This document shows, piece by piece, positions 1-64,000 of a stretch of DNA of 64,000 nt (position 1 is the first letter of the stretch; each line of letters begins with the position of its first letter). The notes beneath the pieces were generated by a model. That model worked only from the letters and a program-made list of their open reading frames with translations. It made no database searches and was not told the DNA's origin. The position numbers and the translations under genes were made by a program. This DNA is from Bacteroidales bacterium. Its GTDB lineage: Bacteria; Bacteroidota; Bacteroidia; Bacteroidales; WCHB1-69. The DNA is taken from assembly GCA_017395245.1 (NCBI GenBank), contig JAFPVR010000091.1, forward strand, positions 17,072-81,071. Reading direction: 5' to 3'.

Positions 1-1278
1 GAGGCTTCTGGTGACGGCCATCATCAACGAGGCGGGGACACCTTTGCCACTCACATCGCCCACACAGAAAAGAAGATGTCCGTCCAGAATCTGGAAGTCG
101 TAAAGGTCGCCACCTACCTCCTTGGCAGGCACCAGCGAGCCGTAAATCGCCACCTCTTCGCAATCGGGGTATGGCGGGAAGGTTTTCGGAAGCATTCCCT
201 GCTGGATGTCGCGGGCAATCTTCAGCTCGCTGCCGATGCGTTCCTTCTCGGCGCTCACCTCGCCCAGCTTCTGAATTCCACGGAAGGTGCGCCACATGAT
301 GAATGCCAGAAGCAACAAGCCCAGAAGCATAGAGATAAGGAGCAGTTGGCTCACCCGGTGCAACCCTCTGTAAATCTCTTTGTCGGGAAAAAAGAGCGCC
401 ATCGACCACCCCGTGTTTCCGTCCACCGGACTATAATGTATATAGTATTTCTCGCCATTGTATTTCACATTGGTGGATCCCTGCTTTCCCCCTTGCACAG
501 CCTCGTTCAGATGTGCCGCCATCGTGTCCTGGTGAAGACGCGCGGTTTCCTCGAGCGTGATGCGCATCACCAGCGTGCTGTCGGGACAGACCATCACCCG
601 TCCCGCATGGGAAAACAGATAAGTTTGGATTTCCGCTTTTTGTTCGAAAAGGTCGCCGAGCCAGTCGAGCGAGACATCCGCGGCGAAAACGGCCACCGTA
701 CGTCCTGAGTTGTCGCGCAACGGTATAGTGTACGTGCAGACCATCCCTTCCGAACCGGCGCTGTCGATATACGGTTCTGTCCATAGTCCGTCGTTGTCCC
801 CAAGCCCGTCGATGAACCAGGGCATTTCCAGATAGTTATGCTCGGCCGAACCAATTTGCTTGTTCTCAAGGATGTCTTTGTCCCGGAACACGTAGGGCTC
901 GTACCAATAGCCTTTGGAGGGATAATAATCGGGCAGGAAGGCAATGGCGCAGCCTGTCAAATCCGGGTTTTTCTCCATGATGCGCCGCATGATGGGATAT
1001 ACGGAATCCGGGTGCGCAATCGACTGTCCCAGTGCCCAATGGAGGTTGCCCACAGCGGTTTCCACGCGGCTGACCACCTGTTGGATTTCCAAATTTTTGA
1101 CCTGCATTTCGGATGCGGCTCGCTGACGCACCTCGTCGCGGATGCCGTTGCGAGCAAAATAGTATTGTACGGCACTGCCCACCTCCATCAGGATGGCCGC
1201 GGTCAGCAGCACCAGCACACCGCTTCGTGTCTGCAGTTTCCTCCAAGTTTTGTTAATGGGATTGTCTGTTTGTTTCAT
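1..1278 (-). CDS. SpoIIE/PP2C-family protein phosphatase with an N-terminal TM segment and extracytoplasmic sensor region (3' end lies beyond the window)
   Basis: Absent from the ORF track because it runs off the window edge. Manual translation from ATG 1278-1276 gives MKQTDNPINKTWRKLQTRSGVLVLLTAAILME..., a second TM segment (LLLISMLLGLLLLAFIMW), then ARDIQQGMLPKTFP...GGDLYDF...CVGDVSGKGVPASLMM, typical of SpoIIE/RsbU phosphatases. The start overlaps the upstream stop (ATGA). Confidence 0.7.
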   Translation of the reverse strand, partial: MKQTDNPINKTWRKLQTRSGVLVLLTAAILMEVGSAVQYYFARNGIRDEVRQRAASEMQVKNLEIQQVVSRVETAVGNLHWALGQSIAHPDSVYPIMRRIMEKNPDLTGCAIAFLPDYYPSKGYWYEPYVFRDKDILENKQIGSAEHNYLEMPWFIDGLGDNDGLWTEPYIDSAGSEGMVCTYTIPLRDNSGRTVAVFAADVSLDWLGDLFEQKAEIQTYLFSHAGRVMVCPDSTLVMRITLEETARLHQDTMAAHLNEAVQGGKQGSTNVKYNGEKYYIHYSPVDGNTGWSMALFFPDKEIYRGLHRVSQLLLISMLLGLLLLAFIMWRTFRGIQKLGEVSAEKERIGSELKIARDIQQGMLPKTFPPYPDCEEVAIYGSLVPAKEVGGDLYDFQILDGHLLFCVGDVSGKGVPASLMMAVTRSL

Positions 1279-2258
1279 ATTTCAAATATTGTCTTTACTC
1301 CTTCGGAAGTGTGTTCTGTGGATATATTTTGGCTGGCATTGTGGATAAGTATCACCGCCAGCTCGTCGGCATCAGGCTTTTCCAACGCTGAAACTTCCAC
1401 TTCGCGTTGCAATACCACCACCGATGTCTCTTGTTTCAAATCACTGTGGTTCACCTCAATATGGACGGGTGTTGTAAAATCAGCTATCAGGACAAGCATC
1501 TCTTCCACCACATGGGTCACGGCGTCCATCTTTTCCGCGATGGAGCAGCGTATGCAGAACTGCTTTATTTTCGAGGTCATGTCGTATAGGTCGAAGTCGC
1601 GGCTGGCGATATCGAATGCCAGAAGACGGATTCTGTTCACGAAGGAGCGGGTTTGCGGGAGACGCGGCTCATTGAAGATCTGGCTGGGCGTCCCCTCTTC
1701 GAGCAGGCGTCCGTTATGCATGAACAGGATGCGGGTGCTCGTGTCGCGGGCGAAACGCATCTCGTGGGTGACAATCACCATGGTCATCCCTTCTTGGGCC
1801 AGGGAGCGGACCACCCCCTGCACCTCGTCCACCATTGTCGGGTCGAGCGATGAAGTGGGCTCGTCCATGAGCAAAATCTCGGGTTTCATGGCCAGGGTTC
1901 TTGCGATGGCGGCACGTTGCTGTTGTCCGCCGGAGAGGGAGGACGGCATCTGTCGGGCATGTTCGGCCATGCCCACATGGCGCAACATCTCCATGGCCAG
2001 TTCGTCGGCCTCCTCGCGCCCGAGGCCCAATAGTTTCATGGGTGCCAGGGTCACATTGTCTAATACCGAGAGGTGACCGAAGAGGTTGAACTGTTGGAAC
2101 ACCATGCCGATTTTCACGCCGGGGGTCAGGCTCACTTCGCCGCTGGTGGGCTGTTCCAGCCCCGCCATACAGCGAAGCAGGACGCTTTTCCCCGAGCCGG
2201 AGGGACCGATCATTCCCACCACCTCGCCACGGGAGACATGCAACGAGATGTCTTTCAC
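1275..2258 (-). CDS. Polar amino-acid ABC transporter ATP-binding protein with a roughly 85-100 aa uncharacterised C-terminal extension
   Basis: Walker A GPSGSGKS, signature LSGGQQQR, Walker B LLMDEPTSSLD and an H-loop VTHEM. At 327 aa it is longer than the usual ~250 aa for this family. Confidence 0.9.
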   Translation of the reverse strand: MKDISLHVSRGEVVGMIGPSGSGKSVLLRCMAGLEQPTSGEVSLTPGVKIGMVFQQFNLFGHLSVLDNVTLAPMKLLGLGREEADELAMEMLRHVGMAEHARQMPSSLSGGQQQRAAIARTLAMKPEILLMDEPTSSLDPTMVDEVQGVVRSLAQEGMTMVIVTHEMRFARDTSTRILFMHNGRLLEEGTPSQIFNEPRLPQTRSFVNRIRLLAFDIASRDFDLYDMTSKIKQFCIRCSIAEKMDAVTHVVEEMLVLIADFTTPVHIEVNHSDLKQETSVVVLQREVEVSALEKPDADELAVILIHNASQNISTEHTSEGVKTIFEI

Positions 2259-2315
2259 CGCGTGTGTACGGCTTCCGTCGGGAGTGTCAATCTTTGAAGA
2301 GATGGGAAACGGTAA

Positions 2316-2945
2316 TCATATCTGCGAGATTCGGAAGAGTATAAAGTCCAACAGCTTGTTCAGCAGCCATGCCAGCAGAAAGTAAATCAGGGTGGTGACG
2401 AGCAACGGCAGCAGGTCCTGGCCGGTGCTGGTGCGAATGGTCTGGGCGGCGAGGGTGAGGTCTTGGATGGCCACATATCCCACGACGGAAGTCCCCTTCA
2501 CGGTGGCCACGGCCTGGAACTTGAAGGCGGGCATGCCGATGCGGAGGGCTTGGGGCAGCACGATGTAGCGCATCGTCTGCAGTTTGGAGAAGCCCAGCAT
2601 CAGCCCCGCTTCCATTTGTCCGCGTCCCACGGCGTCGATGGAGGACTGCAGATTCCCGGCCACAAAGTTAGCAAAGATCAGCCCGATGGCGATCGAAGCC
2701 GCCAGAATCGGGCAATGGCCGCCGAACAGCAGGTAGAAGACAATCAGTATCAGCAGGCATCACCGGAGTGCCGGGACCACCACCTTCCACCATTTGGAGA
2801 CATTCTGCAGCCAGCGGCGGCGGTTCAGCGAGAGCGCATAGAGGCCGCAGCCGACCAGCGTGCCGATCAGCAGCGACAACAGGGAGATGGCCACTGTGGC
2901 CAGCAGTCCCTTCAGTATCAGCCAAATGCAATCCTCTACACCCAT
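2316..2945 (-). pseudogene. Amino-acid ABC transporter permease interrupted by a single in-frame TGA (2760-2762)
   Basis: ORFs 2760..2945 and 2316..2663 are in the same frame. Manual translation across the gap reads ...VVVPALR*CLLILIVFYLLFGGHCPILAASIAIGLIFANFVAGNLQSSIDAVGRGQMEAG..., a continuous permease sequence. Confidence 0.6.
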
Positions 2946-3056
2946 GACGTTTGCTTAAGTTCTATTTTGAACTGGCAAAAGTACATTTTTTCGCCTATCA
3001 TAATACAGGGATGATAAAAAAAAGCACCCCAAACTTGTGGTTTGGAGTGCCTTTTG

Positions 3057-3129
3057 TGTCCCCTCAGGGGCTCGAACCCTGGACCCATTGATTAAGAGTC
3101 AATTGCTCTACCAACTGAGCTAAGGAGAC
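3057..3129 (-). tRNA. tRNA-Lys (anticodon CTT)
   Basis: Cloverleaf read by hand: acceptor GTCTCCT/AGGGGAC, D arm GCTC-AGTTGGTA-GAGC, anticodon arm ATTGA-CTCTTAA-TCAAT, T arm CAGGG-TTCGAGC-CCCTG. Confidence 0.9.
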
Positions 3130-3197
3130 GTTATTTTTACCCTTGCTTTTGCGGGTGCAAAAATACATTTTTTTTCTATCTTTGCAAAAAAAAAGTG

Positions 3198-3737
3198 ATG
3201 AAAATTTATACACATACTGGAGACAATGGAACCACCTCATTATCAGATGGTTCACGCATTTCAAAGGGCAGCGTTTTGCTGCATGCATACGGCACTGTTG
3301 ACGAGCTGAACAGCTTCATCGGGGTCGTGATTTCGCAAGTTTCGGACAATTTCCTGACAAAAGTGCAAAACGAGCTCTTCGTTGTCGGGGGCATGTTGGC
3401 CACCCCGGTGGAGAACTGGGAGAAGTACTGGAAGGTGGAACGCCTGGCGGAGTTCACCAAGGAAATCGAACGGGAGATCGACCGGCTGAGCGCGGAGCTC
3501 GAGCCCATGCGCGGGTTCATCCTTCCGCAGGGCAGCCGCCTCATCGCCGACACCCACGTGTGCCGCACCGTATGCCGTCGCGCCGAGCGCTATGTGGTGC
3601 AACTTTTGGAGGAGAACGAGGCCTACAAACCGGTGCAGGTTTTGCTGAATCGGTTGTCCGATTTCTTCTTTATTTTGGCCCGATTTTTCCACAAAAAAGA
3701 AAAAATTTCCGAAACCCTCTATCAATCAGCGAAATAA
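3198..3737 (+). CDS. PduO-type ATP:cob(I)alamin adenosyltransferase
   Basis: N-terminus MKIYTHTGDNGTTSL and the YGTVDELNSFIGV motif. A TATCTTTG -7 box lies at 3177-3184. Confidence 0.85.
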   Translation: MKIYTHTGDNGTTSLSDGSRISKGSVLLHAYGTVDELNSFIGVVISQVSDNFLTKVQNELFVVGGMLATPVENWEKYWKVERLAEFTKEIEREIDRLSAELEPMRGFILPQGSRLIADTHVCRTVCRRAERYVVQLLEENEAYKPVQVLLNRLSDFFFILARFFHKKEKISETLYQSAK

Positions 3738-3821
3738 AATTTTTCAAAAAGCTTGACTTTTTCGGTTTAATATTATACTTTTGCGCCCTCAAAAACAAAC
3801 CATTTTTTAAACGTAAAAACT

Positions 3822-4043
3822 ATGTATTGGACACTTGAATTAGCCACGCGATTAGAGGACGCTCCCTGGCCGGCAACCCGCGACGAGCTGCTTGACTACG
3901 CCATCCGTTCCGGCGCCCCAATGGAAGTGATTGAGAACCTTCAGGAGATCGACGACGAAGGCGAGACCTACGATTCCATCGAGGACATCTGGCCCGACTA
4001 TCCCTCCAAGGAGGACTTCTTCTTTAACGAGGATGAATATTAA
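3822..4043 (+). CDS. DUF2795-like small protein
   Basis: 73 aa with ...WPATRDELLDYAIRSGAPMEVIENLQEI..., a pattern typical of DUF2795. Confidence 0.6.
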   Translation: MYWTLELATRLEDAPWPATRDELLDYAIRSGAPMEVIENLQEIDDEGETYDSIEDIWPDYPSKEDFFFNEDEY

Positions 4044-4045
4044 CC

Positions 4046-4073
4046 GTAGAGACGCACGGCTGTGCGTCTCTAC
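4046..4073. repeat. REP-like palindrome copy 1 (GTAGAGACGCA-cggctg-TGCGTCTCTAC), probably a bidirectional terminator
   Basis: Perfect inverted arms read in the sequence, between convergent genes. Confidence 0.8.
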
Positions 4074-4150
4074 AAGACAATGTCCTACAGAACATCAACG
4101 TTTGTACAAACCGGAAAGCGCGCTAATATGGCGCGTTTTTTTTACGCCTT

Positions 4151-4681
4151 TCACAAGGTGTAGCGCACACCGAAATTCAGTCCCCAGTCGAACTTGTGGT
4201 CGGCGAGCCCGTCGGAGTTGAAAACACAGCGGTAGCCCGGACGGAAATCGAACTGCAGCGTGAGCGGGATGAAAAACTTGTATTCCAGTCCGAAGATGCC
4301 GTTCAAGCCGCCCTTGTAGTTGTTGTCGCTCACATGCTCGTATGGGGGCTTGTCGTTGAAGTACTTGAATTCCTGCCAGTTGTAGCCGATGCTTGCGCCC
4401 AGTCCAGCAAACCCGTACAGGCCTTCAATGAACCAGCCCTCGTACATAAAGTTCGGCGCCAGCTCCACAGTCCACAGGTTGGAACCATACACATAGCAGT
4501 ATTTGGTGCCCAGGTCGAGCTGTATGGCAAAATGCCGGGAAGGGAAGCACTTGTAGGAGATACCCTGTGTGGTGCCTAAGGTCAAGCCGTAACTGCGCCG
4601 GTAAGGGGCTTGTGCGCTTGTCTGAAACAACGCCGCCGTGAACAGCGCGACGAACAGAAGGATGATTCCGTTTCTTTTCAT
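4151..4681 (-). CDS. Outer-membrane beta-barrel (porin-family) protein
   Basis: Signal peptide MKRNGIILLFVALFTAALFQTSAQA, alternating aromatic/Gly beta-strand pattern, C-terminal ...NFGVRYTL. Confidence 0.55.
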   Translation of the reverse strand: MKRNGIILLFVALFTAALFQTSAQAPYRRSYGLTLGTTQGISYKCFPSRHFAIQLDLGTKYCYVYGSNLWTVELAPNFMYEGWFIEGLYGFAGLGASIGYNWQEFKYFNDKPPYEHVSDNNYKGGLNGIFGLEYKFFIPLTLQFDFRPGYRCVFNSDGLADHKFDWGLNFGVRYTL

Positions 4682-4814
4682 AAAGCCTTTGTTTTTCCGT
4701 TTTTGATTCGGCGGCAAAAATACGAATTTCATGGCATTCCGTTCACTTTGGCTGCAAAAAAAGTGGAAGTATATATTATATAGTATGATTGCTCAGAAAC
4801 CGTTCCGACACCCC

Positions 4815-5252
4815 CTACCACGAAATCGAATAGCTGTATCCCCCGGAATTTGTTCCCGATTTGTTCCCGCCGGATTTCTTGGTCGATGGCGTGTACGTAT
4901 ACGTGATGGTGGGGCCTTGCGGGACGGGCGCGAGGCGGAAGTTGATGTTCAGCTTGGTGTTCACCTTGAGACGGACGCCACGGTTGCGGGCCTTGTCGTA
5001 GTGCAGCAGGTTCACGATACGAACGGCCTCCTCGTCGCAGGAGGGGCAGAGGCTTTTGGTCACCACCGGGTTCTCCACCTCGCCGTCGTCATTCACCTGG
5101 TAGGCGACGGTGACCACGCCTTCGATATGCTGGTCCATCGCATCCTGCGGGTACTGCAGGTGGGCGTTCACGAACTCGCGCAACGCCTTCGCCCCGCCCG
5201 AGTACTGCGGCTTCTCCAAAAATTTAGTCCGTTTCTTCTTTTTCTCTTCCAT
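4815..5252 (-). CDS. TonB C-terminal domain protein
   Basis: PQYSGGAKALREFVNAHLQYPQDAMDQHIEGVVTVAYQVNDDGEV...VRLKVNTKLNINFRL matches the TonB_C pattern. Confidence 0.7.
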   Translation of the reverse strand: MEEKKKKRTKFLEKPQYSGGAKALREFVNAHLQYPQDAMDQHIEGVVTVAYQVNDDGEVENPVVTKSLCPSCDEEAVRIVNLLHYDKARNRGVRLKVNTKLNINFRLAPVPQGPTITYTYTPSTKKSGGNKSGTNSGGYSYSISW

Positions 5253-5294
5253 ATATAAAACACGGCCGCCGTTTTGATTGGCAGCCGCTTGGAT

Positions 5295-5313
5295 TTAGTA
5301 GCGGGGGCAGGAC
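5295..5313. repeat. att core, distal copy (TTAGTAGCGGGGGCAGGAC)
   Basis: Identical to 50258-50276, which covers the 3' end of tRNA-Met. Confidence 0.85.
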
Positions 5314-5595
5314 CTGCCAACCCCATTCTGAAAATCACAACTTCCTGACTACCAATGCTAAATGTTTTTAAATTAGGCCATTTTTTTATGTTTTTTGTAT
5401 CAATTTTGTATCAGTCGCTACTGGCGTAATTTATTATAACACAGCGTTTTATAAGAAACGCTACAGCTTTTCCTGCCCGCTCATCTTCTCTATACCCCCC
5501 AGCAGCCGCGATATCTGCGCGTCCTTCTCCTTGATGCTAAAGCTGGCTCGATTCCATTTCAAAATCTATCGTAATAAAATCCATGTCATAAAAAA

Positions 5596-6027
5596 TTACT
5601 TTTTCCCCAATATTTCCAGCAACTTATTGATTTGAGCGTCTTTTTCTTTAATTTGAGCGTCTTTTTCTTTAATTTGAGCGTCTTTTTCTTTAATGCGCTC
5701 ATCCAGCAAATCAATCTGCGCACGTAACACGTCCGGAGAGTCGGAGTAGTAGTGGCGGTTGTCGATGTTGCCAGTCGAATTGTTATCTCCTAACACAACA
5801 CTATTCGTATTGTCGGAGAAATTCCCGGTCTTCTCCGCAAAATCAATTCCAAAGTAACGCTTCAATATTAAAGCATTTGCCTGCGTCGGAATTGTCTTCC
5901 CGTTGCGATAATTACCTAAAGTTGACTGCGTGATACCCGTATCTTTAGAGATTTTATACGAGGTTATCTCGCTCTCTTTCAATATTTCTAAAATTTTTTC
6001 TATCTGTAAATCAGTTAGTTGACACAT
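5596..6027 (-). CDS. XRE/cI-like HTH repressor with a C-terminal coiled coil
   Basis: HTH ISKDTGITQSTLGNYRNGKTIP. The C-terminus has IKEKDAQ x3. It is divergent from the early operon. ATG at 6027. Confidence 0.7.
   Translation of the reverse strand: MCQLTDLQIEKILEILKESEITSYKISKDTGITQSTLGNYRNGKTIPTQANALILKRYFGIDFAEKTGNFSDNTNSVVLGDNNSTGNIDNRHYYSDSPDVLRAQIDLLDERIKEKDAQIKEKDAQIKEKDAQINKLLEILGKK
5631..5693. repeat. 21-bp tandem repeat x3 inside the repressor gene (encodes IKEKDAQ x3)
   Basis: TTTGAGCGTCTTTTTCTTTAA repeated three times. Confidence 0.9.
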
Positions 6028-6060
6028 AATGCTAAAATTTTTTTCATTTTCTCGTCGCAA

Positions 6061-6084
6061 TACTAAAATATTTTAGTATTTTTG
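6061..6084 (+). promoter_or_regulatory. Early promoter -7 box (TATTTTTG, 6077-6084) overlapped by an 18-bp perfect palindrome (TACTAAAATATTTTAGTA, 6061-6078), a candidate operator
   Basis: Read directly in the sequence. Located between the repressor and the divergent early operon. Confidence 0.5.
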
Positions 6085-6152
6085 CCGCGTTGAAACTTAC
6101 GCTTTCAACGTGCCAAATATAGAAAAAAAATCAAACCCGAAAAAAAGAGAAA

Positions 6153-6476
6153 ATGGAAAAGATGAAAAACGAACAAAAAGAGGCATTCCAGCCAGAAACG
6201 AAACGGATCGTCAGTCATACCATCAGCAGCTTCAATACGCTGTGTCGCCTCTGCGACATTGACGAAATGTACAACCCAATCCGGGAATATGTCAAGGCTC
6301 TGAATGAAGCCGCCTGGTTTATGACACCGAGAACCGAGGAACAACTGAAAGTCAAGAATAAAATCAATGAGCTGAAATACAACTTGGACTCGCTTGACAA
6401 GGAGCTGACAGAGATATTAAACAAACGTAAACAGGAACGACAGAAATGGGAACAACAAAATCAAGACCAGGAATAA
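6153..6476 (+). CDS. Hypothetical early protein (coiled-coil C-terminus)
   Basis: ORF with an ATG; first gene of the rightward early operon. Confidence 0.5.
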   Translation: MEKMKNEQKEAFQPETKRIVSHTISSFNTLCRLCDIDEMYNPIREYVKALNEAAWFMTPRTEEQLKVKNKINELKYNLDSLDKELTEILNKRKQERQKWEQQNQDQE

Positions 6477-6757
6477 AACGCGGATCCGGAAAGAAGGGGT
6501 TCCGCAGCATCTCCCGGGAGATGGCCTTGAGCGTGCAGGCCTGCATGAAGGGCAACGTGACGCTGCCGATGATCATCAGGGTGGTGCGCAACTACTACCA
6601 CCCCGCGACCGGCGAGAACGAAGAGCGCGACAAGATGATCCTGCACCACTACGAGGCTCTCGCGGCCATCGAGAAGCGCCATGCGGAGGACTGCGAGGAG
6701 GAAAAACGCGAGTACATCCGGAAAGCCAAGAGATACACAGGTCCTGAGAAACCATAA
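6446..6757 (+). CDS. Hypothetical early protein
   Basis: ORF only; basic N-terminus KRGSGKKG. Confidence 0.45.
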   Translation: MGTTKSRPGIKRGSGKKGFRSISREMALSVQACMKGNVTLPMIIRVVRNYYHPATGENEERDKMILHHYEALAAIEKRHAEDCEEEKREYIRKAKRYTGPEKP

Positions 6758-7038
6758 GGCCTCGCATTGACTTCCAAGTCCGGCGGCGACGTAAATCCAT
6801 AATGAATTATCGTCATTTTTTGACAAATGCCGCCGGCAACCATAAGGGAGCGTAGGAATCCCGCAAAGCCATCCGCCGCCGTCAGGGTAATGACGGAAGA
6901 ACGTACACCACCGCGACTGGGCTTCGCCCTTTAATACTGGACAGTCGCGGCGAACTCCGGGAATTTGGTCACAAGAGGGTTATAATCCCTCCGGATGGTT
7001 TTCTTTCAGACAATCAATCACCCAAAAATCAAATAACA

Positions 7039-7275
7039 ATGGAAAAGGCAAAAACAGTCAAAATCAAGGTCAAGAAATCGCAGCTTCGCGTGTTCTGCAG
7101 CTTCTTCATGAAGATGCAGCGCAAGATGGTCTATGACATGGAGCAGGGCTGCTGGGTGCTCGACACGAACGGCACCACCAGCGTAGAACCCGAATTCTAC
7201 CAAACCCTGTGCGAGGTCTCCGAGCTGCTGTCGGCCAAGGTGGCGGAACACGGTCACGCACCCGTAATGCTGTGA
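7039..7275 (+). CDS. Hypothetical early protein
   Basis: ORF only. Confidence 0.45.
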   Translation: MEKAKTVKIKVKKSQLRVFCSFFMKMQRKMVYDMEQGCWVLDTNGTTSVEPEFYQTLCEVSELLSAKVAEHGHAPVML

Positions 7276-7277
7276 CG

Positions 7278-7439
7278 ATGGAAGCGGTGGAAACAGACCT
7301 CACCCTCAACGAAGAGGGATTGGACGCGGTGGCGGACTTCCTCAAGAGCGTGGCCAAAGAGAAACCGGCGCCGAAATCGCTGGAGGAACGGCAGCTGTCG
7401 CTCTTCTGGGAGCCGCCCATCGACAACGAAGTGCAATGA
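7278..7439 (+). CDS. Small acidic protein (53 aa) carrying a QLSLF sliding-clamp-binding-like motif
   Basis: MEAVETDLTLNEEGLDAVADFLKSVAKEKPAPKSLEERQLSLFWEPPIDNEVQ. QLSLF is encoded at 7392-7406. Confidence 0.45.
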   Translation: MEAVETDLTLNEEGLDAVADFLKSVAKEKPAPKSLEERQLSLFWEPPIDNEVQ

Positions 7440-7542
7440 GGTACCCCTGCCTGACTCAAGGAGGTGCGAGTATAAACAGCCTTAGTTCTTTTATATTAAT
7501 GGGGCCCGCCGAGGTTGCAATCTGTTCAGACGGCGGGCAAAC

Positions 7543-7639
7543 GGACGGAAAGCCGAGTGGCGGCCGGGGTGTTTCAGCGCTTCTGTATTGCCATATAAGT
7601 TCCACACTCATCCCGATGGTTCGAATCCATTTCCGTTCA
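7543..7639 (+). ncRNA. tRNA-like cloverleaf with an oversized central arm (not a canonical tRNA)
   Basis: 7-bp acceptor GGACGGA/TCCGTTC, D-like arm GCCG-AGTGG-CGGC, T arm GATGG-TTCGAAT-CCATT. The central arm has a 6-bp stem (7566-7571 with 7609-7614) enclosing 37 nt. Confidence 0.35.
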
Positions 7640-7664
7640 CAAACAGAGAGTAAATTCAAACAAA

Positions 7665-7868
7665 ATGAAAGAGATTTTAATATTCTACCTGGCCGGATAC
7701 GCCGTGGCCGCAATATGGACCGCCGTGTGGCTGCTCCGCGAGAAAGTGGAGGAAAGCTACGGGTTCCGTATTCTCTTTTCTATCATCATGGGAGCCCTGT
7801 CATGGATGCTGGTGATTATATACCTGATGGCCTGGAGCGAAGGAAGGAGGAAAAATGGAAAGCATTAA
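7665..7868 (+). CDS. Small membrane protein (two predicted TM helices)
   Basis: Hydrophobic stretches ILIFYLAGYAVAAIWTAVWLL and ILFSIIMGALSWMLVIIYLMAW. Confidence 0.5.
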   Translation: MKEILIFYLAGYAVAAIWTAVWLLREKVEESYGFRILFSIIMGALSWMLVIIYLMAWSEGRRKNGKH

Positions 7869-8040
7869 CCGCGCACTGTTGGCCGCAGCCAAGGGACAGG
7901 GCTCGGAGTGGCTTGTGGTGGCCGCCGGCGGGCGCATCGTCCGTGCGAGCAAAGACAGGAAAATCCTCGCCCGCTTCGCCACCCACGTGCCGGAATGGCG
8001 GGTGGTGAGCGTGGAAGAGTATGAACGGAAATACAACTAA
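7855..8040 (+). CDS. Hypothetical protein
   Basis: ORF preceded by GGAAGGAGG 4 nt upstream of the ATG. Confidence 0.45.
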   Translation: MESINRALLAAAKGQGSEWLVVAAGGRIVRASKDRKILARFATHVPEWRVVSVEEYERKYN

Positions 8041-8052
8041 AAACAAACAGCT

Positions 8053-8868
8053 ATGGAGAAACACCAGCCCAACAAAACGGAAGAAAACCGTCCGATGATG
8101 AGGATGTACATGAGAGACGGCAAATACTTCATATCCGGAAACACGCTGACAACGGATCTGCTGATGCAGGAAGGCGCCGAAAACGCGGAGCTGCGTCACA
8201 ATCTGTCAGGCAACCCCTACATCAGCTTCGGCACGGCCGATCGCTACAAGACGGAGGGCGAGATGGAAGCCCGGAACGGGTACCGCGTGATCAAGACGGG
8301 TCCCAAAAGACTCGGGTTCTCGCGAAAGAAACTCATTCTCGACATCCTCGACGAATTCGAGCTCAGCCACGACGTCGTCAAGGCGGACTTATACCTGCAG
8401 CTGAAATCCGAGGAGAACACTGATCCCGACGCGGTTCTCGACTTCGCCATCGACCGGGTGGCGGTCATCGAGGAGGAAGGCGGGAGCAAAAAGCAGGAAA
8501 CGCCTCAGGTGGATCCTGTTCCGGAGACAAAGGCTGAAGCCGAGAAGCCCACACATGCGTCGGCGATGGAGTCCGTTGCCGTTGTCGATACTCGCGAGAG
8601 AGGCGAAGACACTTCCGACATCTGGATGAAGGTGCTCTACACCGACAACGGGTTCGTCATCCGGGACGACGTCGGCATCATGACCTCGAAAGAATGTGCC
8701 GGCGACGAGTTGGGCGAAGTGCTGTCGAAGGAACTCGGATCCGAAATCCTTGGTGAAATCGAGCACATCGACGAACTCAAAGTCAACAGCTTTAAGAATT
8801 ACCTCGGATGGAAGGTGAGCGTGCACATCGAGCCCATTGAGTACGGACGACAGTTCTTTGAGAATTAG
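8053..8868 (+). CDS. Hypothetical early protein
   Basis: 271-aa ORF; no motif recognised. Confidence 0.55.
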   Translation: MEKHQPNKTEENRPMMRMYMRDGKYFISGNTLTTDLLMQEGAENAELRHNLSGNPYISFGTADRYKTEGEMEARNGYRVIKTGPKRLGFSRKKLILDILDEFELSHDVVKADLYLQLKSEENTDPDAVLDFAIDRVAVIEEEGGSKKQETPQVDPVPETKAEAEKPTHASAMESVAVVDTRERGEDTSDIWMKVLYTDNGFVIRDDVGIMTSKECAGDELGEVLSKELGSEILGEIEHIDELKVNSFKNYLGWKVSVHIEPIEYGRQFFEN

Positions 8869-8903
8869 ATTCGAGATACAATCACCAAATAAAACCAAAC
8901 AAT

Positions 8904-9203
8904 ATGAAAGAAAAAATCAAAGTTATCAGAATGGTTTGCGGAATGCTCCGGAAGAAAAACACCGGCATCATCTTATGCAGAGACTCAAAAAACAGTCTGT
9001 TTTATGCCAATGGAGAAGGCAAAGACATAGCTGTAGAGATAGCGGAAGCTATGGGTAAAGATAAAAATATTCGCGAGGTTTTTGCTTCCGGTGTGCTTGT
9101 TCGCATACTCGCAGATGGATCCGTACCAGTCCTGAATGAATCAGGGTTGCTCGATCTGAAAAAAATCTTGGAAAAGACTATTGCGGAAGGAGGGGCGAGA
9201 TGA
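8904..9203 (+). CDS. Hypothetical protein
   Basis: ORF only. Confidence 0.5.
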   Translation: MKEKIKVIRMVCGMLRKKNTGIILCRDSKNSLFYANGEGKDIAVEIAEAMGKDKNIREVFASGVLVRILADGSVPVLNESGLLDLKKILEKTIAEGGAR

Positions 9204-9598
9204 AACAGTTCGACATCGAGAAAGCGAAGAACGGGGCGGCCGTGTGCCTGCGCGACGGCACCCCGGTGAAGATCCTGGACTTCGACTACAACGGAAATAT
9301 TCTGTACGAAATCGTACGACACGGAATAAAGAATCACTGGATTGCGAATAATGAAGGCGTATGTATCGATCCGTTCGATGACATTTTATATATGGCCCCC
9401 GTGTACGGCTTTATGAACGTGTACAAGAACGAAGCAAACATGATATTGGTCGGCGGAGTGGTTCGCGCCACGCTGGAAGAGTGCATCGGAGCCGGGAAGG
9501 ACGCACCCATGGAGAACCTGGAATGGTTCTGCCACGCACGGGTGGAGCTGCTGGACGAGGGGGAAGAGGAAGAGAGAATCCGTCGCCATGATCAATGA
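9200..9598 (+). CDS. Hypothetical protein
   Basis: ORF with an ATGA overlap and an upstream GGAAGGAGG. Confidence 0.55.
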   Translation: MKQFDIEKAKNGAAVCLRDGTPVKILDFDYNGNILYEIVRHGIKNHWIANNEGVCIDPFDDILYMAPVYGFMNVYKNEANMILVGGVVRATLEECIGAGKDAPMENLEWFCHARVELLDEGEEEERIRRHDQ

Positions 9599-10064
9599 CG
9601 GAAAACCCATATTGGACGCGGCATGCGGAAGCAGGATGTTCTGGTTCGACAAAGACAACCCGCTGGTCGATTTCCAGGACATCAGAGACGAGACGTGCAT
9701 GCTGAGCGACGGGCAGACGTGCATCGTGAGTCCGAACATCATCGGCGACTTCACCTCCATGGCCATGCCGGACAAAAGCTACAAACTCGTGGTGTGGGAC
9801 CCTCCGCACCTGGTGTGGGCAGGCAAAGCCAGTAACCTCTACAAGATGTTCGGAAAACTCAACGACTGGCATGTCGATTTGAAAAAAGGGTTCGACGAAT
9901 GCATGCGGGTTCTTGACGACTACGGTGTGCTGATTTTCAAATGGTCAGACACACAACTGAAGGTCAAGACCGTCATCAAGGCCATAGGTCAGGCACCGCT
10001 GTTCGGACACAAGACCAGCCGACACTGCATTTGGATGGCGTATATGAAGATACCACAAGAATAA
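9588..10064 (+). CDS. Putative SAM-dependent nucleic-acid (N6-A/N4-C type) methyltransferase, orphan
   Basis: Motif I-like LDAACGSRMF followed by a catalytic-type VVWDPPH (DPPH) motif. No adjacent endonuclease. Confidence 0.6.
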   Translation: MINDGKPILDAACGSRMFWFDKDNPLVDFQDIRDETCMLSDGQTCIVSPNIIGDFTSMAMPDKSYKLVVWDPPHLVWAGKASNLYKMFGKLNDWHVDLKKGFDECMRVLDDYGVLIFKWSDTQLKVKTVIKAIGQAPLFGHKTSRHCIWMAYMKIPQE

Positions 10065-10090
10065 ATCATTCACCAATAAAAATCAGAATT

Positions 10091-10381
10091 ATGGAAAAAA
10101 ACATGAACTTCGGCGGTGCGATAACCGCCTTGAAACAAGGAAAGAAAGTGACACGCAAAGGATGGAACGGGAAAGGAATGTTCCTCTGGCTGAAACAAGG
10201 CAACACGATCGAGTCGTCGTGGTGCAAGGACCCGATGCTTAAGAGCATCTGCGACGCGAACGGAGGCAAAACGGAAGGCCTGCCGACCGTCTGCATGAAG
10301 ACCGCCGACAACAAGGTGCTCACGGGTTGGCTTGCCTCGCAGACCGACATGCTGTCGGAAGACTGGGAGGTCGTTGAATAA
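10091..10381 (+). CDS. DUF2829-family protein (Tad2-like candidate)
   Basis: MNFGGAITALKQGKKVTRKGWNGKGMFLWL... is the characteristic DUF2829 N-terminus. Confidence 0.65.
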   Translation: MEKNMNFGGAITALKQGKKVTRKGWNGKGMFLWLKQGNTIESSWCKDPMLKSICDANGGKTEGLPTVCMKTADNKVLTGWLASQTDMLSEDWEVVE

Positions 10382-10403
10382 GACGAGGAAGGAGGCAACG
10401 GAC

Positions 10404-10817
10404 ATGATTGAAATCGTAAAATTAGAGGAAGTCACGCCGACCGCGAGCGGCGTGAGTGCCAGGACCGGAAATGCCTGGCAGAAGAACGAGATTGTGGTGC
10501 TCACCACCGGCGATTGGCAGAAGCGTTTCCGCCTCACCTGCTTCGGCGACGTGTGCGCCAAGGCGGCGGCCATCGAGCCCGGCACCATGGTGCGGGTGCA
10601 ATTCAGCATCGAGCAGCGCGAGATCCCTGCCAATGGCGACCGCGCTGCCTTCTGGGTGAACGACGTGAACTGCCACGGCATCACCCCGTACGTGGCGCAG
10701 CCCCTGCAGGCGCAATACGTTCCCGCGCAAGCGGCACCCGCCCCGTCGCAGCTGCCGCCCACACAGGCGAACATACCGTTCTCACCCCAATCGAAAAACT
10801 ACGGGATGCCCTACTGA
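10404..10817 (+). CDS. DUF3127-like (OB-fold/SSB-like) protein with a Q/P/A-rich tail
   Basis: ...SARTGNAWQKNEIVVLT...RFRLTCFGD...VRVQFSIEQREI...FWVNDVNCHGI resembles the DUF3127 pattern. Confidence 0.55.
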   Translation: MIEIVKLEEVTPTASGVSARTGNAWQKNEIVVLTTGDWQKRFRLTCFGDVCAKAAAIEPGTMVRVQFSIEQREIPANGDRAAFWVNDVNCHGITPYVAQPLQAQYVPAQAAPAPSQLPPTQANIPFSPQSKNYGMPY

Positions 10818-11017
10818 CCTTGACACTTAGCGTAATAGAGAACCGCTCTGCAGATATAGTCGCTTTTGCTGCCGGTAACGGCTTCCAGGATATCGACAAC
10901 TTCCTGGGTGGCGCACACCGCGTATTTCTTAGCGGTGGTGGCCTTACGCCCGGCACCTTCGCGCCGTCCGCCCCGGTTCTCCGTCTTCGTGATCTGATCT
11001 TTGTCCATACTATTCAT
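10811..11017 (-). CDS. Small basic protein, possible DNA-binding regulator
   Basis: MNSMDKDQITKTENRGGRREGAGRK...; the only leftward gene in the early region. Confidence 0.4.
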   Translation of the reverse strand: MNSMDKDQITKTENRGGRREGAGRKATTAKKYAVCATQEVVDILEAVTGSKSDYICRAVLYYAKCQGQ

Positions 11018-11321
11018 AATTTTGGTATTTTTGCAGCCTCGAAAACCCAAAGAGGGAAAAGGGGGAGGGTCAGTCCCCCTTTGCTCCCGTTTAGAAAATC
11101 CCAACCTCAAAGGTTATCATCATTTTCCAAACTTTCAAAGAAATTCGTAGTTTCATTTTTCTTTGGGTTTTCGTTTTTCCTACTCTTTACCGTTTTCGGA
11201 TTCCCGTGTCGTTCATCCCTGAAAGACATGGCAAAGATACAAAATATTTTGATATAATACGTATTTTTTCAAAATAAAGTTATCAACAATTTCAGTTCAA
11301 CTTATTAACAGTCATAATATT

Positions 11322-11738
11322 ATGGAAGTATCAGATTTAAAAATAGGCGATTGGGTGAACAGCACAGATGAGGCTTTTCCTGTTGTAGTCCAAGCCATTC
11401 ACAACCAAGATGATGTAGAAGTTTCCGATGATATAGACAATGATAGCTGGAGGATGAAGTCTATTCTCGACATTGAACCGATTCCTATTTCCGGGGAAAT
11501 ATTGGAACAGAACGGATGGAAGCACTTCGGTAAAGATAACAAAAAACTCGATTTTCACAACATGGAGCATTGGCTGTTGGACAAATGCGAAGCGTGGAGG
11601 CTGGACGACAACACGATTCTGAATTTCCGGATAATATCTAACGATCACCATACTCAGTACGTCGGAAAAATCCAATACGTCCACGAGCTTCAACACGCTT
11701 TACAACTCGTCGGTATAGAGAACGGAATTGAGCTATAG
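11322..11738 (+). CDS. Hypothetical protein (low GC)
   Basis: ORF only. Confidence 0.5.
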   Translation: MEVSDLKIGDWVNSTDEAFPVVVQAIHNQDDVEVSDDIDNDSWRMKSILDIEPIPISGEILEQNGWKHFGKDNKKLDFHNMEHWLLDKCEAWRLDDNTILNFRIISNDHHTQYVGKIQYVHELQHALQLVGIENGIEL

Positions 11739-11747
11739 GACATACAA

Positions 11748-14700
11748 ATGATCACCAAGGAAACCATAGACGCCATCAAGTACCACGCCGACATCGTCAG
11801 TGTGGCAAACGGCCTCGGACTGAACCTGAAAAAACAAGGCCGCCTTTATGCCGCCGTGTGCCCGTTTCATGACGACCACGACCCGTCGCTGAAAATAAAC
11901 CCGCAGACCGGCAGTTACAACTGCTACGTATGTGGCGCACACGGCGACGTGTTCGACCTGGTGATGAAGCTCCGCAACTGCGACTTCATCGAGGCCGCCA
12001 AAGAGCTGGCCAGACAGTACGGCGTGGAAATCCGGGATGACCGTAAGCCGCAGGATCCGGAAAGGGAACAGCGCAGGAAATCCTACGAGGAAGCAATGAA
12101 GGTAGCCACGGAATGGTTTCAGGAACAATTATGGGCGTTTATGGAACAACCTGCGTCCCCGCAGGTTGATAAGGAACCGGCCGCCGAAGGTGTAGAGACG
12201 CAAAATGTTGCGTCTCCAAAGAACCGACGCTCGGAGGCGTCGGCTCCTACACCTCTCGATTATGCCCTTGACCGCTTCAAGGAAGAGACCCTGAAGGCCT
12301 GGCAGATCGGCTACGCGCCTGAGGGGTGGAGCGGTCTCAAAGACCACCTCCGCAGCAAGGGCGTGGATGAAGCCATGGCCATTGAGCTCGGACTGCTGAA
12401 GCGCAACGAGAAAGGAAGCGTGTATGACATTTTCCGAGGACGGCTCATGTTCCCGATCCGCGACGTAAGAGGGAAGGTCATCGCCTTCTCCGGGCGCGAC
12501 CTCACGGGAGCCGCAGCCGAAAAGAAGACCGGAAAGTATGTGAACAGTCCGGAAACGCCACTCTACAAGAAATCCATGACTCTGATGGGCCTCGACGTTG
12601 CGCTGCCCGCCATCCGCAAGTACGACGTGTGCGTGTTGGTGGAAGGCAACGCCGACGTCATCCACATGCACCAGATCGGTGTCCACAATGTGGTGGCCGC
12701 CTGCGGAACCGCCCTCACCGACGGGCACATCGAGCAGATAAGCCGGTTCACCCAAAACATCGCACTGCTCTACGACAGCGACACCGCAGGACGCAACGCG
12801 GCCGAACGGTCTGCCCAGCTCATCACCGACAAAGGGCTGAACGCCATCATCCTAACCATCCCCGACGACGAAAACGGTCTCAAGCAGGATCCTGACACTT
12901 TTTTCAAAAGCACCGCCCAGTTCAAGGAGTTCTACAATTCCTACAAAAAGAGCTACTGGACACTGTTGGCGGAGATGAAGGCGGAGAACTGTGAAAACGA
13001 CGAGATGTACCGCGCCCGAACCATGAAGGAAATCGCCAGTCTTTTCTACAAACGCGGTGACAGCGAGACGGCCACCATCGTGGACGAACTTTCGAAAATC
13101 ATCGGCAAGAAAGCGGTCTGGAACAAGACCATCAAGGAACTGAAGGACGGCGACCGGGAGAAGGAGCGCGAAAAAGCCTACAACGAACGCAGCGCGGAAC
13201 AAAACGAGATGTTCACCAAGTACGGTTTCTACGTTCGCGATCACTGCTACTGGTTTCACTCCCTCAAGGGCGAGGGTATGTTCCAGGGCAGCAACTTCGA
13301 TCTGAAGCCATTGTTCCATATCGAGAGCACCGTGAACGCCAAGCGGCTTTACGAAATCACCAACACCTACGGCGTCACCAAGGTGCTGGAGTTTCCACAG
13401 AAAGACCTCATATCACTGTCGGCGTTCAAGCTTCGGTGCGAGAGCCTCGGCAACTTCCTCTTCGACGGCGGCGAAACCGGCCTGGCCAAGATCAAACAGT
13501 ACCTCTACGAGAAGACCGAGAGCTGCAAGGAAATCACCCAGCTCGGATGGCAGAAGGAGGGTTTCTTCGCCTGGAGCAACGGCATTGTGAGCGACGGCGA
13601 GTTCAAGCCGGTGGACAACCATGGAATAGCACGACACGACGATGAAAACTACTACATTCCAGCACTTTCTTCATTCTATGCAAAGGATGAGACACTCTTC
13701 CAATTCGAGCGCAAGTTTAGGCACAACCCCGACAGCTGCCGTCCGATGAACGAATGGTGGATCCTGTTCTCGACGGTTTATGGGGTCAACGCCGTTGCCG
13801 GACTCGGATTCTATGCGGCCACACTCTTCAAAGACCATATCCGTACCCGTGAAGGCTTTTTCCCAATCTATAACATCTTCGGTGTTAAAGGATCCGGAAA
13901 GTCGGAGATGGCGCAAAGTCTGCTTCAGCTGTTCGGTTCTTTGCCGAAAGGCATCAACATGACAACCTCCACCTTACCCGCGATGGCCGACCATGTGTCG
14001 CAGACTGCCAACGCCCTCTGCCACATCGACGAATACAAGAACTCCGTAGAGTATGAGAAAGTGGAGTTCCTGAAAGGGTTGTGGGACAACGTTGGCCGCA
14101 GCCGCATGAATATGGATAAGGATAAAAAGAAGGAGATGACCGCTGTGGATTGTGGCGTGATGCTCACCGGACAGGAGATGCCCACCGCCGATATCGCACT
14201 CTTCAGCCGCGTTATCTTCACGCGCTTCAGCAAGACAGGGTTCAGCGAGGAAGAACGTGCTCTGTTCAATCGATTGAAGGAAATGGAGAAACAGGGACTC
14301 ACCTGCATCACCAATGAAATTGTATCACGACGAAAGGAATTCATCGAGCGGTATGAGGCCAACCGAGACCCGGTGTATGAGGATATGGCGCGGACGGTGG
14401 ACAAAAGCCGTTTCGAAGACCGCATCTGGCGCAACTGGGCCATAATGGTATGTGCAGTCAGATCGCTGCTCGATCTTTTCCGGATTGACCTTAGCTATAC
14501 CTACGCCCTCAAGGAGATGTGCAAGATGATGGAGGAGCAGCAGAAGGAGACCCTAAAGGAGAACGAGACCGCCGTGTTCTGGAACAAGTTCTCGTTCCTG
14601 GCCAGCGACATGCAGATAGAGGAAGGATACGACTATGTGCTGCAGTGGCGCAACGATCTGAAGACCGACAGGATTAACATGAACGGGGACACGGCAAAAG

Positions 14701-15008
14701 CCATTCACGTGCTGGCCATCGACACCAAACGCATTTTCCCGCTCTATCTCAAACGTTGTCGCGACGACGGTGTGAAGCCGCTGCCAGAACCATCCATGAT
14801 GTTCTACCTGAAGAACTCCCCAGAATTTCTCGGCGTATGGCCAAAGAAGGTGAAACTGCGCACCGACCGTATGCAAGGAGACAAAATACACAACGACATT
14901 GACAAGGGGATTATGATTAAGACCGTTAAAAAAGATCTGTTGGCTTTCGATTATGAGAAACTACATCTCGAAATTGATACTGAATGGGATTATGTAACTG
15001 AACTATAA
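11748..15008 (+). CDS. Bifunctional DNA primase (CHC2 zinc finger + TOPRIM) fused to a P-loop NTPase/helicase-like domain
   Basis: Zinc finger CPFHDDHDPSLKINPQTGSYNCYVCGAHGDVFDLV. TOPRIM VLVEGNADVIHMH...LYDSDTAGRNAA. Walker A FGVKGSGKSE and a later HIDEY. Confidence 0.9.
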   Translation: MITKETIDAIKYHADIVSVANGLGLNLKKQGRLYAAVCPFHDDHDPSLKINPQTGSYNCYVCGAHGDVFDLVMKLRNCDFIEAAKELARQYGVEIRDDRKPQDPEREQRRKSYEEAMKVATEWFQEQLWAFMEQPASPQVDKEPAAEGVETQNVASPKNRRSEASAPTPLDYALDRFKEETLKAWQIGYAPEGWSGLKDHLRSKGVDEAMAIELGLLKRNEKGSVYDIFRGRLMFPIRDVRGKVIAFSGRDLTGAAAEKKTGKYVNSPETPLYKKSMTLMGLDVALPAIRKYDVCVLVEGNADVIHMHQIGVHNVVAACGTALTDGHIEQISRFTQNIALLYDSDTAGRNAAERSAQLITDKGLNAIILTIPDDENGLKQDPDTFFKSTAQFKEFYNSYKKSYWTLLAEMKAENCENDEMYRARTMKEIASLFYKRGDSETATIVDELSKIIGKKAVWNKTIKELKDGDREKEREKAYNERSAEQNEMFTKYGFYVRDHCYWFHSLKGEGMFQGSNFDLKPLFHIESTVNAKRLYEITNTYGVTKVLEFPQKDLISLSAFKLRCESLGNFLFDGGETGLAKIKQYLYEKTESCKEITQLGWQKEGFFAWSNGIVSDGEFKPVDNHGIARHDDENYYIPALSSFYAKDETLFQFERKFRHNPDSCRPMNEWWILFSTVYGVNAVAGLGFYAATLFKDHIRTREGFFPIYNIFGVKGSGKSEMAQSLLQLFGSLPKGINMTTSTLPAMADHVSQTANALCHIDEYKNSVEYEKVEFLKGLWDNVGRSRMNMDKDKKKEMTAVDCGVMLTGQEMPTADIALFSRVIFTRFSKTGFSEEERALFNRLKEMEKQGLTCITNEIVSRRKEFIERYEANRDPVYEDMARTVDKSRFEDRIWRNWAIMVCAVRSLLDLFRIDLSYTYALKEMCKMMEEQQKETLKENETAVFWNKFSFLASDMQIEEGYDYVLQWRNDLKTDRINMNGDTAKAIHVLAIDTKRIFPLYLKRCRDDGVKPLPEPSMMFYLKNSPEFLGVWPKKVKLRTDRMQGDKIHNDIDKGIMIKTVKKDLLAFDYEKLHLEIDTEWDYVTEL
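12192..12217. repeat. REP-like palindrome copy 2, inside the primase CDS (in frame)
   Basis: GTAGAGACGCAAAATGTTGCGTCTCC, translated as ..GVETQNVASPK.. Confidence 0.8.
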
Positions 15009-15010
15009 CT

Positions 15011-15314
15011 CCGGTTCTAAAAGTTCCGACCAAAGCAACCCTGCAGACCCGCCTTATCTGGCGGGCTTTTTTTTGCCCGGGATGGAATGTTAGAAAAAAA
15101 ATCAAAAACTTTCCAGCAAAAAACGGCCCGAACTTTTCGAACCATTAGAACCGTTTATAAATCAGCGAATTAAATAAAAAACAGGCTCCGAACTTTTCCG
15201 AACTTTTAGAACCACCAGAACCTTTCCGAACCGCTTTCGAACCAGTTTTTTCTATTCATGGCATTGAATATCAGTGATTTAATTTTTGGTTCAGTCGGTT
15301 CGAAAAGTTCGGAG
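15011..15314. repeat. Iteron cluster (CCGAACTTTTCGAACC and GAACC half-sites in both orientations), a candidate replication origin
   Basis: Copies at 15012-15029, 15129-15144, 15188-15214 and 15298-15313, plus at least 5 extra (A/C)GAACC half-sites. Confidence 0.5.
15048..15074 (+). terminator. Rho-independent terminator after the primase gene
   Basis: CCCGCC-ttatct-GGCGGG followed by a T8 run. Confidence 0.7.
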
Positions 15315-15448
15315 GAAAATATCCCCTCTCGGAAATAATCAGAAAATTTTTCCGACGAAAAAAAATACCAACACTTAAACTTTTACTTCAAGTAATACGC
15401 GCAACAATCCATAAAATTGTTATCTTTGCCGAACTAAACGAGGCTTCG

Positions 15449-15476
15449 ATAACCTATAACCCATAACCCATAACCA
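15449..15476 (+). repeat. ATAACCN heptad array A (4 units)
   Basis: ATAACCT ATAACCC ATAACCC ATAACCA, ending 8 nt before GTG 15485. Confidence 0.9.
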
Positions 15477-15484
15477 TTACAACA

Positions 15485-16072
15485 GTGGAGTGCTACAGCG
15501 TTGACATGAGAGTGGATTCGTTGGTGAAGCGGTGGATGGACCGCAACTTCAAGACCGACCACGGACGCTACCGCTTCGGCGACAGTTGCTACTATGGCCT
15601 GGTGAGTGCCATGCTGTGCCAGTCGCCGAGGGTGGGCAACCCCGCTGTGGTCCCCGACAAATACGCCCGCTTCGTGCCGGTGAAAGTCTGCATAACCGAA
15701 TACGACTTCTACCATTACGGCTGGGAAGTGAGCATCACTCAGGAGCTCCGCTTTTCCCGCCTGGTGCGCAACATTCTCATAGACGAATGCCTGCGTAGCG
15801 CGGCCATGCTCCGCGCACGTTACGACATTCCCCTGTCGCAGGCCATCAACAGCTTCACCGTCTGGTACGGTCTCACCGATGACGACGTGAATCCCGACAC
15901 CCTTCGCAAGACGTACCAGCGCAAATACAAGTCCGTGGAAGAGGACTACCGTGCCTTCGACCGTGCCGCCGTCACCGACTTCGGCAGGTTGGATGCCGAT
16001 CCGCCTCAGCGGCATCTGCGCTTGCACAAATCCCGGTACCGGGATCCTCACCATTTGAATCTTTCCTTTTAA
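15485..16072 (+). CDS. Hypothetical protein (GTG start; alternative ATG at 15506)
   Basis: ORF. A TATCTTTG -7 box lies at 15421-15428. Confidence 0.5.
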   Translation: MECYSVDMRVDSLVKRWMDRNFKTDHGRYRFGDSCYYGLVSAMLCQSPRVGNPAVVPDKYARFVPVKVCITEYDFYHYGWEVSITQELRFSRLVRNILIDECLRSAAMLRARYDIPLSQAINSFTVWYGLTDDDVNPDTLRKTYQRKYKSVEEDYRAFDRAAVTDFGRLDADPPQRHLRLHKSRYRDPHHLNLSF

Positions 16073-16094
16073 TAACCAATACAACAAACTGAAT

Positions 16095-16544
16095 ATGAAA
16101 GATATAAAAAGAGCATGTTATATTGATAAGAAACCAGGAATCAGCAGACTTTGGTACGTCTCCGTGGAGGAGGTGCAGTCGTTGGCCTTCACTGCCGAGG
16201 ACACCGTCTCCGTCACCCTGAAGCCCGGCGGCCGGTGGGGCGAAATCCACGGCAAGCGCACTACCGCCGCCAGCGACTGGGACCGCCGATTCGACAACCG
16301 CATCCAGACCACGCTTCCCGGTTGGACGATGCAGGACGCCGTAGGCATCGGCCGTCTCGTCCATGGCCGCTACTTGGTGAAATGGACCGACCATGCTGGC
16401 GACACCCGGCTGTGCGGCTACGGCGAGCCGCTGCATTTGGCCATTGCGCAGACCGCACCCGAGACCCCTGCGGAATACCAGGGCATCATGCTCACCTTCA
16501 GTTGCGAGAGCGAGTTCGGTTTTCTGAAATTAGTTGAAATTTGA
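16095..16544 (+). CDS. Hypothetical protein
   Basis: ORF only. Confidence 0.5.
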   Translation: MKDIKRACYIDKKPGISRLWYVSVEEVQSLAFTAEDTVSVTLKPGGRWGEIHGKRTTAASDWDRRFDNRIQTTLPGWTMQDAVGIGRLVHGRYLVKWTDHAGDTRLCGYGEPLHLAIAQTAPETPAEYQGIMLTFSCESEFGFLKLVEI

Positions 16545-16563
16545 AATTTTCAACTACCAACAA

Positions 16564-16614
16564 ATCAGCGTCTTGCATTGTCCCAACAGTTTTTCGCGCC
16601 CCGTAGTATTTTTG
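16564..16614 (+). promoter_or_regulatory. Phage promoter motif copy 1 (ATCAGCGTCTTGCATTGTCCCAAC-N19-TATTTTTG)
   Basis: Shares a 24-bp identical block with 22866-22889, at a fixed 19-nt distance from the -7 box. Confidence 0.55.
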
Positions 16615-16636
16615 CGGCCGAAAAACTTTACAGACG

Positions 16637-17728
16637 ATGACAAGACAATTTCTGAATATCACCCAGCTCTCGGCCAACAAGGCCCGTATCGAAATCGACG
16701 GCACCATCGGCGGCTTCGACTGGGACACCTGGAAACGGAAGAACACCGGCGCCGGCATCCGGAAGCAGCTCAAGGAGATCGACAACCTGAAGGTTGACGA
16801 GATCGAGGTGCTCATCACCTCTTTGGGGGGCATCGTGGATGAAGCGTTGCAGATCCACGACGCGCTGAAATCGCATCCGGCCAAAATAACCACTATCGTG
16901 CAAGGTTACTGCGCCAGCTCGGCCACCATCATTGCCTGTGCCGGCGACCGTCGCATCATCTCCCCCAACGCTTTGTATCTCATCCACAAGTGTTGGAGCA
17001 ACGTTGGGTACGCCAACGAAAATGACCTGGAAGCGGAGTTAGACGATCAGCGCACCGTTAACGGCACGATCTTCAACATCTACAAAGGGGTGCTGAAGAA
17101 AGACGAGGCCGACCTCCGCGCCCTGTTCGAAGCCAACGACGGCGACGGCAAGTGGATCACCGCCGAGGATGCCCTGGCTTTTGGCTTCGCCACCGAGATC
17201 CAGGAATTCGAGAACGAGAACAAAAAAACGGCAAGTGGAATGGCGCGGTTCCTGAACCGCGCCCGCGTCCTCTTCCCGGTTGTGAACAATATCCCTAACT
17301 ATAACCAAAACCCCACCGACATGAAGAAATTCCTGATGAGTTTCGCCATGCTGGGCGCACTCCTTTGCATGAAGGAGGATGCCGAGTATGACGAAAAGGA
17401 AGGTCTGAAGCTCAATCCCGAGCAGCTGCAGACCGTGGAGGATGCCTTGAAGGCCTACGATGGCCTCAAGACGAAAGCCTCCAAGACAGAGAGCGATCTT
17501 CAAGGCGCGAAGGATGCCTTGGCCACCGCCGAGAAATCCGTCGCAGACAAAGACGCCCTCATTGCCACCCTCACCGCCGAGCGCGACGACTACAAGGCCA
17601 AGTACGAGAACGCCCCCGCCAATGTGCCGGGCGTGAACGGAAAGGATGTGGAGCTGGATGAACAATCCATCGAGGACTACGTCAACAACAGTCCTGTGTA
17701 TCAAGAAATTTTCAAAGAAAACTTCTAA
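16637..17728 (+). CDS. ClpP-like (S14) prohead protease fused to a coiled-coil scaffold-like C-terminal region
   Basis: VLITSLGGIVDEALQIHDAL...GYCASSATIIACAGD...LYLIHKCW. Confidence 0.8.
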   Translation: MTRQFLNITQLSANKARIEIDGTIGGFDWDTWKRKNTGAGIRKQLKEIDNLKVDEIEVLITSLGGIVDEALQIHDALKSHPAKITTIVQGYCASSATIIACAGDRRIISPNALYLIHKCWSNVGYANENDLEAELDDQRTVNGTIFNIYKGVLKKDEADLRALFEANDGDGKWITAEDALAFGFATEIQEFENENKKTASGMARFLNRARVLFPVVNNIPNYNQNPTDMKKFLMSFAMLGALLCMKEDAEYDEKEGLKLNPEQLQTVEDALKAYDGLKTKASKTESDLQGAKDALATAEKSVADKDALIATLTAERDDYKAKYENAPANVPGVNGKDVELDEQSIEDYVNNSPVYQEIFKENF

Positions 17729-17731
17729 GCC

Positions 17732-18826
17732 ATGCCCGAAACCAACATAAACACTGATCTTATCGTAGAAGAATACGGTCGGATCTATCAGCAGAGAGGT
17801 CAGGGGCTCGACCGCATCAAACGCGCCCTGATCCAAAAGTCCGAGACTCTTGAAAAATATGCCATCCACAAGAGAATCACCGACGACATCTATGAGATGG
17901 CCAACGACGAGTTCCAGCCGGTGCTCCAGCCGTTCCGTGTCCCCTTCGAACCGACCGGCGGTGTGAAGTTCTACCCGAACCCCATCGTGCTCCAGCACAT
18001 CAAGGTGGATCTCAAGATTTCCCCCGACCAAATCATCGACGGTTGGCTCGGCTTCCTTGAAGGCAAAGGGGTCGATCGTTCCCAGTGGCCCATCACCCGT
18101 TATATGGTCGAAGTCTATCTGAAGCAGCAGATTGACTACGACCGTGAGGTGAACGCCGTTTACTACGGCGAGCGCGACGACAACGGAACCTCTCCGTCTT
18201 CCTGCATGGACGGCATCCGCAAGAAGCTCATCTTGGGTGCGCAGGACGACTATCCCATCAACGTCATCGATGGTGTCGGTGCGCTTCAGCCGGACACCTG
18301 CTTCGACCAAGTGGAGAATTTCTCCAAGAAGATCAAAGCCATCTATCGCGGCGTTCCGATGATCATCTGCGTATCTCAGGAATACGAACGCGCCTTCCTC
18401 GAGAACAAGCGTGCCAACGGTTTCTACTGGCTGCACGGTCCCGAGGATCTCAACGCCTCCGTCGATTTCACCAAGCAGGTGGTCATGGGCCTTCCGTGCA
18501 TGGACGACAGCACGGACATGTTCGCGTTTGTCAGAGGCAACCTCATGTGGTTGACCCGCAAGGACAAGTTCAACTTCGACATCCAGAAAGAAGACCGCTA
18601 CGTCAAAATCCTCGGCGACTGGCGCGAGGGTATCGGCTTCGGCGTGAACAAGATGGTGTGGGCCACCAAAGAGACTGTCACGACAACGACCTCCGGCGAC
18701 GGCCAAGGTAGCGGTCAAGGTAACGGCCAAGGCAACGACCAAGGTAACGGCCAAGGCGACGACTCTGGCGAAACCCAAGGCGACGACTCTGGCGAAACCC
18801 AAGGCGACGACCAGAACAACGGCTAA
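17732..18826 (+). CDS. Putative major capsid protein with a G/Q/D/N-rich repetitive C-terminal tail
   Basis: Position immediately after the protease/scaffold gene. 364 aa. C-terminus SGDGQGSGQGNGQGNDQGNGQGDDSGETQGDDSGETQGDDQNNG. Confidence 0.6.
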   Translation: MPETNINTDLIVEEYGRIYQQRGQGLDRIKRALIQKSETLEKYAIHKRITDDIYEMANDEFQPVLQPFRVPFEPTGGVKFYPNPIVLQHIKVDLKISPDQIIDGWLGFLEGKGVDRSQWPITRYMVEVYLKQQIDYDREVNAVYYGERDDNGTSPSSCMDGIRKKLILGAQDDYPINVIDGVGALQPDTCFDQVENFSKKIKAIYRGVPMIICVSQEYERAFLENKRANGFYWLHGPEDLNASVDFTKQVVMGLPCMDDSTDMFAFVRGNLMWLTRKDKFNFDIQKEDRYVKILGDWREGIGFGVNKMVWATKETVTTTTSGDGQGSGQGNGQGNDQGNGQGDDSGETQGDDSGETQGDDQNNG

Positions 18827-18828
18827 GC

Positions 18829-18884
18829 ACAGGGAACGGGCGCGGGGTGATGGCATATCCGTTGCACCGCGCCGCCCTGTTTTC
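18829..18884 (+). terminator. GC-rich hairpin plus T-run after the capsid gene
   Basis: ACAGGGAACGGGCGCGG...CCGCGCCGCCCTGTTTT. Confidence 0.55.
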
Positions 18885-18922
18885 AATCATTCATTATTCA
18901 ATCACTTAAAAACTGAAAAATC

Positions 18923-19534
18923 ATGCCTGAAGAAAATACCAACCAGTGTCCCGCGTGCCTCGAAGACCTGGCACGTCCCACCACCTGTGAACAGGTCATG
19001 GGCGGTGTTGTAACCGAATTCCTGTTGGGCTTGAAGGAAGATGTGGCCACTTGGCCGAAAAAGAAGGACGCAGCCCTGCGTACCTCCATGGCCGACCATG
19101 TAGAAACTCAACCATCCTCGAAGCTCACCATGAAGCCCGGAAAACGCCTGTTCAAAATCAGCGCAAAGAAAGGGTCATCTGAACTCAAGTACGAGCTCCA
19201 AGGCGAGAGCGGTTCCAAATCGTACAAAGCCTCTTTGGAGAACAACATTCCCGGTCTCCGCGCAAAAGCGCTCGGACTGCTGGCCGCCGTTTCCAACCAG
19301 GAACTGGTGATTCTCCCCAAGACCAAATCTGGCGATGTCCATCTGCTCGGCGACGAGTCGGAGGGTGCGGAACTCGAATCCGCCAGCGCCGTTTCCGGCA
19401 AGACCGGCACAGACGCCAACGGCGCCGATGTGGTCTTCTCCACCGACGTGCCCGCCCCCACCATCTATATGGGCGACAACTGGGACGAGCTGCAGGTGCC
19501 CGCCGGCGAGTCCGATGACAACGACGGCGAATAG
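18923..19534 (+). CDS. Putative virion structural protein
   Basis: ORF in the late operon; acidic C-terminus. Confidence 0.4.
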   Translation: MPEENTNQCPACLEDLARPTTCEQVMGGVVTEFLLGLKEDVATWPKKKDAALRTSMADHVETQPSSKLTMKPGKRLFKISAKKGSSELKYELQGESGSKSYKASLENNIPGLRAKALGLLAAVSNQELVILPKTKSGDVHLLGDESEGAELESASAVSGKTGTDANGADVVFSTDVPAPTIYMGDNWDELQVPAGESDDNDGE

Positions 19535-19587
19535 CCACGTTTTTTTTCTCTCTCAACCATATTGGTAATAGTATTTCATTTGTTTGG

Positions 19588-19618
19588 AAAGAGCTTCCTC
19601 TCCCGGGAAGCTCTTTTT
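19588..19618 (+). terminator. Rho-independent terminator
   Basis: AAAGAGCTTCC-loop-GGAAGCTCTTT followed by TT. Confidence 0.6.
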
Positions 19619-19640
19619 CGAACGGCAATCAACTCCTGAC

Positions 19641-20507
19641 ATGAACGATATACAACAATGGCTCGACAATCCCGGCCACGACTACTCCGCCGGCGTCACC
19701 CTCTTCGCCCGTTACAGCAAGAACAGGGCGCTGGTGCGCTATTTCCAATCCGGAACCGCCCGGTTCCGGATGGGGAAACTGGTTTACGAGATGGGGAAAC
19801 TGGTGAAGACGACACCATCGGCGAAACGCATCGTAGAGACGCAAAATTTTGCGTCTCTACAACCACAGCAATCGGAACGGCCTCGTGTAACATCCGAGGT
19901 TACTTCCGAGGTTACTTCCGAGGTTACTTCCGAGGTTACTTCCGAGGTTTCTCTTCCGAGGTTTATCCTCGATGCCAAGAAGGAGGTGGCCTCCCTCTAC
20001 ACCCTCATCGACAAACGGCACCGGGAACTGTACGACCTGGGCACCTCCAATGCCGATGACGTGGTGCGCAAACGGAAGAAGATCCTCGACGGGCGCAAGC
20101 CCGCCATCGATCGTGCCGACCGCCTCTACCGACTGAAGGAGGCGTGGATCAAGCTGGAAGACGGCCCCGCCCGGGAACGGGTGGCCAGCGATATCCGGGA
20201 GTTGCTGGCCGCACCATGGAAGGAGCAGCCGACGATGGTCGCACCCGTAGAGACGCGCCATGGCACGTCTCTACGATCCGACGTGTCCGGGTTGTCCGAC
20301 CTTAACCTCACCAATCGCCGCTCCGCCCTCCGTTCCTCCATCACCAAGGCTCAGAACATGCTGCAGTACCAGACCATCCGCAAGGGAGACTCCCCTACCC
20401 CGATGCCGCCCGGACCGAAACGCGACGAGTATGAACGGAAACTGGCCGCGCTGAAGGCGGAGCTGACAGCCGTGTGTGACGAGCTGGAAAGGAGGAAACC
20501 GGCATGA
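19641..20507 (+). CDS. Hypothetical protein carrying two REP palindromes and two tandem repeats in frame
   Basis: ATG at 19641. The peptide contains IVETQNFASLQ, (TSEV)x5 and PVETRHGTSLR. Confidence 0.5.
   Translation: MNDIQQWLDNPGHDYSAGVTLFARYSKNRALVRYFQSGTARFRMGKLVYEMGKLVKTTPSAKRIVETQNFASLQPQQSERPRVTSEVTSEVTSEVTSEVTSEVSLPRFILDAKKEVASLYTLIDKRHRELYDLGTSNADDVVRKRKKILDGRKPAIDRADRLYRLKEAWIKLEDGPARERVASDIRELLAAPWKEQPTMVAPVETRHGTSLRSDVSGLSDLNLTNRRSALRSSITKAQNMLQYQTIRKGDSPTPMPPGPKRDEYERKLAALKAELTAVCDELERRKPA
19833..19860. repeat. REP-like palindrome copy 3 (perfect 28-bp GTAGAGACGCAAAATTTTGCGTCTCTAC)
   Basis: Read directly in the sequence; lies inside a CDS. Confidence 0.9.
19893..19966. repeat. 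12-bp tandem repeat (TCCGAGGTTACT) x5-6
   Basis: Encodes the TSEV repeats. Confidence 0.9.
20247..20274. repeat. REP-like palindrome copy 4 (GTAGAGACGCGCCATGGCACGTCTCTAC)
   Basis: Inside a CDS. It is the reverse complement of copy 5. Confidence 0.9.
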
Positions 20508-21103
20508 GTGCGACCCGTGTGCCAGTGCCATTCCGCGACCGGCAGCGTGATGACGACCTCACGGTCTATGAGGAAGTTTCCTTGGCCGTGGCCGACGGCA
20601 GAAGCGAGCAGCTGAACGAACGGCAGCAGGCGGTCCTGGAGCGCACCAAGGCCGCCTACCGCATTATCTGCGACCTGCCCGACAAACGGAAGGCCGTGAA
20701 CAAACTGAAAGAGCTCTATCCGGAGTTGAGCGAGATGACGCTGTATCGCGACATCAACTACGCCATCCGCATCTGGAACCCGATGAACCGCATGGACCGG
20801 GATTTCCTCACCACCGCATTCCTCAACAAGCTCATCTCGGAAGTCTACAACGATGGATGCGACGCGGCCACCCGCGCCAAGAACCTGGCCACCTTCGAAC
20901 GCTACCTTTCCAACATGCCACAAGACCCGATGGATCCCACCATCATGGAGAAGCACACCATCAACATCCAGCTCAACATCAACGGCAGCACCATCACCGT
21001 GCCCGCCGACAAATGGGCGAAGATCAAAGAAAACAAACTCATCGCCGCCGCTTTGGATCAGGAGATCAGCGAGGCGCAGGCTGCGGATATTATGGAAAGT
21101 TAA
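20504..21103 (+). CDS. Possible terminase small subunit
   Basis: Assigned only by its position directly upstream of TerL, with a coupled start. Confidence 0.35.
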   Translation: MSATRVPVPFRDRQRDDDLTVYEEVSLAVADGRSEQLNERQQAVLERTKAAYRIICDLPDKRKAVNKLKELYPELSEMTLYRDINYAIRIWNPMNRMDRDFLTTAFLNKLISEVYNDGCDAATRAKNLATFERYLSNMPQDPMDPTIMEKHTINIQLNINGSTITVPADKWAKIKENKLIAAALDQEISEAQAADIMES

Positions 21104-21106
21104 TCT

Positions 21107-22825
21107 ATGAACCTCTCCGTTTCCGCCACCAAATCCCAAATCCTTGGGCTGATGCTCTGCCCCAAGTACCACGTCTCCGTCGAGGGGCGCGGTACCGGCA
21201 AGAGCTTCGACATCGGCTTCACCATGGATAAGATCGTGCGGGCGATGCCCCGGTCGATCACGTCCATCACCGGCAAGACTTACGGCCAGCTGCTCACCAA
21301 CACCCTGCCGTCGTCACTCAAGCTGCTCGGCAAGATGGGCTACGTGAAGGACGGCAACTTCGTAGTGTGCAAACGTCCGCCCTCTTGGTTCAAGAGCCCC
21401 TACGAGCAGATCAACCGCTACGACAACATCATCAGCTTCAGCAATGGTGCCTGCTTCGCTCTGGTGAGCCAGAGCGAGAAAGGCAGCGGCCGTGGTAAGA
21501 ACATCGACTTCGAGATCATGGACGAAGCCCTTACCATCAACAAGGAGCAGTACGACTACGAGGTGTCGCCCGCCAACCGTGGCAACAACGAGTATTTCGG
21601 TCCCCGCAGCGCCAACCCGGTGAGCTTCCACCACGGCTTCAAGTACTCCACCTCCATGCCGCCCACCAAGGCCGGCCGCTGGATCCTGGACTACGCCAAA
21701 TACTACGAAGAGGAAAAGGGCATCAACCTGTTCAGCGTGTGGAACCGCATCGTGAAGATGCAGATCGAGCTGCTGAAGCTGACGGATCCGCGTCAGTTCG
21801 CCGATGCCTGGAACGAGATCATCCGCCTCAAGCACAAGATACAGCCGTTCCTCAGTCGGGAAGGACTGCTGTTCACCTGCAGCAACGCTTTCGACAATCT
21901 GGAGAACCTCGGTCTATCCTACATCCGGCGGGAGTACCAGAAGCAACCCTACCTCACCTTCCTCATCGAGGTGATGAACTACCTGTTCGACAAAGTGGAG
22001 GACTGCTTCTACAGCATCAACGAGGAAAAGCAGATCTACTATGCTTCCGACCAAAGCAAGATGATTATGGAAATGGCCAGGGAGACCAACTTCGACTACA
22101 AGCCGGAAGATATCCTTGGTTCCTCGATATACGACCGCGACTGCAACCCGTCCGTTCCCTTGGAGATTGTACCGGACTGGGGCTCGGCCATCTGTCTCTT
22201 CAGTGTGAGCCAGACCCGGAACTTCGACTTCGTGTCCGGACTGACCACCCAGCAGGAAGTCCACAACATCATCAACGAGTTCTTTGTGAAGCCCGACGGA
22301 AACAGCAACGTGCTCATCAAGGAGCTGTGCGCCAAGTTTAGCGATCACTACCGCAAGCACACCAACCGCGAGCTGCACTACTACAAAGACAAATACGGCG
22401 ACAGCCGCAACCCCAACATCGTGAAGTCGAAGACCTACAACCAGCTGGCCATAGAGTACCTGACCGCTGCGGGTTGGACGGTGATCGAGCACGAGCACCC
22501 GGGCATGGAACCGCCGCAGAGTGACAAGTACGTGCTCATCAACAGCATCCTGAAGGAGGACAATCCGGATTTGCCGCTCTTCCGCATCAACGGCACGCGC
22601 TGCCACTTCACCCTCATCTCAATGAACAACGCGATGGTGAAGGAGTACGACGGCCAGCTGAAGAAAGACAAGAGCAGCGAACGCAAGGGCAGCGGCGTCC
22701 TCCCAGAGGAGGCCACCCACTTCTCTGATGCTGTCGATAAGGTCCTGTGGACCAAGTACGGCATCCTCGTCAAGCGCGACGGCGGCGACTTCGTTCCGGT
22801 GCGGATCGGCGGGAGGGTGCTGTAG
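21107..22825 (+). CDS. Terminase large subunit
   Basis: Walker A-like VEGRGTGKSF and Walker B NIDFEIMDEA. 572 aa. Confidence 0.75.
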   Translation: MNLSVSATKSQILGLMLCPKYHVSVEGRGTGKSFDIGFTMDKIVRAMPRSITSITGKTYGQLLTNTLPSSLKLLGKMGYVKDGNFVVCKRPPSWFKSPYEQINRYDNIISFSNGACFALVSQSEKGSGRGKNIDFEIMDEALTINKEQYDYEVSPANRGNNEYFGPRSANPVSFHHGFKYSTSMPPTKAGRWILDYAKYYEEEKGINLFSVWNRIVKMQIELLKLTDPRQFADAWNEIIRLKHKIQPFLSREGLLFTCSNAFDNLENLGLSYIRREYQKQPYLTFLIEVMNYLFDKVEDCFYSINEEKQIYYASDQSKMIMEMARETNFDYKPEDILGSSIYDRDCNPSVPLEIVPDWGSAICLFSVSQTRNFDFVSGLTTQQEVHNIINEFFVKPDGNSNVLIKELCAKFSDHYRKHTNRELHYYKDKYGDSRNPNIVKSKTYNQLAIEYLTAAGWTVIEHEHPGMEPPQSDKYVLINSILKEDNPDLPLFRINGTRCHFTLISMNNAMVKEYDGQLKKDKSSERKGSGVLPEEATHFSDAVDKVLWTKYGILVKRDGGDFVPVRIGGRVL

Positions 22826-22865
22826 AATCCGCAAATTTGCGCCTGTACAAAATTCCATATTGATT

Positions 22866-22916
22866 ATCAGCGTCTTGCATTGTCCCAACGGGTTTCTTCG
22901 TGTGGTTGTACTTTTG
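22866..22916 (+). promoter_or_regulatory. Phage promoter motif copy 2 (ATCAGCGTCTTGCATTGTCCCAAC-N19-TACTTTTG)
   Basis: See copy 1. Confidence 0.55.
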
Positions 22917-22944
22917 CCGCAAAAAACTACACGAAGCGACAAAT

Positions 22945-23568
22945 ATGACAAACGATGCGTTGAACCTCGGACTGCTGCCGGTGGATGAAACCGGTGCTTA
23001 CAACCTGCCAGTGGTGGGTACTGATGCCGTGCCAACTGCAGACAGCCTCATTCCGTTCAACCGGGCGAAGACCTGCCTGAGACGGGATGTGGGCGTACAC
23101 TTCTTCATCGATGACTACCAGTTCGAGCGGGTGTGGAAATCTCCGCAGCTCTATGTGGAGATGCTGAAGCGGTACCGTTTTGTCTGCGCCCCGGATTTCA
23201 GTCTCTACTTGGACATGCCGATGGCGGCCAAGATTTGGAACGTCTATCGCAGCCGCCTTATCACTGCCTACTGGCAGAAGCAGGGGGTGAAGGTGGTGCC
23301 CGTGTTGCAGTGGGCGGATCCTGCCACGTGGGAGTTCTGCTTTAAGGGCGTTACGCCAGGTGGAACGGTGGCTGTGAGCACATTAGGTGCGGCTCGCAAC
23401 AAACTGACCAAACAGATCTGGAAATCGGGGATGTCGGAGGCCATCCAGAAACTGCGTCCTGCCGCCATACTCCTGTATGGCAGACCTATCAACTTCAATT
23501 TTGGAAATATCCATGTTGTATGTTACACTAACGAGGTGTTGGAAAGGAGGTCTGGTCATGGGCGGTAG
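22945..23568 (+). CDS. DUF4417-like protein
   Basis: VHFFIDDYQFERVWKSPQLYVEMLKRYRFVCAPDFSLYLDMPMAAKIWNVYRSRLITAYWQKQGVKVVP. Confidence 0.6.
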   Translation: MTNDALNLGLLPVDETGAYNLPVVGTDAVPTADSLIPFNRAKTCLRRDVGVHFFIDDYQFERVWKSPQLYVEMLKRYRFVCAPDFSLYLDMPMAAKIWNVYRSRLITAYWQKQGVKVVPVLQWADPATWEFCFKGVTPGGTVAVSTLGAARNKLTKQIWKSGMSEAIQKLRPAAILLYGRPINFNFGNIHVVCYTNEVLERRSGHGR

Positions 23569-24034
23569 AGGTGGATATTTGGGCGGGTCGAGTTCTGGTA
23601 CAGGAGACTCTTCAATTGGCTTCAAAAAGACATACGAAAGTGATAACGGAGGCACCGTTTATACGGAAAAATCAAGAATTGAGCAATCCAATATAAACAA
23701 GCAGGAAAAAGCCAAATATGAAAAGGAGCATGATATGTGCAAACATTTGGCTGACAATGGGCATGATATAGTTCATCTTGATGACAGAAATCTATCGGAA
23801 GGCTCATACGATATATTGCTCGATGGAGAAAAGGCGGAGTTGAAGAGTATGAAAGGTACAACGAATATAGGCAGGGAAGGCAAAGATGCTATACGTAAAC
23901 AAAAGGCCGATTTTGTAGTGTTTAAATTCGAGAGCTTTTCTGCAAAAACAAATAGAGAAATCGAAAAATTAGTAAAGAACAACATACATGGATGCTATTA
24001 TGTTGAGGGGCAAAAAGGATTGGAATGGTTTTAA
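23558..24034 (+). CDS. Putative PD-(D/E)XK-like nuclease with a Gly-rich N-terminus (low GC)
   Basis: ...HDIVHLDD...YDILLDGEKAELKS... fits a D-x(n)-E-x-K arrangement. GGAAAGGAGG lies upstream of the ATG. Confidence 0.35.
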   Translation: MGGRGGYLGGSSSGTGDSSIGFKKTYESDNGGTVYTEKSRIEQSNINKQEKAKYEKEHDMCKHLADNGHDIVHLDDRNLSEGSYDILLDGEKAELKSMKGTTNIGREGKDAIRKQKADFVVFKFESFSAKTNREIEKLVKNNIHGCYYVEGQKGLEWF

Positions 24035-24162
24035 AATCAAGAAATCCCTGCTACAGCAAGGATTCCAGGGTGGTCCTTCCCCCGCTCAAGGCGAGTTGTA
24101 ATGAACCCTTCCGCGAAAACGGAATCGCGGCAAAAATACAAAAATTCTGAAAACCAATAAAT

Positions 24163-24546
24163 ATGGAATTGGAAATCGAACTAAAAAGCAAATACATGAA
24201 TCGCTTCAAACAGGAGTTTAACCGTGCCTGCCTGCAAATAGGGATTCCAGCATTGAGCGAGGATACCTGTGCCAAAATATTGGCGGTGGTATATCTCCAC
24301 GACAACGAGCAGTTCGCGTTCAGCGGCGCATTTGCTGCTGATATGGAGTACATTCAGAACCGCTATCACATACATGGCGCTGGAACACCGGAGGCCGACT
24401 TTGTGGACAAGGTGGTGCGTTACATCCACGAGCTGGAGGAATATGCCAGAACGCATGTGGAGGAATCCACGCAAAACGGTCTGTTCCCTGCCAAGCCACA
24501 ATGGGCAATCGAGATGTTTAGAAATATGTACGGAATAAGAATATAA
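24163..24546 (+). CDS. Hypothetical protein (low-GC island)
   Basis: ORF only. Confidence 0.45.
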   Translation: MELEIELKSKYMNRFKQEFNRACLQIGIPALSEDTCAKILAVVYLHDNEQFAFSGAFAADMEYIQNRYHIHGAGTPEADFVDKVVRYIHELEEYARTHVEESTQNGLFPAKPQWAIEMFRNMYGIRI

Positions 24547-24549
24547 GTC

Positions 24550-24900
24550 ATGGGCAGGAAAGAATACTCTTCGTGGTTTCGATGGACAGAGGAACGCTTG
24601 CGTTTTCTATATGAAAACTTTGCCAGTAATTCCAACCAAAGCATCGCGGACGCACTAGGCTGCAAAAAAAAATGCGTCATCGATAAGGCTCACAAATTGA
24701 GGTTGAAAAAGGACAATGATTATTTAGTCATGGCTCATGCACATGCTGGAATCCGTTATGGAATAAAGGGATGTAATCTTTCGGAAGATGCATTGTCCAG
24801 AAGAAAACAAACCAGGCAGAAAACCGTACATATTGAAAAAATAAGATTAAAATACGGTATTCATCAAAGGACAAATCTCAAATTAAAAAACATTTACTGA
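24550..24900 (+). CDS. Putative HTH DNA-binding protein (low-GC island)
   Basis: WTEERLRFLYENFASNSNQSIADALGCKKKCVIDKAHKLRL looks like a Myb/GcrA-type HTH. Confidence 0.4.
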   Translation: MGRKEYSSWFRWTEERLRFLYENFASNSNQSIADALGCKKKCVIDKAHKLRLKKDNDYLVMAHAHAGIRYGIKGCNLSEDALSRRKQTRQKTVHIEKIRLKYGIHQRTNLKLKNIY

Positions 24901-24901
24901 T

Positions 24902-25783
24902 ATGATTTACGGATATTTGCGTGTGTCGTCCGACGAGCAGGACGTAAACAGCCAGAAGCAGGGCGTTGAGGCTTTCGCGAAGGAGCATGGATGGACTATT
25001 GACGAATACATCTCTGATGAAGGCGTTAGCGGTGGCAAAGATCCCGACAAACGGAATCTCGGTCCGTTGCTGAAGAAATTGAAAAACAATGATGTTCTTA
25101 TTGCAGCAGAGATCAGCCGTTTGGGTCGTGACCTGTACATGGTAATGGACATCCTGCACTTCTGCATGGAGCGCGGCTGTGTAATCCACACTGTCAAAGA
25201 TCGATTCACATTGGGGGATGATATCCAGAGCAAAGTACTTGCTTTTGCTTTCGGATTGGCCGCTGAGATTGAACGTCAGATGATTCGTCAACGCACTCGT
25301 GAAGGTTTGAGATTAAGAATGAAAATGGGAGTACTGTTAGGTCGTCCTATTGGTTCTCCGAACAGTTTGGAAGCACAAAAATACGGTGAATGGAAGGACA
25401 AACTTAAACAAATGGTGGAATGGCAGATGGGACCGAGGCAAATAGCTAATGTTATTGGGTGTGACAGGAACACGGTGAACCGTCTTGTTGAAAGATGGGG
25501 TTACGACGAGCTGTGGAAATATAGAGCCAATTATGCCAAAAACGAAAAAGAGTATAGGGCTAAGCACCGTGTTCCAACGTACAAAGACGAACCTTATAAG
25601 ATAGTGCCGTTAGACCGAAAAAAGACAATTACTTGCATAGAAGCAGGCTTAACATTGCCGCAAATCGCAGAGCAAATGCCTGAGTTCTCGTATGAGCAGG
25701 TATATGATACGGTTCTTTGTGACAGTGAATTAAACACTCTCTATCGCCAGCACGCTCAAAAGAAGCTGGTGAAGAAGAAGTAA
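24902..25783 (+). CDS. Serine recombinase (resolvase/invertase family) with an extended C-terminus
   Basis: MIYGYLRVSSDEQ (catalytic Ser), ...ISRLGRD..., ...ERQMIRQRTREGL..., and HTH RQIANVIGCDRNTVNRL. Confidence 0.85.
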   Translation: MIYGYLRVSSDEQDVNSQKQGVEAFAKEHGWTIDEYISDEGVSGGKDPDKRNLGPLLKKLKNNDVLIAAEISRLGRDLYMVMDILHFCMERGCVIHTVKDRFTLGDDIQSKVLAFAFGLAAEIERQMIRQRTREGLRLRMKMGVLLGRPIGSPNSLEAQKYGEWKDKLKQMVEWQMGPRQIANVIGCDRNTVNRLVERWGYDELWKYRANYAKNEKEYRAKHRVPTYKDEPYKIVPLDRKKTITCIEAGLTLPQIAEQMPEFSYEQVYDTVLCDSELNTLYRQHAQKKLVKKK

Positions 25784-25967
25784 TCCCGCCCCACCCTCAT
25801 AGGGCCACCCCCTGTCATATTTCCTACCCGACCCGGGGTGGAAATTTCCATCCAAAGTAGGGCGAGCACCGGCACGATTGTCGCTCGACGCCTTTCGGAA
25901 AAAGTTGATTTTGGGTCAAAACGTTGAATTTTAGGAAAATGCGAAAAATTTCATGTTAAGAAATTCG

Positions 25968-26003
25968 TGTCCCATCTCGTTATGTGCGCCCGTTGTATTT
26001 TTG
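25968..26003 (+). promoter_or_regulatory. Phage promoter motif copy 3 (TGTCCCATC-N19-TATTTTTG)
   Basis: Same spacing as copies 1, 2 and 4. Confidence 0.5.
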
Positions 26004-26019
26004 CCGGAAATTCAAGGAT

Positions 26020-26298
26020 ATGGAACAGACAATCACCCGCGCCGACGTGCTGGCCGAGATGGAAAAACGGGAAACCGCCGACAACCGCCACCGCTACTTC
26101 GCCATCCAGTTCTACAAACAGAACGGCGAGTTAGTGACGCTTCCCCGTGCCCGCAGCTGCGGCCTCCGCATGGACATGACCGAAAACCGGATGCGCGGTG
26201 TGCAGCAGGTAGATGAGTTCGGCAACGCCGTCGGCCACATCTATCCCGTCTGTATCGACAATATCCGCACGTTCAACAATGTACGAGTAAAGATATAA
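26020..26298 (+). CDS. Hypothetical protein
   Basis: ORF; ATG at 26020. Confidence 0.5.
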   Translation: MEQTITRADVLAEMEKRETADNRHRYFAIQFYKQNGELVTLPRARSCGLRMDMTENRMRGVQQVDEFGNAVGHIYPVCIDNIRTFNNVRVKI

Positions 26299-26301
26299 GC
26301 T

Positions 26302-27627
26302 ATGGATATCCTATTCAACAAAGCAGGTGAACCCTTGGTGTTTTTCGGCAAAAGCGTCTTTGGCAGCACTACCACAAAGAACACGGTTAAGGAGACTGTG
26401 GAAGAGACTTTCTCGTTCCGGAAGCGCGAGTATGCCGTCTGGGGCGACACCAACTGTTTCCCGGATGACGCCGAGAAGACCATCCGCACTACCAGCGTGC
26501 TGCAGACCGGCCTAAACTACAAGGCCCGCTGCTGCTATGGTCAGGGTGTTGTGCCGGTGAGAGTGACGGGCTTTGACCAAGGCAACAACGAAATCTTCGA
26601 ACCAGTGCGCGACAAAGAGGTGCTCCATCACCTGCGCGGCCTCTCCTTCCGCAACTTCCACACCGCCTCCTTCCGCGACTTAATCAAGTTCGGGAACGCC
26701 TTCCCGCTGCTGGTCTTCAACAACGCCGGCGACAAAATCGTGCGCGTGCAGATCCTCAACGCCCGCCACTGCCGCCTCAGCGTTGACAAGACCAAGTTGT
26801 TAGTCTTCGGTGACTTCAAGCACTCCTCCCCTACGGATGATGCGAAGACGGAGGTCTATGACATGCTCAGCGAGGAGGATCCGTTCTACGACCTCCAATG
26901 GCGACGCGAGACTGGCAAGCTCAAAGGTATGGCCGCCATCGCCTTCCCGCGCCTCAAGAACTACTTCAGCAACAACGACTACTACGCCGCTCCTGACTGG
27001 CAGTCGGCACAGGAGAGCGGCTGGATCGACATCGCCCACAAGATTCCCGAGTTCCTGAACCGCGCTTACGAGAACGCCATGCACCTGATGTGGCACGTGC
27101 AGATTCCCCACACCTACTGGGAGAAAAAGTTCCCGAAATCCGAGTACAAGAATGTGGAGGAGCGCAAGAAACTTATCCAGGACTATATGGACAACTTCGA
27201 GCATGAGTTGACCGACACCAAGAATGCCAACAAGTCGCTATGGACTCAGTACTACATCGATGAGAGCGGTCGCGTCAACGGCGAGTGGAAGATTACCCGC
27301 CTCGATAGCGAAATCAAGACCGACGACCGACTGAGCATGTCGGCGGCGGCCAACAGTGAGATCCTCTTCTCATTGATGGTGAACCCCAGCACGTTAGGTG
27401 CCGGAATGCCCGGAGGCCCATACAGCGGCAACGCCGGCAGCGGCTCTGATATCCGCGAAGGACTCCTTGTTTCCTTGATACTCAGCCACATCGAAAAGCA
27501 GGCCGTACTGGATCCTGTGGTGCTCATGTACGAGTTCAACGGCATCCACGACATCGAGCTCAAATACCGCAACATCACCCTGACCACCCTCGACAGCGGC
27601 AGAAACACCCAGGAATCATTAACCTAA
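26302..27627 (+). CDS. Putative portal protein
   Basis: Size (441 aa) and position in the head module. No motif certainty. Confidence 0.5.
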   Translation: MDILFNKAGEPLVFFGKSVFGSTTTKNTVKETVEETFSFRKREYAVWGDTNCFPDDAEKTIRTTSVLQTGLNYKARCCYGQGVVPVRVTGFDQGNNEIFEPVRDKEVLHHLRGLSFRNFHTASFRDLIKFGNAFPLLVFNNAGDKIVRVQILNARHCRLSVDKTKLLVFGDFKHSSPTDDAKTEVYDMLSEEDPFYDLQWRRETGKLKGMAAIAFPRLKNYFSNNDYYAAPDWQSAQESGWIDIAHKIPEFLNRAYENAMHLMWHVQIPHTYWEKKFPKSEYKNVEERKKLIQDYMDNFEHELTDTKNANKSLWTQYYIDESGRVNGEWKITRLDSEIKTDDRLSMSAAANSEILFSLMVNPSTLGAGMPGGPYSGNAGSGSDIREGLLVSLILSHIEKQAVLDPVVLMYEFNGIHDIELKYRNITLTTLDSGRNTQESLT

Positions 27628-27632
27628 CGACA

Positions 27633-28100
27633 ATGGAACCGAAATTATTCACATCCCAATTGAATGAGTACGCGGAGGAATTCAAGAGATATCTTCCCGT
27701 GAATATCAATCTGCGGTTCGAGACCGTGGCATCGCCACTGGCACTGTGCGAGGAAACATACCTCCGTCCGCTGTTTGGCAAAGCATTGTTCAACCGCATG
27801 GCCACCTACGTGAAAGACCACCCCACGCTGGACAGTGGAGATTCTGATTGCACCCTCATCGAAAAGACACGGTTCGCCCTCATCCGGTTAGCCGTCTGGA
27901 AAGACTACGACATCATTGCGGCCAACATCAGCGACACCGGTGTCTCTGCAGAGGTGGACAAAGAAAACCGCCTCTTCCGCTATCAGGAGGAGAACCTTAA
28001 ACGTGCCCTCAAGGAGGAAGGCTTTAACTATCTGGACAACATCCTGGAATTCCTTGAAGAAAATTCCCAAGAATTTCCGGAGTTCGAGCAGTCGGGATAG
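27633..28100 (+). CDS. Hypothetical head-completion/connector protein
   Basis: Position only. Confidence 0.4.
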   Translation: MEPKLFTSQLNEYAEEFKRYLPVNINLRFETVASPLALCEETYLRPLFGKALFNRMATYVKDHPTLDSGDSDCTLIEKTRFALIRLAVWKDYDIIAANISDTGVSAEVDKENRLFRYQEENLKRALKEEGFNYLDNILEFLEENSQEFPEFEQSG

Positions 28101-28625
28101 GTGTTGGAAAGCTCACAGTTGCTAATCCGTAACACCCGGATGTTCAACACCTATTATAATATAGACAACAGCCGCTTAGTGTTCCTGAAGATGCGTCACT
28201 ACATCCGCGATGTGGAACTTATCGAGCTGCAGCACCGCATCGGCAGGGAGTTCTACCAGGAGCTGCTCACCGCCGATGAGAGCCTGCCGAAGTACGAGGC
28301 CATCCTTTCGTACATCCGCAATTACATCGTGTATGCCTCCGTGGCCGAAGGCATCGGCGAGCTGCACAAGATGCCCACCGATAAAGGCTTGCTGTTCGAG
28401 ACCACCACTATGGACGGTGTGCAGGAGGCTCCGGTCTATCGTGCCCAGATTGCGGAAACCCGCCTTCGTTTCGCCCAGCGTGCCGAACAGTACCTGGCCA
28501 CCGCCCTCCACATCATCCGGAACGCGCCTGCAGACTATCCCGCATACGTCGGTTTCGCTGGCGACAGCCCTGAAGACGGCATTATCCACCGCGACAACAC
28601 CAACCGCAAAATCTTCCTCGCCTGA
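28101..28625 (+). CDS. Hypothetical head-completion/connector protein (GTG start; alternative ATG at 28140)
   Basis: Position only. Confidence 0.4.
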   Translation: MLESSQLLIRNTRMFNTYYNIDNSRLVFLKMRHYIRDVELIELQHRIGREFYQELLTADESLPKYEAILSYIRNYIVYASVAEGIGELHKMPTDKGLLFETTTMDGVQEAPVYRAQIAETRLRFAQRAEQYLATALHIIRNAPADYPAYVGFAGDSPEDGIIHRDNTNRKIFLA

Positions 28626-28628
28626 TCT

Positions 28629-28656
28629 ATAACCAATAACCAATAACCCATAACCT
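28629..28656 (+). repeat. ATAACCN heptad array B (4 units)
   Basis: ATAACCA ATAACCA ATAACCC ATAACCT, ending 6 nt before ATG 28663. Confidence 0.9.
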
Positions 28657-28662
28657 TTGATC

Positions 28663-29013
28663 ATGGACATCGTAACATTAATCGGCTACCTTATCACTCC
28701 GCTCACCGGGGCAATAGGCTGGATCTTCGGTCGCCGCCAGCGCCGGAATACCGCCATCCAGTCCCTGCAGAAAACCATCCAACTGCTCTCCAACACCATC
28801 CAAGACGACAATCAGAAGATTGTTAGCCTTATGAATGAAATTCAGGAGGTGCGCCGCGAGAATGCCGAACTCAAAGCCGGACAGAAGGAGCTGCTGGGCC
28901 AGATAGAGGCACTGAAAAGTGAGAACCGGGAGCTTAACGAACTTATCAGGGCAAACGGCATCAAGAAAGTGAAGCCCGCAATGCGGAAGGATTGGAAAGG
29001 AGACGCAGAATGA
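28663..29013 (+). CDS. Membrane-anchored coiled-coil protein (possible holin or lysis accessory protein)
   Basis: N-terminal TM IVTLIGYLITPLTGAIGWIF followed by heptad-rich sequence. Directly upstream of the endolysin. Confidence 0.35.
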   Translation: MDIVTLIGYLITPLTGAIGWIFGRRQRRNTAIQSLQKTIQLLSNTIQDDNQKIVSLMNEIQEVRRENAELKAGQKELLGQIEALKSENRELNELIRANGIKKVKPAMRKDWKGDAE

Positions 29014-29678
29014 ACGTAATCCGACACAATTTCCCCGCCACGCAATATGTGTGTGAGCGCACCGAGAAACGGCAGATCGTTCTTCATCACACCGCCAGTG
29101 GTCCGGGCGTGGACGGCGATATTGCCTGGTGGATGAAAACCCCGGAGCGGGTGGCCACCCACTTCATCGTCGATCGAGAGGGCAAGGTTCACCAACTCTT
29201 CGATGAGGAGTTCTGGGGCTACCACCTCGGACTGGCTCAGAAGGTCTTCACCCAGATGAAGCTGCCCTACAAGCAGCTCGACCGTCAGAGCATCGGCATT
29301 GAGATCGACAGCTGGGGTTATCTGGAACCGCACACCGACGGCCAGTTCTATCCGGCCAAGTGGAATGGCAGCCGCAGCGTGCCCAATACCGCCGCCAAGC
29401 CGGTGAAGTACTTCTACGAGTACTGCTCCAACCAAAAATGGAAGGGCCACCGCTACTACGAAAAGTACACCACCGCCCAGATCAATGCCGTGCGCGACCT
29501 GGTGCGCGAGCTGTGTACCCGTCACAACATCCCGAAGACCTACAATCCGGATATGTGGGAACTGTCAAAACGTGCCCTCACCGGCACGCCCGGCATCTTC
29601 GCCCACTGCTCCTACCGCACCGACAAAAGCGATATCCACCCGCAACCCGAAATGATTGACATGTTGAAGGCCTTATGA
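29010..29678 (+). CDS. N-acetylmuramoyl-L-alanine amidase (endolysin, Amidase_2/PGRP type)
   Basis: IVLHHTASG...THFIVDREGKVHQL...SIGIEIDSWG. Confidence 0.85.
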   Translation: MNVIRHNFPATQYVCERTEKRQIVLHHTASGPGVDGDIAWWMKTPERVATHFIVDREGKVHQLFDEEFWGYHLGLAQKVFTQMKLPYKQLDRQSIGIEIDSWGYLEPHTDGQFYPAKWNGSRSVPNTAAKPVKYFYEYCSNQKWKGHRYYEKYTTAQINAVRDLVRELCTRHNIPKTYNPDMWELSKRALTGTPGIFAHCSYRTDKSDIHPQPEMIDMLKAL

Positions 29679-30145
29679 CATCAAGCCAATATTACCAGTA
29701 CATTGAAGGCCTCGCCCGCTCACACAAGATGGTGAGGCACTCCGACACCGACAAACACTTCTTCCGGGGCGAGCTGGAGGAGTTCTATATGGATCTGCGC
29801 AACAAGGTGAAGTTCCCCGCCATGATTGCTGAAAGCTGGGAGATCACGTTCCAGGAGGAAAACAAGAAGCGCGAAACCTCCTTCATCATCGCGGCAGCAT
29901 ACAAGGAGAGTAAGAACTGGGGCAACATCTACGCTGCTATCGACCTCTGCGAGCGCATCGGCGATGAGTTCCTGCGCCGTATCATCGCCGATGTCGATGA
30001 GGGCAAGTTCTGCGGCGACGTGGAACTGATGTCGGCCATCCCCATGGTGGATGAACAGCACCTCTATGCCGGTGTGCGCTACACCATCCAGATGTCGTGC
30101 CCGTTCCGTCCTGACCCGGATAAGGATGAATGGACGGATCTGTAG
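29675..30145 (+). CDS. Hypothetical structural protein
   Basis: ORF. Its stop codon lies inside REP copy 5. Confidence 0.45.
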   Translation: MTSSQYYQYIEGLARSHKMVRHSDTDKHFFRGELEEFYMDLRNKVKFPAMIAESWEITFQEENKKRETSFIIAAAYKESKNWGNIYAAIDLCERIGDEFLRRIIADVDEGKFCGDVELMSAIPMVDEQHLYAGVRYTIQMSCPFRPDPDKDEWTDL

Positions 30146-30169
30146 AGACGTGCCATGGCGCGTCTCTAC
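30142..30169. repeat. REP-like palindrome copy 5 (GTAGAGACGTGCCATGGCGCGTCTCTAC)
   Basis: Supplies the TAG stop (30143-30145) of the upstream CDS. Confidence 0.9.
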
Positions 30170-30193
30170 AACGACAGAACCCAATGAACCGAT

Positions 30194-31000
30194 ATGAACA
30201 CCTTGACCTACGAAATTGACGGCCAGAAGACCGACCTGACGTTCCCGTCCTCGATTGCCGAGTGTAGCGGGTCGCAGCTCACCGCCGTGGCCTCCGCCCG
30301 GATGGGGCTGCTCACCGATGAGGAACTACTCGTGCGGCTGTGCGGCATCCCAATCGAGGTGGTGGAGGCCATGTCACCGTTCCAGCGGTTTAAGATCGTG
30401 GAGGCCACCGAGCCGGTCATCCACTTCGAGGGCAACGAGCTGCTGTGGAAAAAGTGGAAATTTCCGACCGTGGAAATCGGTGGTGAAACCTTCTACGGCC
30501 CTGAAGACAGTTTCGGCAACATCACCTGGGGCGAGTTCATCTACGCCGACCAGTGCATGATCCAAGGACTCTACCAGGCCGCCATCGCCGCGATGTTCCG
30601 TCCGGAGCGTCCGGGCTGGGATGGCGAGACAGAGCGCCGCCAGCCCTTCACCGTTCCCGGTACCACGCACCGCTTTCCCAAGTTCGGCGACATGGACGGC
30701 GCACTGGCCACCGCCATCGTGTGGAACTATCGCGCCGTGCGATCCGCCGCCGTCGATGCTGCCTATCCCGCGCTCTTCCCCTACTTCGACCCCAACGCCA
30801 AGCCAGAAAAAGACGATGAGGAAGATGAACCCGAAACCAAGGATGAGCCCACCGAATTCTCCTGGATCAACGTCCACCGCAACATCCTCGGCGAGCACAT
30901 CCAGGATGAGGACAAATTCCTGAACCTCCCTATGCACACCGTCCTCTATCGCCTCAACACCGTGGCCAACGAATCCCGCAAATCCAAACAAAAAACATAA
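30194..31000 (+). CDS. Hypothetical structural protein with an acidic segment
   Basis: ORF only. Confidence 0.45.
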   Translation: MNTLTYEIDGQKTDLTFPSSIAECSGSQLTAVASARMGLLTDEELLVRLCGIPIEVVEAMSPFQRFKIVEATEPVIHFEGNELLWKKWKFPTVEIGGETFYGPEDSFGNITWGEFIYADQCMIQGLYQAAIAAMFRPERPGWDGETERRQPFTVPGTTHRFPKFGDMDGALATAIVWNYRAVRSAAVDAAYPALFPYFDPNAKPEKDDEEDEPETKDEPTEFSWINVHRNILGEHIQDEDKFLNLPMHTVLYRLNTVANESRKSKQKT

Positions 31001-31078
31001 TTCCAAAAAGGGCTGAAAGCCCGACCTATGTCAACCTAGGGTGAGCGATAGCGAGCCCTAGGACAAAACAGATAGAAT

Positions 31079-31603
31079 ATGGCAGACGAACATCTCATGA
31101 CCGACGACGAATTCCTGCGCCAGGCAAAAGCCTGGGCCGACCGCGTGCGTGCGCAGAGCAAGGCCGCCGCATCCGCCTTCACCAAGGGCAAGAAAAGCGC
31201 AACGCACACCTACAAGACCGGGCGTTATGCCGGCAAGACCGAAGGACGGCTGCGGTCCAAGGTGGGTTACGTACTCCGGAAACGCTACGGGGATCTGGAG
31301 GCCGTGAGTTTCAAGATGCCTGTGCACGGAATCTTCCGCGAGTATGGCGTGGGCAACGGGCAGCCCCGCCACGGAGTGGCCACCAAGAGCGGCAAAGCGG
31401 CCTCCAACAAAATCTATATCAAGCGCACCCCCAGCGACTGGTTCCACAACCCCTTGGAGCGCAACATCGACGCTCTCGGCGACCTCGTGGCCGACTATTA
31501 CGGCGACAAAGTGCTGGTGGAGTTCATGAAGTTGGACACCAACACGACCAACACCGCAAGCCACGAAGGAGTGTTTGCAAAAAAAAGTAAACCCAATGGT
31601 TGA
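31079..31603 (+). CDS. Hypothetical head-tail joining-type protein
   Basis: Position only. Confidence 0.4.
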   Translation: MADEHLMTDDEFLRQAKAWADRVRAQSKAAASAFTKGKKSATHTYKTGRYAGKTEGRLRSKVGYVLRKRYGDLEAVSFKMPVHGIFREYGVGNGQPRHGVATKSGKAASNKIYIKRTPSDWFHNPLERNIDALGDLVADYYGDKVLVEFMKLDTNTTNTASHEGVFAKKSKPNG

Positions 31604-31620
31604 CTGTTTAGAAAAAAGTG

Positions 31621-31628
31621 TATTTTTG
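31621..31628 (+). promoter_or_regulatory. -7 box (TATTTTTG) of the moron promoter
   Basis: TATTTTTGCCGAAAA, lacking the TGTCCCAAC box. Confidence 0.45.
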
Positions 31629-31644
31629 CCGAAAATTTCATGCG

Positions 31645-32187
31645 GTGAAAGTTGACAGCAATCCGATAGTGGAAAACCGACTGTACGCCTTCAGGTTTGA
31701 TGGCGATGATGGCAACATTTACGATGTCACTATGGAACAGCTGTATGACAGGGAATGGCTATGGAATTTCTTCAACGAACACAAACAAGACCTTGGATAT
31801 TTTCATGTATCAGATATCTATGATGCCATTGAACGTACCATAGATGATTTGGATCTGATTGACGATTTGCTGCTGGACGGAACGACTGATCTGGACACAT
31901 ATTTCCGGGATTTGTCCCAAAACTATAAGGATCCGTATCTTGAACGGAGCAAAGGCAAGCTGTCACATTTGCCAGAAGTGCGTCAGAACAGCTGGGTACG
32001 GTTCTACTCTATTCGGTTAGAGAGCGGAATCTATGTGCTTACAGGTGGCACCATCAAGCTGACTGAGAATATGGCAGAGCGGGAGCACACCTTGCGTGAG
32101 GCGAACCGTTTGGAACAATGCAGGGATTATTTGATTGGACAAGGAGTTTGCGATTTCTGCGGCTTCAGTGAATTTTTGTGCGAATAA
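31645..32187 (+). CDS. RelE/ParE-superfamily (HigB/Gp49-like) toxin candidate with an N-terminal extension (GTG start inferred)
   Basis: C-terminal [47 protein letters not shown] resembles Bacteroidales RelE-like toxins. Confidence 0.5.
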
Positions 32188-32200
32188 ACATTATGGAATT

Positions 32201-32620
32201 ATGAATACATTGGAAAAACTGAAACAAATCAGCGAGCCCGCCCATTCCAATTGGAGAGAGAAGGCGCAATGGAGGAAAGACAACCGCGACTGGCTGCGGA
32301 AGTCCGGCCGGATTGCGGTCGCCGTGCTGGAGGCTATCGATGCAAACCCGGACATGAGCCAGGCGAAACTGGCCGAGAAGATGGGAGTGACGAAACAATA
32401 CATCAGCAAAATCGTGAAAGGACAGGAGAACCTGTCCCTGCAGACCATCTGCAAGTTGGAGTCAGCACTGGGGATCACGCTGGTTGAAGTACAGATTCCA
32501 CAGGCATCTCAAATGGCCACACCTGTTGAATACTGCCAGCATCAGTGGCTTACCTCAAAGCAGATTCTCATGGAGATGACATCTGCTATTGCTTATTCAG
32601 AATCATATCAAGTTGCATAG
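32201..32620 (+). CDS. XRE-family HTH antitoxin candidate with a ~45 aa C-terminal extension
   Basis: [42 protein letters not shown]. Confidence 0.7.
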
Positions 32621-32622
32621 CG

Positions 32623-33045
32623 ATGAAACAGATTAGTTTTCTTATGAGACAGATAAGGGTTAACCAGTTCGCCATTCTGTCTGACGATGCGCCCAACGGA
32701 GAAATCCCCGTTGAATTTGGCGTTCAATTCAAGACCGATACGGTTGGAAAATGGATCGCGGTTGCCTTCAAGACGCAATATATGAACGGTTCCGCACCCA
32801 TGTTGTTGTTGGAAATCCAATGTGATTTTCAGGTGAAGCCGGAAGACTGGGATTCCCTTGTCAACGACGGGAAACTGGTGTTTCCTATCGAATTTCTGCG
32901 CCATATAGCCCTGCACACGGTTGGCTCGGCTCGCGGAATCCTTTTCTGCAAGACCGAAGGTTCTCCGTTCAGCAGATTCATCCTGCCCCCTGTTAATCTC
33001 GAAACTATGATTAGTCAGGATTTGGAGATTCCGTTGCCTGAATAA
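32623..33045 (+). CDS. SecB-like chaperone candidate
   Basis: Aligned by eye to E. coli SecB: FILPPVNLETMI against LNLAPVNFDALF, plus preceding beta-strand-like segments. 140 aa. Confidence 0.45.
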   Translation: MKQISFLMRQIRVNQFAILSDDAPNGEIPVEFGVQFKTDTVGKWIAVAFKTQYMNGSAPMLLLEIQCDFQVKPEDWDSLVNDGKLVFPIEFLRHIALHTVGSARGILFCKTEGSPFSRFILPPVNLETMISQDLEIPLPE

Positions 33046-33072
33046 CCAACGGACGATATAAGCCCCCCTACC

Positions 33073-33103
33073 ACGGCCTCCCATCCTGGAGACCGTTTTT
33101 TTT
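33073..33103 (+). terminator. Rho-independent terminator closing the moron
   Basis: ACGGCCTCC-loop-GGAGACCGT followed by a T8 run. Confidence 0.65.
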
Positions 33104-33138
33104 GTCCCAACCCGTTCTCGCAAACGGGTTTATTTTTG
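33103..33138 (+). promoter_or_regulatory. Phage promoter motif copy 4 (TGTCCCAAC-N19-TATTTTTG)
   Basis: Same spacing as the other copies. Upstream of the tail operon. Confidence 0.55.
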
Positions 33139-33157
33139 CCGTAAAAACAAAGCGATT

Positions 33158-33343
33158 ATGGGAGCATCACCACTGCCAAAGCCTTACGTTCCAACGGTCA
33201 ACTTCTGCCGAGACTGCGAATATTTCCAACTGAAATGGAAATCGGAGCTCTCCGACTGGAGTTACTGCGACTATTGGAACAAGGACACCAAAGAAGGATC
33301 CCCTTGCTGTGATAAATTTGAAGAGAGAGACTCCCAATGCTGA
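33158..33343 (+). CDS. Small Cys-rich (zinc-ribbon-like) protein
   Basis: CRDC...C...CC...C pattern in 61 aa. Confidence 0.45.
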   Translation: MGASPLPKPYVPTVNFCRDCEYFQLKWKSELSDWSYCDYWNKDTKEGSPCCDKFEERDSQC

Positions 33344-33579
33344 AAGAAATGGAAAAGTTTGAATACAATAAAGCCGGCCATTGGAATGACCGGCTGTGCA
33401 TATTTCTTTCGGTGCCATCGGCACGTATTAGAATATTCTACCATCCCATGACTCTGTGCGAATCTTTTTGTAAAAGATTATCGCTGCAATAACTATCAAA
33501 ATGGTCTCTAACATCTCTTCAAAATTTTATCGCTGCAATAATACAAAAAAAATAAATACAATCCATAAAAAAAATCTCT

Positions 33580-36500
33580 ATGGCAAAGGAAGTAAATAAA
33601 AGGGTTAACGTTTGGATTAACGGCAAAGAGGTTGAAAACAACATCAAATCGATCCGTTCCGCCATGATTCATCTGACTAATCAGATGAACAAAATGGAAA
33701 TCGGGTCTGAGGAGTACATCCAAACCTCAAAGAAACTGCGGGACTTGAAAACGATTTACGATGAACATTGTAAATCGTTAAAAATGACGAATCAGGAAAT
33801 CGAGAATAACACCACCTCTTGGAAAAAGAACATCATTCATTGGGGAGCATTCTCCGCCACCGTCCAAGGAGCCTCCGCCGCAGTTCAACGCTTTATCTCT
33901 TCCACCCAGGAGTACGTCGATGCCTATGCCTCACTCGATGACGCGATGAGTGCGGTACAGAAGACCACCGGCATGACTCGCGAGGAGGTGGAACTGCTGA
34001 AAAACTCTCTGCAGAGTATCGACACCCGCACCTCTACCGAGCAGCTGCTGAAGATCGCTGAAATCGGTGGCCGTATGGGGTTGGCAAAAGAAGAAATCCG
34101 CGATTTCACCGAAGCGGTCAACAAAGCCAACGTCGCCCTGGGCGATTCCTTCCAAGGAGGAGCGGAAGAAATATCCTCCATCCTCGGCAAAATCAGTCTC
34201 GCCTACAAGGAAACCCGCGACCAGAACATAGGACAGTCGATCACCCAGATTGGCTCAGCCCTGAATGAAGTTGGCGCGTCTGCCAATGCCACTGAAGGCA
34301 ATATCGCTTCCTTCGTGCAGCGCGTTGGCAGTATGCCGGAAATGTTCCGCCCAACCGTTGAACAAGCCATCGCCCTGGGTGCCGCGTTTGAGGAAAGTTC
34401 CATCGACGCGGAAGTGGCCAGTCGCGCATTCGGCATCGTGATGATGAAAGCCTCCACCAATGTGGAAGGTTTCGCTGCCGCCATGCACCGCCCTGCGGAA
34501 GAGATCGAGGAGTTAATCAATACCAATCCCGCACAATTCTTCGTGGAGTTTGCAGAATCGCTGAACGGGCTGAAGGGCACAGAGATCGGTTCTGTACTCA
34601 AAGATCTGAAGCTGAATGCCGACGGTGTAAACAAAATCATCGGTGCAATGAGTACCAACACCGAGCGTTTCACCGAAATACTTAACACGTCAAACACAGC
34701 CTTTGCAGAGGCCATATCGCTTGACAACGAGTATGCAGTTGTTAATGAGAATGCAGCCGCCCAATTGGAGAAAGCGAAGAAGGCCGTGCTGGATGCCAAA
34801 GCGGCACTGGGAGAGGAGCTGATTCCTGTAATCACGGAGTTGACCAAGGGGACAGCGTCAAGCATCAGAGTGTTGGGTGAAGTCGTGAAGTGGATGTTGG
34901 AACACAAGAATCTGATCAAGACGTTGGCCGCGGCATACGGTTTATTGTATGCCGCACACATGAAAGAGGTCGCGGCAAAAAAGCTGTCAACGGCTTGGAC
35001 AAAAGCGGAAATGGCCGGTGAGTCTGCCGGAACAGTTGTCACCAGTCTCTTTGCGTTGGCAAAGGCAAAGCTCGCCAAAAACACTCTGGCGGCCGCCAAT
35101 GCACAAAAGGCCTTGAAAGTCGCTTTTGCAGCCACTCCATGGGGAGCTATAATCACCGCTGTTCTAACACTGGCCACCGCATTTTCTTTCTTCCGCAGCA
35201 AAACAGATGAAGCGGCTGAAGCCCAGCAAAATTTGGAGGAACAGATCACTCAGCAGTACAATGCGGAGAAAAAGAAGGTGGAAGATCTTCAGAAGATCAT
35301 TGAGAACGAAAACTCCACCCGGGACCAGAAACTGAAAGCTATCAAGGAACTGAAAAAACTCATCCCCGATTATGTTGCAGAGTTGGACAAAGAAGGCAAG
35401 GTGGTGAACAATAACAAAAACGCCATCAACGATTACCTGGTTGCACTGAAAAACAAAATTCGATACCAAAGTCTTGAAAAAGCCCTGAACGAGACCCAGA
35501 ACAAGATAGTGGAAGCCGAACTGAAAGACAAAAAAGCCAGGGATGCCTATTTTGCCCAAGGATGGGGGGCTGAAGTCTGGGATAAGACGAAATCGTTCCT
35601 ATTTGGTGGATGGTCGAAAGAAGATGTGATGAAGAATGCAGATGCGGAGCTTCAGGGATTGTACGATCTCCGGGCTGAGTACAATAAGAAGATGGAGGTA
35701 ATGGATAAGGAGTTGAAGGATAAAACGGGGAAGACCTATCGTGAACTTTACAACGACAATTTACTGTCTTCACTGGACGAGAACAATCCACCGGGTTCTG
35801 GCTCCGGCTCCGGAAATGCACCAGACAAAAAAACGATCACCGCCCGCGAAAACTTCCACAAAGAGCTCCTGCAGATGGAAAACAAAGCGCAGGCCGATAC
35901 GCTCGAAGGATGGGAGAAAACCAAGCAGGAAATTGTCAACAAATACGATGAATTGCTTACAGAGGCCGCAAAACTCTACGGCAAGGATTCCGAAGCCTTC
36001 AATAAGGTGTTACAGATGAAATCGGACGCCATCACCGCCGCCGGACAAAAGTACCTTGAAAAGTACGGAAAAACCCTTGAAGATTTTTCCCAGAAATTTC
36101 AGACCTGGCAGAAAGAGACTGCCCCGGAAGGAAAGAACGAGATGGTGGATGCCGTCATCGGCACCCGGCAGAAGTGGATCCAACGCACCAACGAGGTCTC
36201 CGCACAAATGTCAGAACTGCTCGACCTGCGTGAACAGTTCGTGAAAGACAACGTTGACACCACCTCCCTCGACGCGCTCATCAACAAGCTCGGCGATGAG
36301 ATGAACGGCATGGCCGACATGGAGGCAAAGGACATCCAGAAGACCTTGGAGAAATACCAGGCGCAGACCGACGACTTCATCAAAGCGGAACAGAAATCCA
36401 TCACCGACGCCACCCTCACTGAAACCCAGCGGCAGAAAAACGCCATCCGGGAAAGATACGAGCTGGAAATCCAGCTCGTCGAGAAGCTGAAAGCCGCCCG

Positions 36501-37527
36501 AAAAGCTGAAGAGGGCGATGATGCCGATGTGTCGGATCTGGAATCCAAAATCAAAGAACTGAGGGAACTGCTCGACAAGCAGCTTGGCAACGTTGACAAG
36601 GCAGCCGCTTCCTCCGGACAGAAATCCGTCTGGCAGCAGCTCGCCGAGTTCGACTGGAGCAAGATGAGCGAGAACTGGCAGTCCGCACTCGGACTCATGA
36701 GCCAGGGACTGCAGGAGTTCGCCAGCGTCGCCTTCGACATCTACGGCTCCATCGCCCAGATCCAGGACAATATGATGGAGGCTGAGCTTCAGCGCACCCA
36801 GGAGGCTTACGACGCTAAGGCCGCCGCCCTCCAACGCCAGCTCGACCAGGGCGTAATCTCCCAAAAGGCATACGATGCCAAGATGCAGAAGCTCACTGAA
36901 GAAAAGGAGAAGAAGGAAAAGAAACTGAAACATGAGCAATTTGCCCGGGAAAAGGCGGCCAACATCATCCAGGCCCTCATCAACGGCGCACTGGCCATCA
37001 CCAACATCTGGGCGCAATGGGCTGGCCAGCCTATCGTGGCCGCCGTGCTCACCGCCGTGGCTGCCGCCTCCAACGCTGTGCAAATTGCAGCTATCGCCAC
37101 CCAGCCTAACCCCTACGCCAAAGGCGGCTACATCCGTGGACGGCAGTACGCCGTGATGGGCGAGCAGGGCGACGAGTGGGTGGCCAGCAACAAGCTGCTG
37201 CGTGACAAAGAGGCCTCAGCTGTCATCGCTGCCCTCGACGACTACCAGAAGGGCAACCGCAACGCCCTCGCTGGCATCTCATTCGCCGGGCCCGACCCAA
37301 AAATCATGTCCCAAGCCGTCTCCGGAAACGGACGTACTTTTGCACCGTCAAACCAGACCACCAACAACTACTACCAGAACCCGGACAACTCGGAACTGCT
37401 CAAGGAGATACGGAAGATGAACGACTTTCTGCGCGACCCCAACAACCGCCGCGCCTACATCAGCCGGAAGATCCAGTTAGAATTCGACGAACAGGAGGAG
37501 GAAATCAGGTCTATGGCGAGACTATAG
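33580..37527 (+). CDS. Tail tape measure protein
   Basis: 1315 aa, alpha-helical and coiled-coil rich with hydrophobic central segments. Position upstream of the distal tail genes. Confidence 0.85.
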   Translation: MAKEVNKRVNVWINGKEVENNIKSIRSAMIHLTNQMNKMEIGSEEYIQTSKKLRDLKTIYDEHCKSLKMTNQEIENNTTSWKKNIIHWGAFSATVQGASAAVQRFISSTQEYVDAYASLDDAMSAVQKTTGMTREEVELLKNSLQSIDTRTSTEQLLKIAEIGGRMGLAKEEIRDFTEAVNKANVALGDSFQGGAEEISSILGKISLAYKETRDQNIGQSITQIGSALNEVGASANATEGNIASFVQRVGSMPEMFRPTVEQAIALGAAFEESSIDAEVASRAFGIVMMKASTNVEGFAAAMHRPAEEIEELINTNPAQFFVEFAESLNGLKGTEIGSVLKDLKLNADGVNKIIGAMSTNTERFTEILNTSNTAFAEAISLDNEYAVVNENAAAQLEKAKKAVLDAKAALGEELIPVITELTKGTASSIRVLGEVVKWMLEHKNLIKTLAAAYGLLYAAHMKEVAAKKLSTAWTKAEMAGESAGTVVTSLFALAKAKLAKNTLAAANAQKALKVAFAATPWGAIITAVLTLATAFSFFRSKTDEAAEAQQNLEEQITQQYNAEKKKVEDLQKIIENENSTRDQKLKAIKELKKLIPDYVAELDKEGKVVNNNKNAINDYLVALKNKIRYQSLEKALNETQNKIVEAELKDKKARDAYFAQGWGAEVWDKTKSFLFGGWSKEDVMKNADAELQGLYDLRAEYNKKMEVMDKELKDKTGKTYRELYNDNLLSSLDENNPPGSGSGSGNAPDKKTITARENFHKELLQMENKAQADTLEGWEKTKQEIVNKYDELLTEAAKLYGKDSEAFNKVLQMKSDAITAAGQKYLEKYGKTLEDFSQKFQTWQKETAPEGKNEMVDAVIGTRQKWIQRTNEVSAQMSELLDLREQFVKDNVDTTSLDALINKLGDEMNGMADMEAKDIQKTLEKYQAQTDDFIKAEQKSITDATLTETQRQKNAIRERYELEIQLVEKLKAARKAEEGDDADVSDLESKIKELRELLDKQLGNVDKAAASSGQKSVWQQLAEFDWSKMSENWQSALGLMSQGLQEFASVAFDIYGSIAQIQDNMMEAELQRTQEAYDAKAAALQRQLDQGVISQKAYDAKMQKLTEEKEKKEKKLKHEQFAREKAANIIQALINGALAITNIWAQWAGQPIVAAVLTAVAAASNAVQIAAIATQPNPYAKGGYIRGRQYAVMGEQGDEWVASNKLLRDKEASAVIAALDDYQKGNRNALAGISFAGPDPKIMSQAVSGNGRTFAPSNQTTNNYYQNPDNSELLKEIRKMNDFLRDPNNRRAYISRKIQLEFDEQEEEIRSMARL

Positions 37528-37533
37528 GTTTCA

Positions 37534-37568
37534 ATAACCTATAACCCATAACCAATAACCAATAACCA
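37534..37568 (+). repeat. ATAACCN heptad array C (5 units)
   Basis: ATAACCT ATAACCC ATAACCA ATAACCA ATAACCA, ending 9 nt before ATG 37578. Confidence 0.9.
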
Positions 37569-37577
37569 TTCAAGAGG

Positions 37578-39146
37578 ATGCAGATCAGGAAGAGACCATA
37601 CAAGATCGATTTCGCGGGCAACGACCCTGAATTCGTGCTGCGTACTACGCCGTGGCACCAGCAGGGGCGTTGTGTGTCGAAAACCTACCTGGTAAGTCGC
37701 CTTCCCAAGGGTTCCCTGCGGCTCAGCTATGGTGTTGGGTCGGACTACAGGGTATGGGAATGGAATGTGACGGCCAGTGCCGGTGACGCACTCTACGACA
37801 TGCTTGCCGCCCCGTCAGGAACCGCTTCTGCCATGCTTGACATCCTGGAAGGCAAACTTCTGCCAAATCCTGACCTGCGACCGTTCTTCGACATATCGGC
37901 CCATGTAGACAATGGACAGTTATACGTGAAAATCACATCAAAGGAGCCTGAATCGAAGAATCTATCCTTTGTTTATTCCGAGAACGCAAACCTTACCGCT
38001 GTAACGGTGGCCGAGGGCGTGTCGGGCATCAGCCAGAAGCCGAAACCCAACTACCGAGTGCTGGCATTCTTCGCAGGCCATGCAGCCGGACAACAATTCC
38101 GGACACCTGATATGATGTTGGAGGAGAGCAACGGCGATGTACACATCGACTGCTCCCTGCTCAACGCCTGGTTCCCGAAGCCCGACATCCCCGTGTTGGA
38201 GGAGTTCTATGAGGCGAAGGCCTGTCCGGCCGCTATACTCACCGCACGGCTCTGGTACGGTGAGATGTACGCCGACGATACGGATTCCACACCCATACTG
38301 CGCACTCTCGATCGCAGTCCTCAAGTGACGCTGCTCAACGGCAGGGTTTCCCAATATGCCGCCGACAACAACATCCCGGACTGGGTGGCCTGCAACGACG
38401 ACCACCTCCATCTGAAATCCGGAGTGGATATCCTTGGCCAGAACAACGGGGAAACTGTCATTGTGCCTTCCGGCGTGGAGCAGTACATCTACCTGTACAA
38501 CTACGGCACGGTTAACAGGACCGTGCGTGTACAGGTTCGAGCCACATTTGCCGACGGCTTCACAGACGATGGCTGGCGGGATAAGAACCTGACCATCGTG
38601 CCCGGGGTGAATCGTCTCACCGTAAGAGAGGATGATGCCGTGGCATGGACGGTAAAGATAACAAATTACACATTCCACATCACCATCACCCGCCACTACG
38701 TGGTGAAGGAATTTGAATATGGATTCCACACCTTCCTGATGCTCAACGCGCTCAACCTCTATGAGAGCTTACCCGTGGAGTTCCTTGCCAGGGAAGAGCA
38801 GACCGAAGGCGAGCGGCGCATAATCGCCGGAGTGGACAGCTACGGCACCACCGACCGTCAAACCGTCTTCACCGCCCGTTGCCTTCCTCGCAACGCCTCC
38901 GGACTGAAGCTGCTGCGTACCGCCTTCGACAAGCAGGACAACCTGCTATTGGAGGGTCAATACGCCTGGTACATTGACATGATACCCGGAAGCATCACTT
39001 TAAGTGACGAAAGCAATTTCCTGTCCGAATGTGAGTTCAAGTTCCGCTTACGCGAGAAAGTGAATCGTAAACCGCAAGTCTTTGAACTGACAGACGGACT
39101 TGACACCACATCGCAAATTCTGAAACAAGACACCGTTTTTAAATAA
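37578..39146 (+). CDS. Putative distal tail protein
   Basis: Position after the tape measure gene. Confidence 0.45.
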   Translation: MQIRKRPYKIDFAGNDPEFVLRTTPWHQQGRCVSKTYLVSRLPKGSLRLSYGVGSDYRVWEWNVTASAGDALYDMLAAPSGTASAMLDILEGKLLPNPDLRPFFDISAHVDNGQLYVKITSKEPESKNLSFVYSENANLTAVTVAEGVSGISQKPKPNYRVLAFFAGHAAGQQFRTPDMMLEESNGDVHIDCSLLNAWFPKPDIPVLEEFYEAKACPAAILTARLWYGEMYADDTDSTPILRTLDRSPQVTLLNGRVSQYAADNNIPDWVACNDDHLHLKSGVDILGQNNGETVIVPSGVEQYIYLYNYGTVNRTVRVQVRATFADGFTDDGWRDKNLTIVPGVNRLTVREDDAVAWTVKITNYTFHITITRHYVVKEFEYGFHTFLMLNALNLYESLPVEFLAREEQTEGERRIIAGVDSYGTTDRQTVFTARCLPRNASGLKLLRTAFDKQDNLLLEGQYAWYIDMIPGSITLSDESNFLSECEFKFRLREKVNRKPQVFELTDGLDTTSQILKQDTVFK

Positions 39147-39163
39147 ACCAAACACCGAACGAA

Positions 39164-39541
39164 ATGATTTCATTTTTCCTCAAAATCTGGACATTCTTGA
39201 AAAAGTATCTGAAATGGATACTTGGTGCGATAGCACTCATCATTATCATCATTGTATGGTCGGTTGCCGGCAGCAAGGGCAAGCAGCTGAAGGAGGCCGA
39301 CACGCAGATCCAGGTGCTGCAGCAGCAGGTCATCACCCAGCAGGAGCTAATCCAGAAGCTGGCGGCCATGGAAAGCGTACACTGCGAAGTGAGCCTCACG
39401 GTGAAGAACACCGCCGTGATGGGCGCGAACCATTCCGGTGCCGTCACCCAGGAGGCCGAACAGATTGCCACCTACCTGCGCGGTGAAATTCTCGAAAAAA
39501 TCATGACAGACGAAAAGGCCTCAATAACCAATAACCATTAA
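39164..39541 (+). CDS. Membrane-anchored coiled-coil protein
   Basis: TM WILGAIALIIIIIVWSV followed by a Q-rich coiled coil. Confidence 0.45.
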   Translation: MISFFLKIWTFLKKYLKWILGAIALIIIIIVWSVAGSKGKQLKEADTQIQVLQQQVITQQELIQKLAAMESVHCEVSLTVKNTAVMGANHSGAVTQEAEQIATYLRGEILEKIMTDEKASITNNH

Positions 39542-39544
39542 CCA
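39524..39544 (+). repeat. ATAACCN heptad array D (3 units, overlaps the CDS 3' end)
   Basis: ATAACCA ATAACCA TTAACCA, ending 8 nt before ATG 39553. Confidence 0.85.
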
Positions 39545-39552
39545 TTAAAACA

Positions 39553-40338
39553 ATGGCACGGATACCCTTACTACAGGTGGGCTGCACAGGGCAGGAAGTC
39601 ATCGACGCCATCAACGCGCTCATCGCCGCACATAACGACGGCGAAAGTGTCGCTGTTTTGTCGTACAACGATCTGGCCGACCTTCCGCAGATTAACGGTG
39701 TTGAGCTCAAGGGCGACAAGAGCACAGACGCACTGCTCATTGCATTGGCAGGATGTTCGGACTATGAGACGCTGATGGCCACGCTGGCCACCAAGGCTTA
39801 CGCCGACGAAATGAAGAGTGCCGCTTTGGCCGCTGCCGAAGCCACAGCCCGAAACGTCCTCGCCTACAAGCTCGACGCCGACCTGGGCAACATTGACACC
39901 ACCTCTACCATCGCCGACGGAAGCTACATCCCCGTGGTGACGGACGGCGACGTGAAGAAGGTGAAGATGGAGACCGTGTCCGCATACACCGAGCTGAAGA
40001 GCACGACCAGCCGACAGTCCTCCACAGGGCAGGGAGAGTCCTCCCAGCCGTCGGAATCGGGCGGAACAGTCCCGCAATCCACCTCCGGGGTGTTCGACGT
40101 GACCGTCACGCCCGACCTGTGGGAGGAAAACGACATCTGGCGGTATGTAGCCATCGTGCATGACGATAACGCCGCAAGGCTGCGGTCTGCTTTTGCCTCG
40201 CCCGCCTCGGAGACCCTGCAGGAATGGAGCGACAGCCCCATCTCCTTGGTGTCCATCGAGGACGGGGTGCTGGTGTTCGCCAGCCCCAAGGCCCTGCCCG
40301 CCGAATCCATCACCATGAAAGTCTATTACAAGAGATGA
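39553..40338 (+). CDS. Putative tail or baseplate protein
   Basis: Position only. Confidence 0.4.
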   Translation: MARIPLLQVGCTGQEVIDAINALIAAHNDGESVAVLSYNDLADLPQINGVELKGDKSTDALLIALAGCSDYETLMATLATKAYADEMKSAALAAAEATARNVLAYKLDADLGNIDTTSTIADGSYIPVVTDGDVKKVKMETVSAYTELKSTTSRQSSTGQGESSQPSESGGTVPQSTSGVFDVTVTPDLWEENDIWRYVAIVHDDNAARLRSAFASPASETLQEWSDSPISLVSIEDGVLVFASPKALPAESITMKVYYKR

Positions 40339-40826
40339 GCAGACTGTACATAGGCAACGGAGGACAGGAACTGTACCCGGACAAACGGTGGTACGGCACC
40401 ACGGCGTACTGGGACGCCCGCATCGGGTTCGTGCCAAAAGAGGGCCATATCATCATCTATGAAGACGCCTTCGAGGAACAGGGTGACAATGGGACGGTGG
40501 TGTACCACCCGAACATCAAGATCGGCGACGGCAACCAGTATGTGCAGGACCTGCCGTTTCTGGGCGAATATGAGAGCAGGATGCTGATGGAGCGAATCAG
40601 AGAACTGCATGAGCTCATCATGGAGAAACAGGACAAACATTACACCTACGAATGGCGCACGCTGCTCTCCACCGTGACCGTGCAGCACAACCTGCACAAA
40701 AAACCGGCCGTGACCGTGATGGACACCGCCGGCAACGAGCTGTTCTGCGACGTGTGCTACACGGACAACGACAGCGTGACTTTGACTTTTAGCGAGCCGG
40801 TACGCGGCACCGCATATTTCAATTAA
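40335..40826 (+). CDS. Putative tail protein
   Basis: ATGA-coupled ORF. Confidence 0.4.
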   Translation: MSRLYIGNGGQELYPDKRWYGTTAYWDARIGFVPKEGHIIIYEDAFEEQGDNGTVVYHPNIKIGDGNQYVQDLPFLGEYESRMLMERIRELHELIMEKQDKHYTYEWRTLLSTVTVQHNLHKKPAVTVMDTAGNELFCDVCYTDNDSVTLTFSEPVRGTAYFN

Positions 40827-40846
40827 CAACAAAAAGAACAAGAAAA

Positions 40847-42703
40847 ATGGCGAAGAAATTTTTGACGGACGTTGATCTGTCGCAAAACGAACTCCAGAAT
40901 GCGGTGATGCAGAACCTCACCACCGCCCCGCAGAACCCCAAGATGGGGCAGCTTTACTACAACACCTCCGACAAAATCATGTACCAGTGGGACGGCACCG
41001 CCTGGAAGCCGGTGGGCAACATCTACATCAACGGCAACGGCATCGTGATTTCCGCCTCCAACGTGGTGTCGGCGGATTTTGCAACCTCCGGCGAGGCCAC
41101 GGCCGGCAGCTCCACCACCAAGGTGATGTCGCCGGCACTGGTCAAGGCGGTGATCCAGACCCTCGACGTGACCGGCTTCGCGCAGGGCGTGGTGTCGGCC
41201 GACGGGGACACAATCACCATCAAGGGCCTGAAGGAGGTGGACGGCAAAGTGTCCGCCGACTCGAACAACAACCTGGTCATCAAGATAGATGCCGATCACG
41301 GCTACGATGCGACGGACAACCCGCTGGCCACTGTCGGCACGGTGGACGCGGCAAAGACAGCATCGGCTGTGACCGTGGAGGCAGGCGACGAAAGCGCGAC
41401 AAACTTCCGGTCGTACACCGTCAAGCAGGGCGGCAACACCGTGGGCACCATCAACATTCCGAAGTTCCTCGTGGTGAAAAGCGGCTCGGTGGTGACGGGT
41501 ACCTGGAGCGGCACAACGTTCAGCGAGGACGCCACGCAGCCGGGCAGCGGCACAGGCAAGGCCATCAAGCTGGTGCTCAACGACAGCGAGGATGCAGGCA
41601 CTGCGGACGACGTGCTCTATATCAATGTAGCCGACCTCGTGGATGTCTATACCGGCGGCGCTGGTATCACCATCACGGCTGGGAACGAAGTCAAGATGAA
41701 ACTCAAATCCGAAACCCCTCACACCGCATCGTCAGCCACTCCCACCAACACCGCCTCCCGACAATATCCTGTAGGCATCGACAAAGACGGTTTCCCGTCC
41801 GTCAATGTGCCCTGGACGGACACCACCTACACCCAGGAGAAACTGGGTCAAGGTTACGCAACCTGCTCCACGGCAGCAGCCACGGCGGCGAAGGAGGCTA
41901 CACTGCCGAACTATAACTTGGTCAAGGGCGGCGTGGTGGCCGTGAAATTCGAGAATGCCGTGCCCGCGAGCGCAACGTTGAACGTCAACTCCAAAGGGGC
42001 CAAGGACATCTACTTCAAGGGTGCGGCCATTACGGCGAACATCATCCAGGCAGGAGACACGGCCACGTTTATCTATGACGGATCGAAATACCATCTGCTC
42101 TCTGTTGACCGCCTCTGCCAAAAGGCTATCACCAATGTCTCATGGACGGCGGGCAGCCACGATGTGACATTGACCTTTGCCGACGGCACCACGTCTAACG
42201 TCACCATCCACCCCACGAACACGGCGTACCCGGCCTCGGGCAGCGGCGCGGCAGTGCCAACGAAGAACCAGACACCCGCATTCGGCCAGACTTTCAACGT
42301 GCCGCAGGTGGTGACAGACGATTTCGGGCACGTCACCGCCCAGAACACGCGAACAGTCACCATACCGGACGCGACGGCCACCCCGTCGGCGGACGGCCTC
42401 ATGTCGTCCGCCGACAAGGCCAAGCTCGACTCGATGACCCACATCATGCGCCGCTACGAGGTCACGAACCCCTCGCTGACGTACGACTCCGCGACGGGAA
42501 CCTGCGTGTGGCAGATTGCGGCCTCCTCGATGGGCGGCGGCGACCCGCGCCATGCGCTCTGCTCGCTGCGCGACAGTTCCGGCAATGAGGTGATTGCCGA
42601 CATGACCTTCTCGCAGCAGTACATCACCGTCACGTTCAACGCCAGCGCCACGATTGCGGCAGGGGCCTACACCGCCAACATCATCATCCCGATAGCCGCA
42701 TAG
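40847..42703 (+). CDS. Tail fibre protein
   Basis: N-terminus MAKKFLTDVDLSQNELQNAVMQNLTTAPQNPKMGQLYYNT...WDGTAWKPVG is typical of phage tail fibres. Confidence 0.6.
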   Translation: MAKKFLTDVDLSQNELQNAVMQNLTTAPQNPKMGQLYYNTSDKIMYQWDGTAWKPVGNIYINGNGIVISASNVVSADFATSGEATAGSSTTKVMSPALVKAVIQTLDVTGFAQGVVSADGDTITIKGLKEVDGKVSADSNNNLVIKIDADHGYDATDNPLATVGTVDAAKTASAVTVEAGDESATNFRSYTVKQGGNTVGTINIPKFLVVKSGSVVTGTWSGTTFSEDATQPGSGTGKAIKLVLNDSEDAGTADDVLYINVADLVDVYTGGAGITITAGNEVKMKLKSETPHTASSATPTNTASRQYPVGIDKDGFPSVNVPWTDTTYTQEKLGQGYATCSTAAATAAKEATLPNYNLVKGGVVAVKFENAVPASATLNVNSKGAKDIYFKGAAITANIIQAGDTATFIYDGSKYHLLSVDRLCQKAITNVSWTAGSHDVTLTFADGTTSNVTIHPTNTAYPASGSGAAVPTKNQTPAFGQTFNVPQVVTDDFGHVTAQNTRTVTIPDATATPSADGLMSSADKAKLDSMTHIMRRYEVTNPSLTYDSATGTCVWQIAASSMGGGDPRHALCSLRDSSGNEVIADMTFSQQYITVTFNASATIAAGAYTANIIIPIAA

Positions 42704-42705
42704 CG

Positions 42706-43359
42706 ATGAGACATCTCAACGACCAGTACTTCAGCGGAAACCAGCTCAAAGAGGTGGCCGAACCGTCCGTGGCGACGGATGCGGCCACCAAGGGCTACGT
42801 GGACGGTATTGTGGAGGGACTGGTGTCGCCGGGCGTGACGTTCTATGGCTACACCGACACGCCTGCCGCAACGGCCAACAAGGTTGTGACGCTCATTGCG
42901 CCGACGGACGGGTTTGCCAACGGAAGCAAACTGCTGCTGCACTTCAACAATGCCGTGCCTGCAGGAAACTCCAACATCATAACGGTAGCGGGCAACCAAT
43001 ATATGTTGGCATACCACCAGGCCGCCATAACAACGGCTGGCATTATAAATGCAGGGGATAAAGCTCTTATTGTATGCTTCAACAGTGTTGCCCACGTCGT
43101 CGCCATCGACCGCTGGGGCGTTGACATGTCCGCCGCGCAGGGCACGCTGCCCGCGCTGGCAGGCAATGCCGGGAGGGTCCTCGCCGTTAACAACGGCGAA
43201 ACGGGTGTCGAATGGGTGCCGATGGGCGGCAGCGGCGCGAGCCAGCTCGCCGTCACAGATGATGACAACGGCAACATCGGGCTGTCGCTCACTGGCGGTT
43301 CGCAGTCACTGTCTGTCGTGGATGACAACAACGGAAATATCACCTTAACCTTAAATTAG
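42706..43359 (+). CDS. Tail fibre-like protein
   Basis: ...LKEVAEPSVATDAATKGYVDG... collar motif. Confidence 0.55.
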   Translation: MRHLNDQYFSGNQLKEVAEPSVATDAATKGYVDGIVEGLVSPGVTFYGYTDTPAATANKVVTLIAPTDGFANGSKLLLHFNNAVPAGNSNIITVAGNQYMLAYHQAAITTAGIINAGDKALIVCFNSVAHVVAIDRWGVDMSAAQGTLPALAGNAGRVLAVNNGETGVEWVPMGGSGASQLAVTDDDNGNIGLSLTGGSQSLSVVDDNNGNITLTLN

Positions 43360-43365
43360 ACGATT

Positions 43366-43776
43366 ATGGCAAGTACTGAAATGAAAAGCCTGACGCTCGG
43401 CGGCGTGACGCGCACATTGCATGACGCGGTTGCCCGCGCCATCACCCATACAGCCAACACCACCGTCAGCACCTCGACGACCACCATCACCTTCACGGCG
43501 GACCAACGGTGCTCGAAAATGATCACCGTCAGTGCGGACCTCGGTGTCACATTCGCCGTGAACAACACCACCGACAACTACCTGTGGATAAAGAACACGG
43601 GCAGCGCGGAGGTGGACATCACCGTCAGCGCGGTCACGTCGAGCGGCAACAATGTGGCCAACGTATATATGCCGGCCGACGGCATCAGCATCCCTGCAGG
43701 GAAAGTAGTGGAAATCGGCATCATTGTGAACGCCGACGGTGCGTTCATCACATCAAGAAACGATTTAGCATTGTAA
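43366..43776 (+). CDS. Hypothetical tail-associated protein
   Basis: ORF only. Confidence 0.4.
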   Translation: MASTEMKSLTLGGVTRTLHDAVARAITHTANTTVSTSTTTITFTADQRCSKMITVSADLGVTFAVNNTTDNYLWIKNTGSAEVDITVSAVTSSGNNVANVYMPADGISIPAGKVVEIGIIVNADGAFITSRNDLAL

Positions 43777-43779
43777 GCA

Positions 43780-44301
43780 ATGGCAAAGACAACAGACAAC
43801 GAGCAATACTACTATTTCAAGATGCGGATCGGAAAGCCGTACGAAATCAAGGCCACGCCCATCCACATCAACACGGTCATCAACCGCATCTATGTGGAGA
43901 TGACTGCCGCGCAGCAGGCCTTCTATTTGGAGAACCCCACGGCCACGGTGCAGGAGGTGTGGAACTGCGCACTTACACCGCCGTATACGCCGCCGGCCCC
44001 CGACGTGGCGGAATACGCGGCGCGGAAGGTGGAAGAGCTGCGGGAGGCGTGCCACAGCGCCGTGGGAGTCACGACACTGGAATTCGCCATGGCCATCGAC
44101 AAAGTTGAGAATCCCACGGCAAGCTGCTACTACGGCCTTGCCGATGCGCAGCGTGTTGTCAGCGCCTTCCGCGCCCAGAGCAAGGCCGCGATGGCGGTGC
44201 TCGACACGTACCGCCCGCAGATTGAGGCGGCGGCGAGTGTGGCGGCAGTGGATGCGCTGCTCGCGGCGGCGAGGGCCGCGCTGGAAGGAGGTGCGGCATG
44301 A
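43780..44301 (+). CDS. Hypothetical tail-associated protein
   Basis: ORF only. Confidence 0.4.
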   Translation: MAKTTDNEQYYYFKMRIGKPYEIKATPIHINTVINRIYVEMTAAQQAFYLENPTATVQEVWNCALTPPYTPPAPDVAEYAARKVEELREACHSAVGVTTLEFAMAIDKVENPTASCYYGLADAQRVVSAFRAQSKAAMAVLDTYRPQIEAAASVAAVDALLAAARAALEGGAA

Positions 44302-44477
44302 CAGCGGCCTTAGACATCAGGATGCTTGTGGCCACCGCCGCGAAGGCACTGGCGGTGGCCGCGCTGATAACCGCCGGTGCAATGGCGTTGCAACGGGGTT
44401 CCACGCACGTTTCAACGGCGGTCCGCGACACATGGGCGGCCGACAGCAGCTGGACGGTGAAAGGAGGATGGAGATGA
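44298..44477 (+). CDS. Small membrane protein (59 aa, below the ORF-track cutoff)
   Basis: ATGA-coupled ATG at 44298 with GGAAGGAGG upstream. Sequence MTAALDIRMLVATAAKALAVAALITAGAMAL... Confidence 0.4.
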   Translation: MTAALDIRMLVATAAKALAVAALITAGAMALQRGSTHVSTAVRDTWAADSSWTVKGGWR

Positions 44478-44649
44478 GACGGGAACACAATATTTCAATA
44501 CAGGTGTAAAGCCAAACCCTAATTTTAAATGGTATTATGTTTTCCAATGGCTGGATTTAAACAGCGGTGATAGCAATTTTAATGGTTGCGAAGATTGGAG
44601 CTCTACTTCAACGGATATTATCATTAGAATTGCACAAAGGCCTGACATT
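44461..44649 (+). pseudogene. Start-less fragment of a receptor-binding cassette, open in frame with the next ORF
   Basis: Translates to ..ETGTQYFNTGVKPNPNFKWYYVFQWLDLNSGDSNFNGCEDW.., which aligns to residues ~30-80 of ORF 45342 (SQGNQFIITGVCLGPNLKWELDAQWVEFNDNNAFGYEEW). Confidence 0.5.
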
Positions 44650-45306
44650 ATGAGAAAAGAACATTTAAACACTGTTTCAGAGGATATACCGTTCGTCGAG
44701 AATCTTATTTTCCATACTCCGCTGACTGAAGGAGATTTGACGGACCATGTGAGCGGGGTGTCGCCAACACCCGGCACAGGCGGCTGTACGTGGGATTCCG
44801 CGTACGACGCATATCGAATCTTCACCACAGCCGAGTACCAGCATTGCTTGATATATAACATTCCCGACGGCATAGATTTCAAGTCATCGGAAAACTACAA
44901 CTTTTCAATTTACACAAAGATTTTCATCAATTCTTACAATGGCACGATTGACTATGCAATATTGTATGACGGCATCAACTGGCCGACCAGTAATAATTCA
45001 TACAGTATTGGTGAAACGCACAGGTACAACACATCGACGGACAACCCAATAACAAAGAATGCCTGGCATGAGATATGTATGGCAAGATATGAAGACAATA
45101 TATTTTTTTATGTTGACAAAGCATTGTCAAGAACCACGCAAACATCGCAATACCCTGCATTTAATATTTCCGACGCCGTTGCAAAGAATAAACACAAGAA
45201 TCTTGCAGTCGGGACTTCAATATACAATTACAAATTCAACATATACATCAAAGATCTTCGTATATACGATAGAGCGTTGTCGGCTTCAGAGATTGTGCAG
45301 TTGTAA
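44650..45306 (+). CDS. LamG/concanavalin-like receptor-binding cassette 1 (low GC)
   Basis: C-terminal ...IYIKDLRIYDRALSASEIVQL is typical of LamG-type domains. Confidence 0.5.
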   Translation: MRKEHLNTVSEDIPFVENLIFHTPLTEGDLTDHVSGVSPTPGTGGCTWDSAYDAYRIFTTAEYQHCLIYNIPDGIDFKSSENYNFSIYTKIFINSYNGTIDYAILYDGINWPTSNNSYSIGETHRYNTSTDNPITKNAWHEICMARYEDNIFFYVDKALSRTTQTSQYPAFNISDAVAKNKHKNLAVGTSIYNYKFNIYIKDLRIYDRALSASEIVQL

Positions 45307-45341
45307 AGCAAAGGGTATTACATTAACCAATATCTGCTAAT

Positions 45342-45989
45342 ATGAAAAGAGAAAGTTTAAATTCAGAGGCGTCTCCAAACCAGCTCCCCCTGCCATCTGG
45401 ATATACCAAGTTGAACTACATAGAAAGCCAGGGAAACCAGTTTATCATCACGGGTGTTTGTTTGGGGCCGAACCTTAAGTGGGAGCTTGATGCTCAGTGG
45501 GTTGAATTCAATGATAACAATGCTTTTGGATATGAAGAATGGAATCAAGGTGCTGCGAACACAAGAGTTGTATGCCGTTTAAATTTTACTAAGAGCAAAA
45601 CTTTAAGCATTGTATATGGAAACATTCCGGCAACAGATCCGAATGGCTTTAAGCAATATAATTTACCTGGCGCCGATGCGACTGTCAGGCATGTTTTATA
45701 TGTGGAAAGCGGGAAACAGTGCATCGACGGTGTCGAAGTCATGCAAGCAATAATGACTTACACGAGCACCGGTTATATAATGTTTTTCGAAAGCGGTTTT
45801 GCGAACGGAAGCGGTGCTTATATATGTAAAAAGACCAGAGTTTATGGTTCGTGGATGAAAAACGGAGACACACTTGTCAGAAATTTTGTGCCTGCACTCA
45901 GGCTATCCGATAGCAAGCCCGGCTTGTACGATACGGTCAATGATGTGTTTCATACCAACGCAGGAACCGGGGAATTTTTATACGCATAA
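45342..45989 (+). CDS. Receptor-binding cassette of the 'LPxGY..L.YIES.G.Q.I.TG' family (low GC)
   Basis: LPLPSGYTKLNYIESQGNQFIITGV... Confidence 0.5.
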   Translation: MKRESLNSEASPNQLPLPSGYTKLNYIESQGNQFIITGVCLGPNLKWELDAQWVEFNDNNAFGYEEWNQGAANTRVVCRLNFTKSKTLSIVYGNIPATDPNGFKQYNLPGADATVRHVLYVESGKQCIDGVEVMQAIMTYTSTGYIMFFESGFANGSGAYICKKTRVYGSWMKNGDTLVRNFVPALRLSDSKPGLYDTVNDVFHTNAGTGEFLYA

Positions 45990-45991
45990 AT

Positions 45992-46690
45992 ATGAGGAGA
46001 CAGCAATTCAAATCTGAACAGTCGTACATCGACTGGTTGAAGTCCAAGGGGTGCCGGTTCTACGCCCCCATGGACGAGGAGCACGGCACTGACGAGCTGA
46101 TACAGGGCTGGACATTCAGCGTCAACAATGGGTGCTCGTGTGTTTGGGATTCTAACAAGAGAGCACACTTGATAACAGGCAGCAGCTCATCATCGAAGGC
46201 TTCCGCCATGTGGAGCGGAAAAAGCATACAATCGCAAAACGTCGGAGAAATGGCTATCAATACCCAGCATGTTCTTCTTTGTGATTTTAATCTAACTTCT
46301 TCTGGTAGTTGGACTCCTGGTGCTAGCTACGGAGGCAGTGATGATTATACTACGAACATATCGGGCACGTCATCATCAAGAAATGTGCTTTGCGCCAGTC
46401 AAAAAGAATTCTATACCAGAAACGGTAAGTCGTTTTCTTATAATATTTGGTATACTTATTTTCAATGGTATAACAAAAGCAACAGTAGAAGATGCGATAT
46501 AACAGCGCAAGGGATTACACTTCTTGAGGCTGATTCTAACCCAAGCTGGACTTTTGTCTACAATCAGAATTGCGACACGCATGTGAGCTTGATGGCTGGC
46601 TGCTCGGGCTATGTTCGCAACTTGTACATCTTCGCCACGGCATTGAGCGATGAGGACATTATGACGATTTACCGCCACGATCACCAATAA
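45992..46690 (+). CDS. LamG/concanavalin-like receptor-binding cassette 2 (low GC)
   Basis: C-terminal ...YVRNLYIFATALSDEDIMTIY. Shares C(T/V)WDS with cassette 1. Confidence 0.5.
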   Translation: MRRQQFKSEQSYIDWLKSKGCRFYAPMDEEHGTDELIQGWTFSVNNGCSCVWDSNKRAHLITGSSSSSKASAMWSGKSIQSQNVGEMAINTQHVLLCDFNLTSSGSWTPGASYGGSDDYTTNISGTSSSRNVLCASQKEFYTRNGKSFSYNIWYTYFQWYNKSNSRRCDITAQGITLLEADSNPSWTFVYNQNCDTHVSLMAGCSGYVRNLYIFATALSDEDIMTIYRHDHQ

Positions 46691-46693
46691 ACT

Positions 46694-49021
46694 ATGATTA
46701 GAATATACGTCAAAGGCCAGCAGCTCGCTCTGAAGCGCGACACCACGCTCACGGTGGAACTCAATAACGCCCTGTTCGCCTCGCCGGATATTGAGGGAGA
46801 CATCTCGTTTAGCTTCGGTCTGCCTGTTGAGGGAAACGAGCAGATGCTTGGCTTCGCAAACCTCCCACAAATAGGTAGTATGAAAAAGACGCCCTGCCTC
46901 GTGTGGTGCAACAACAGCCAGAACTGGGCCGGGGAACTGGTGGTCCAGAAAACCGGGCACGACAACATCTCTGCTGCGTTGGTCATCAACCCCTATCCAG
47001 AAGGGTTCTCCGGACGCAGCCTCACAGCCAACGAGGACGCCGACATTGTGATTTCCGAAAGCAAAGAGACGCACAACGCCGCGTGGGAAGAGTTTTTGAA
47101 GGCCTCGGTGAATGACCCTGATGTGAAGTTTGCTCCGTTCATCAACGAGGATGGCTATGGAAGCGAGAACGAAGACTTTGGCCGCTGGAATGGGATACAA
47201 AGGACGAAGGTGGTGAACTCACTGTTCTTCACCGATGCAGGTACACTTCTGGACACGATTTCACATCCATTCTCGAAAGCGCACAACGAGCTGCTCGACG
47301 TTAGTGTTATCGACACAGTGGACACCGACGGTAAACCTTCTTATTCCGAATATACGGAAATGAACCAGCTGGCCTTCTGTCCGCAGATCCGCATCGCCCG
47401 CATATTGTCGTTATGGTGCCGGAACGCAGGCTATACGTTCATCGACCACCTTGGTGATGACCTGTCCGGAACATTCCTGCAGTCGCAGAAATCTCTGGAC
47501 GGCACGTCAGCGCAATATGATACGGATTCCACAGATCGCATTAGTGGCTATTCTGAAGGATATGCGACGGACATCCAGAACTGGCAGTGGTACTTCAGTT
47601 TGATTCCTGAAGAAGGATCTGAGGCGTATATCAATAATGCTACAGTTTCCATACAGGAAACGGGGTGGTGGATGTTTCGAATCACAGCGGACTACCGCTC
47701 AATCGCCTATCAAATACAGAGGTATTTCAGCATAGGCTACCGCGCCTGGCTCGCCATCTATCAAGGATTTGATAAGCTGTATGAGTATTATATCGGAACT
47801 TTGCCCACCAAAAACTTCAAGGTGGATTTGGAATGGAAACAATATGTGTCGGATATCTGGACGGCCGCCCCGTTCAGAATCGCCATATATTTCAAAGATG
47901 GGCAAAACACGAGTTATTACCTTAGAGAATCCCTCAAAACAAATCAGCCGTCCATACCAATGACGGTTGACATACGTAAAATTTCAGCTGACCAGGTGCA
48001 GTCGGGTTTCAACATTTTCCGCAGCAAGTTCCGGATTCCGGAACTACTCCCGGAGGTGACCAACGCCTCGTTCCTGAAGACTCTGCTCGAAACCATGGGG
48101 TTGTGCTTCTTCGTGTCCGGGAAGCAGAAGACCATCGAGGTTGTTCCGTATAGCAGGATAAGCAATGCCAAGTCTTTGGATCTGACACCTTACGAACTCA
48201 CGCGTGAAACCGAGACAATCTCGCCGGATGAGACGAAGCGGACATTCCGGCTCAAACCGCTGAAAGACGAAGACTACAACAAGGGTTTGAGGATTGATGA
48301 CGTTGCCGTCAAACTCCCTGACCCGTATGCAAACCACGAGCACTATGTCCTGCGCACCAAGACGAACACCCTGTACCACGCTTCAAAGCAGGAGGGTGCT
48401 GTCGAAAACTGGGTGGAAGGATGGGAGGAATACAGCGGCAACCCCGACAGGCTGGAGGTCGGCAGCGGGGACGAAGAGAACAGGGAACCGTCGGTGGCCA
48501 TCCCGCACCAGCGACTGTTCAGCACAAACCGCCGCCATCCCGACACAGATATCATCTCTGGCGAGACACCGCAGCTCATGGTGGCCGACTTCACCATCAG
48601 CAGCGACCTTTACAACACAACGGAAAAAACATCCGCCATCATTCTGACCCAATACCGTGGATTCCGATTGCGGCAGTACGGAGCCAGTGCCACCGAAATC
48701 AAGAACGAAGTGATGCTGCCGGTCTGGGGTGACGATTTCGCATTGAAGGCAAAAGGGGCCAACTCCATCGGCGAGAAGTATGTGAAACCCGTGCTGGAAT
48801 TGCTCGGCCATAAGACAGTAACCTACAAGTTTCGGCTTCCGACCGCCATGATACAGCAGGTAGAGGACCTCCTTCGCCCGTCGGAGCTCGACCCGGGAAT
48901 GCAGACGCGGTTCCTGATCGTGAGAAATGTGAAGACGGTGCCGAAAAGAATCACCTTCCAGATAGACAACGACATTGATGACACAGTGCTGTGTCAGATT
49001 GAGACGGTGAAGGTGTATTAG
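46694..49021 (+). CDS. Large tail/baseplate structural protein
   Basis: 775-aa ORF at the end of the tail module. Confidence 0.5.
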   Translation: MIRIYVKGQQLALKRDTTLTVELNNALFASPDIEGDISFSFGLPVEGNEQMLGFANLPQIGSMKKTPCLVWCNNSQNWAGELVVQKTGHDNISAALVINPYPEGFSGRSLTANEDADIVISESKETHNAAWEEFLKASVNDPDVKFAPFINEDGYGSENEDFGRWNGIQRTKVVNSLFFTDAGTLLDTISHPFSKAHNELLDVSVIDTVDTDGKPSYSEYTEMNQLAFCPQIRIARILSLWCRNAGYTFIDHLGDDLSGTFLQSQKSLDGTSAQYDTDSTDRISGYSEGYATDIQNWQWYFSLIPEEGSEAYINNATVSIQETGWWMFRITADYRSIAYQIQRYFSIGYRAWLAIYQGFDKLYEYYIGTLPTKNFKVDLEWKQYVSDIWTAAPFRIAIYFKDGQNTSYYLRESLKTNQPSIPMTVDIRKISADQVQSGFNIFRSKFRIPELLPEVTNASFLKTLLETMGLCFFVSGKQKTIEVVPYSRISNAKSLDLTPYELTRETETISPDETKRTFRLKPLKDEDYNKGLRIDDVAVKLPDPYANHEHYVLRTKTNTLYHASKQEGAVENWVEGWEEYSGNPDRLEVGSGDEENREPSVAIPHQRLFSTNRRHPDTDIISGETPQLMVADFTISSDLYNTTEKTSAIILTQYRGFRLRQYGASATEIKNEVMLPVWGDDFALKAKGANSIGEKYVKPVLELLGHKTVTYKFRLPTAMIQQVEDLLRPSELDPGMQTRFLIVRNVKTVPKRITFQIDNDIDDTVLCQIETVKVY

Positions 49022-50136
49022 AATTGGATGGTATTCCACTCTAATATCTTCTTCGCATTCGATCTGTGAGTGTATTTTTCTGTCATTTCTAACGAACTGT
49101 GATCAGCTAGTTCCTTAACAAGCTTGGCGGGTACGCCCGCCTCCAACATTTCGGTGATTCCAGTATCCTTCAAGGAATAAAACTGGTACGACGAAGGCAG
49201 CCCAAGCGCATCGCGCATTTCCTTCCAACGCTCGGCGACACGGGTCGGGGCAGTGTACTTCGGCCCAGGGGCGTATGTATTTCGGTCAGAGAAGACATAC
49301 CATTGGGACGGCAAGCCGCGCAACGTCCTGAAATACTCCATGATTTCCTCCGGAACACCGATAATCCTGTCACAGTGGTTTTTAGCGACAAAAGACGGAA
49401 TCTTCAGCATACATTGGTCGAAGTCAATGTACCCTACCCTGATCATCATGATTTCCTTCGGACGGATTAGCAGACGATAGCACAACAGCATTACATATAT
49501 ATATAAAGGTGTACGCTCATCGAACCATGCACGGATATCCTTCCTGACCGACGGAGGTATAACGACCCTTATCTTCCTGTCCACCTTGCGTTTCGGAAGG
49601 TCTTCGGCGGGATTTTCCTTGATGTAGCCGCGCTGCACAAAGAAATCGAACAGCGTGTACAGATAAGAAGAGTAGTTGTTGTAACTGCGATTGCTGAGAT
49701 TGACATGCAAGTCAGTGTATTCGAGATAGCGGAGGAGATGGTCGCGATCGATCTGGAAGCAATAGATATGGTCGAGATGCTGCTTCTTCAGATAATCCAG
49801 GAACAACTGCGAGAAAGACCTGTATGATTTCATGGTGGCGGGCCTCAATATCTTCTCTTTTGCATCGAGAAACTTCTGGATGCACTGCGACACGCTGAGC
49901 GCCCTGGCGGCCAACGCCTCGACAAACGGGTTCCAACCACCCCAAAGTTTCTCGTTGATCTTGTGGCAAAGGGATTTCGCGTACCTGTCGCGGTCGGAAG
50001 ACTTCCTCACATGGTTGACACGGTATTTAACGCGCTGCAGCTTTCCCGTCTCCGGATTGAGCGCATAGTAGTAGACAAAGCAATCTTTGCCCTTGTGGTA
50101 AGCGCACGGCTTGAAATCGATGAATGGAGTGGACAT
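49018..50136 (-). CDS. Tyrosine-type site-specific integrase
   Basis: C-terminal catalytic region ...LKDTGITEMLEAGVPAKLVKELADHSSLEMTEKYTH. Adjacent to a tRNA and an att repeat. Confidence 0.9.
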   Translation of the reverse strand: MSTPFIDFKPCAYHKGKDCFVYYYALNPETGKLQRVKYRVNHVRKSSDRDRYAKSLCHKINEKLWGGWNPFVEALAARALSVSQCIQKFLDAKEKILRPATMKSYRSFSQLFLDYLKKQHLDHIYCFQIDRDHLLRYLEYTDLHVNLSNRSYNNYSSYLYTLFDFFVQRGYIKENPAEDLPKRKVDRKIRVVIPPSVRKDIRAWFDERTPLYIYVMLLCYRLLIRPKEIMMIRVGYIDFDQCMLKIPSFVAKNHCDRIIGVPEEIMEYFRTLRGLPSQWYVFSDRNTYAPGPKYTAPTRVAERWKEMRDALGLPSSYQFYSLKDTGITEMLEAGVPAKLVKELADHSSLEMTEKYTHRSNAKKILEWNTIQF

Positions 50137-50261
50137 ATTTTTTTTTCCTTTCTATGTTTTTTGCGCATTGGAAAGGAAGTGTGAATTGTATCGGTATTGT
50201 ATCAGTAAAATTGCCGAAAACCATCTAAACAAATGATTTTCAGCAATTTACATTTTCTTAG

Positions 50262-50333
<72 letters not shown>

Positions 50334-50525
50334 ATGTTTCAGGCCGCAAAAATACACTTTTTTCTTTTTTCCGACACATTCTGCAGAAAAAAAATTTTCA
50401 TATCAAAATTTTTGTATCTTTGCCACCCCAATTGAAAGAGGCTCTTCAATTGAATTACAAGTAGTTAACCTCATTGTTTAATCTTAAAAAAGCCCCAGTC
50501 TCAGGGCAAATTGAGACAACAATTT

Positions 50526-52490
50526 ATGTCAGAAGAATTACTGAACACTCCTGAACAGGTCGAAGAAATCGCGCAAAACGTGGAAAATGTTGCCGAAACC
50601 GTGACGGAAAACGTGGTTGAGGAAGCCACCGCCGCTGCCGAAGAGGCCATGCCCGAAACCGAAGAGGCTCCCAAAGCCCCCAAGGGTCCCCGCAAAATGC
50701 GCGAGATCGAGAACCCCTACGCCAATGCGCTCGAAAACTTCAGCTGGGACAAGGTCTCCGACCAGAACGACCGCTACTCCAAAGACGAGCAAGCACGCCT
50801 CGAGGAAGCCTATTCCAAGTCCTTCAAGTCCATCGAGCAGGGTGATGTCATCACCGGCAAGGTGGTCTCCATCAACGACCGCGAAGTGGTCCTCAACATC
50901 GGCTTCAAGTCCGACGGCGTCATCAACGCTTCCGAACTCCGCTACAACCGCGACCTCAAGATCGGCGACGAAGTGGAAGTCTATGTCGAAAGCCAGGAAG
51001 ATGCCAACGGTCAGATGCAGCTCTCTCACAAGCGCGCCCTCATCCTCAAGTCATGGCAGCGCGTCAACGAGGCCTACGACAACCAGGAGGTCATCACCGG
51101 CTACGTGAAAGGCAAGACCAAAGGCGGTCTCATCGTGGACGTCTTCGGTATCGAGGCCTTCCTGCCCGGTTCCCAAATCGACGTCAAGCAAATTCGCGAC
51201 TTCGACGTCTATGTTGGCAAGACCATGGAGTTCAAGGTCGTCAAGATCAACCACGACTATAAGAACGTGGTCGTCTCCCACAAGGCCCTCATTGAGGCTG
51301 AAATCGAAGCCCAGAAGGCCGAAATCATCAGCCGCCTCGAAGTCGGCCAAATCCTCGAAGGTACGGTCAAGAACATCGTTTCTTACGGTGCGTTCGTCGA
51401 TCTCGGCGGTCTGGACGGTCTCATCCACATCACCGACCTCTCTTGGGGCCGCATCAGCCACCCCTCCGAGGTTGTTCAACTCGACCAGAAGGTCAACGTC
51501 GTCATCCTCAACTTCGAGGAAGGCAAGAAACGTATCGCCCTGGGTCTCAAGCAGCTCACCCCGCAACCGTGGGAGAAGCTCGATCCGGATCTCAAGGTCG
51601 GCGACAAAGTCAAGGGCAAAGTGGTGGTCATCACCGACTACGGTGCCTTTGTGGAGGTCATCCCCGGCGTGGAAGGCCTTATCCATGTCTCCGAAATGTC
51701 CTGGTCGCAGCACCTGCGCACCGCCCACGACTTCCTCAAGGTCGGCGACGAGATTGAAGCCGTTGTGCTCACTCTCGACCGCGAAGGCCAGAAGATGTCT
51801 CTGGGTCTCAAGCAGCTCATCCCCGATCCGTGGGCTGGCATCCTTGAGAAATATCCTGTCGGCTCCCGCCACACCGCCACTGTCCGCAACTTCACCACGT
51901 TCGGCATCTTCGTCGAACTGGAAGAGGGCGTTGACGGCCTTATCCACATCTCCGACCTCTCTTGGAACAAGAAGATCAAACACCCCGCCGAGTTCACCAA
52001 GGTGGGTGAGTCCATCGAAGTGGTCGTCCTCGAAGTGGACACCGAGAACCGCCGCCTGAGCTTGGGTCACAAGCAGTTGGAGGAGAACCCGTGGGATGTC
52101 TACGAGACCATCTTCACCATCGGCTCTGTGCACGAGGGTACCATCACCGGCATGACCGACAAGGGTGCCACCGTGATGCTCCCGCACAACATCGAAGGCT
52201 TTGCTTTCAACCGTCATCTGGTGAAAGAGGACAAATCCACTGCCAAGGAAGGCGAAACCCTCCCGTTCATGGTGGTTGATTTCTCCAAGGACGCCAAGAA
52301 GATCCACCTCTCCCACACCAAGACGTGGCAACCCGACCGCGACAGCGAGGATCGTGCCCGCAACGAGGAGGAGAGACAGAAAGAGCGCGATATTCAGAAA
52401 GTGAACGAGAGCAACGTCGAAAAGGCGACCCTCGGCGACTTGAACATCCTGCAATCTCTGAAGGAAGACCTCGAGAAAGAAGGCAAGTAA
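50526..52490 (+). CDS. rpsA: 30S ribosomal protein S1
   Basis: Six repeated S1 domains (e.g. GDVITGKVVSI, GQILEGTVKNIVSYGAFVDLGG..DGLIHITD). A TATCTTTG box lies upstream. Confidence 0.95.
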   Translation: MSEELLNTPEQVEEIAQNVENVAETVTENVVEEATAAAEEAMPETEEAPKAPKGPRKMREIENPYANALENFSWDKVSDQNDRYSKDEQARLEEAYSKSFKSIEQGDVITGKVVSINDREVVLNIGFKSDGVINASELRYNRDLKIGDEVEVYVESQEDANGQMQLSHKRALILKSWQRVNEAYDNQEVITGYVKGKTKGGLIVDVFGIEAFLPGSQIDVKQIRDFDVYVGKTMEFKVVKINHDYKNVVVSHKALIEAEIEAQKAEIISRLEVGQILEGTVKNIVSYGAFVDLGGLDGLIHITDLSWGRISHPSEVVQLDQKVNVVILNFEEGKKRIALGLKQLTPQPWEKLDPDLKVGDKVKGKVVVITDYGAFVEVIPGVEGLIHVSEMSWSQHLRTAHDFLKVGDEIEAVVLTLDREGQKMSLGLKQLIPDPWAGILEKYPVGSRHTATVRNFTTFGIFVELEEGVDGLIHISDLSWNKKIKHPAEFTKVGESIEVVVLEVDTENRRLSLGHKQLEENPWDVYETIFTIGSVHEGTITGMTDKGATVMLPHNIEGFAFNRHLVKEDKSTAKEGETLPFMVVDFSKDAKKIHLSHTKTWQPDRDSEDRARNEEERQKERDIQKVNESNVEKATLGDLNILQSLKEDLEKEGK

Positions 52491-52518
52491 GACTTGAGGC
52501 TTAGGACTTAAGACTTTA

Positions 52519-52555
52519 GACGTGAGACTTTTTCGAAAGCCTCACGTCTTTTTTT
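52519..52555 (+). terminator. rpsA rho-independent terminator
   Basis: GACGTGAG...CTCACGTC followed by a T7 run. Confidence 0.75.
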
Positions 52556-52645
52556 ATTCTACATTCTACATTCTGCATTCTACATTAAAAAAATTGTACC
52601 TTTGCGGTCACAAATTTGAAGTATCATTTTAAAACAACAAAGAAT

Positions 52646-54100
52646 ATGAACGAAGAAATGCTGAACCTGAAACCCGCGAAGGTTTTCTATTATTTCAATG
52701 AAATCACCAAGATCCCGCGCCCGTCGAAGCGCGAGGAGAAGATGTCGCTGTGGTTGGAGGCGACCGGCAAGAAGTTAGGCCTCGAGACCAAACGCGACAA
52801 GGTCGGCAACGTGCTGATTTCCAAGCCCGCCACGCCCGGCAAGGAGAACGTCACCCCCGTGGTGCTGCAGGCGCACATGGACATGGTGTGCGAGAAGAAC
52901 AACGACAAAGTGTTCGACTTTGACAAAGACGCCATCGAGACCTACATTGACGACGGGTGGCTGAAAGCCAAGGGCACGACCCTCGGTGCCGACGACGGCA
53001 TCGGCATCGCCCTCGCATTGGCCGTCCTCGACAACAACGAAATTGAGCACGGTCCCATCGAGTGTCTCTTCACCATCGACGAAGAGACCGGCCTCACCGG
53101 AGCCGCCGCTGTGGAAGCCGGCTTCATGAAGGGCAAGATGCTCCTCAACCTCGACAACGAGGACGAAGGCCAGTTTTGCATCGGATGCGCCGGCGGCAAG
53201 GATACCGTGGCCAAAGTGCCCGTGGATTACGAGCCTGTGGAGGGCAAATGCGAGTTTTTCAAGGTCGAAGTGAAGGGCTTGCAGGGCGGTCACAGCGGCG
53301 ACGACATCAACAAGGGCCGCGGCAACGCCGTGAAGCTCCTCGCCCGCATCCTTTGGAACTCCTACAGCTACCACGACCTGCGCATCGCCGACATCAACGC
53401 CGGCAACCTGCGCAACGCCATCGCACGCGAGGGCTACGCCATCGTGGCCGTGCCGAAAGAGGAGGTAGAGGGCTGGAAAGCTTACCTCGCCGAGATGGAC
53501 AAGACCTACAAAGCTGAATTCCACACCACTGATCCCGGCGTGACGGTGACCGTGGAACCCGCCCCCGCCGTGAAGGAAGTGTTGGAGGAAACTCTCCAGA
53601 TCGACGTGCTCAACGCCCTCATCGTCTGCCCGCACGGCATCCAGGCCATGTCACAAGACATCCCCGGCCTGGTGGAGACCTCCACAAACCTCGCTTCCGT
53701 GAAGATTGTGGACGGAGAAGTGGTGTTCACCACCAGCCAGCGCAGCTCGGTGGAGTCGAAGAAAGAGGCCATTGTCGACAAGGTGTCCGCCACCTTCTGG
53801 ATGATCGGCGCCGACGTGGAGAACTCCGACGGCTACCCCGGCTGGACACCGAACCCCAACTCCAAGGCCGTGCAGCTGCTGTCGGAGGCCTACCGCAATG
53901 TTTTCCACAAAGATCCCGTTGTGCTGGCCATCCATGCCGGTTTGGAATGCGGCCTTTTCTCCGAGAAGTACCCCGACATGGACATGGTCGCGTTCGGTCC
54001 CACCCTGCGCGGCGTCCACTCGCCCGACGAGAAGCTGGAAATCGCCACGGTACAGATGTGTTGGGACCTCATGGTCGAGTTCTTCCGTTTGTTGAAATAA
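52646..54100 (+). CDS. pepD: Aminoacyl-histidine (Xaa-His) dipeptidase
   Basis: FNEITKIPRPSKREEKMS..., VVLQAHMDMVCEKN, LGADDGIGIA, TIDEETGLTGA. Confidence 0.85.
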   Translation: MNEEMLNLKPAKVFYYFNEITKIPRPSKREEKMSLWLEATGKKLGLETKRDKVGNVLISKPATPGKENVTPVVLQAHMDMVCEKNNDKVFDFDKDAIETYIDDGWLKAKGTTLGADDGIGIALALAVLDNNEIEHGPIECLFTIDEETGLTGAAAVEAGFMKGKMLLNLDNEDEGQFCIGCAGGKDTVAKVPVDYEPVEGKCEFFKVEVKGLQGGHSGDDINKGRGNAVKLLARILWNSYSYHDLRIADINAGNLRNAIAREGYAIVAVPKEEVEGWKAYLAEMDKTYKAEFHTTDPGVTVTVEPAPAVKEVLEETLQIDVLNALIVCPHGIQAMSQDIPGLVETSTNLASVKIVDGEVVFTTSQRSSVESKKEAIVDKVSATFWMIGADVENSDGYPGWTPNPNSKAVQLLSEAYRNVFHKDPVVLAIHAGLECGLFSEKYPDMDMVAFGPTLRGVHSPDEKLEIATVQMCWDLMVEFFRLLK

Positions 54101-54154
54101 ACTTTGTAAACTGTGATCTGTGATGAGTGATCAGTGAACTGTGATTAGTGATTA

Positions 54155-54193
54155 GAAAAAAGTCCCCGTATTTTGAAATGCGGGGACTTTTTG
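54155..54193. terminator. Bidirectional terminator between pepD and the acyl-CoA synthetase gene
   Basis: A-run, then AGTCCCCG-loop-CGGGGACT, then a T-run. Confidence 0.75.
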
Positions 54194-54250
54194 TGTTAAA
54201 GCAATCGTGTTTAGTGACAGTTCACTGTTCACAGATCACAGATCACATCT

Positions 54251-55906
54251 CTACTTATACAAGAACCTCCGTATCGACCGTTTCGGAGTCTTCGCGAACT
54301 CCTGTTCCACGGTCTCGATGGCGGAGACATGCTCGTATTTGGCCACCATCGTGTTGAGGATCTCTAAGTTCTGTTTCATCTGCTCCTCAACGGTGATCTT
54401 GGACCAGTCGAAGGCGGGATCGGGATAGACGAGCGCGACGAGCTTGCCTTTGCGGCCAACCACCACGGTCTCCCCTACCCCTGGCAGCGTGCTGAGCTTC
54501 GATTCCAGCTCCTCGGGGTAGATGTTCTGTCCACCGGAGGTGAGAATCATCGCCTTGCTGCGCCCTTTGATGTAGAGGTTGCCCTGCTTGTCCATGAGGC
54601 CGAGGTCGCCGGTGTGCAGCCAGCCCTCGTTGTCAATGGCGGCCTGCGTGGCCTCCTCGTTCTTGTAGTAACCTTTCATCACGTGCTCGCCACGGAAGAG
54701 AATTTCGCCGACCTCGCGACGCGGGTTGGGCGAGTTGACAATCACCTCGTTGCGCGTCACCACCTTGCCGCAAGAGCCGATGGGCTGCTTGTACCAATGC
54801 TCGTAGCTCACCAACGGGCCGGCCTCAGTCATGCCATAACCCACCACCAACGGGAACTTGATGCGTCGCAGCACCTTCTCCACGCTGGTGTTCAGCGCGG
54901 CGCCGCCCGTAATCAGCCATATCAGGTTGCCGCCGAAAGCGTTCATCAGTTGCTTGTAAATCTTCCGCTCCACAATCTTGCAGAGAATCGGCGTATTCCA
55001 GAGTGCCTTTACTTTCGGGTCCCGAAGTGCCGGGAATATCTTCGAATGGAAGATTTTCTCAATCACCAACGGCACGGTAAGAATCATGTAGGGTTTTGTC
55101 TCTGCGTAGCACTTCAGCAGCGTGGCCGGCGAGGGCGTCTTGCCGAGGAAATAGACATGGCAGCCGCCCGCCACCTGATACAGGAACTCGATGGTCATGC
55201 CGAACATGTGGGCTAACGGCAGCATGCAGACCTCCGTCCAACCGGCATGGTTGGGGATTTCCTCCTGGCTATACTGCACGTTGGCGGAGATGTTGCGGTA
55301 GGTCAGCATTGCCCCGCGCGGCGCGCCCGTGGTGCCGGAGGTGTAGTTGATGATCATCAGATCGTCGAGGTTGTCGGTCGGCAGGTTGATGTCCTCGCGC
55401 TGCAGCCCCCGGGGGTAACGCTCGCGGTAGAGGTCGCCGAATTCGCGGTAGGCCTTCTCCTGCTGGTCCGAGCGGGCGTACAGCAGCTGGAAGTTATCCG
55501 TGTCAAGAACCAAGTTGACATTCTCAAGATGCTGGACATCAAGGTTTTTCCAAACGTTCTGACTTACGAACATCGCCTTTGCATCCGAATGGTTGGTAAG
55601 GTTCTCGATGTCGGCGGGCGCGAAGGCGTCCATAACAGACACGATGACCCCCCTGTTGGCGGCAATGCTCAGCAGCGAAACGGCCCAGTTGGCGCAGTTG
55701 CGGCTGCAAATCACCACCTTGTCGCCACGCCCGAGACCGGCCTTTTCCAGCAGTATCTGCAGTTTGAACATCTGGGCGGCCATCTCGCCGTAGGTGTAGC
55801 TTGTGGTGCCGTTATAGTCTGTCAGAGCCGGCGCGTTCCAGTTCTCGGGAATCGTCCGGTTATAATAGGTGAAGAAGTGTTGTGTGGGTTTTCCTTCTCG
55901 TTTCAT
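54251..55906 (-). CDS. Long-chain fatty-acid--CoA ligase (AMP-binding family)
   Basis: YTSGTTGAPRGAMLTY, GYGMTEAG, TGDLGLMDKQGNLYIKGRSK. Confidence 0.85.
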   Translation of the reverse strand: MKREGKPTQHFFTYYNRTIPENWNAPALTDYNGTTSYTYGEMAAQMFKLQILLEKAGLGRGDKVVICSRNCANWAVSLLSIAANRGVIVSVMDAFAPADIENLTNHSDAKAMFVSQNVWKNLDVQHLENVNLVLDTDNFQLLYARSDQQEKAYREFGDLYRERYPRGLQREDINLPTDNLDDLMIINYTSGTTGAPRGAMLTYRNISANVQYSQEEIPNHAGWTEVCMLPLAHMFGMTIEFLYQVAGGCHVYFLGKTPSPATLLKCYAETKPYMILTVPLVIEKIFHSKIFPALRDPKVKALWNTPILCKIVERKIYKQLMNAFGGNLIWLITGGAALNTSVEKVLRRIKFPLVVGYGMTEAGPLVSYEHWYKQPIGSCGKVVTRNEVIVNSPNPRREVGEILFRGEHVMKGYYKNEEATQAAIDNEGWLHTGDLGLMDKQGNLYIKGRSKAMILTSGGQNIYPEELESKLSTLPGVGETVVVGRKGKLVALVYPDPAFDWSKITVEEQMKQNLEILNTMVAKYEHVSAIETVEQEFAKTPKRSIRRFLYK

Positions 55907-55999
55907 ACCGTGAATTTTGATGTTTTTTTAGGGCGGCAAATGTACGAAATTTTCAGGTATGCAGGACGGCACAGAAGGAGGCAACGACACCCACACGAT

Positions 56000-56027
56000 G
56001 TAGAGACGCAAAATTTTGCGTCTCCAC
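56000..56027. repeat. REP-like palindrome copy 6
   Basis: GTAGAGACGCAAAATTTTGCGTCTCCAC. Confidence 0.9.
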
Positions 56028-56175
56028 AACAGGGGCGCAGCCGTTGTGGCCGTCCCCTCAATGTAAATGTTGACTTCTATATAACTACTGTTATTTGAAC
56101 GTTTGTAGTAGGAGTGTCGCCATTCCTGGCGACCTTTGTGCGGCAGAAATGCCGCACCTCCTATGACGCTGCAAA

Positions 56176-57732
56176 CTATATTACCGACTCAAAGATTCGT
56201 TTCCCGTTCCATTCGATCCATTCCGGTTCCCTATCCTCCTTGTTTTTAGAGAAGTCGAAAGTAACGAGATAGCCTTCGTCCATGCCACGGGTGGCCAGGT
56301 ACTCCGACAGTTGGTCACGGCCCTTCTGCTCGTACTTGTCGCCGCGCCAGATCTTCAGCTCCACCACGAACTCCTCCTGACCGTAGGTCACGATGAGGTC
56401 CATCCGGCGGTTGTCGCGGGTCTGCGGCTCCACATAGTAGAAGCCCGTGCCGTTGATGATGGGCTTCAGGAATGTCAGGAACAGCAGTCGTCCCTCCTTC
56501 TCCACAAAGGCCTGTGTGCTGTCGCGGTACTCCTCATGCAGCAGGTCTCTGAAACGGGTGAGCACATGTTCCATATTGAGCCGCCCATTTTGCACATAAT
56601 TCGGCACGTACGGGGAAATTCTCTCCCCGAGTTCGCGCATGGTTTTGTTGCCAAAATAGACAAACAGCACCTCCTCGAATATCAAATTGTGAATCATAGC
56701 CTTGCCGCGCTGATTCTCTTTGATATAGGAAAACATATTCGCCAACCTCACCATCGGATCCACCATGGAATAGGAATACTCCTGACCGTTCACCACAATG
56801 GAAAAGAGAAAATCACGCAGTTCGGCATTGTTCTCGATGTTTTTCGAGAGATCATCAATTAACGTGACATTTTCTCCCTTGGCAATGATTTTCACCGCTT
56901 GTTGCACATTGTCCAAATTCCAATCGGCTTCCAACCGTTCGTCGATAATCTTGCAGATGGCGCTGACAAGATAGGGATAACCGGAGGTGTATTTGTAAAT
57001 CTCCTCGCTTATCGCCTTGATGTCCATGCCCGTATGCCTGTCGTTTTCGTAATCGCCGAGCATCTGGGCAATCTCCTCGGGATGGAAGGTCATGTCCACA
57101 TTGAAATCGGTGGCGATGTTCCACGGGGAGTTGTACTTTTTCTCCGCGTCGGGACGGAGCTTCAGCTTGAGGTTCTTGACATCGTACACACCCGCGAGAA
57201 TCACGCTATGGAATGTGGAGTTCAATCCCTCTACACTACGTTGCAGGTACTTGTTGCGAAGCATACCCAAGAAATTGAGGAACAACTGGTTGTCGCTGCT
57301 CTTATCCACCTCATCAATGGTCAGCACCACCGGCTTCGGGCTCATTTTGGTAAAGCGGGTGATCGTTTCCGACAACTCGTCCAAGTCTTTGGCCGTACAA
57401 TCTTGCCAAATATTTACCAGTCCCTCTTCAATACATCTCGGTTCCAAACGGTTAGCCATTTGTCTTGCGAACATCTTGGCAAAGGCGGTATGAGAGGAGA
57501 AAGCGTTATCATCCACGCCTTCAAAACTACAGTCGATAATCAAATACCTGTCCGACAGCCTACGCCATATCATTTGCAGCATCGTGGTCTTCCCGTACTG
57601 CCGCGCCCTGTTGATGGTGAAATACTCGCCCATATCAATCAGATCCTCCACAGCTTTGAATCGTTTGGCGTTGTCCACCATATAGTGCCATTCAGGATTA
57701 CAGCTACCCGTTACGTTGAATCTTTTTCGCAT
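56176..57732 (-). CDS. AAA-ATPase-like protein with a C-terminal PD-(D/E)XK nuclease-like domain (Bacteroidales 'predicted AAA-ATPase' family)
   Basis: FTINRARQYGKTT (P-loop) and C-terminal RRMDLIVTYGQEEFVVELKIWRG. Confidence 0.7.
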   Translation of the reverse strand: MRKRFNVTGSCNPEWHYMVDNAKRFKAVEDLIDMGEYFTINRARQYGKTTMLQMIWRRLSDRYLIIDCSFEGVDDNAFSSHTAFAKMFARQMANRLEPRCIEEGLVNIWQDCTAKDLDELSETITRFTKMSPKPVVLTIDEVDKSSDNQLFLNFLGMLRNKYLQRSVEGLNSTFHSVILAGVYDVKNLKLKLRPDAEKKYNSPWNIATDFNVDMTFHPEEIAQMLGDYENDRHTGMDIKAISEEIYKYTSGYPYLVSAICKIIDERLEADWNLDNVQQAVKIIAKGENVTLIDDLSKNIENNAELRDFLFSIVVNGQEYSYSMVDPMVRLANMFSYIKENQRGKAMIHNLIFEEVLFVYFGNKTMRELGERISPYVPNYVQNGRLNMEHVLTRFRDLLHEEYRDSTQAFVEKEGRLLFLTFLKPIINGTGFYYVEPQTRDNRRMDLIVTYGQEEFVVELKIWRGDKYEQKGRDQLSEYLATRGMDEGYLVTFDFSKNKEDREPEWIEWNGKRIFESVI

Positions 57733-57884
57733 ATTAAGTCTTGTTATAACAACCTGCAAAAATACATTTTTTTAGGCATTCGGCCAACTGCCATGAAAAA
57801 GGGCGCGACCGTTGCGGCCACGCCCGTTGTTAATGTAGGGATTGTCGTTTAATTCTTTCCTTTTGATCTTGTCGGTCGCTTATG

Positions 57885-59932
57885 AACGGATTTGCTCCGT
57901 TTTTTCGGAACAGCATTGTTCATAACTGTCCGTTTTTTGTTGATAACTGTCTGATTCCTGCGTTTTTACACATAGTTAATCTGAAGTTCTCGAATGAGGA
58001 CTCCGTCTTGGAACTCTTCGTGGCACTTGGCTACGCCGCCTTTGCCCGTTGCTGCTCCAGCAGCCTCTCCGCCAGTCGCACCGCGTTGGCAGTGTGGATT
58101 CCGAAGAAGATGTACAGGATCTCCGTCTCCTTCTTCCTCGCCTTGATCCTCCGCATTGAGTAATGCTCCTTCTGCGTCCCGAACGACCCTTCCATTGTTG
58201 TGGCTCTCACCCTCGCAAGTTCCTGTCTCACAAAGTCTTTCTCTTTGTCGGTCTGCGATGGGCGGCCGCGTTTGACAAAGGAGGTCTGGATGCCGTTCTC
58301 CTTGCAGAAGTCCCGGTTGGCCGTCCCCGCGTAGCCTGTGTCGCCGTCTATCTTTTTCACATCCACCCCGAACAGGCGCTTGTGCATCTTGACGCAGTGC
58401 TGCAGGCGTGTTCCCTCGTTGAAGGCGTTGAACGACAGTTTCTCGATAAACGATATCCCGTCCACCAAGATGTTGTTGCACTTCGCGCCGAACTCCACTT
58501 TCTTCACCTCCTTGCCCCTGACGATGGGCCTCACGTAGGGCTTGGACACGCTCACTATCCTGTCGGGGATGCTCTCCCTCGGGTTGCCGCTCTCGAAGTG
58601 GTTGCTCTGCTGGCGGTACACCTTCGTGACGATGTCAATGGTCTTCCTCTCCTTGTCGGTCAACACTTTCGCCTCCGCATGCTCGCGCTCCATCTTGCGG
58701 ATCTCCTTCAGCATCTTCCCCAGCAGATGGAGCAGCCGGCGGGTCAGTCTCCGCGTCTGCGACCCGCTGTGCTTGCGCTGCTTCGCGTACCCCAGGTTCG
58801 CCTTCTCCACGTCCAGGTATTTGGTCCGGGGACGGCGGATGCCCAGACGGCCGCTTGCCTCGCACATGGCCTTGTACGCCCTCTCGCAGCACTCCCATAG
58901 GAGCTTCTGGTCCGTCGGGTAGCGCATCTCGCTCTCGTAGCATGTCGCGTCCGTGTACATCGTGTCCAGATCCTTCATGTACGGCTTCCAAGCCTCGGCC
59001 AGCAGGTTCTGCAGCTGCTGTATCTTCATCTTGCCGGCCAGCTCGCAGGCGATGTCGTCTATCAGCTTGTAGTTCGTCAGCGGATTTTCGGGGTTGATGC
59101 GGATGCCGCAGAATATCCGGTAGTGGACATTCCCGTTCAGCTGCTCCATGAGCTTCGGGGAGCTCGTCTGCGTGTACATCTTCAGGAACATCAGCGCCAC
59201 CTTCCCTTCCGGGGTGAAGTACGGTTTCCGCCCTCTTTTGGGGGCTCTTCTCCCGCTTACCAGACCGAAGTCCTCCGCCATCTCGTGCAGCGGGAGGAGC
59301 TTCTTTATCCGTCCCAGTTCCGAACGCTCAAATGCCCGGCGGTAGAAATCAAAAAAATCGTATTCCGTGAATGAAAAACTTTGACTCAGTTCCGAAAGAT
59401 TTTGTATTTTTGCCATCATTTTGTATTTTTGATTCCCCCGGTTTTTGCTTTCTCAGGGCAATTGAGGGAATTTCTTTTACGACGCAAAGCTACAAAAAAT
59501 TATAACACACTGGGTGTCAATTTACTATACTTGTCTTGGTGATTTACGACAGTCCCTATTATAAACCGTCTTCGCCTTTCATCACAAACATAAAAAAAAT
59601 CGTGAACTTCATTTATTCGTACCAGAGGTTCTGCAATACCTGTATCACAAATAAGAAAGCCCACGATTACTCGCGAGCATTCTCGTTTTCTTTTTTTGTG
59701 ATACAATAGAAATTTTGCAGATTTCTGGTACGCAAAAGAAAAGCGAAAACGCTTTATATCAATATGTTAAAATGTATATTCTCTACCTTGTAAGCAACTG
59801 TTTTACTAAAACCTTGAAATATCGCTGCAAAAACAACAAATATAACCACGGTCGCCGCAGACGAATTATCCACAACGACAGGAAGTTATCAACAAATTAT
59901 CAACAGAAAAACGGAGAAAACGCAAAATCCCA
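57885..59932 (-). mobile_element. IS5/IS1182-like insertion sequence (~2.05 kb) with imperfect terminal inverted repeats
   Basis: Ends share GGATTT(T)GC..TCCGTTTTT..TTGATAAC motifs in inverted orientation (57886-57950 against 59880-59932). Boundaries are approximate. Confidence 0.55.
58031..59419 (-). CDS. DDE transposase (DUF772 N-terminal domain + IS4/IS5-type DDE domain)
   Basis: YTDATCYESEMRYPTD, IDGDTGYAG, MEGSFGTQKEHY. Confidence 0.8.
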   Translation of the reverse strand: MMAKIQNLSELSQSFSFTEYDFFDFYRRAFERSELGRIKKLLPLHEMAEDFGLVSGRRAPKRGRKPYFTPEGKVALMFLKMYTQTSSPKLMEQLNGNVHYRIFCGIRINPENPLTNYKLIDDIACELAGKMKIQQLQNLLAEAWKPYMKDLDTMYTDATCYESEMRYPTDQKLLWECCERAYKAMCEASGRLGIRRPRTKYLDVEKANLGYAKQRKHSGSQTRRLTRRLLHLLGKMLKEIRKMEREHAEAKVLTDKERKTIDIVTKVYRQQSNHFESGNPRESIPDRIVSVSKPYVRPIVRGKEVKKVEFGAKCNNILVDGISFIEKLSFNAFNEGTRLQHCVKMHKRLFGVDVKKIDGDTGYAGTANRDFCKENGIQTSFVKRGRPSQTDKEKDFVRQELARVRATTMEGSFGTQKEHYSMRRIKARKKETEILYIFFGIHTANAVRLAERLLEQQRAKAA

Positions 59933-60073
59933 TACCTCCACCCAAACAAAATCTAAGCCACGCTTCGCCTCGGAGAGGCGACACGCACGCAGTGCAATTA
60001 ACACCATACAAGCGAAGCGCAGTGTGGTGAAAGAAAGATGCAGTATGCCCTCGCGGCAAGAATGCCGCGGCTC

Positions 60074-60931
60074 CTACACCATCAAACAGTAAAGCCACAC
60101 CGGCACCGCCGCAAACAGGATGGAATCCACCCTGTCGAGGACGCCTCCATGACCGGGGATGATCTTGCCACTGTCCTTCACGCCGGCCTTGCGCTTGAAC
60201 AACGACTCAATGAGGTCGCCCATCAAGCCGAAGACCTCGACCAGCAAGGCCATCACAACCCAATGCCAGACAGTGAAAGTAAATTCCATGGCTTTGAAGT
60301 ATGGGATGTAGGAAATCCCGACGGCGAGCGCGGCCGTCAACACGCAGCTGATGAGGAAGCCCTCCCAGGTCTTGCCGGGGGAGATGTTCGGGGCCAACTT
60401 GTGCTTGCCGAACAGCGATCCGCCAAGGTAGGCGAACGTGTCGGAAGCCCATATCAAGATGAGGAAGGCCAACACCTGCGCGGGGCTTTGCACACTCCAC
60501 ACAAAAAAGAGCACGCACAACGGCAACGCAATCCAAACCAGGGATAACAGTCCCATGCCGATGTTCCGGACAGGATCCTCGTGGTGACCAATCAGTTCCG
60601 GAAGGAAGACGGCCACGACAGAGAGCAAGAGCATAACCCCTTCGAAAGGCAATATCATAACATGAATGCCGGGTTCGTGCGGAAGTCCCCGCACAAAAAG
60701 ATAGAGCTGCGAGGCAAAAAGGAAGGCCAGCGCCATGGTAATGCCGGCTATATTTGCGAAAGGCCAACTCCTTTTGAGTTCCGGCGTCTCGTACATCTTG
60801 TATAATTCCCGTATTCCGACAATAATGAGGAAAAAGGCCAGCGGCACCGCCACCCAAGGGGTGAATACCGCCGCCACCATCAGGGCGACATAGACCGTGC
60901 CTGAAACAGTTCTAATCAGCAGGTTGTGCAT
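60074..60931 (-). CDS. cdsA: Phosphatidate cytidylyltransferase
   Basis: SPGKTWEGF...FKRKAGVKDSGKIIPGHGGVLDRVDS. Confidence 0.9.
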   Translation of the reverse strand: MHNLLIRTVSGTVYVALMVAAVFTPWVAVPLAFFLIIVGIRELYKMYETPELKRSWPFANIAGITMALAFLFASQLYLFVRGLPHEPGIHVMILPFEGVMLLLSVVAVFLPELIGHHEDPVRNIGMGLLSLVWIALPLCVLFFVWSVQSPAQVLAFLILIWASDTFAYLGGSLFGKHKLAPNISPGKTWEGFLISCVLTAALAVGISYIPYFKAMEFTFTVWHWVVMALLVEVFGLMGDLIESLFKRKAGVKDSGKIIPGHGGVLDRVDSILFAAVPVWLYCLMV

Positions 60932-61571
60932 TTTGTGGGCGGTTTTCGTCTAACAAAAGGAGAATATAGCGCGGGTGCTGAGGGGTGCGCACCTCCTTGC
61001 CGTCAGCCTTGGGCAGCACAGTCGGGGTGACGAACTCCATGCCGGCTTCCTTGCCGAATTTCTTGTTCCGCTCAAGGGCGTGCTCCAGGTCGGGCACGAT
61101 GTCGCTCATACGCGAAATCACAATCACGTCTTTGGCGATGTTGCGCAGGGAGACGAAACGCGCCACCGGCTGAGTGAAGCCGATGCTGCCAGTGCGCGCC
61201 ACCAAACAGGTGGAAAGCGCAACCACCGCATCAACAGGCATGTGCACGGAAATGGCGTTGACGTAGTTCATCTGCGCCTGCTCCAAGTCCGGACAGAGGT
61301 TGTTGTGGGTGCTTAACACCGCATTGTACTGCTGATCCTCAGCCAGCATCTTCAGGAATTTGAGGCGGTCCTGGCGCGTGTGGCAGCGCAGGATTTTCCC
61401 GCCGTTGGCCTGGAAGTTCTGCCAGAACTCCACCTGGTAGTTGTCCATGGGCACAAGATACTGTAATGAGGGCTGTCCCTCCTCCTTATGATCGTGCGAC
61501 AGCGTACTCTTGCGGATAACGCTGCGGATATACTCCTTGTCGGTGATAAAATTGGACTCGTTTTGGCTCAT
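60912..61571 (-). CDS. LUD-domain (YkgG/LutC-like) protein
   Basis: Pattern ...VALSTCLVARTGSI... and its conserved position between ftsH and cdsA. Confidence 0.55.
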   Translation of the reverse strand: MSQNESNFITDKEYIRSVIRKSTLSHDHKEEGQPSLQYLVPMDNYQVEFWQNFQANGGKILRCHTRQDRLKFLKMLAEDQQYNAVLSTHNNLCPDLEQAQMNYVNAISVHMPVDAVVALSTCLVARTGSIGFTQPVARFVSLRNIAKDVIVISRMSDIVPDLEHALERNKKFGKEAGMEFVTPTVLPKADGKEVRTPQHPRYILLLLDENRPQNAQPAD

Positions 61572-63706
61572 TATTCTTCGGGATTCGTGGAAACAGTGGC
61601 TTCATCATCCGACTTGGCATCAGGCTCGGAAACGGTTTCAGAAGCGTTTTCGGATGTATTCACGGCAGTTTCGCTCTCGGTCGGCTCGTCTTCCGTGGCA
61701 AACGGACGCGGTCCTAAGATGCGCTTCACATCCTCGGTGAAGATGACCTCGCGCTCCAAAAGCAGCTTCGCCAACGTTTCCACATTCTCGTAATTGTCGG
61801 TGAGAATCTGCTTGGCACAAGCGTAGGCTTTCTCTATAAGCACATGGATGCGCTCGTCAATCTCCTCGGCGGTCTTCTCGCTGTAAGGCTTGGTCATGCT
61901 GTACTCCTGCTGACCAGTGGAGTCATAGTAACTTATATTGCCGATTTTTTCATCCAAACCGTAATAGACGACCATGGCATAAGCCTGCTTGCTCACCCGT
62001 TCGAGGTCGTTGAGGGCGCCGGTGGAGAGCTTGCCGAAAAAGACCTCCTCGGCAGCACGACCACCTAACGTGGCGGCCATCTCGTCGAAGAGTTGCTCGT
62101 AGGTCGTGAGCTGCCGTTCCTCCGGCAGGTACCAGGCCGCGCCGAGGGCTTTGCCACGCGGCACAATGGTGACTTTCACCAACGGAGAGGCGTAACGCAG
62201 CATCCAGCTCACGCAGGCATGGCCCGATTCGTGATAGGCGATGGTCTTCTTCTCCTCGGGGGAAATCACGCTGCCCCTGCGCTCCAAACCGCCGACAATG
62301 CGGTCCACTGCGGCAAGAAAGTCAACCTTCTCAATCTGTTGCTTGCTCTGACGGGCGGCGATAAGGGCAGCCTCGTTACAGACGTTGGCAATATCGGCGC
62401 CGGAGAATCCGGGAGTCTGCTTCGCGAAAAAGTCGAGATCCACATCGGGACCGAGCTTGAGGTTGCGCACATGCACCCCGAAGATGCCTTTGCGCTCGTT
62501 GAGGTTTGGCAGCTCAACCTGAATCTGGCGGTCGAAGCGGCCGGCACGCAGCAGGGCACGGTCGAGGATGTCGGCACGGTTGGTGGCCGCCATAATGATG
62601 ACACCGGCGTTCGTTCCGAATCCGTCCATCTCCGTAAGCAGCTGATTCAATGTACTTTCGCGCTCATCGTTGGCATTCGAGAACGCTCCTTTGCCACGGG
62701 CGCGCCCGATGGCGTCAATCTCGTCGATGAAGATAATGCAGGGGGCCTTCTCCTTGGCGTTTCGGAAGAGGTCGCGCACACGCGAGGCACCCACACCCAC
62801 GAACATCTCCACGAAATCGGAACCCGACATCGAGAAGAACGGGACTTTCGCCTCTCCAGCCACGGCCTTGGCTAACAGGGTCTTACCGGTACCCGGAGGC
62901 CCGACTAACAGCACGCCCTTGGGAATCTTGCCGCCCAAAACTGTGTATTTCTGCGGATTCTTGAGGAAATCGACGACCTCCTCAATCTCGAACTTCGCGC
63001 CTTCCAAACCGGCCACGTCCTTAAAGGTAATCACCGTGTCGGTTTTCTCGTCGAACTCCTGCGCACGCGACTTTCCGATATTGAAGATGTTGCCGGCACC
63101 GCCAAAGGGACCACCGCCGCGCATCTGACGCATCGAGAAGAAGTAGAGCAGGAAAATCAGCAGCAGCGGGAAGGTCCAAAGCAGGATTTCAAAGCCCCAG
63201 TTCTGGGAATTGTCTTGCTTCATCGGGAAGTCGTACTCCTTGGCGACTTCGCTGGCCACCAGGGTGCTGTCATCCGCCAAACGCTCCGCCACATACTGGT
63301 TCTTGGCATCGCGCAAATTCTCGTTATAGACCTGCAAGTCCGTGACTACCAAGTAATATTGCGGACCGAGGGTATTCTCCCGCACTTCTTGATACACGGC
63401 TTTGTTCTCCAAGGCCTCCTTCTTCAAAAAGATATTGATGTGGGAGTTTTTCTTCACGAACTCCACATGCTCGATGTCGCGGCCTCTCACCATCTGATAG
63501 AACTCCATGTCGTTCACCTCCTTGACGGTGCCGTTGGAGGAGAAAAAATAGATGGCGATAAGTCCCAGCGTAATCGCAATGTACAGCATGGACCAGCTGA
63601 ACTTCTTTTTGTTCCCGTTGTTTTGCCCGTTCTGGCCATTTTTTCCACCGAGAAAATCCGGAACGTTCTTCCCTTTATTGTTATTTATGTTGCTATTGTT
63701 TGCCAT
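61571..63706 (-). CDS. ftsH: ATP-dependent zinc metalloprotease FtsH
   Basis: [18 protein letters not shown], the [12 protein letters not shown] region, and zinc motif HESGHA. Confidence 0.95.
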
Positions 63707-63781
63707 TTAATAATCTACTATTGCCTTGGTTATTGTGTCCCAGGGCTCACTTCGTTCACCCTGGGTTGACATTATGTTATC

Positions 63782-63809
63782 GCAGAGACGCAAAATTTTG
63801 CGTCTCTAC
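63782..63809. repeat. REP-like palindrome copy 7
   Basis: GCAGAGACGCAAAATTTTGCGTCTCTAC, between rsfS and ftsH. Confidence 0.9.
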
Positions 63810-63818
63810 CTTTTTTCA

Positions 63819-64000
63819 TCAAAACTTCTGGATTTCCGCGTCGCCCCAGAGGGATTCGAGCTGGTAGTGCTCGCGGGCTTCGGGCAGGAAAATGTGCACG
63901 AGGATGTTGAAATAGTCGAGCAGCACCCACTCCTTGTTTTCCAATCCCTCGACGTGCATCGGCTTCACGCCGGCCACACGCTGGGTCTGTTCCTGCACGA
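63819..64000 (-). CDS. rsfS: Ribosome silencing factor RsfS (5' end beyond the window)
   Basis: Manual translation of the minus strand ends ...MHVEGLENKEWVLLDYFNILVHIFLPEAREHYQLESLWGDAEIQKF*. Confidence 0.8.
   Translation of the reverse strand, partial: VQEQTQRVAGVKPMHVEGLENKEWVLLDYFNILVHIFLPEAREHYQLESLWGDAEIQKF

Follow-up and report, generated by a model that had tools for sequence, protein, structure and literature searches.

A short palindrome that recurs across a stretch of Bacteroidales chromosome and the prophage integrated in it is, judged by its sequence, a 'double-foot' GTAG-type REP of the family associated with RAYT/TnpAREP subclass 2.4 (Bertels group 4). Very probably, it is a RAYT-mobilised element that is kept at sites where it does little harm, with some copies old and others recent. 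Two copies inside one phage gene (S1 and S2) appear to have been present for a long time throughout a lineage of Bacteroidales temperate phages. The copy in the primase gene and the copy at 30142 are probably more recent gains, and the fixed sites in the phage lineage seem to have undergone repeated replacement of one REP by another of the same 28-bp length. The palindrome itself has already been catalogued, so no new class of element is opened here; the carriage of REPs by phages and their replacement by other REPs at fixed sites are modestly new.

The window (the whole stretch of DNA analysed, 64 kb in length) contains seven copies of GTAGAGACG-N10-CGTCTCTAC, the number given in a preliminary description of this DNA. 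On recounting, four are exact (starts 4046, 19833, 20247 and 30142; 0.00 expected from 100 shuffles) and three are near-copies with 1–2 arm mismatches (Table 1). The unit is 28 nt long and consists of a 12-bp stem and a 4-nt loop, with GTAG as the 5' foot and CTAC as the 3' foot; both feet are present in four copies. The near-copy at 12192, GTAGAGACGCAAAATGTTGCGTCTCCAA, has two mismatches in the arms and one in the loop (CAAAATGTTG), and has lost its 3' foot. The commonest loop, CAAAATTTTG, is common to host copies (56000 and 63782) and the prophage copy at 19833. The copies at 20247 and 30142 have loops CGCCATGGCA and TGCCATGGCG, respectively, and are exact reverse complements, as first described. 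Folded as single-stranded DNA, all seven copies form hairpins (-10 to -14 kcal/mol; z -4.3 to -7.8). There are more than 50 loop variants among the copies, yet the inner pairs of the stem are complementary in 89% (pair 10-19), 96% (11-18) and 97% (12-17) of 243 distinct copies. The flanking bases show a weak preference (T or C at -1 in 72%, A or G at +1 in 77%). The hairpin, the GTAG foot, the dispersal and the compensated stem bear out the original view of the palindrome as REP-type. All seven copies stand singly and none forms a REPIN; the closest two, 19833 and 20247, are separated by 414 bp and belong to different protein linkers. The flanks were inspected in the direction in which the upstream gene is read, and in no copy is the hairpin followed by the T-run expected of an intrinsic terminator; three copies are translated through. 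An Rfam search with the palindrome matched no family.

Table 1. Features of the window, in window coordinates
Feature	Position	Strand	Remarks
Host REP copy	4046..4073		Exact arms, loop CACGGCTGTG; between convergent genes
attL	5295..5313	+	Left copy of the 19-bp direct repeat TTAGTAGCGGGGGCAGGAC bounding the prophage
DnaG-type primase with large C-terminal domain, 1086 aa	11748..15008	+	Prophage
69-bp (23-codon) insertion in primase	12178..12246	+	Relative to 1063-aa alleles
Conserved phage protein, 288 aa, function not assigned	19641..20507	+	All-helical model
Prophage REP S1	19833..19860		Perfect 28-bp palindrome, loop CAAAATTTTG, read VETQNFASL
Prophage REP S2	20247..20274		Loop CGCCATGGCA, read VETRHGTSL
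Prophage REP	30142..30169		Exact reverse complement of copy 20247
Prophage tyrosine integrase	49018..50136	-	Phage_integrase and Phage_int_SAM_5; adjoins attR and tRNA-Met
attR	50258..50276	+	Right TTAGTAGCGGGGGCAGGAC copy, overlaps 3' end of tRNA-Met
tRNA-Met	50261-50333	-	3' end overlapped by attR
Host REP copy	56000..56027		3' foot CCAC, loop CAAAATTTTG; intergenic
Host REP copy	63782..63809		5' foot GCAG, loop CAAAATTTTG

The direct repeat, the tRNA-Met gene and the integrase delimit a prophage at approximately 5295-50276, which upholds the earlier division of the copies into three in host DNA and four in the 45-kb prophage. Host copies are located 2–10 bp past stop codons or between same-strand genes: copy 4046 begins 2 nt past the stop codon that ends a plus-strand DUF2795 gene (3822-4043), copy 56000 separates two minus-strand genes that encode an AAA_35 ATPase and an AMP-binding enzyme, and copy 63782 follows the RsfS stop codon by around 10 bp and precedes the ftsH start by 76 bp. 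NCBI proteins from the source metagenome-assembled genome include MBQ3734368 and MBQ3734319.

The palindrome is not host-specific, as had at first been supposed. A scan of a genome collection found the same arms at at least 119 loci in many phyla, including Bacteroidota, Cyanobacteria, Chloroflexota and Acidobacteriota, and many of the cyanobacterial matches are in Nostocales. The SDR modules of Nostocaceae, reportedly described by Elhai and colleagues in 2008, are said to be mobile inverted repeats of 21-27 nt that also land inside genes. The 119 genomic loci were picked by the palindrome alone, and five of them (L012, L034, L053, L070 and L077) encode a RAYT-type ORF with the subclass 2.4 motifs NH[FL]H..WQ..YIxNNP, with the palindrome no more than 100 bp from the ORF or in frame inside it. 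Three of these ORFs were scanned against the NCBIfam model NF047646 (REP_Tyr_transpos) and all three matched (E 1e-15 to 1e-18), at 58-67 bits, which is under the equivalog cut-off of 80 for this model; Pfam Y1_Tnp matched all five weakly (18-23 bits). The exact 28-mer family is entered in supplement 2 of Quentin et al. 2018 (PMC6006769) among the REPs that flank subclass 2.4 tnpAREP genes, with GTAGAGACGCACGGCCGTGCGTCTCTAC given for ACL24330.1 and G-type 28-mers for BAM00060.1 and ACL24704.1, and a sister palindrome, GTAGGGGCG..CGCCCCTAC, appears there under the same RAYT subclass. 'Double foot' REPs and REPs inserted in frame are also described in that study, the subclass 2.4 of which equals Bertels group 4 (PMC5581495). 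The expectation of a Y1 (RAYT) transposase as partner is thus borne out in other genomes, both by the five loci and by this supplement. No RAYT gene was found in the window or in around 15 kb of additional host flank, and none across 2.5 Mb of phage and prophage DNA.

In the explanation that we favour, the palindrome would be a non-autonomous element. A chromosomal HUH/Y1 RAYT would recognise the hairpin and the GTAG foot on single-stranded DNA and would then copy or exchange the hairpin; such mobilisation may also operate in this host. Copies would persist where harm is small: in host intergenic DNA just past stop codons, in the tightly packed phage at gene junctions and, within genes, in disordered linkers alone, provided that the insertion alters the length by whole codons and stays out of the TAG frame. 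Counting against this explanation, a 28-bp unit does not divide evenly into codons, though the insertions are in frame; the absence of a RAYT gene from the window and the additional host flank, the REP_Tyr_transpos matches under the cut-off and the lack of clean filled and empty sites (below) also count against it. The best-surviving alternative, which is possible but which we lean against, is that the REPs are only relics, that is, fossils of the phage lineage shuffled by homologous recombination of linker cassettes, with no RAYT movement into or within the prophage. The lack of RAYT genes in the 2.5 Mb of phage DNA is in its favour.

The AlphaFold model of the product of the gene at 19641-20507 has a pLDDT of <50 only at amino acids 59-102 and 196-212, the positions of the two REPs, and the protein is thus modelled with two disordered linkers that contain one REP each. 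The palindrome had been described as colonising a resident prophage. However, S1 and S2 are common to dozens of orthologues from other assemblies, with VETQNFASL and VETRHGTSL at the same positions, and were therefore inherited in the phage lineage rather than gained by this prophage. This is the outcome that the description itself had named as refuting it, so that it fails for these two copies; only the primase copy and copy 30142 are absent from close relatives. This sharing is what relics would show, as are linkers that vary as whole cassettes between orthologues, mosaic breaks in BLAST identity at 19811-19965 (this gene) and 12172-12246 (the primase linker), and the decay of some copies. 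Decaying phage copies (12192, and S1 in the orthologue at locus L125) are compatible with active elements as well as with relics. Among 110 orthologues, no clean pair of filled and empty sites of 28 or 30 bp was found.

Relics alone do not account for differing REP families at identical 28-bp coordinates, which still require replacement or re-insertion. The S1 site is occupied over the same 28 bp by a GTAGGGGCG-type REP at loci L128 and L333. At the S2 site, again over the same 28 bp, L127 and L340 have a G-type REP and L341 has another A-type variant, GTAGAGACA..TGTCTCTGC, in which the arm change is compensated; L125 and L333 have an unrelated palindrome that is 6 bp longer. Between the window and L340, the 5' flank of S2 is identical at 24/25 positions and the 3' flank at 30/36, and the REP at 16/28. 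That the commonest loop occurs in both host and prophage copies also speaks against relics.

The primase copy lies in the linker between two Pfam domains, the Zn-ribbon (amino acids 3-98) and the catalytic core (amino acids 171-284), and reads GVETQNVASPK in frame. The 69-bp block that contains it is missing from the 1063-aa alleles, which are 94-98% identical, and its absence from alleles with 98% identity is difficult to reconcile with a fossil of the lineage. The block comprises the decayed REP (12192-12219) and a second hairpin, CCGACGCTCGGAGGCGTCGG (12224-12243). As an outer GGTGTAG...CTACACC pairing encloses both hairpins, it looks like a REP with a 31-nt insertion nested in its 3' arm. 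The 69-bp indel is composite, and its only repeat, AA[AG]GAACCG, is imperfect.

Copy 30142 supplies, as originally stated, the stop codon of the ORF at 29675-30145, which terminates on the TAG of the GTAG foot. Related phages have no copy there, and in these the two flanking genes overlap by ATGA. The absence from the nearest viral relatives argues against a relic, as does the match to S2: copy 30142 carries the same asymmetric variant in inverted orientation, which suggests copying within the genome.

Donated stops and in-frame copies have been reported before for GTAG REPs (Di Nocera et al. 2013, PMC3733652; Quentin et al. 2018) and are therefore less surprising here than they first appeared. 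In the former survey, GTAG REPs often provide TAG stops and occur in frame inside replication and repair genes, as in the primase here; they likewise end in GTAG and lie just downstream of ORFs. Elsewhere, 29/248 copies of the present palindrome donate a TAG stop, and 206/248 lie outside long ORFs (85% of 124 genomic and 81% of 124 viral copies). The palindrome can be read through in two frames (VET.. and CRD..), and the third yields a TAG stop; both open frames are used among the 248 copies. The intragenic copies of the window are in frame with the peptides first reported, including VETQNFASLQ (19833) and VETRHGTSLR (20247). That every intragenic copy keeps the reading frame, as first noted, is a survivorship effect.

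A function for the phage, in which the hairpin would serve as an RNA or DNA structure (for example, a transcript stabiliser or attenuator, a translational pause at domain boundaries or portable homology for recombination), seems improbable to us. Strong hairpins do occur at domain linkers and a gene junction, covariation maintains the stem, the shifts in mosaic identity coincide with the two REP-bearing linkers, and effects of REPs on mRNA stability and termination have been reported in other bacteria (PMC3733652). Against this, 78/80 related-primase loci (1.27 Mb in all) are without any copy of the palindrome, many orthologues of the 19641-20507 gene have no REP or a decayed one at the S1 and S2 sites, and the primase works without the REP in the 1063-aa alleles. 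The missing T-runs and the absence of an Rfam match also weigh against a function, as does the mainly intergenic position of the palindrome in unrelated phyla. The type IIS site noted in the stem is present, as the arms hold GAGACG and CGTCTC (22 and 18 sites in the window), but it is incidental, and a restriction-modification recognition or avoidance signal as the reason for the palindrome is scarcely credible: it is contradicted by the sister family GTAGGGGCG..CGCCCCTAC, which lacks the site, occupies the same positions in orthologous genes and is catalogued with the same RAYT subclass, and conservation extends over 9-12 bp of stem and the GTAG feet rather than just 6 bp.

Beyond mobilisation by RAYTs, we raise a further proposal that we consider doubtful. 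Bacteroidales temperate phages may ferry group-4 REPs between hosts without ever carrying the RAYT, and the RAYT of each host would swap in its own variant in situ by cutting at the shared GTAG/CTAC feet. Such exchange would explain why A-type, G-type and loop variants are found at the same 28 bp of orthologous phage genes. If true, REPs would be horizontally transmissible, against a picture of strictly vertical passage and REP-desert prophages, and a REP-targeted REP-swap reaction would be defined.

The copies described here resemble known subclass 2.4 double-foot REPs (PMC6006769) in length (28 nt), GTAGAGACG arms, 12-bp stem, 4-nt loop and GTAG/CTAC feet. The taxonomic spread over Bacteroidetes, Cyanobacteria, Chloroflexi and scattered phyla is also the same, and those REPs adjoin RAYT genes and insert in frame inside them, as re-observed at L053 and L077; by contrast, it is a temperate phage and its proteins that harbour copies here, with no RAYT seen nearby. 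The survey of Di Nocera et al. (PMC3733652) covered 24 families, mostly single-foot REPs of Proteobacteria, did not consider phages, and does not have the palindrome sequence in its supplements. As in the REPIN-RAYT systems of Pseudomonas and Escherichia coli (Bertels & Rainey; PMC3116915, bioRxiv 2021.07.10.451892), short hairpin repeats depend on a single-copy, non-jumping Y1 transposase and RAYTs are absent from mobile elements (none in 2.5 Mb of phage DNA here), but the repeats here are single palindromes, not two-REP REPINs. Those studies portray REPs as passing vertically, and Loper et al. 2012 (PMC3390384) described 'REP deserts' in Pseudomonas, in which prophages are REP-free. The present prophage, in contrast, carries REPs at about host density (4/45 kb versus 3/~34 kb), and related phages carry them too; a REP-bearing phage lineage of this kind argues against both REP-desert prophages and vertical-only passage. 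The arms of group-4 REPs differ little between phyla, so that a copy carried by a phage could encounter a RAYT compatible with it in many hosts.

Precise 28-bp REP replacement at fixed sites amounts to a natural experiment on the action of RAYTs upon REPs. As to annotation, where VET....SL, VGA....PL or.RD....VST appears in a protein from Bacteroidota, cyanobacteria or phages, the peptide is REP read-through rather than a protein motif, and gene ends on ..GTAG may be REP-made.

The exact pattern GTAGAGACG-N10-CGTCTCTAC has four matches in the window and none in 100 dinucleotide-preserving shuffles of it. A mismatch-tolerant search added the copies at 12192, 56000 and 63782, which confirms the seven REP-like copies of the preliminary description, including its observation of exact reverse complementarity between those at 20247 and 30142. 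As single-stranded DNA, every copy folds into a hairpin of 9–13 bp with a 4-nt loop (−10 to −14 kcal/mol). The division into three host and four prophage copies also stands, as the attachment repeats, the tRNA-Met and the integrase agree on the boundaries of a 45-kb prophage, the genes of which include those for a head-maturation protease, an endolysin and a primase of the DnaG type. REP density is 4 per 45 kb in the prophage and 3 per approximately 34 kb in the host, the latter including around 15 kb of extra flank (loci L120 and L212) with no additional copy. The window, from an uncultured Bacteroidales bacterium, matches ENA metagenome scaffolds at 100% identity. The FtsH of the window and the prophage primase correspond to the NCBI proteins MBQ3734368 and MBQ3734319, respectively, both from metagenome-assembled genomes. 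With 11 kb of prophage sequence as the query, megablast found no match among GenBank phages, and Rfam identified two tRNAs and no other family in the window. ORF 838–2076 was rejected as spurious; it lies opposite a genuine ABC-transporter gene and has no database record.

Positions of REP copies and other features in the window
Feature	Position	Remark
REP, host	4046	exact; 2 nt past DUF2795 stop codon
19-bp direct repeat, left	5295	prophage boundary
Tandem repeat ATTTGAGCGTCTTTTTCTTTA	5630–5694	perfect, 21 bp × 3.1; just inside attL
REP, prophage	12192	with mismatches; in primase
Hairpin CCGACGCTCGGAGGCGTCGG	12224–12243	in primase insert
12- and 24-bp tandem repeats	18699–18811	3′ end of ORF 17732–18826
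REP, prophage (S1)	19833–19860	exact; in ORF 19641–20507
Tandem repeat TCCGAGGTTACT	19893–19963	12 bp × 5.8
REP, prophage (S2)	20247–20274	exact; in ORF 19641–20507
REP, prophage	30142	exact; end of ORF 29675–30145
19-bp direct repeat, right	50258	overlaps tRNA-Met 3′ end, adjoins tyrosine integrase
REP, host	56000	with mismatches; flanked by two same-strand genes
IS-type DDE transposase	58031–59419, minus strand	DUF772 + DDE_Tnp_1_2
REP, host	63782	with mismatches; ~10 nt past RsfS stop codon
Heptamer arrays	15449–15475, 28629–28655, 37532–37568, 39522–39548	4–5 copies each
GTATTTTTGC	3157, 4714, 6076, 11025, 16606, 24130, 25995, 31620, 50346, 57756, 59404	host and prophage

In a scan that took a single genome for each species, the same arms were found in at least 119 loci; taxa among the matches listed include Bacteroidota, Nostocales and other Cyanobacteria, Anaerolineae, Acidobacteriota and Ignavibacteria, as well as Spirochaetales, Planctomycetes, Zixibacteria, Desulfuromonas and others. 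A cyanobacterial origin was rejected, as the window contains no HIP1 site (GCGATCGC). The ten inner bases of the element occur in more than 50 variants, yet are themselves palindromic. Because the inner pairs stay complementary across 243 distinct copies (pair 10–19 in 89%, pair 11–18 in 96% and pair 12–17 in 97%), the REP unit is a 12-bp stem with a 4-nt loop, maintained by covariation. Flank bias is weak, with T or C preceding the element and A or G following it. Five of the 119 listed loci, picked by the palindrome alone, contain an ORF in which NH[FL]H, WQ and YIxNNP motifs are present, and the palindrome is found inside this ORF, in frame, or no more than 100 bp from it. All five ORFs match Pfam Y1_Tnp weakly, and the three that were scanned all match the NCBIfam model ‘REP-associated tyrosine transposase’ (RAYT; E values of 1e-15 to 1e-18). 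Two of them (L053 and L077) contain the palindrome in frame, read as VETHGRASLQ.

These properties match a published class. TnpAREP subclass 2.4 (Bertels group 4) has ‘double foot’ REPs, with 5′ GT[AG]G and 3′ C[TC]AC, that sit in frame inside tnpAREP genes; the supplementary table of that study gives GTAGAGACGCACGGCCGTGCGTCTCTAC (28 nt, 12-bp stem) for the RAYT of Chloroflexus aggregans, and also the sister type GTAGGGGCG....CGCCCCTAC (Quentin et al. 2018, PMC6006769). The element of the window fits these REPs in sequence and double foot and, in other genomes, in RAYT adjacency and in-frame copies in RAYT genes. Di Nocera et al. (2013, PMC3733652) reported that GTAG REPs often provide the TAG stop of an upstream ORF and that genes, many with roles in replication or repair, can contain in-frame REPs; the supplements of that survey do not contain the sequence of our element, and a literature search on the bare 9-mer returned primer noise only. 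As the element and its in-frame and TAG-donating behaviours were already described in these two studies, we regard it as a fresh instance of a catalogued REP family. The earlier reading of a REP-like, host-related sequence tolerated in frame survives, whereas its novelty and recent colonization were overstated.

Two frames of the element are open (GTA GAG ACG, read as VET.., and xGT AGA GAC, read as.RD..) and the third reads TAG. Of 248 copies elsewhere, in genomes and viral contigs, 206 fall outside long ORFs and 42 within them (VET frame, 26; CRD frame, 13; open in both, 3), and 29 supply the TAG that ends an ORF of 100 codons or more. On these counts, frame preservation is the outcome of selection on survivors and not a trait of insertion. 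A VET-only frame bias in the ORF 19641 family was considered and is not significant, CRD:VET elsewhere being 13:26. Net changes at intragenic REP sites are multiples of three, versus a unit of 28 nt. The intragenic prophage copies, whose peptides are as previously described, sit where a ten-residue insert does no harm; taken together, the prophage copies are located in disordered protein linkers or at the end of a gene. The primase REP is in the stretch that separates the Zn-ribbon from the catalytic core, and the two REPs of ORF 19641 fall in segments predicted to be disordered, with residues 59–102 and 196–212 being the only ones with pLDDT below 50 in the AlphaFold model (38 homologues). 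ORF 19641 and ORF 29675 matched no family in PHROGs or Pfam.

The proposal that S1 and S2 were acquired by this prophage did not hold. At least 60 of 110 homologues of ORF 19641, from other assemblies, have the peptide VET....SL or VGA....PL intact in these two linkers, in many cases at the identical residue. As the peptides are shared in this way, S1 and S2 have long been resident in the phage lineage. No clean empty site was found among the 110 homologues, the linkers of which vary as cassettes. Directly after the S1 REP, linker 1 contains the TCCGAGGTTACT tandem repeat, encoding (TSEV)n, which is absent or differs in copy number in most orthologues (for example, P0003).

Both sites are polymorphic for the REP that they hold. 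At S1, the window and the phage-related locus L340 have GTAGAGACGCAAAATTTTGCGTCTCTAC, and L128 and L333 have GTAGGGGCGAATGATTATTCGCCCCTAC; at S2, a CGCCATGGCA variant is found in the window and L128, and a G-type REP in L127 and L340. S2 of L341 (1100–1130, homologue P0035) has GTAGAGACACACGGCCGTGTGTCTCTGC, in which the ninth stem pair has changed from G-C to A-T with compensation, a direct case of covariation within an orthologous site. In several orthologues the place of the S2 REP is taken by a palindrome unrelated to it and longer by 6 bp, CTGCGTCCCCGCAG...CTGCGGGAC(A/G)CAG, which codes for EASASPQMQGKQLRDAV (L125, 10560–10620, and L333) and may represent another small mobile hairpin family. 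At each of S1 and S2, the alternative REPs span the same 28 bp exactly. The S2 sequences of window and L340 are identical at 24/25 positions of the 5′ flank, 16/28 of the element and 30/36 of the 3′ flank. Other homologues have REPs at other offsets within the same linkers. Given the weak flank preference, repeated independent insertion at one nucleotide is unlikely; REP-for-REP replacement, or very short cassette exchange, is more plausible than independent re-insertion.

Identity to L125, L127 and L128 shifts across the REP linkers 12172–12246 and 19811–19965 (from 95% to 84% for L125 at the primase site, and from 81% to 95% for L128 at S1). In these two anecdotal cases, the REP linkers fall on mosaic junctions, and we do not adopt the idea of REPs as breakpoints. 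A chromosomal RAYT of this host, acting on the hairpins as single-stranded DNA, would account for the REP gains and swaps. That the copies are solely inherited relics, redistributed by recombination, is a serious partial alternative, which we consider possible but somewhat doubtful.

The other two prophage copies are polymorphic for presence. Primase alleles were compared among members of the 90% cluster, which are either 1086 or 1063 amino acids in length, plus L125 and L333. The 1063-residue alleles are 94–98% identical and lack exactly EPAAEGVETQNVASPKNRRSEAS; in DNA, the empty site joins GATAAAAAACCA directly to ACACCTCTCG. The alignment upheld an insertion, but as a 69-bp composite and not the expected block of around 28–30 bp. 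The composite comprises 12 nt, the decayed REP and another hairpin, which is unrelated to the REP, occurs once in the window and is apparently nested in the REP 3′ arm; in the fold, GGTGTAG...CTACACC pairing closes both hairpins. The most economical interpretation is that a 31-nt nested insertion later entered the 3′ arm of a REP. A search for primase orthologues with an N-terminal protein query was swamped by cellular DnaG (35–42% identity). At the site of the copy at 30142, the nearest viral relatives (82% identical protein) have no REP and their two flanking genes overlap by ATGA, and more distant relatives end in ..WSDLQ and a stop. In the window, ..WTDL is followed by the REP and, as previously described, the TAG of its GTAG foot is the stop codon.

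Among 80 viral loci with related primases (1.27 Mb), only the two closest relatives contain a copy, and a complete scan of IMG/VR found just 116 stretches with the pattern. RAYT-like ORFs numbered zero in 2.5 Mb of phage and prophage DNA, versus five in 0.9 Mb of genomic loci. Because few related phages have copies and none of this phage DNA encodes a RAYT, the phage copies are non-autonomous passengers, restricted to a phage clade whose hosts have the REP system. A phage-specific function of the hairpins is unlikely, as most relatives and many orthologues do not have them. An explanation of the element as a restriction site is contradicted by the G-type sister family, which occupies the same sites without GAGACG. 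Pseudomonas prophages and islands have been described as ‘REP deserts’ (Loper et al. 2012, PMC3390384); unlike those REP-free prophages, this Bacteroidales prophage carries REPs. It has also been argued that vertical inheritance accounts for nearly all transmission of REPs and REPINs, and that mobile agents lack RAYTs (Bertels & Rainey, PMC3116915, bioRxiv 2021.07.10.451892). The absence of RAYTs holds in the phage DNA analysed here, whereas near-exclusive vertical passage is weakened by the phage copies. The phage setting and the exchange of one REP for another at fixed sites are noteworthy, although of modest weight.

Other repeats and mobile elements were also observed. The IS-type transposase gene lies in the host flank between two REPs. 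Heptamer arrays of ATAACCC, ATAACCA or CAATAAC occur in the prophage, and those at 28629, 37532 and 39522 lie within short gaps between ORFs as a repeated junction motif. The repeats in ORF 17732–18826, the gene after the head protease, encode its repetitive C-terminal tail, and the ATTTGAGCGTCTTTTTCTTTA repeats may be sites bound by a repressor or arm-type sites of the integrase. Beside the TonB_C gene (4815–5252), other strains (L213, L215 and L216) have a methyltransferase/ATPase/helicase island in place of the OMP gene, and in L213 a different prophage abuts the TonB_C gene; the attachment region is a variable hotspot. Finally, GTATTTTTGC occurs 11 times, against 0.24 expected; as it fits the Bacteroidota −7 promoter element, TAnnTTTG, these sites are probably promoters.

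Follow-up and report, generated by a model that had tools for sequence, protein, structure and literature searches.

ATAACCN heptad arrays before start codons in a Bacteroidales prophage are copies of a dispersed host-lineage element

How ribosomes in Bacteroidota choose a start codon without functional Shine-Dalgarno (SD) pairing is a question raised by a prophage in which G-free tandem heptads end a few nucleotides before the start codons of four genes. The window analyzed here, a stretch of 64,000 nucleotides that also includes some host DNA, is a prophage within an uncultured Bacteroidales genome. The host type follows from host proteins named as Bacteroidales and from enrichment of the TAnnTTTG promoter box (40 matches versus 22.5 expected). 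A sequence-only reading had taken the arrays for a phage device, possibly an SD-independent translational enhancer held at a fixed distance from start codons. Are they such a device, and what else could they be?

All four arrays were read directly from the window sequence; they lack G and lie on the coding (+) strand. Array 1 (15449-15476) consists of the units ATAACCT, ATAACCC, ATAACCC and ATAACCA between the canonical flanks gcttcG and ATTA. Array 2 (28629-28656) likewise has four units (ATAACCA twice, then ATAACCC and ATAACCT), and array 3 (37534-37568) has five (ATAACCT, ATAACCC and three copies of ATAACCA) between gtTTCA and ATTC. Array 4 (39524-39544) comprises two exact ATAACCA units and a degenerate TTAACCA. 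The arrays end 8 nt before GTG15485, 6 nt before ATG28663, 9 nt before ATG37578 and 8 nt before ATG39553, within the 6 to 9 nt originally given. With at most one mismatch to ATAACCNATAACC, 12 two-unit matches were found in the window, all inside the four arrays, against a chance expectation of 0.14; none of 100 shuffles reached 12. TRF called all four with a period of 7, and they rank among the longest G-free runs of the window. The four arrays are a real pattern, beyond chance.

Array 1 is located in a 476-nt gap, 3' of a terminator-like hairpin (15048-15065) and 20 nt downstream of TATCTTTG (15421-15428, + strand). The latter matches the consensus of the Bacteroidetes-type -7 box and is, on that basis, a putative promoter; the box region is conserved in relatives. 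Because hairpin and box both lie upstream, array 1 probably belongs to a primary 5' untranslated region, and the description of the arrays as intercistronic does not apply to it. The start of the following gene (15485-16072, + strand) is ambiguous. PGAP agrees with the first reading in placing it at GTG 15485 (195 aa), and 188-aa calls in the same 90% cluster place it at ATG 15506, which would bring the spacing to 29 nt. One relative has TTG in place of the GTG. The gene has no family match and heads a block running into the head protease gene (16637-17728).

For 28663, 37578 and 39553, gene calls made independently on contigs that are identical or related give the same starts. Array 2, truly intercistronic, lies in a 37-nt gap (+ strand) between a DUF6712 gene (stop TGA, 28623-28625) and a 116-aa gene (28663-29013, + strand) with weak PHROG matches to hol-like and Rz-like spanin families; an amidase gene (29010-29678) comes directly 3' of it. 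Array 3, intercistronic as well, lies in the 50-nt gap (+ strand) after the tape-measure gene (33580-37527), and the next gene (37578-39146, + strand) encodes 522 aa with no family match. The ORF upstream of array 4 (39164-39541) shares its final 18 nt with the array and terminates at the TAA in unit three. The 261-aa gene 3' of the array (39553-40338, + strand) is again without a family match. Since arrays 2 to 4 occupy nearly the entire gap in which they lie, their distance from the upstream stop is no less constant than that from the downstream start. Rfam 15 at gathering threshold matched two tRNAs in the whole window and none of the arrays.

The host lineage works without SD sites. In Prevotella, SD sites are not used, an unstructured leader is required and S1 has been proposed as its reader (Accetto and Avgustin 2011, PMC3155529), and in Flavobacterium initiation is tuned by structure and by A-rich upstream positions, with AUG depleted around starts (Baez et al. 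2019, PMC6847099). For Bacteroidales as an order, start selection has been proposed to depend on a low-GC leader free of structure and on binding by S1 (PMC3155529; PMC6847099). Positions -25 to -1 of 40 array-less phage genes contained 41% A and 17% G, compared with 27.5% and 26% overall, and an SD-like triplet was present in 6 of the 40. No SD site lies between array and start before 15485, 28663 or 39553. AAGAGG is found between array 3 and ATG 37578; it is kept as (A)AGAGG in two related prophages (L227 and L334) and absent from two others (L305 and L231). The array as an SD element was rejected, being G-free and unable to pair with the CCUCC core at the 3' end of 16S rRNA.

The arrays are unpaired in predicted folds, consistent with the original claim that they form no stable structure. 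The predicted fold energy from -40 to +25 was -2.5 to -3.7 kcal/mol at three of the four array starts; in the same comparison, the mean was -6.9 kcal/mol for other start regions and -14.4 kcal/mol for random positions. Array starts were no less structured than the best array-less starts. Two other nucleic acid signals were considered and rejected. A rut site spans at least some 60-80 nt of C-rich, G-poor RNA without structure. The composition of the arrays fits (33% C, 0% G), but they are 21-35 nt long, and arrays 2 to 4 lie in 11-50-nt gaps between translated genes. The complementary strand, (GGTTATN)4, offers four GG tracts, but the ViennaRNA G-quadruplex option predicts no quadruplex, two tetrads with 15 loop nucleotides having a model energy of +12.8 kcal/mol.

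The same junctions could be followed through related prophages. Array 1 keeps its four units in L235-L237; the L235 copy has a single substituted core position. At the junction of array 2, L227-L230 carry CTAACTA plus three units, and L231-L234 carry ATAAACA, ATAAACC, CTAAACC and TTAAACC. The junction after the tape-measure gene, occupied by array 3, has 5, 4, 4, 3 or 0 units: four in both L334 and L305, three degenerate ones in L227 and L229, and none in L231-L234. At the junction of array 4, L334 reads ATAACCA, ACAACCA, ATAACCA and L305 reads ATAACCA, ATAAACC, ATAACCT; L229 retains one unit, and L231 has ATTAACC and CTTAACC. There is also a junction at which L231 has two units and the window has no array. 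The arrays are thus dispensable, since close relatives have lost or degraded them at the same junctions. A G-free, heptad-like leader persists at three junctions despite an altered unit such as ATAAACN or TTAACCN. Heptad number does vary among related prophages. It does not between the window and two near-identical contigs, in which the arrays are identical, array 3 being so in the near-identical L108 and L109.

The prophage arrays are copies of an abundant element of the host lineage and are not phage-specific, so the view of them as a phage device has to be abandoned. This dispersed, polar element of about 35 nt has the consensus GCTTCA-(ATAACCN)3-ATAACC-ATTA and was met in well over a hundred metagenomic contigs; its carriers are herbivore-gut Bacteroidales and their prophages. 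Context and unit statistics were obtained from 177 metagenomic copies. Of these, 33% are sense copies with a start codon 3-20 nt further on, 28% are antisense copies immediately 3' of a stop codon, and 6% lie shortly before a Bacteroidetes -7 promoter box. Its ATTA end abuts a CDS boundary, start or stop, in 91 of the 177 copies, and the opposite end does so in 29.

The number of units peaks sharply at four (117 copies), with three units in 48 copies, five in 7 and more than five in 5. The free position N is not random: the first is A in 66% and the second T in 53%, and only 17 of the 117 four-unit arrays have the same N throughout. G occupies N in 4 of 515 positions. In the contexts other than sense-before-start, the counts of G at N were 0/145, 0/27 and 0/108; hence, G-freeness is a property of the element itself. 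Because G is excluded equally in all contexts, the idea that G-freeness was selected for translation is not supported.

The relation to start codons does extend beyond the phage. At unrelated loci, arrays no more than 15 nt before an ATG ORF were in sense orientation in 35 cases and in antisense in none (p = 6e-11); in a second data set, the corresponding numbers within 15 nt of a start codon were 53 and 5. Array-to-start distances peak at 4 nt and at 7-10 nt. In ten downstream ORFs, encoding Obg, IspF, MutL, LeuRS, LepA, asparaginase, XylA, PanD, GpmA and L2 (rplB), protein-family matches begin at residue 1-10, and the starts are therefore true N-termini; all ten are housekeeping genes.

We favor the reading in which the sense-oriented element is a putative SD-independent initiation leader, unstructured and free of start codons; judged from sequence, it has about an even chance of being correct. 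In the prophage, mRNA would carry the sense copies as a leader or intercistronic spacer before the start codon, and the array would itself be the translation-initiation region in a lineage that lacks SD sites. The array is A/C-rich, G-free and unable to fold by itself, contains no AUG, GUG or UUG, and presents UAA in three frames, properties that would leave the start codon single-stranded and unambiguous for loading of the 30S subunit, presumably with assistance from S1. We infer that the element promotes initiation rather than just permitting it and that S1 is its reader. Translation is not the sole reason for its existence, given the antisense copies after stops and the copies before promoter boxes.

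These same copies invite another account, namely, a neutral or selfish dispersed repeat of the STRR, LSSR or REP type, copied or slipped for reasons other than expression. Phage genes would gain nothing from it, and it would be tolerated near starts in sense orientation only, because the G-rich antisense version would harm initiation. We regard this as possible but doubtful. It agrees with the many families of period-7 units that fill intergenic DNA (91 arrays in ~330 kb of these genomes; the host part of the window has them too), with the occurrence of the element in every class of neighbor orientation (both sense, 48; both antisense, 37; divergent, 27; convergent, 13), with its gain, loss and decay among close prophage relatives, and with the absence of a common functional theme among downstream genes. 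Heptanucleotides are also the commonest class of long simple sequence repeats in bacteria (Mrazek 2007, as cited in PMC4679880). Free slippage, however, would not be expected to yield a sharp four-unit peak, conserved flanks and position-specific N. N is also rarely uniform and almost never G, and the sense bias at starts indicates that translation at least filters where the element is placed. A slippage microsatellite was rejected on the same grounds: units are not homogenized and copy number is narrow, though variable among prophage relatives. Nor is it at all probable that the arrays are contingency loci in which heptad slippage tunes the downstream gene, as had been suggested initially, or switches it. 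In its favor is the post-tape-measure junction, where five versus three units amounts to a two-unit difference. However, array 1 has four units in all relatives, near-identical contigs from other samples carry the arrays unchanged, and the population mode is fixed at four. N heterogeneity suppresses slippage, and outside coding sequence and promoter spacer, where the arrays lie, a change in unit number offers no obvious switch.

The regularity of the element could also mean that it is a binding array, with four sites in a 7-nt register for a single-stranded RNA- or DNA-binding factor that marks gene boundaries or regulates the flanking gene. A spacing of 7 nt is ill-suited to a single face of the DNA duplex, which speaks for a single-stranded target. 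Candidate readers include the four mRNA-binding OB domains of S1, a Csp-like or RRM protein, and an oligomer. The defined length of four units, the conserved ends, the exclusion of G from N wherever the element lies, and the polarity, with the ATTA end against the CDS boundary, are in line with such an array, and the same idea has been put forward for TAACTGA repeats (PMC4679880). Yet the phage proteins searched included no RNA-binding match and no candidate factor was found, the cores of phage relatives have diverged (CTAACTA, GTAACCA, ATAATCA, ATAAACN) while the junction is retained, and a reader at the RNA level is hard to reconcile with copies that run both with and against transcription. 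On balance, we consider the binding array quite improbable. The arrays might, finally, be linker sequences common to module boundaries, where they would favor recombination among co-infecting phages or prophages. Identical motifs of 20-35 bp do lie at block junctions (replication/late genes, head/lysis, and tape measure/distal tail) and in phages that share the host group but are otherwise unrelated (L046, L092 and L095), and a role in rearrangement was suggested by MacGregor for long arrays (PMC4679880). But most copies are in host chromosomes beside ordinary housekeeping genes, no mosaic breakpoint coincides with an array among L227-L234, L305 and L334, and deletions, which direct repeats in a single genome would provoke, were not seen. 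Little credence can be given to this proposal.

A more far-reaching version of our reading is that GCTTCA-(ATAACCN)4-ATTA is not a microsatellite but a discrete lineage-specific signal, present in hundreds of copies per genome in uncultured herbivore-gut Bacteroidales and read in a four-by-seven-nt register by a dedicated single-strand-binding factor, for which the four mRNA-binding domains of S1 are one candidate. It would mark CDS boundaries and serve as a portable ribosome-recruitment module that resident phages have adopted for their late genes. It would also be one of a wider, undescribed set of heptad signals, other families of which lie after stops and before promoters. This version is, in our judgment, unlikely.

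A stereotyped 35-nt leader common to unrelated genes and prophages would be a natural, portable object on which to test start-codon choice, and possibly an expression part for gut and rumen Bacteroidales. More broadly, much of the intergenic DNA of these uncultured genomes is made of recurring short heptad families, an unreported feature of genome architecture. If the element is tolerated filler, the pattern noticed at the outset is still explained, and prophages share the repeat content of their hosts.

Among known systems, REP/BIME elements resemble the ATAACCN element in being short (~35 nt), very abundant, intergenic, and placed at gene ends in either orientation. REP elements, however, fold as imperfect palindromes and come with a transposase of their own (RAYT), whereas the ATAACCN element is a non-palindromic tandem repeat, and we know of no enzyme associated with it. 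The G-free, CAA-rich omega leader of tobacco mosaic virus and CA-repeat enhancers in E. coli support SD-independent initiation with reported S1 binding. They share a G-less, A/C-rich, unstructured leader with the arrays; unlike them, they have units of 3 or 2 nt, were studied in plants and E. coli, and are not known to be dispersed in genomes. Short tandemly repeated heptanucleotide sequences (STRR) were reportedly described in cyanobacteria by Mazel in 1990, and like other long simple sequence repeats, they share with the element a period of 7, an intergenic location and the presence of several unit families in one genome. In Microcoleus, Tychonema and Calothrix, arrays of ATAACCA itself are common, with up to 18 units in the scanned loci; these cyanobacterial arrays are long, homogeneous and slippage-like, in contrast to the short, N-heterogeneous Bacteroidales element of about four units. 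Initiation regions of Bacteroidetes are, like the arrays, A-rich, G-poor, unstructured and AUG-poor, lie directly 5' of the start, and have no functional SD pairing, with S1 proposed as the reader (PMC3155529; PMC6847099). They are non-repetitive and defined by composition and a few positions, whereas ATAACCN is a stereotyped tandem repeat before unrelated genes.

The closest described analogue is the TAACTGA heptamer, an intergenic direct repeat of marine Beggiatoaceae, Cyanobacteria and a few Bacteroidetes (MacGregor 2015, PMC4679880). The sequence-only reading, which knew of no matching element, was therefore wrong as to the kind, published in 2015 together with a hypothesis of S1 or Csp binding; of the ATAACCN element itself, we found no description in the literature. 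Both have a 7-nt unit, in two to six tandem copies for TAACTGA and in 4, 4, 5 and 2+1 copies in the arrays here. Both are mostly forward, end a few nucleotides before starts and contain stop triplets in three forward frames. TAACTGA repeats usually come without an SD site; here, three of the four arrays have none before the start, and AAGAGG follows array 3. Some sets of each overlap the end of the upstream ORF. Each occurs in ribosomal-protein operons (here before rplB) and before genes that share no functional theme, and a putative translational role through S1 or Csp binding has been hypothesized for both. The unit differs, however: ATAACCN has no G and one free position, whereas TAACTGA contains G and belongs to another sequence family. 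The ATAACCN element is further distinguished by its sharply defined four units, its conserved GCTTCA and ATTA ends, its large antisense-after-stop class, and its carriers, the herbivore-gut Bacteroidales and their prophages.

The window carries four runs of an ATAACCN heptad (N being the free seventh position of the unit), all on the + strand and all before prophage genes. Array 1 (15449-15476; ATAACCT ATAACCC ATAACCC ATAACCA) ends 8 nt before GTG15485, array 2 (28629-28656; ATAACCA ATAACCA ATAACCC ATAACCT) 6 nt before ATG28663, the five-unit array 3 (37534-37568) 9 nt before ATG37578, and array 4 (39524-39544; ATAACCA ATAACCA TTAACCA) 8 nt before ATG39553. When the sequence was read directly, G was absent from all four, and the sites, strand and distances of 6-9 nt were as the sequence-only reading had claimed. 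A two-unit pattern with at most one mismatch was matched 12 times in the window, never outside the four array sites, with 0.14 matches expected by chance, and TRF reported each site as a period-7 array. The ATAACCN arrays are real and far from chance. Rfam gave no match at the arrays. At 37523-37546, TATAGGTT, which lies across the TAG stop of the tape-measure gene, is the reverse complement of AACCTATA in units 1-2 of array 3, and in the predicted fold a hairpin of 8 bp forms here (for the 81-nt region, z = -1.8).

The surroundings of the arrays are less uniform than had been proposed. The gene after array 1 is called by PGAP as 195 aa from GTG15485 and by other callers as 188 aa from ATG15506, both in the same cluster, and the GTG15485 position is TTG in one relative; this start is therefore divided between callers, and the other three stand as originally assigned. 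Upstream of array 1 lie a terminator-like hairpin (15048-15065) and, at 15421-15428, a TATCTTTG box; array 1 is therefore probably part of a primary 5'UTR and not of an intercistronic gap. The final 18 nt of ORF 39164-39541 fall within array 4, which also provides the stop codon of this ORF. In arrays 2-4 the array makes up almost the entire gap, and thus the array is placed no more rigidly relative to the start codon, where the spacing was claimed to be fixed, than relative to the stop before it.

The window holds a prophage, which encodes a primase, a head protease, an amidase, a tape-measure protein and an integrase. Its host is an uncultured Bacteroidales genome: the flanking host proteins, S1, a dipeptidase, an AMP-binding protein and FtsH, carry the name Bacteroidales bacterium. 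The integrase gene (49018-50136, - strand) adjoins a candidate attachment site, the tRNA gene at 50262-50333 (- strand), which is likely the one used; a second tRNA lies at 3057-3129 (- strand). The first host gene past the integrase and tRNA is rpsA, encoding ribosomal protein S1 (50526-52490). The host type also shows in an enrichment of TAnnTTTG, the Bacteroidetes -7 box, in the window (40 matches versus 22.5 expected). In the 40 phage genes that lack an array, positions -25 to -1 are 41% A and 17% G, as opposed to 27.5% and 26% in the phage region overall, and only 6 of the 40 have a Shine-Dalgarno (SD)-like triplet. Start regions fold weakly, with a mean of -6.9 kcal/mol versus -14.4 at random positions. 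Initiation in Prevotella and Flavobacterium follows an SD-independent regime (PMC3155529, PMC6847099), and the phage start regions are of this type.

Several other features of the prophage were recorded. An in-frame TAG (28098-28100) splits a DUF6712 structural gene (27633-28625) into ORFs of 155 and 174 aa; related prophages have TAC (Tyr) there and a single 330-aa gene. A nonsense mutation, in a prophage undergoing decay, is the probable explanation of the TAG. Near the left side, 5630-5694 holds 3.1 copies of a perfect 21-bp tandem repeat, ATTTGAGCGTCTTTTTCTTTA, a possible array of operators or iterons. Two ORFs, 17732-18826 and 19641-20507, contain tandem repeats with units of 12 and 24 nt (18699-18811 and 19893-19963), and their proteins therefore have short peptide repeats. 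A low-GC island (24000-26000; 0.45 versus about 0.55 on both sides) contains a serine recombinase/DNA invertase gene (24902-25783), and the related prophage L231 has a tyrosine integrase gene at a similar position.

Related prophages were found through 90% protein clusters and exact look-ups, and two more (L305 and L334) by chance in a metagenome scan. A distant-mode nucleotide search of 33580-39600 against INPHARED phages gave no match, the 522-aa protein had no relatives in IMG/VR, and a flank-anchored JGI metagenome scan for array 2 alleles (CTCGCCTGATCT N12-42 CATGGACATCG) returned 0 matches. At the array 1 junction, the window and L235-L237 all have four units, with one core substitution in L235. 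At the array 2 junction, where the window has four units, the first unit is CTAACTA in L227-L230, and L231-L234 read ATAAACA ATAAACC CTAAACC TTAAACC, with the unit altered and the period and TAA retained. At the array 3 junction, after the tape-measure gene, five units in the window correspond to four in L334 and L305, three degenerate ones in L227 and L229, and none in L231-L234. Before the 125-aa gene the window has no array, and L231 has two units seeded at the upstream TAA stop. Copy number, which had been suggested for comparison among variants, thus differs between related prophages; in near-identical contigs from other samples the arrays are identical. Judged from these junctions and this identity, the arrays are dispensable and drifting, not hypervariable, and the proposal that slippage in copy number tunes expression finds little support. 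There is likewise little for the arrays as recombination linkers. At the DUF6712 junction the upstream sequence differs between L231 and the window, so that no clean insertion boundary can be defined.

We next turn to other genomes. A scan of IMG/VR for three ATAACCN units yielded 107 loci, none of them relatives of this phage. In one genome per species at least 117 loci were found, and by record title 57 of the matches listed were Bacteroidota and 33 filamentous Cyanobacteria. The cyanobacterial ones resemble classic heptanucleotide repeats in being long and homogeneous. Those of herbivore-gut Bacteroidales (with record names such as RUG, Sheep_Rectum, Horse_feces and Red_deer) resemble the window arrays, with 3-6 units, mixed N, and (G)CTTCA and ATTA flanks. 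Scanning metagenomes for TTCA plus three units gave at least 120 loci, many of them multi-copy, with at least 177 distinct arrays in 953 kb. Among the 177 listed, 48 had three units, 117 four, 7 five and 5 more than five. N was A in 250 cases, C in 132, T in 129 and G in 4 among the matches listed, with preferences that depended on position (A at N1, 66%; T at N2, 53%; A at N3, 52%), and only 17 of the 117 four-unit arrays listed had identical N throughout. The element, GCTTCA-(ATAACCN)3-ATAACC-ATTA, is stereotyped and about 35 nt long, not a free-running microsatellite. Its canonical flanks are also present around arrays 1 and 3 of the window. This phage is not the only carrier of such arrays, and the best-supported view is that they belong to a dispersed repeat of the host lineage.

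Among the 177 metagenomic copies listed, 58 lay in sense orientation (on the strand of the downstream gene) 3-20 nt before an ATG ORF and 20 lay 21-80 nt before one; 49 were antisense, directly after a reverse-strand ORF, 10 were 10-15 nt upstream of a TAnnTTTG box, and 40 were unclassified. In 33 of the 49 antisense copies listed, the ORF stop was the TTA of the ATTA flank. Ten sense-context ORFs matched proteins from their first residues (Obg, IspF, MutL, LeuRS, LepA, asparaginase, xylose isomerase, PanD, GpmA and ribosomal protein L2), and those starts are therefore real; the ten genes share no common theme. Neighbouring long ORFs among the matches listed were both sense in 48 cases, both antisense in 37, divergent in 27 and convergent in 13. 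The ATTA end abutted a CDS boundary in 91 of the 177 listed, and the GCTTCA end in 29. Of the copies that end within 15 nt upstream of a start at these other loci, the matches listed comprised 35 sense and 0 antisense in the first data sets, and 53 sense against 5 antisense in the second. This strong bias towards sense next to start codons means that translation, at the least, limits the positions the element can occupy.

The element is one of many such repeats. The window and about 330 kb of Bacteroidales loci together hold 91 period-7 arrays, with unit families recurring across genomes (e.g., ATTCTAC, AATGAAG, TTGGCTN and TAAACTN). Heptad arrays are often joined into whole intergenic regions, with the ATAACCN block closest to the start. 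The herbivore-gut loci (L116-L224 and L238-L357) hold arrays of many unit families, roughly one per 3-4 kb, and entire intergenic regions of concatenated heptads occur at L117 4380-4545 and L130 5569-5757; the searchable literature yielded no description of this pattern. Beside the prophage, the host part of the window has arrays at 52488-52530, 52556-52586, 54113-54152 and 54217-54247. A TAAGACT-like array starts at the rpsA stop codon, and each of its units has a stop triplet at its first position or one base away; ATTCTAC, also present in L216, forms 4.4 copies 13 nt before promoter box TACCTTTG; and GTGATCA-like arrays in inverted orientation stand on either side of the hairpin terminator that separates convergent genes. 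An ATAACCN element takes the place of a host-part array at the orthologous gene end in L267. Sense and antisense ATAACCN arrays sometimes stand back to back (L136 4347-4407; L318 1234-1260 with an inverted array upstream), and the long inverted repeats that result would form hairpins whichever strand is transcribed.

The best-supported role of a sense copy is that of a translation initiation leader for the downstream gene. The element is G-free and, in line with the proposed lack of stable structure, is predicted to be unpaired; it offers no possible start codon and has UAA in each of the three frames, and its distance from the start codon is that at which A-rich, G-poor sequence is maintained in this lineage. 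We infer that it may gain something over any unstructured G-poor leader and that S1 may be its reader. Translation is not the whole story, because antisense-after-stop and pre-promoter classes exist, because unit number is fixed at four, and because G at N is excluded as fully in antisense, promoter and unclassified contexts as in sense (among the matches listed). The same three properties leave room for two rivals: the element may be a selfish or neutral repeat that is tolerated, or an array of sites bound by a factor reading the 7-nt register. The SD-independent enhancer of the sequence-only reading is thus only partly supported: it is plausible for the phage copies and fits host biology, but the element's properties reach beyond translation.

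Other candidates fared worse. A three-frame stop cassette would account for the TAA in every unit and for the 19 upstream ORFs that end inside an array among the matches listed; as the main function it was rejected, since at three of the four arrays in the window the stop of the upstream ORF comes before the array, and the TAA is explicable by seeding at TAA stops (L231, ttcaaATAACCCATAACCC). We keep it as a side benefit only. A phage-specific regulator site was discarded because of the element's wide distribution ahead of housekeeping genes in host chromosomes, a rut site was ruled out on length, and a G-quadruplex on the complementary strand was not predicted.

Literature searches with the element sequence itself returned unrelated primers only, and a search for heptamer repeats in Bacteroidetes returned PMC4679880 only; neither yielded a description of ATAACCN. 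The earlier statement that no described element matches therefore stands, within the literature searched, for ATAACCN itself, but not for its kind: the closest described case is TAACTGA, a direct heptamer repeat known from Beggiatoaceae, Cyanobacteria and a few Bacteroidetes (PMC4679880). Both occur as 2-6 forward copies a few nucleotides before start codons and contain stops in all forward frames; in both, some sets overlap the end of the upstream ORF, ribosomal-protein operons are among the carriers, and S1 or Csp is the putative reader. An SD is usually absent in such repeats; in the window there is none before 15485, 28663 and 39553, and AAGAGG stands between array 3 and ATG37578. ATAACCN differs from TAACTGA in unit sequence, G-freeness and carrier organisms, and in its fixed four-copy architecture, conserved ends and large antisense class.

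Follow-up and report, generated by a model that had tools for sequence, protein, structure and literature searches.

A TGTCCCA box in place of the -33 element at five putative late promoters of a Bacteroidales prophage

The prophage and its five box-bearing sites

The window analyzed here is a stretch of 64,000 nucleotides from a rumen Bacteroidales genome, of which about 5.3 to 50.3 kb is a temperate siphovirus-like prophage. One end of the prophage carries a CI-type repressor gene (5596-6060) and the other an integrase gene (49018-50136) adjoining tRNA-Met; the ClpP protease, terminase, and DUF4417 genes were assigned by a Pfam domain search. An array of short repeats (15012..15315), possibly an origin or operator region, separates the primase gene terminator from the promoter of ORF 15485-16072; its units are ~16-17 nt long, follow the pattern CCGAACTTTT(C/A)GAACC, and occur in both orientations. 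In locus L086, a different repeat, GTTTCACTTTT, occupies the equivalent position.

Five sites in the prophage pair the heptamer TGTCCCA with a -7 element, all on the + strand, which is the gene strand. The first (16564-16614; box 16579-16585, -7 element TATTTTTG at 16607-16614) precedes an ATG at 16637 and heads the operon running from the protease and capsid genes to the terminase. The second (22866-22916; box 22881-22887, -7 element TACTTTTG at 22909-22916) precedes the DUF4417 gene, with its probable ATG at 22946, and ORF 23477-24034. The third (25968-26003; box 25968-25974, -7 element 25996-26003) is followed by a small ORF (26020-26298), the portal gene, genes for two DUF6712 proteins and an amidase, and further ORFs to 31603. 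A terminator-like hairpin (33075-33094) and a T run precede the fourth (33103-33138; box 33103-33109, -7 element 33131-33138), whose spacer contains an 8-bp perfect inverted repeat (33109-33130) and whose operon comprises a 61-aa Cys-rich ORF (33158-33343) and a 1,315-aa ORF (33580-37527) that we read as the tape-measure gene. The fifth (37307-37342; box 37307-37313, -7 element TACTTTTG at 37335-37342) reads TGTCCCAAG...TACTTTTG and lies inside the 3' end of ORF 33580-37527, 235 nt upstream of ORF 37578, where presumably the distal tail genes begin.

The first-pass annotation had reported the first four of these sites, and all four were recovered where it placed them, with TGTCCCA(A/T)C exactly 19 nt upstream of TAnnTTTG in 4/4; rereading the sequence also bore out the 24-bp identical block ATCAGCGTCTTGCATTGTCCCAAC common to the first and second copies. 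Two of its details need revision: the window has five copies rather than four, the extra one being the site at 37307-37342, and the 9-mer TGTCCCA(A/T)C is too long a unit, as its last two bases vary among relatives. The conserved unit is TGTCCCA, 22 nt from the TA of the -7 box. Taken alone, the 9-mer is weakly enriched in the window (4 found versus 1.19 expected; 6 of 100 shuffles reach 4). The composite TGTCCC-N22-TAnnTTTG occurs five times versus 0.00 expected, and none of 100 shuffles contained a match. A relaxed scan of the window (NGTCYY, spacer of 21-23, one mismatch permitted in the -7 box) produced no further convincing site.

The sites sit at operon heads, often right after a terminator, and four of the five lie 16-29 nt upstream of a start codon. 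Their -7 element is of host type, with the TTTGC extension and an A-rich start region. As proposed earlier, the box stands in for the canonical -33 TTTG, which is missing: the positions expected to hold it read C-A-A-C or similar, and TGTCCCA lies three bases further upstream, covering about -40 to -34. At most sites the box stands alone, with no repeat upstream of it; at the first and second, a second box-like sequence, CGTCTT, begins 10 bp upstream of the box, and at the first it falls within an upstream block (CAGCGTCTTGCAT) that is kept in loci L137, L146, L152, and L158. Other -7 boxes in the window have no such box upstream, as had been observed; they include those of rpsA and the dipeptidase gene, of the early promoter at 6077, and of the moron promoter at 31621. 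The box is also missing from the promoter of ORF 15485-16072.

Conservation and specificity of the box

Among the orthologous promoters of relatives (portal identity of about 50-87%), only the box TGTCCCA and the -7 element TAnnTTTGC are invariant, and the two are always 22 nt apart (21 nt in some lineages). A search of close relatives that permitted a spacer deviation of +/-2 nt returned one spacing only, always on the gene strand. The sites stay syntenic while their spacer sequences diverge, with counterparts of the second site in L076, L080, L082, L083, and L146 and of the fourth in L074, L079, L132, L140, and L148. In an alignment of 10 promoters orthologous to the third (A5), what is invariant upstream of the start codon is TGTCCCA, TA..TTTGC, and two A's just after. 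At the fifth, which is coding, L075/L076, L080, and L048 keep both elements and their spacing while the encoded residues between them differ.

Across the wider family, the box has the asymmetric consensus TGTCYY. The human-gut phage MT835542 has two TGTCCT sites, and TGTCTT is found in L086-88 and at two sites in Flavobacterium phage 6H. Cellulophaga phage Ingeline_1 has five TGTCCT sites and Polaribacter phage Leef_1 has four, and in both phages the sites head operons with portal, tape-measure, and head-protease genes. All three of these flavobacterial phages are cultured, and in 6H, too, the variant boxes stand at the head of late operons. The design is shared by related phages of Bacteroidota from the gut, the rumen, and the sea.

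In a metagenome collection, 35 loci match TGTCCCAAC-N19-TAnnTTTGCCG. The late genes of this lineage lie directly downstream, in synteny, at 18 of the 35; the remaining 17 amount to about 10 distinct sequences from which a promoter-like context is absent. By this metagenome-wide scan, which used the strict variant TGTCCCAAC...TTTGCCG and to which a host regulon with a looser box would be invisible, promoter-like copies were recovered from this phage lineage alone. Promoter-like IMG/VR matches likewise belong mostly to the same lineage, and five IMG/VR loci (L012, L022, L023, L044, and L067) have no similarity to window proteins. The box occurs at 0 of 78 -7 boxes in the unrelated Bacteroides phage B40-8 and at none of the host promoters within the window. 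Our search of the literature turned up no report of the motif.

A candidate late activator and the alternatives

These comparisons point to a mechanism in which the five sites serve as late promoters of the temperate prophage, driving its virion and lysis operons; that they are factor-dependent late promoters appears likely. Each would keep the host sigma-A -7 element TAnnTTTGC and have its -33 TTTG replaced by the box. We infer that transcription starts downstream of the sites and that the box is protein bound. Host RNA polymerase holoenzyme alone would use such promoters poorly, which would leave the virion and lysis genes silent in the lysogen; after induction, a phage protein would bind the box and recruit or reshape polymerase where sigma region 4 normally sits. 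That the factor is encoded by the phage seems probable, and the likeliest such factor would be the product of ORF 15485-16072, whose own promoter, just ahead of the first late promoter, lacks the box. To this explanation as a whole, phage-factor-read late promoters with the ORF 15485 product as the likeliest factor, we assign a probability of about 0.5.

The first-pass annotation had suggested a dedicated late regulator, either an activator or a sigma-type factor, and had named two candidates. Comparative evidence now backs its phage-specific class of late promoters, while the sigma option has lost ground: the prophage ORFs scanned against Pfam showed no sigma-like domain, which makes an activator or a sigma-appropriation factor likelier than a phage sigma. 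One of the candidates, the HTH protein at 24550-24900, lies in a mobile resolvase cassette that is missing from relatives that keep the box, and lacking conservation in those relatives, it drops out.

The other, ORF 15485-16072 (+), encodes a 195-aa basic protein of an uncharacterized family comprising 690 clusters (median pI 9.1). It lies just upstream of the first late promoter, and its own promoter has the -7 element TATCTTTG at 15421-15428. The family had no Pfam, PHROG, or PDB match, and a Foldseek search of the PDB with a model at pLDDT 90 returned nothing; the protein shows no recognizable DNA-binding fold. Its long C-terminal helix carries an invariant R146 and, in 97% of members, a K or R at position 142; subfamilies A1 and A2 are related (hhalign probability of 97%). 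The gene order of primase, noncoding repeats, candidate, partner gene, ClpP protease, and capsid is conserved, and in relatives the candidate is again found shortly before the first late promoter, with a promoter of its own that lacks the box.

The family is present in every box-bearing relative with that position covered, weakly so in the most distant. In 40 IMG/VR loci with a family gene, 39 boxes lie on the gene strand and 0 on the opposite strand; 13 of the 40 have no canonical box within the sequence covered, some having shifted or variant boxes. Leef_1 gp39 is a member (E value of 1.4e-19), as is 6H gp40, with a box immediately downstream of its gene; Ingeline_1 gp41 links to 6H gp40, its homology to the family being weak, and MT835542 has a weak homologue in the same gene pair. 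The partner gene (16095..16544, +; 149 aa) comes next after the candidate in 40/40 of these loci. Its family is neutral to acidic (median pI 6.3), its sole relative in Ingeline_1 is weak and itself stands behind a box, and its product is possibly structural.

The proposal of ORF 15485-16072 as regulator is thus strengthened by a gene that is conserved, syntenic, and basic and that co-occurs with the box out to Flavobacteriia phages. We regard its product as the leading candidate activator, although we would put the identification at slightly short of even odds. The co-occurrence of box and protein is confounded by common ancestry, all box-bearing phages also sharing the structural module. Moreover, the siting of the gene beside the repeat array and the primase gene, together with a C-terminal QxxLF-like motif in its subfamily (consensus from PMC12309361), would equally suit a replication protein.

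These last features, and the want of a known DNA-binding fold, favor an alternative in which the promoters work as proposed but with another phage protein reading the box, and in which ORF 15485 encodes a replication or assembly protein. Possible readers are an early protein that is small or evolves fast and a protein with a GerE/LuxR-type HTH. Leef_1 gp22, Ingeline_1 gp18, and 6H gp61 are homologous early proteins of ~190 aa, the latter two matching the GerE domain, a sigma-region-4-like HTH, and such a regulator, common to the cultured Flavobacteriia phages, could bind their box. However, no GerE-type homologue is detectable in the window prophage or in loci L001-L128, even at E < 1, and the box is far more widely conserved than any such lineage-specific regulator. 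Save for the primase in some, the window prophage has no other nonstructural protein in common with the distant box phages. We therefore consider a different phage reader rather unlikely.

It is less likely again that the box is read by a host factor, such as an alternative sigma or a stress-induced transcription factor of Bacteroidota, that the phage exploits for late timing. The same hexamer serves phages of rumen Bacteroidales and marine Flavobacteriia hosts, for which a conserved host protein would be a simple explanation, and a classical regulator is not recognizable in the phage. Yet a constitutive host factor would switch on lysis genes in the lysogen, the strict metagenome-wide scan gave no promoter-like copy outside the lineage, and the box is on neither the host promoters of the window nor those of B40-8, which infects Bacteroides.

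Slightly more doubtful still is the view that there is no dedicated factor, the host holoenzyme reading the box directly through sigma region 4 or the alpha C-terminal domain and late timing coming from elsewhere, for example, from upstream read-through or genome copy number. The -7 element is of perfect host type, with the usual TTTGC extension and A-rich start region, and many Bacteroidota promoters, several of them in the window, have a poor -33 element. A directly read box, however, should serve host genes too, and none was found; the late and lysis operons of the prophage would also be on constitutively. That seven bases and their exact spacing are strictly kept in phages so far apart argues instead for a sequence-specific recognition that the sampled host promoters never use.

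A nontranscriptional role, whether in recombination at module boundaries, in packaging, or as some other structural DNA site that happens to adjoin promoters, is very improbable: recombination could account for the 24-bp identical block, and cassettes (the resolvase unit and the moron) do insert at the module boundaries where the sites are placed, but the exact 21-22-nt register with a -7 element is hard to explain without transcription, the sites share one orientation a few tens of nucleotides upstream of start codons and right after terminators, and one is retained inside a coding region.

Comparison with known systems

Phage-factor-read late promoters, the reading that we prefer, can be set beside several characterized systems. 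TAnnTTTG is the sigma-A -7 box in flavobacteria (PMC9723704). With the canonical Bacteroidota sigma-A promoter (-33 TTTG/-7 TAnnTTTG), the sites share the -7 element, the TTTGC extension, and the A-rich start; they differ in the upstream half, where TGTCCCA lies three bases beyond the place of the missing TTTG.

In Gram-positive temperate siphoviruses, according to PMC3152322 and PMC3753634, an activator of the RinA/ArpU/Ltr type is required for the late packaging, morphogenesis, and lysis operon. In those phages, the gene for the small activator is flanked by the replication and morphogenesis modules, and the sequence places our candidate likewise. They rely on essentially a single late promoter, ahead of terS, whereas here there are five insulated units, and no sequence or fold relationship was detected.

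In phage Mu, the C site overlaps the -35 region. The late promoters Plys, PI, PP, and Pmom all require the activator protein C (PMC4461284). The likeness is of a handful of late promoters heading the lysis, head, and tail operons of a temperate phage. The differences are that C binds as a dimer to a dyad-symmetric site, in contrast to the lone asymmetric hexamer or heptamer of this box, that no Mor/C family Pfam match occurs here, and that the genome type is unrelated.

PhoB is a response regulator that acts at pho boxes, replacing the -35 element. The sites described here resemble pho promoters in having a TGTC-containing half-site at the -35 position with the normal upstream element missing, and the CGTCTT located 10 bp upstream at the first and second promoters recalls tandem direct repeats. 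Most sites here have one box, however, and no winged-helix or receiver domain was detected.

The middle promoters of T4, with their MotA box and AsiA coactivator, are a further parallel, one based on sigma appropriation. No MotA or AsiA homologue was found here by Pfam, PHROGs, or fold search; the box sequence differs and lies at about -40 to -34 rather than being centered near -30; the host is a member of the Bacteroidota with -7/-33 promoters; and late genes of a temperate phage are involved here, against middle genes of a lytic phage in T4. In both systems, a host-type downstream element is kept, a phage-specific asymmetric box at a fixed distance replaces the upstream element, and many copies are spread across the genome. 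In T4, a phage protein of ~200 aa reads the box in cooperation with the primary sigma of the host. T4 MotA boxes, pho boxes, and other -35-overlapping activators all follow the logic that we propose for the five late promoters.

Putative composite promoters heading the late genes

The element in the window is a prophage of about 45 kb, for which no near-identical annotated phage was found. Its integrase gene (49018-50136, minus strand) adjoins a tRNA-Met gene directly beyond it (50261-50333, minus strand), which is likely the attachment site; a tRNA-Lys gene lies at 3056-3129. The early region includes a CI-type HTH repressor gene (5596-6060, minus strand), a divergent early promoter at 6077, an early gene for a Tad2-like (Thoeris anti-defence 2) protein (9941-10381, Pfam E = 2e-25), and a DnaG-type primase fusion (11748-15008). 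Then come genes for a ClpP-like prohead protease (16637), the large terminase (21107), a DUF4417 protein (22900), a portal recognized by its likeness to the annotated portals of phages Leef_1 and Ingeline_1 (26302), and an amidase (28992), and a 1315-aa ORF (33580-37527) that we read as the tape measure from its match to the annotated tape-measure gene of phage 6H.

Five plus-strand sites combine a box, TGTCCCA, with the -7 element TAnnTTTG. Late promoter 1 (16564) serves the unit from the protease to the terminase genes, late promoter 2 (22866) the DUF4417 gene, late promoter 3 (25968) the portal, the amidase, and the subsequent ORFs to 31603, late promoter 4 (33103) a small Cys-rich ORF together with ORF 33580, and late promoter 5 (37307) the ORFs 3' of 37578, presumably distal tail genes. 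The first-pass annotation had described the first four, each as TGTCCCA(A/T)C exactly 19 nt before TAnnTTTG; its coordinates and spacing are correct, and its count of four overlooked the fifth copy (37307-37342), which sits within the final 220 nt of the 1315-aa ORF and 235 nt 5' of ORF 37578. The pattern TGTCCC-N22-TAnnTTTG occurs five times in the window, always on the plus strand, against 0.00 expected from 100 dinucleotide-preserving shuffles, and so exceeds chance, while the 9-mer alone is mildly enriched (4 against 1.19 expected, with at least 4 reached in 6 of 100 shuffles). A relaxed scan of the window (NGTCYY, spacer of 21 to 23 nt, one mismatch in the -7 element) yielded no further convincing site. 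One minus-strand near-match at 25399-25434 (GGTCCCATC-N19-TAAGTTTG) lies inside a resolvase gene with no gene 3' of it and was taken as chance; an antisense promoter there would be the less likely reading.

At four of the sites a start codon follows 16 to 29 nt 3' of the -7 element, and late promoter 4 comes directly after a hairpin that, with its T run, resembles a terminator. The spacer of this promoter (33109-33130) is itself a perfect 8-bp inverted repeat (AACCCGTT ctcgca AACGGGTT) followed by TATTTTTG, and therefore also resembles an intrinsic terminator; two related loci (L079 and L132) conserve the stem but differ in the loop. Another perfect inverted repeat, of 9 bp (TAGTTGAAA N8 TTTCAACTA), occupies 16531-16556, where it includes part or all of the ORF 16095 stop codon, about 22 nt upstream of the late promoter 1 box. 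Between ORF 31079-31603 and late promoter 4 sits a moron-like insert (31618-33045) that has a canonical promoter of its own (-7 box at 31621) and a gene for an HTH_3 protein (32135-32620); it is present in L132 and missing in most relatives.

All five sites have an exact -7 element, each followed by C, and none has the -33 TTTG: the four bases whose end lies 19 nt before the -7 element are CAAC, CATC, or CAAG. The proposal that the box takes the place of the canonical -33 element is borne out at all five, as is the statement that other -7 boxes lack it, which holds for host rpsA and the Xaa-His dipeptidase gene and for the promoters at 6077, 15421, and 31621. The first-pass annotation had envisaged a dedicated regulator, either an activator or an alternative sigma-type factor. 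A phage sigma factor would be expected to have a promoter class of its own; the downstream element found here is the host-type TAnnTTTGC, not distinct from that of the host. Furthermore, Pfam gave no sigma-70 domain in about 50 chosen prophage ORFs of 61 to 1086 aa, a set that took in nearly all large plus-strand ORFs apart from ORF 33580-37527 and three of 200 to 232 aa (40224, 43509, and 45992), and a minority of the shorter ones. Together, these two observations make a factor that partners host sigma-A likelier than a phage sigma, so that the activator half of the proposal is the one we retain.

Conservation and lineage specificity

Portal-bearing relatives were drawn from rumen Bacteroidales MAGs and IMG/VR. 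A search of these for GTCCC, with the spacer allowed to vary by 2 nt either way, returned a single spacing only, with all sites on the gene strand and almost all intergenic. In 40 non-redundant sites, two positions left free by the search are nearly fixed, with A following TGTCCC in 38 and C following TTTG in 39. The four bases in the place of the -33 element start with C in all 40 of these sites and have A second in 38. An A-rich stretch lies 5 to 8 nt beyond the C that follows TTTG. In an alignment of ten orthologous promoters of the portal operon, taken from phages with about 50 to 87% portal identity, TGTCCCA and TA..TTTGC were invariant, while the spacer and upstream flank had diverged. 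Even the intragenic late promoter 5 keeps both elements and their spacing in L075/L076, L080, and L048, with different residues encoded between them. Terminator-like hairpins with a T run stand directly 5' of many late promoters in relatives. The inverted partner of the box, GGGACA, is sporadic, found at few sites and at variable distances; a second half-site is therefore not a general feature, and the box is asymmetric.

Several more distant relatives have the box at syntenic places, in some lineages as a variant: the human-gut phage MT835542 and L029 have TGTCCT, L086 to L088 have TGTCTT, and L126 and L127 have GTTCCCAAC; the spacing is 21 nt in L109 and L128. Among cultured phages of Flavobacteriia, whose terminases are 24 to 29% identical to that of the window, Cellulophaga phage Ingeline_1 has five TGTCCTTTTAA sites, each of which shares the strand of the genes and stands 22 nt from a -7-like element; they precede the portal, tape-measure, virion-protein, head-protease, and terminase units. 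Polaribacter phage Leef_1 has four sites reading ATGTCCTTTTT, each right after a T run (with a clear hairpin terminator at three), which precede gp46 and the operons with the portal, tape-measure, and head-protease genes. Flavobacterium phage 6H has two TGTCTT sites, one of them directly after gp40. The occurrence of this late-promoter architecture in phages of two bacterial classes argues that it is old, and these three phages offer experimental systems for it. Taken together, the comparative evidence suggests that the sites are functional promoter elements.

The architecture is also specific to the lineage. An exact metagenome scan for TGTCCCAAC-N19-TAnnTTTGCCG matched 35 loci, 18 of which have late genes of this lineage immediately 3', at syntenic positions; the other 17 represent about ten distinct sequences without promoter-like context, roughly the chance level. 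A scan of IMG/VR gave the same pattern, and in Bacteroides phage B40-8, an unrelated siphovirus, none of 78 -7 boxes has the box. By these results the box, at least in the strict variant scanned, is not abundant at non-promoter positions, a concern that the first-pass annotation had raised. In two IMG/VR contigs for which no similarity to window proteins was detected (L012 at 4886 and L023 at 3381, both minus strand), the box forms half of a palindrome (GGGACAAATGTCCCAAC, or TGGACAAATGTCCCAAC) before a -7 box.

Almost nothing is known about late-gene timing in temperate phages of Bacteroidota, a phylum that is dominant in the gut and the sea and has its own promoter grammar. A cis-element kept from rumen Bacteroidales prophages to phages of Cellulophaga, Polaribacter, and Flavobacterium provides a signature by which late operons of this lineage can be annotated.

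Candidate readers of the box

The strongest candidate for the late activator is the basic 195-aa product of ORF 15485-16072, which the first-pass annotation had listed among possible regulators. Its gene is under its own box-less -7 promoter and stands in a conserved order: primase, 0.4 to 1 kb of non-coding repeats, the ORF 15485 gene, a partner gene of the ORF 16095 family, ClpP protease, and capsid. Family members have about 160 to 215 aa, with an N-terminal alpha/beta part (F75, G79, and W80) and a C-terminal motif, I..F....G..E..W..ESIRK...R (alignments A1 to A4). They are basic (median pI of 9.1), with no variation at G79 and R146 and with K or R at position 142 in 97%. Subfamily A1 consists of the close homologues; weak profile-search matches in two other box-bearing loci defined subfamily A2, and the two are related (hhalign probability of 97%, E = 1e-10). 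An exhaustive profile search gathered 690 clusters (E ≤ 0.001) of proteins of 160 to 220 aa, none with a Pfam or PHROG assignment. ORF 15485 itself has no Pfam, PHROG, or PDB-sequence match. AlphaFold with a 74-sequence alignment (pLDDT of 90, pTM of 0.78) predicts the N-terminal alpha/beta part and three long helices; neither this model nor an earlier one (pLDDT of 80) matched the PDB, with no Foldseek match at E < 0.9, and a known DNA-binding fold is absent. Against BFVD, the only Foldseek match was an uncharacterised Leef_1 protein, gp39, which is a member of the family (E = 1.4e-19).

The family and the box occur together. In 40 IMG/VR loci fetched by means of the ORF 15485 gene, many of them near-duplicates, TGTCYY-N22-TAnnTTTG was found 39 times, in 27 loci and always on the gene strand; shifted or variant boxes are present in several of the other 13. 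Among distant box-bearing phages, 6H gp40 is a family member (HMM E = 3e-5, hhalign 75%); Ingeline_1 gp41, just 5' of the box of the protease operon, shows a weak relationship to gp40 of 6H (BLASTP 4e-4, 172 aa), and a weak homologue in MT835542 (hhalign 61%, E = 8e-5) is followed by an ORF 16095-like gene. Across the window prophage and these distant phages, no other common non-structural protein was found, except the primase in some. Nevertheless, the co-occurrence is confounded by common descent. Covariation of box variant and protein subfamily was unusable, as a single phage (L106) has both TGTCCT and TGTCTT. The nomination of ORF 15485 as a candidate is supported by its conservation, synteny, and co-occurrence with the box, and weakened by that common descent and by the lack of a known DNA-binding fold.

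Two further features may bear on its role. Short repeats of the form CCGAACTTTT(C/A)GAACC, some in one orientation and some in the other, are densely packed between the primase terminator (15048-15065) and the ORF 15485 promoter; this array (15012-15315) resembles origin iterons or an operator array; a different repeat (GTTTCACTTTT) occupies the equivalent position in L086 (9600-9900). In addition, the C termini of most A1 members read QLxLF, QLxLPF, or QMALPL, preceded by a tail of poor conservation and low model confidence, and match the sliding-clamp-binding consensus QL[S/D]LF or QxxLF (PMC12309361). At its C terminus (16031-16072) the window protein reads HHLNLSF, and the rest of the family lacks the motif, with 5 of 74 sequences matching. 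The array and the clamp-type C terminus would also suit a replication protein. Alternatively, the same features could, as a lead, point to a clamp-tethered activator that works in the manner of T4 late transcription.

A possible alternative reader in Leef_1, Ingeline_1, and 6H is a GerE-type protein. Homologous early proteins of about 190 aa are encoded by Leef_1 gp22 (L164, 19714-20301), Ingeline_1 gp18 (L165, 15323-15928), and 6H gp61 (L085, 44905-45462, minus strand), of which gp18 and gp61 match the C-terminal GerE/LuxR HTH; however, no homologue was found in the window or elsewhere among loci L001 to L128. ORF 16095-16544 is less likely as the regulator, its family being neutral to acidic and its only relative in Ingeline_1, a weak one, being a box-driven gene that heads a structural operon. 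The HTH protein at 24550-24900, the second regulator nominated by the first-pass annotation, is rejected because box-bearing relatives lack any equivalent of it, of ORF 24163, and of the serine resolvase (24902-25783). These three genes form a cassette (24163-25783) between late units 2 and 3 that is absent from the portal-fetched relatives; a unit of ORF 24163 and the resolvase occurs at different places in L088 and in L152, which suggests that it is mobile.

A proposed mechanism and its relation to known systems

We infer a mechanism in which transcription would start just downstream of the -7 elements and depend on the box. Host sigma-A holoenzyme would sit on the -7 element without a -33 contact. 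A phage protein, expressed from a box-less promoter after induction, would bind TGTCCCA at about -40 to -34 and either provide the missing upstream contact or reshape sigma region 4, so that the five terminator-insulated late units would be switched on together. This numbering of the box takes the G of TAnnTTTG to be near -5 or -6, our reading of a related motif in a flavobacterial start-site map (PMC9723704). With a probability of roughly one in three, the factor would be the ORF 15485 family, as a new, fold-novel class of phage transcription activators widespread in temperate Bacteroidota siphoviruses of gut, rumen, freshwater, and marine habitats that steers host sigma-A polymerase to -33-less late promoters via TGTCYY, one subfamily of which may be tethered to the host clamp through its C-terminal QxxLF. 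If so, the clamp tether would couple late transcription to DNA replication. As a candidate master late activator, the family lends itself to direct tests; if it is the right one, a new protein family would join the phage means of reprogramming the primary sigma factor, and the activator-promoter pair, if it works as proposed, could become a tight, orthogonal part for Bacteroides engineering. In the literature searched, we found no report of the box motif or the ORF 15485 family and nothing relevant on late promoters of Bacteroides prophages or on promoters of 6H.

Some phages, such as SPO1 with gp28 and phiEco32 with gp36, use sigma-70-family factors with their own promoter class, and T4 couples late transcription to replication with gp45, gp33, and gp55. 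The lambda Q system differs in having one constitutive late promoter and read-through, whereas here there are five separate promoters, many after terminators in this lineage, and no Q-family Pfam match in the ORFs scanned. The position of the ORF 15485 gene resembles that of RinA/ArpU late activators (PMC3152322, PMC3753634). The Mor/C site is dyad-symmetric and overlaps the -35 region, unlike the asymmetric box, and the scanned ORFs have no Mor/C Pfam match. Mu has four C-dependent late promoters (PMC4461284). As in the T4 MotA/AsiA system, where the activator contacts sigma region 4 or the beta flap, a host-type downstream element is retained and the upstream element gives way to a phage-specific box, a likeness at the sequence level; no MotA/AsiA homologue was found by Pfam or PHROG in the ORFs scanned, nor in a Foldseek search of the PDB with the ORF 15485 model. 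Neither sequence nor fold places the candidate in the MotA/AsiA, Mor/C, or RinA/ArpU families. By analogy, the functionally nearest systems would be the MotA-dependent middle promoters of T4 and the C-dependent late promoters of Mu, and there is a realistic chance that a new activator family may emerge beside them.
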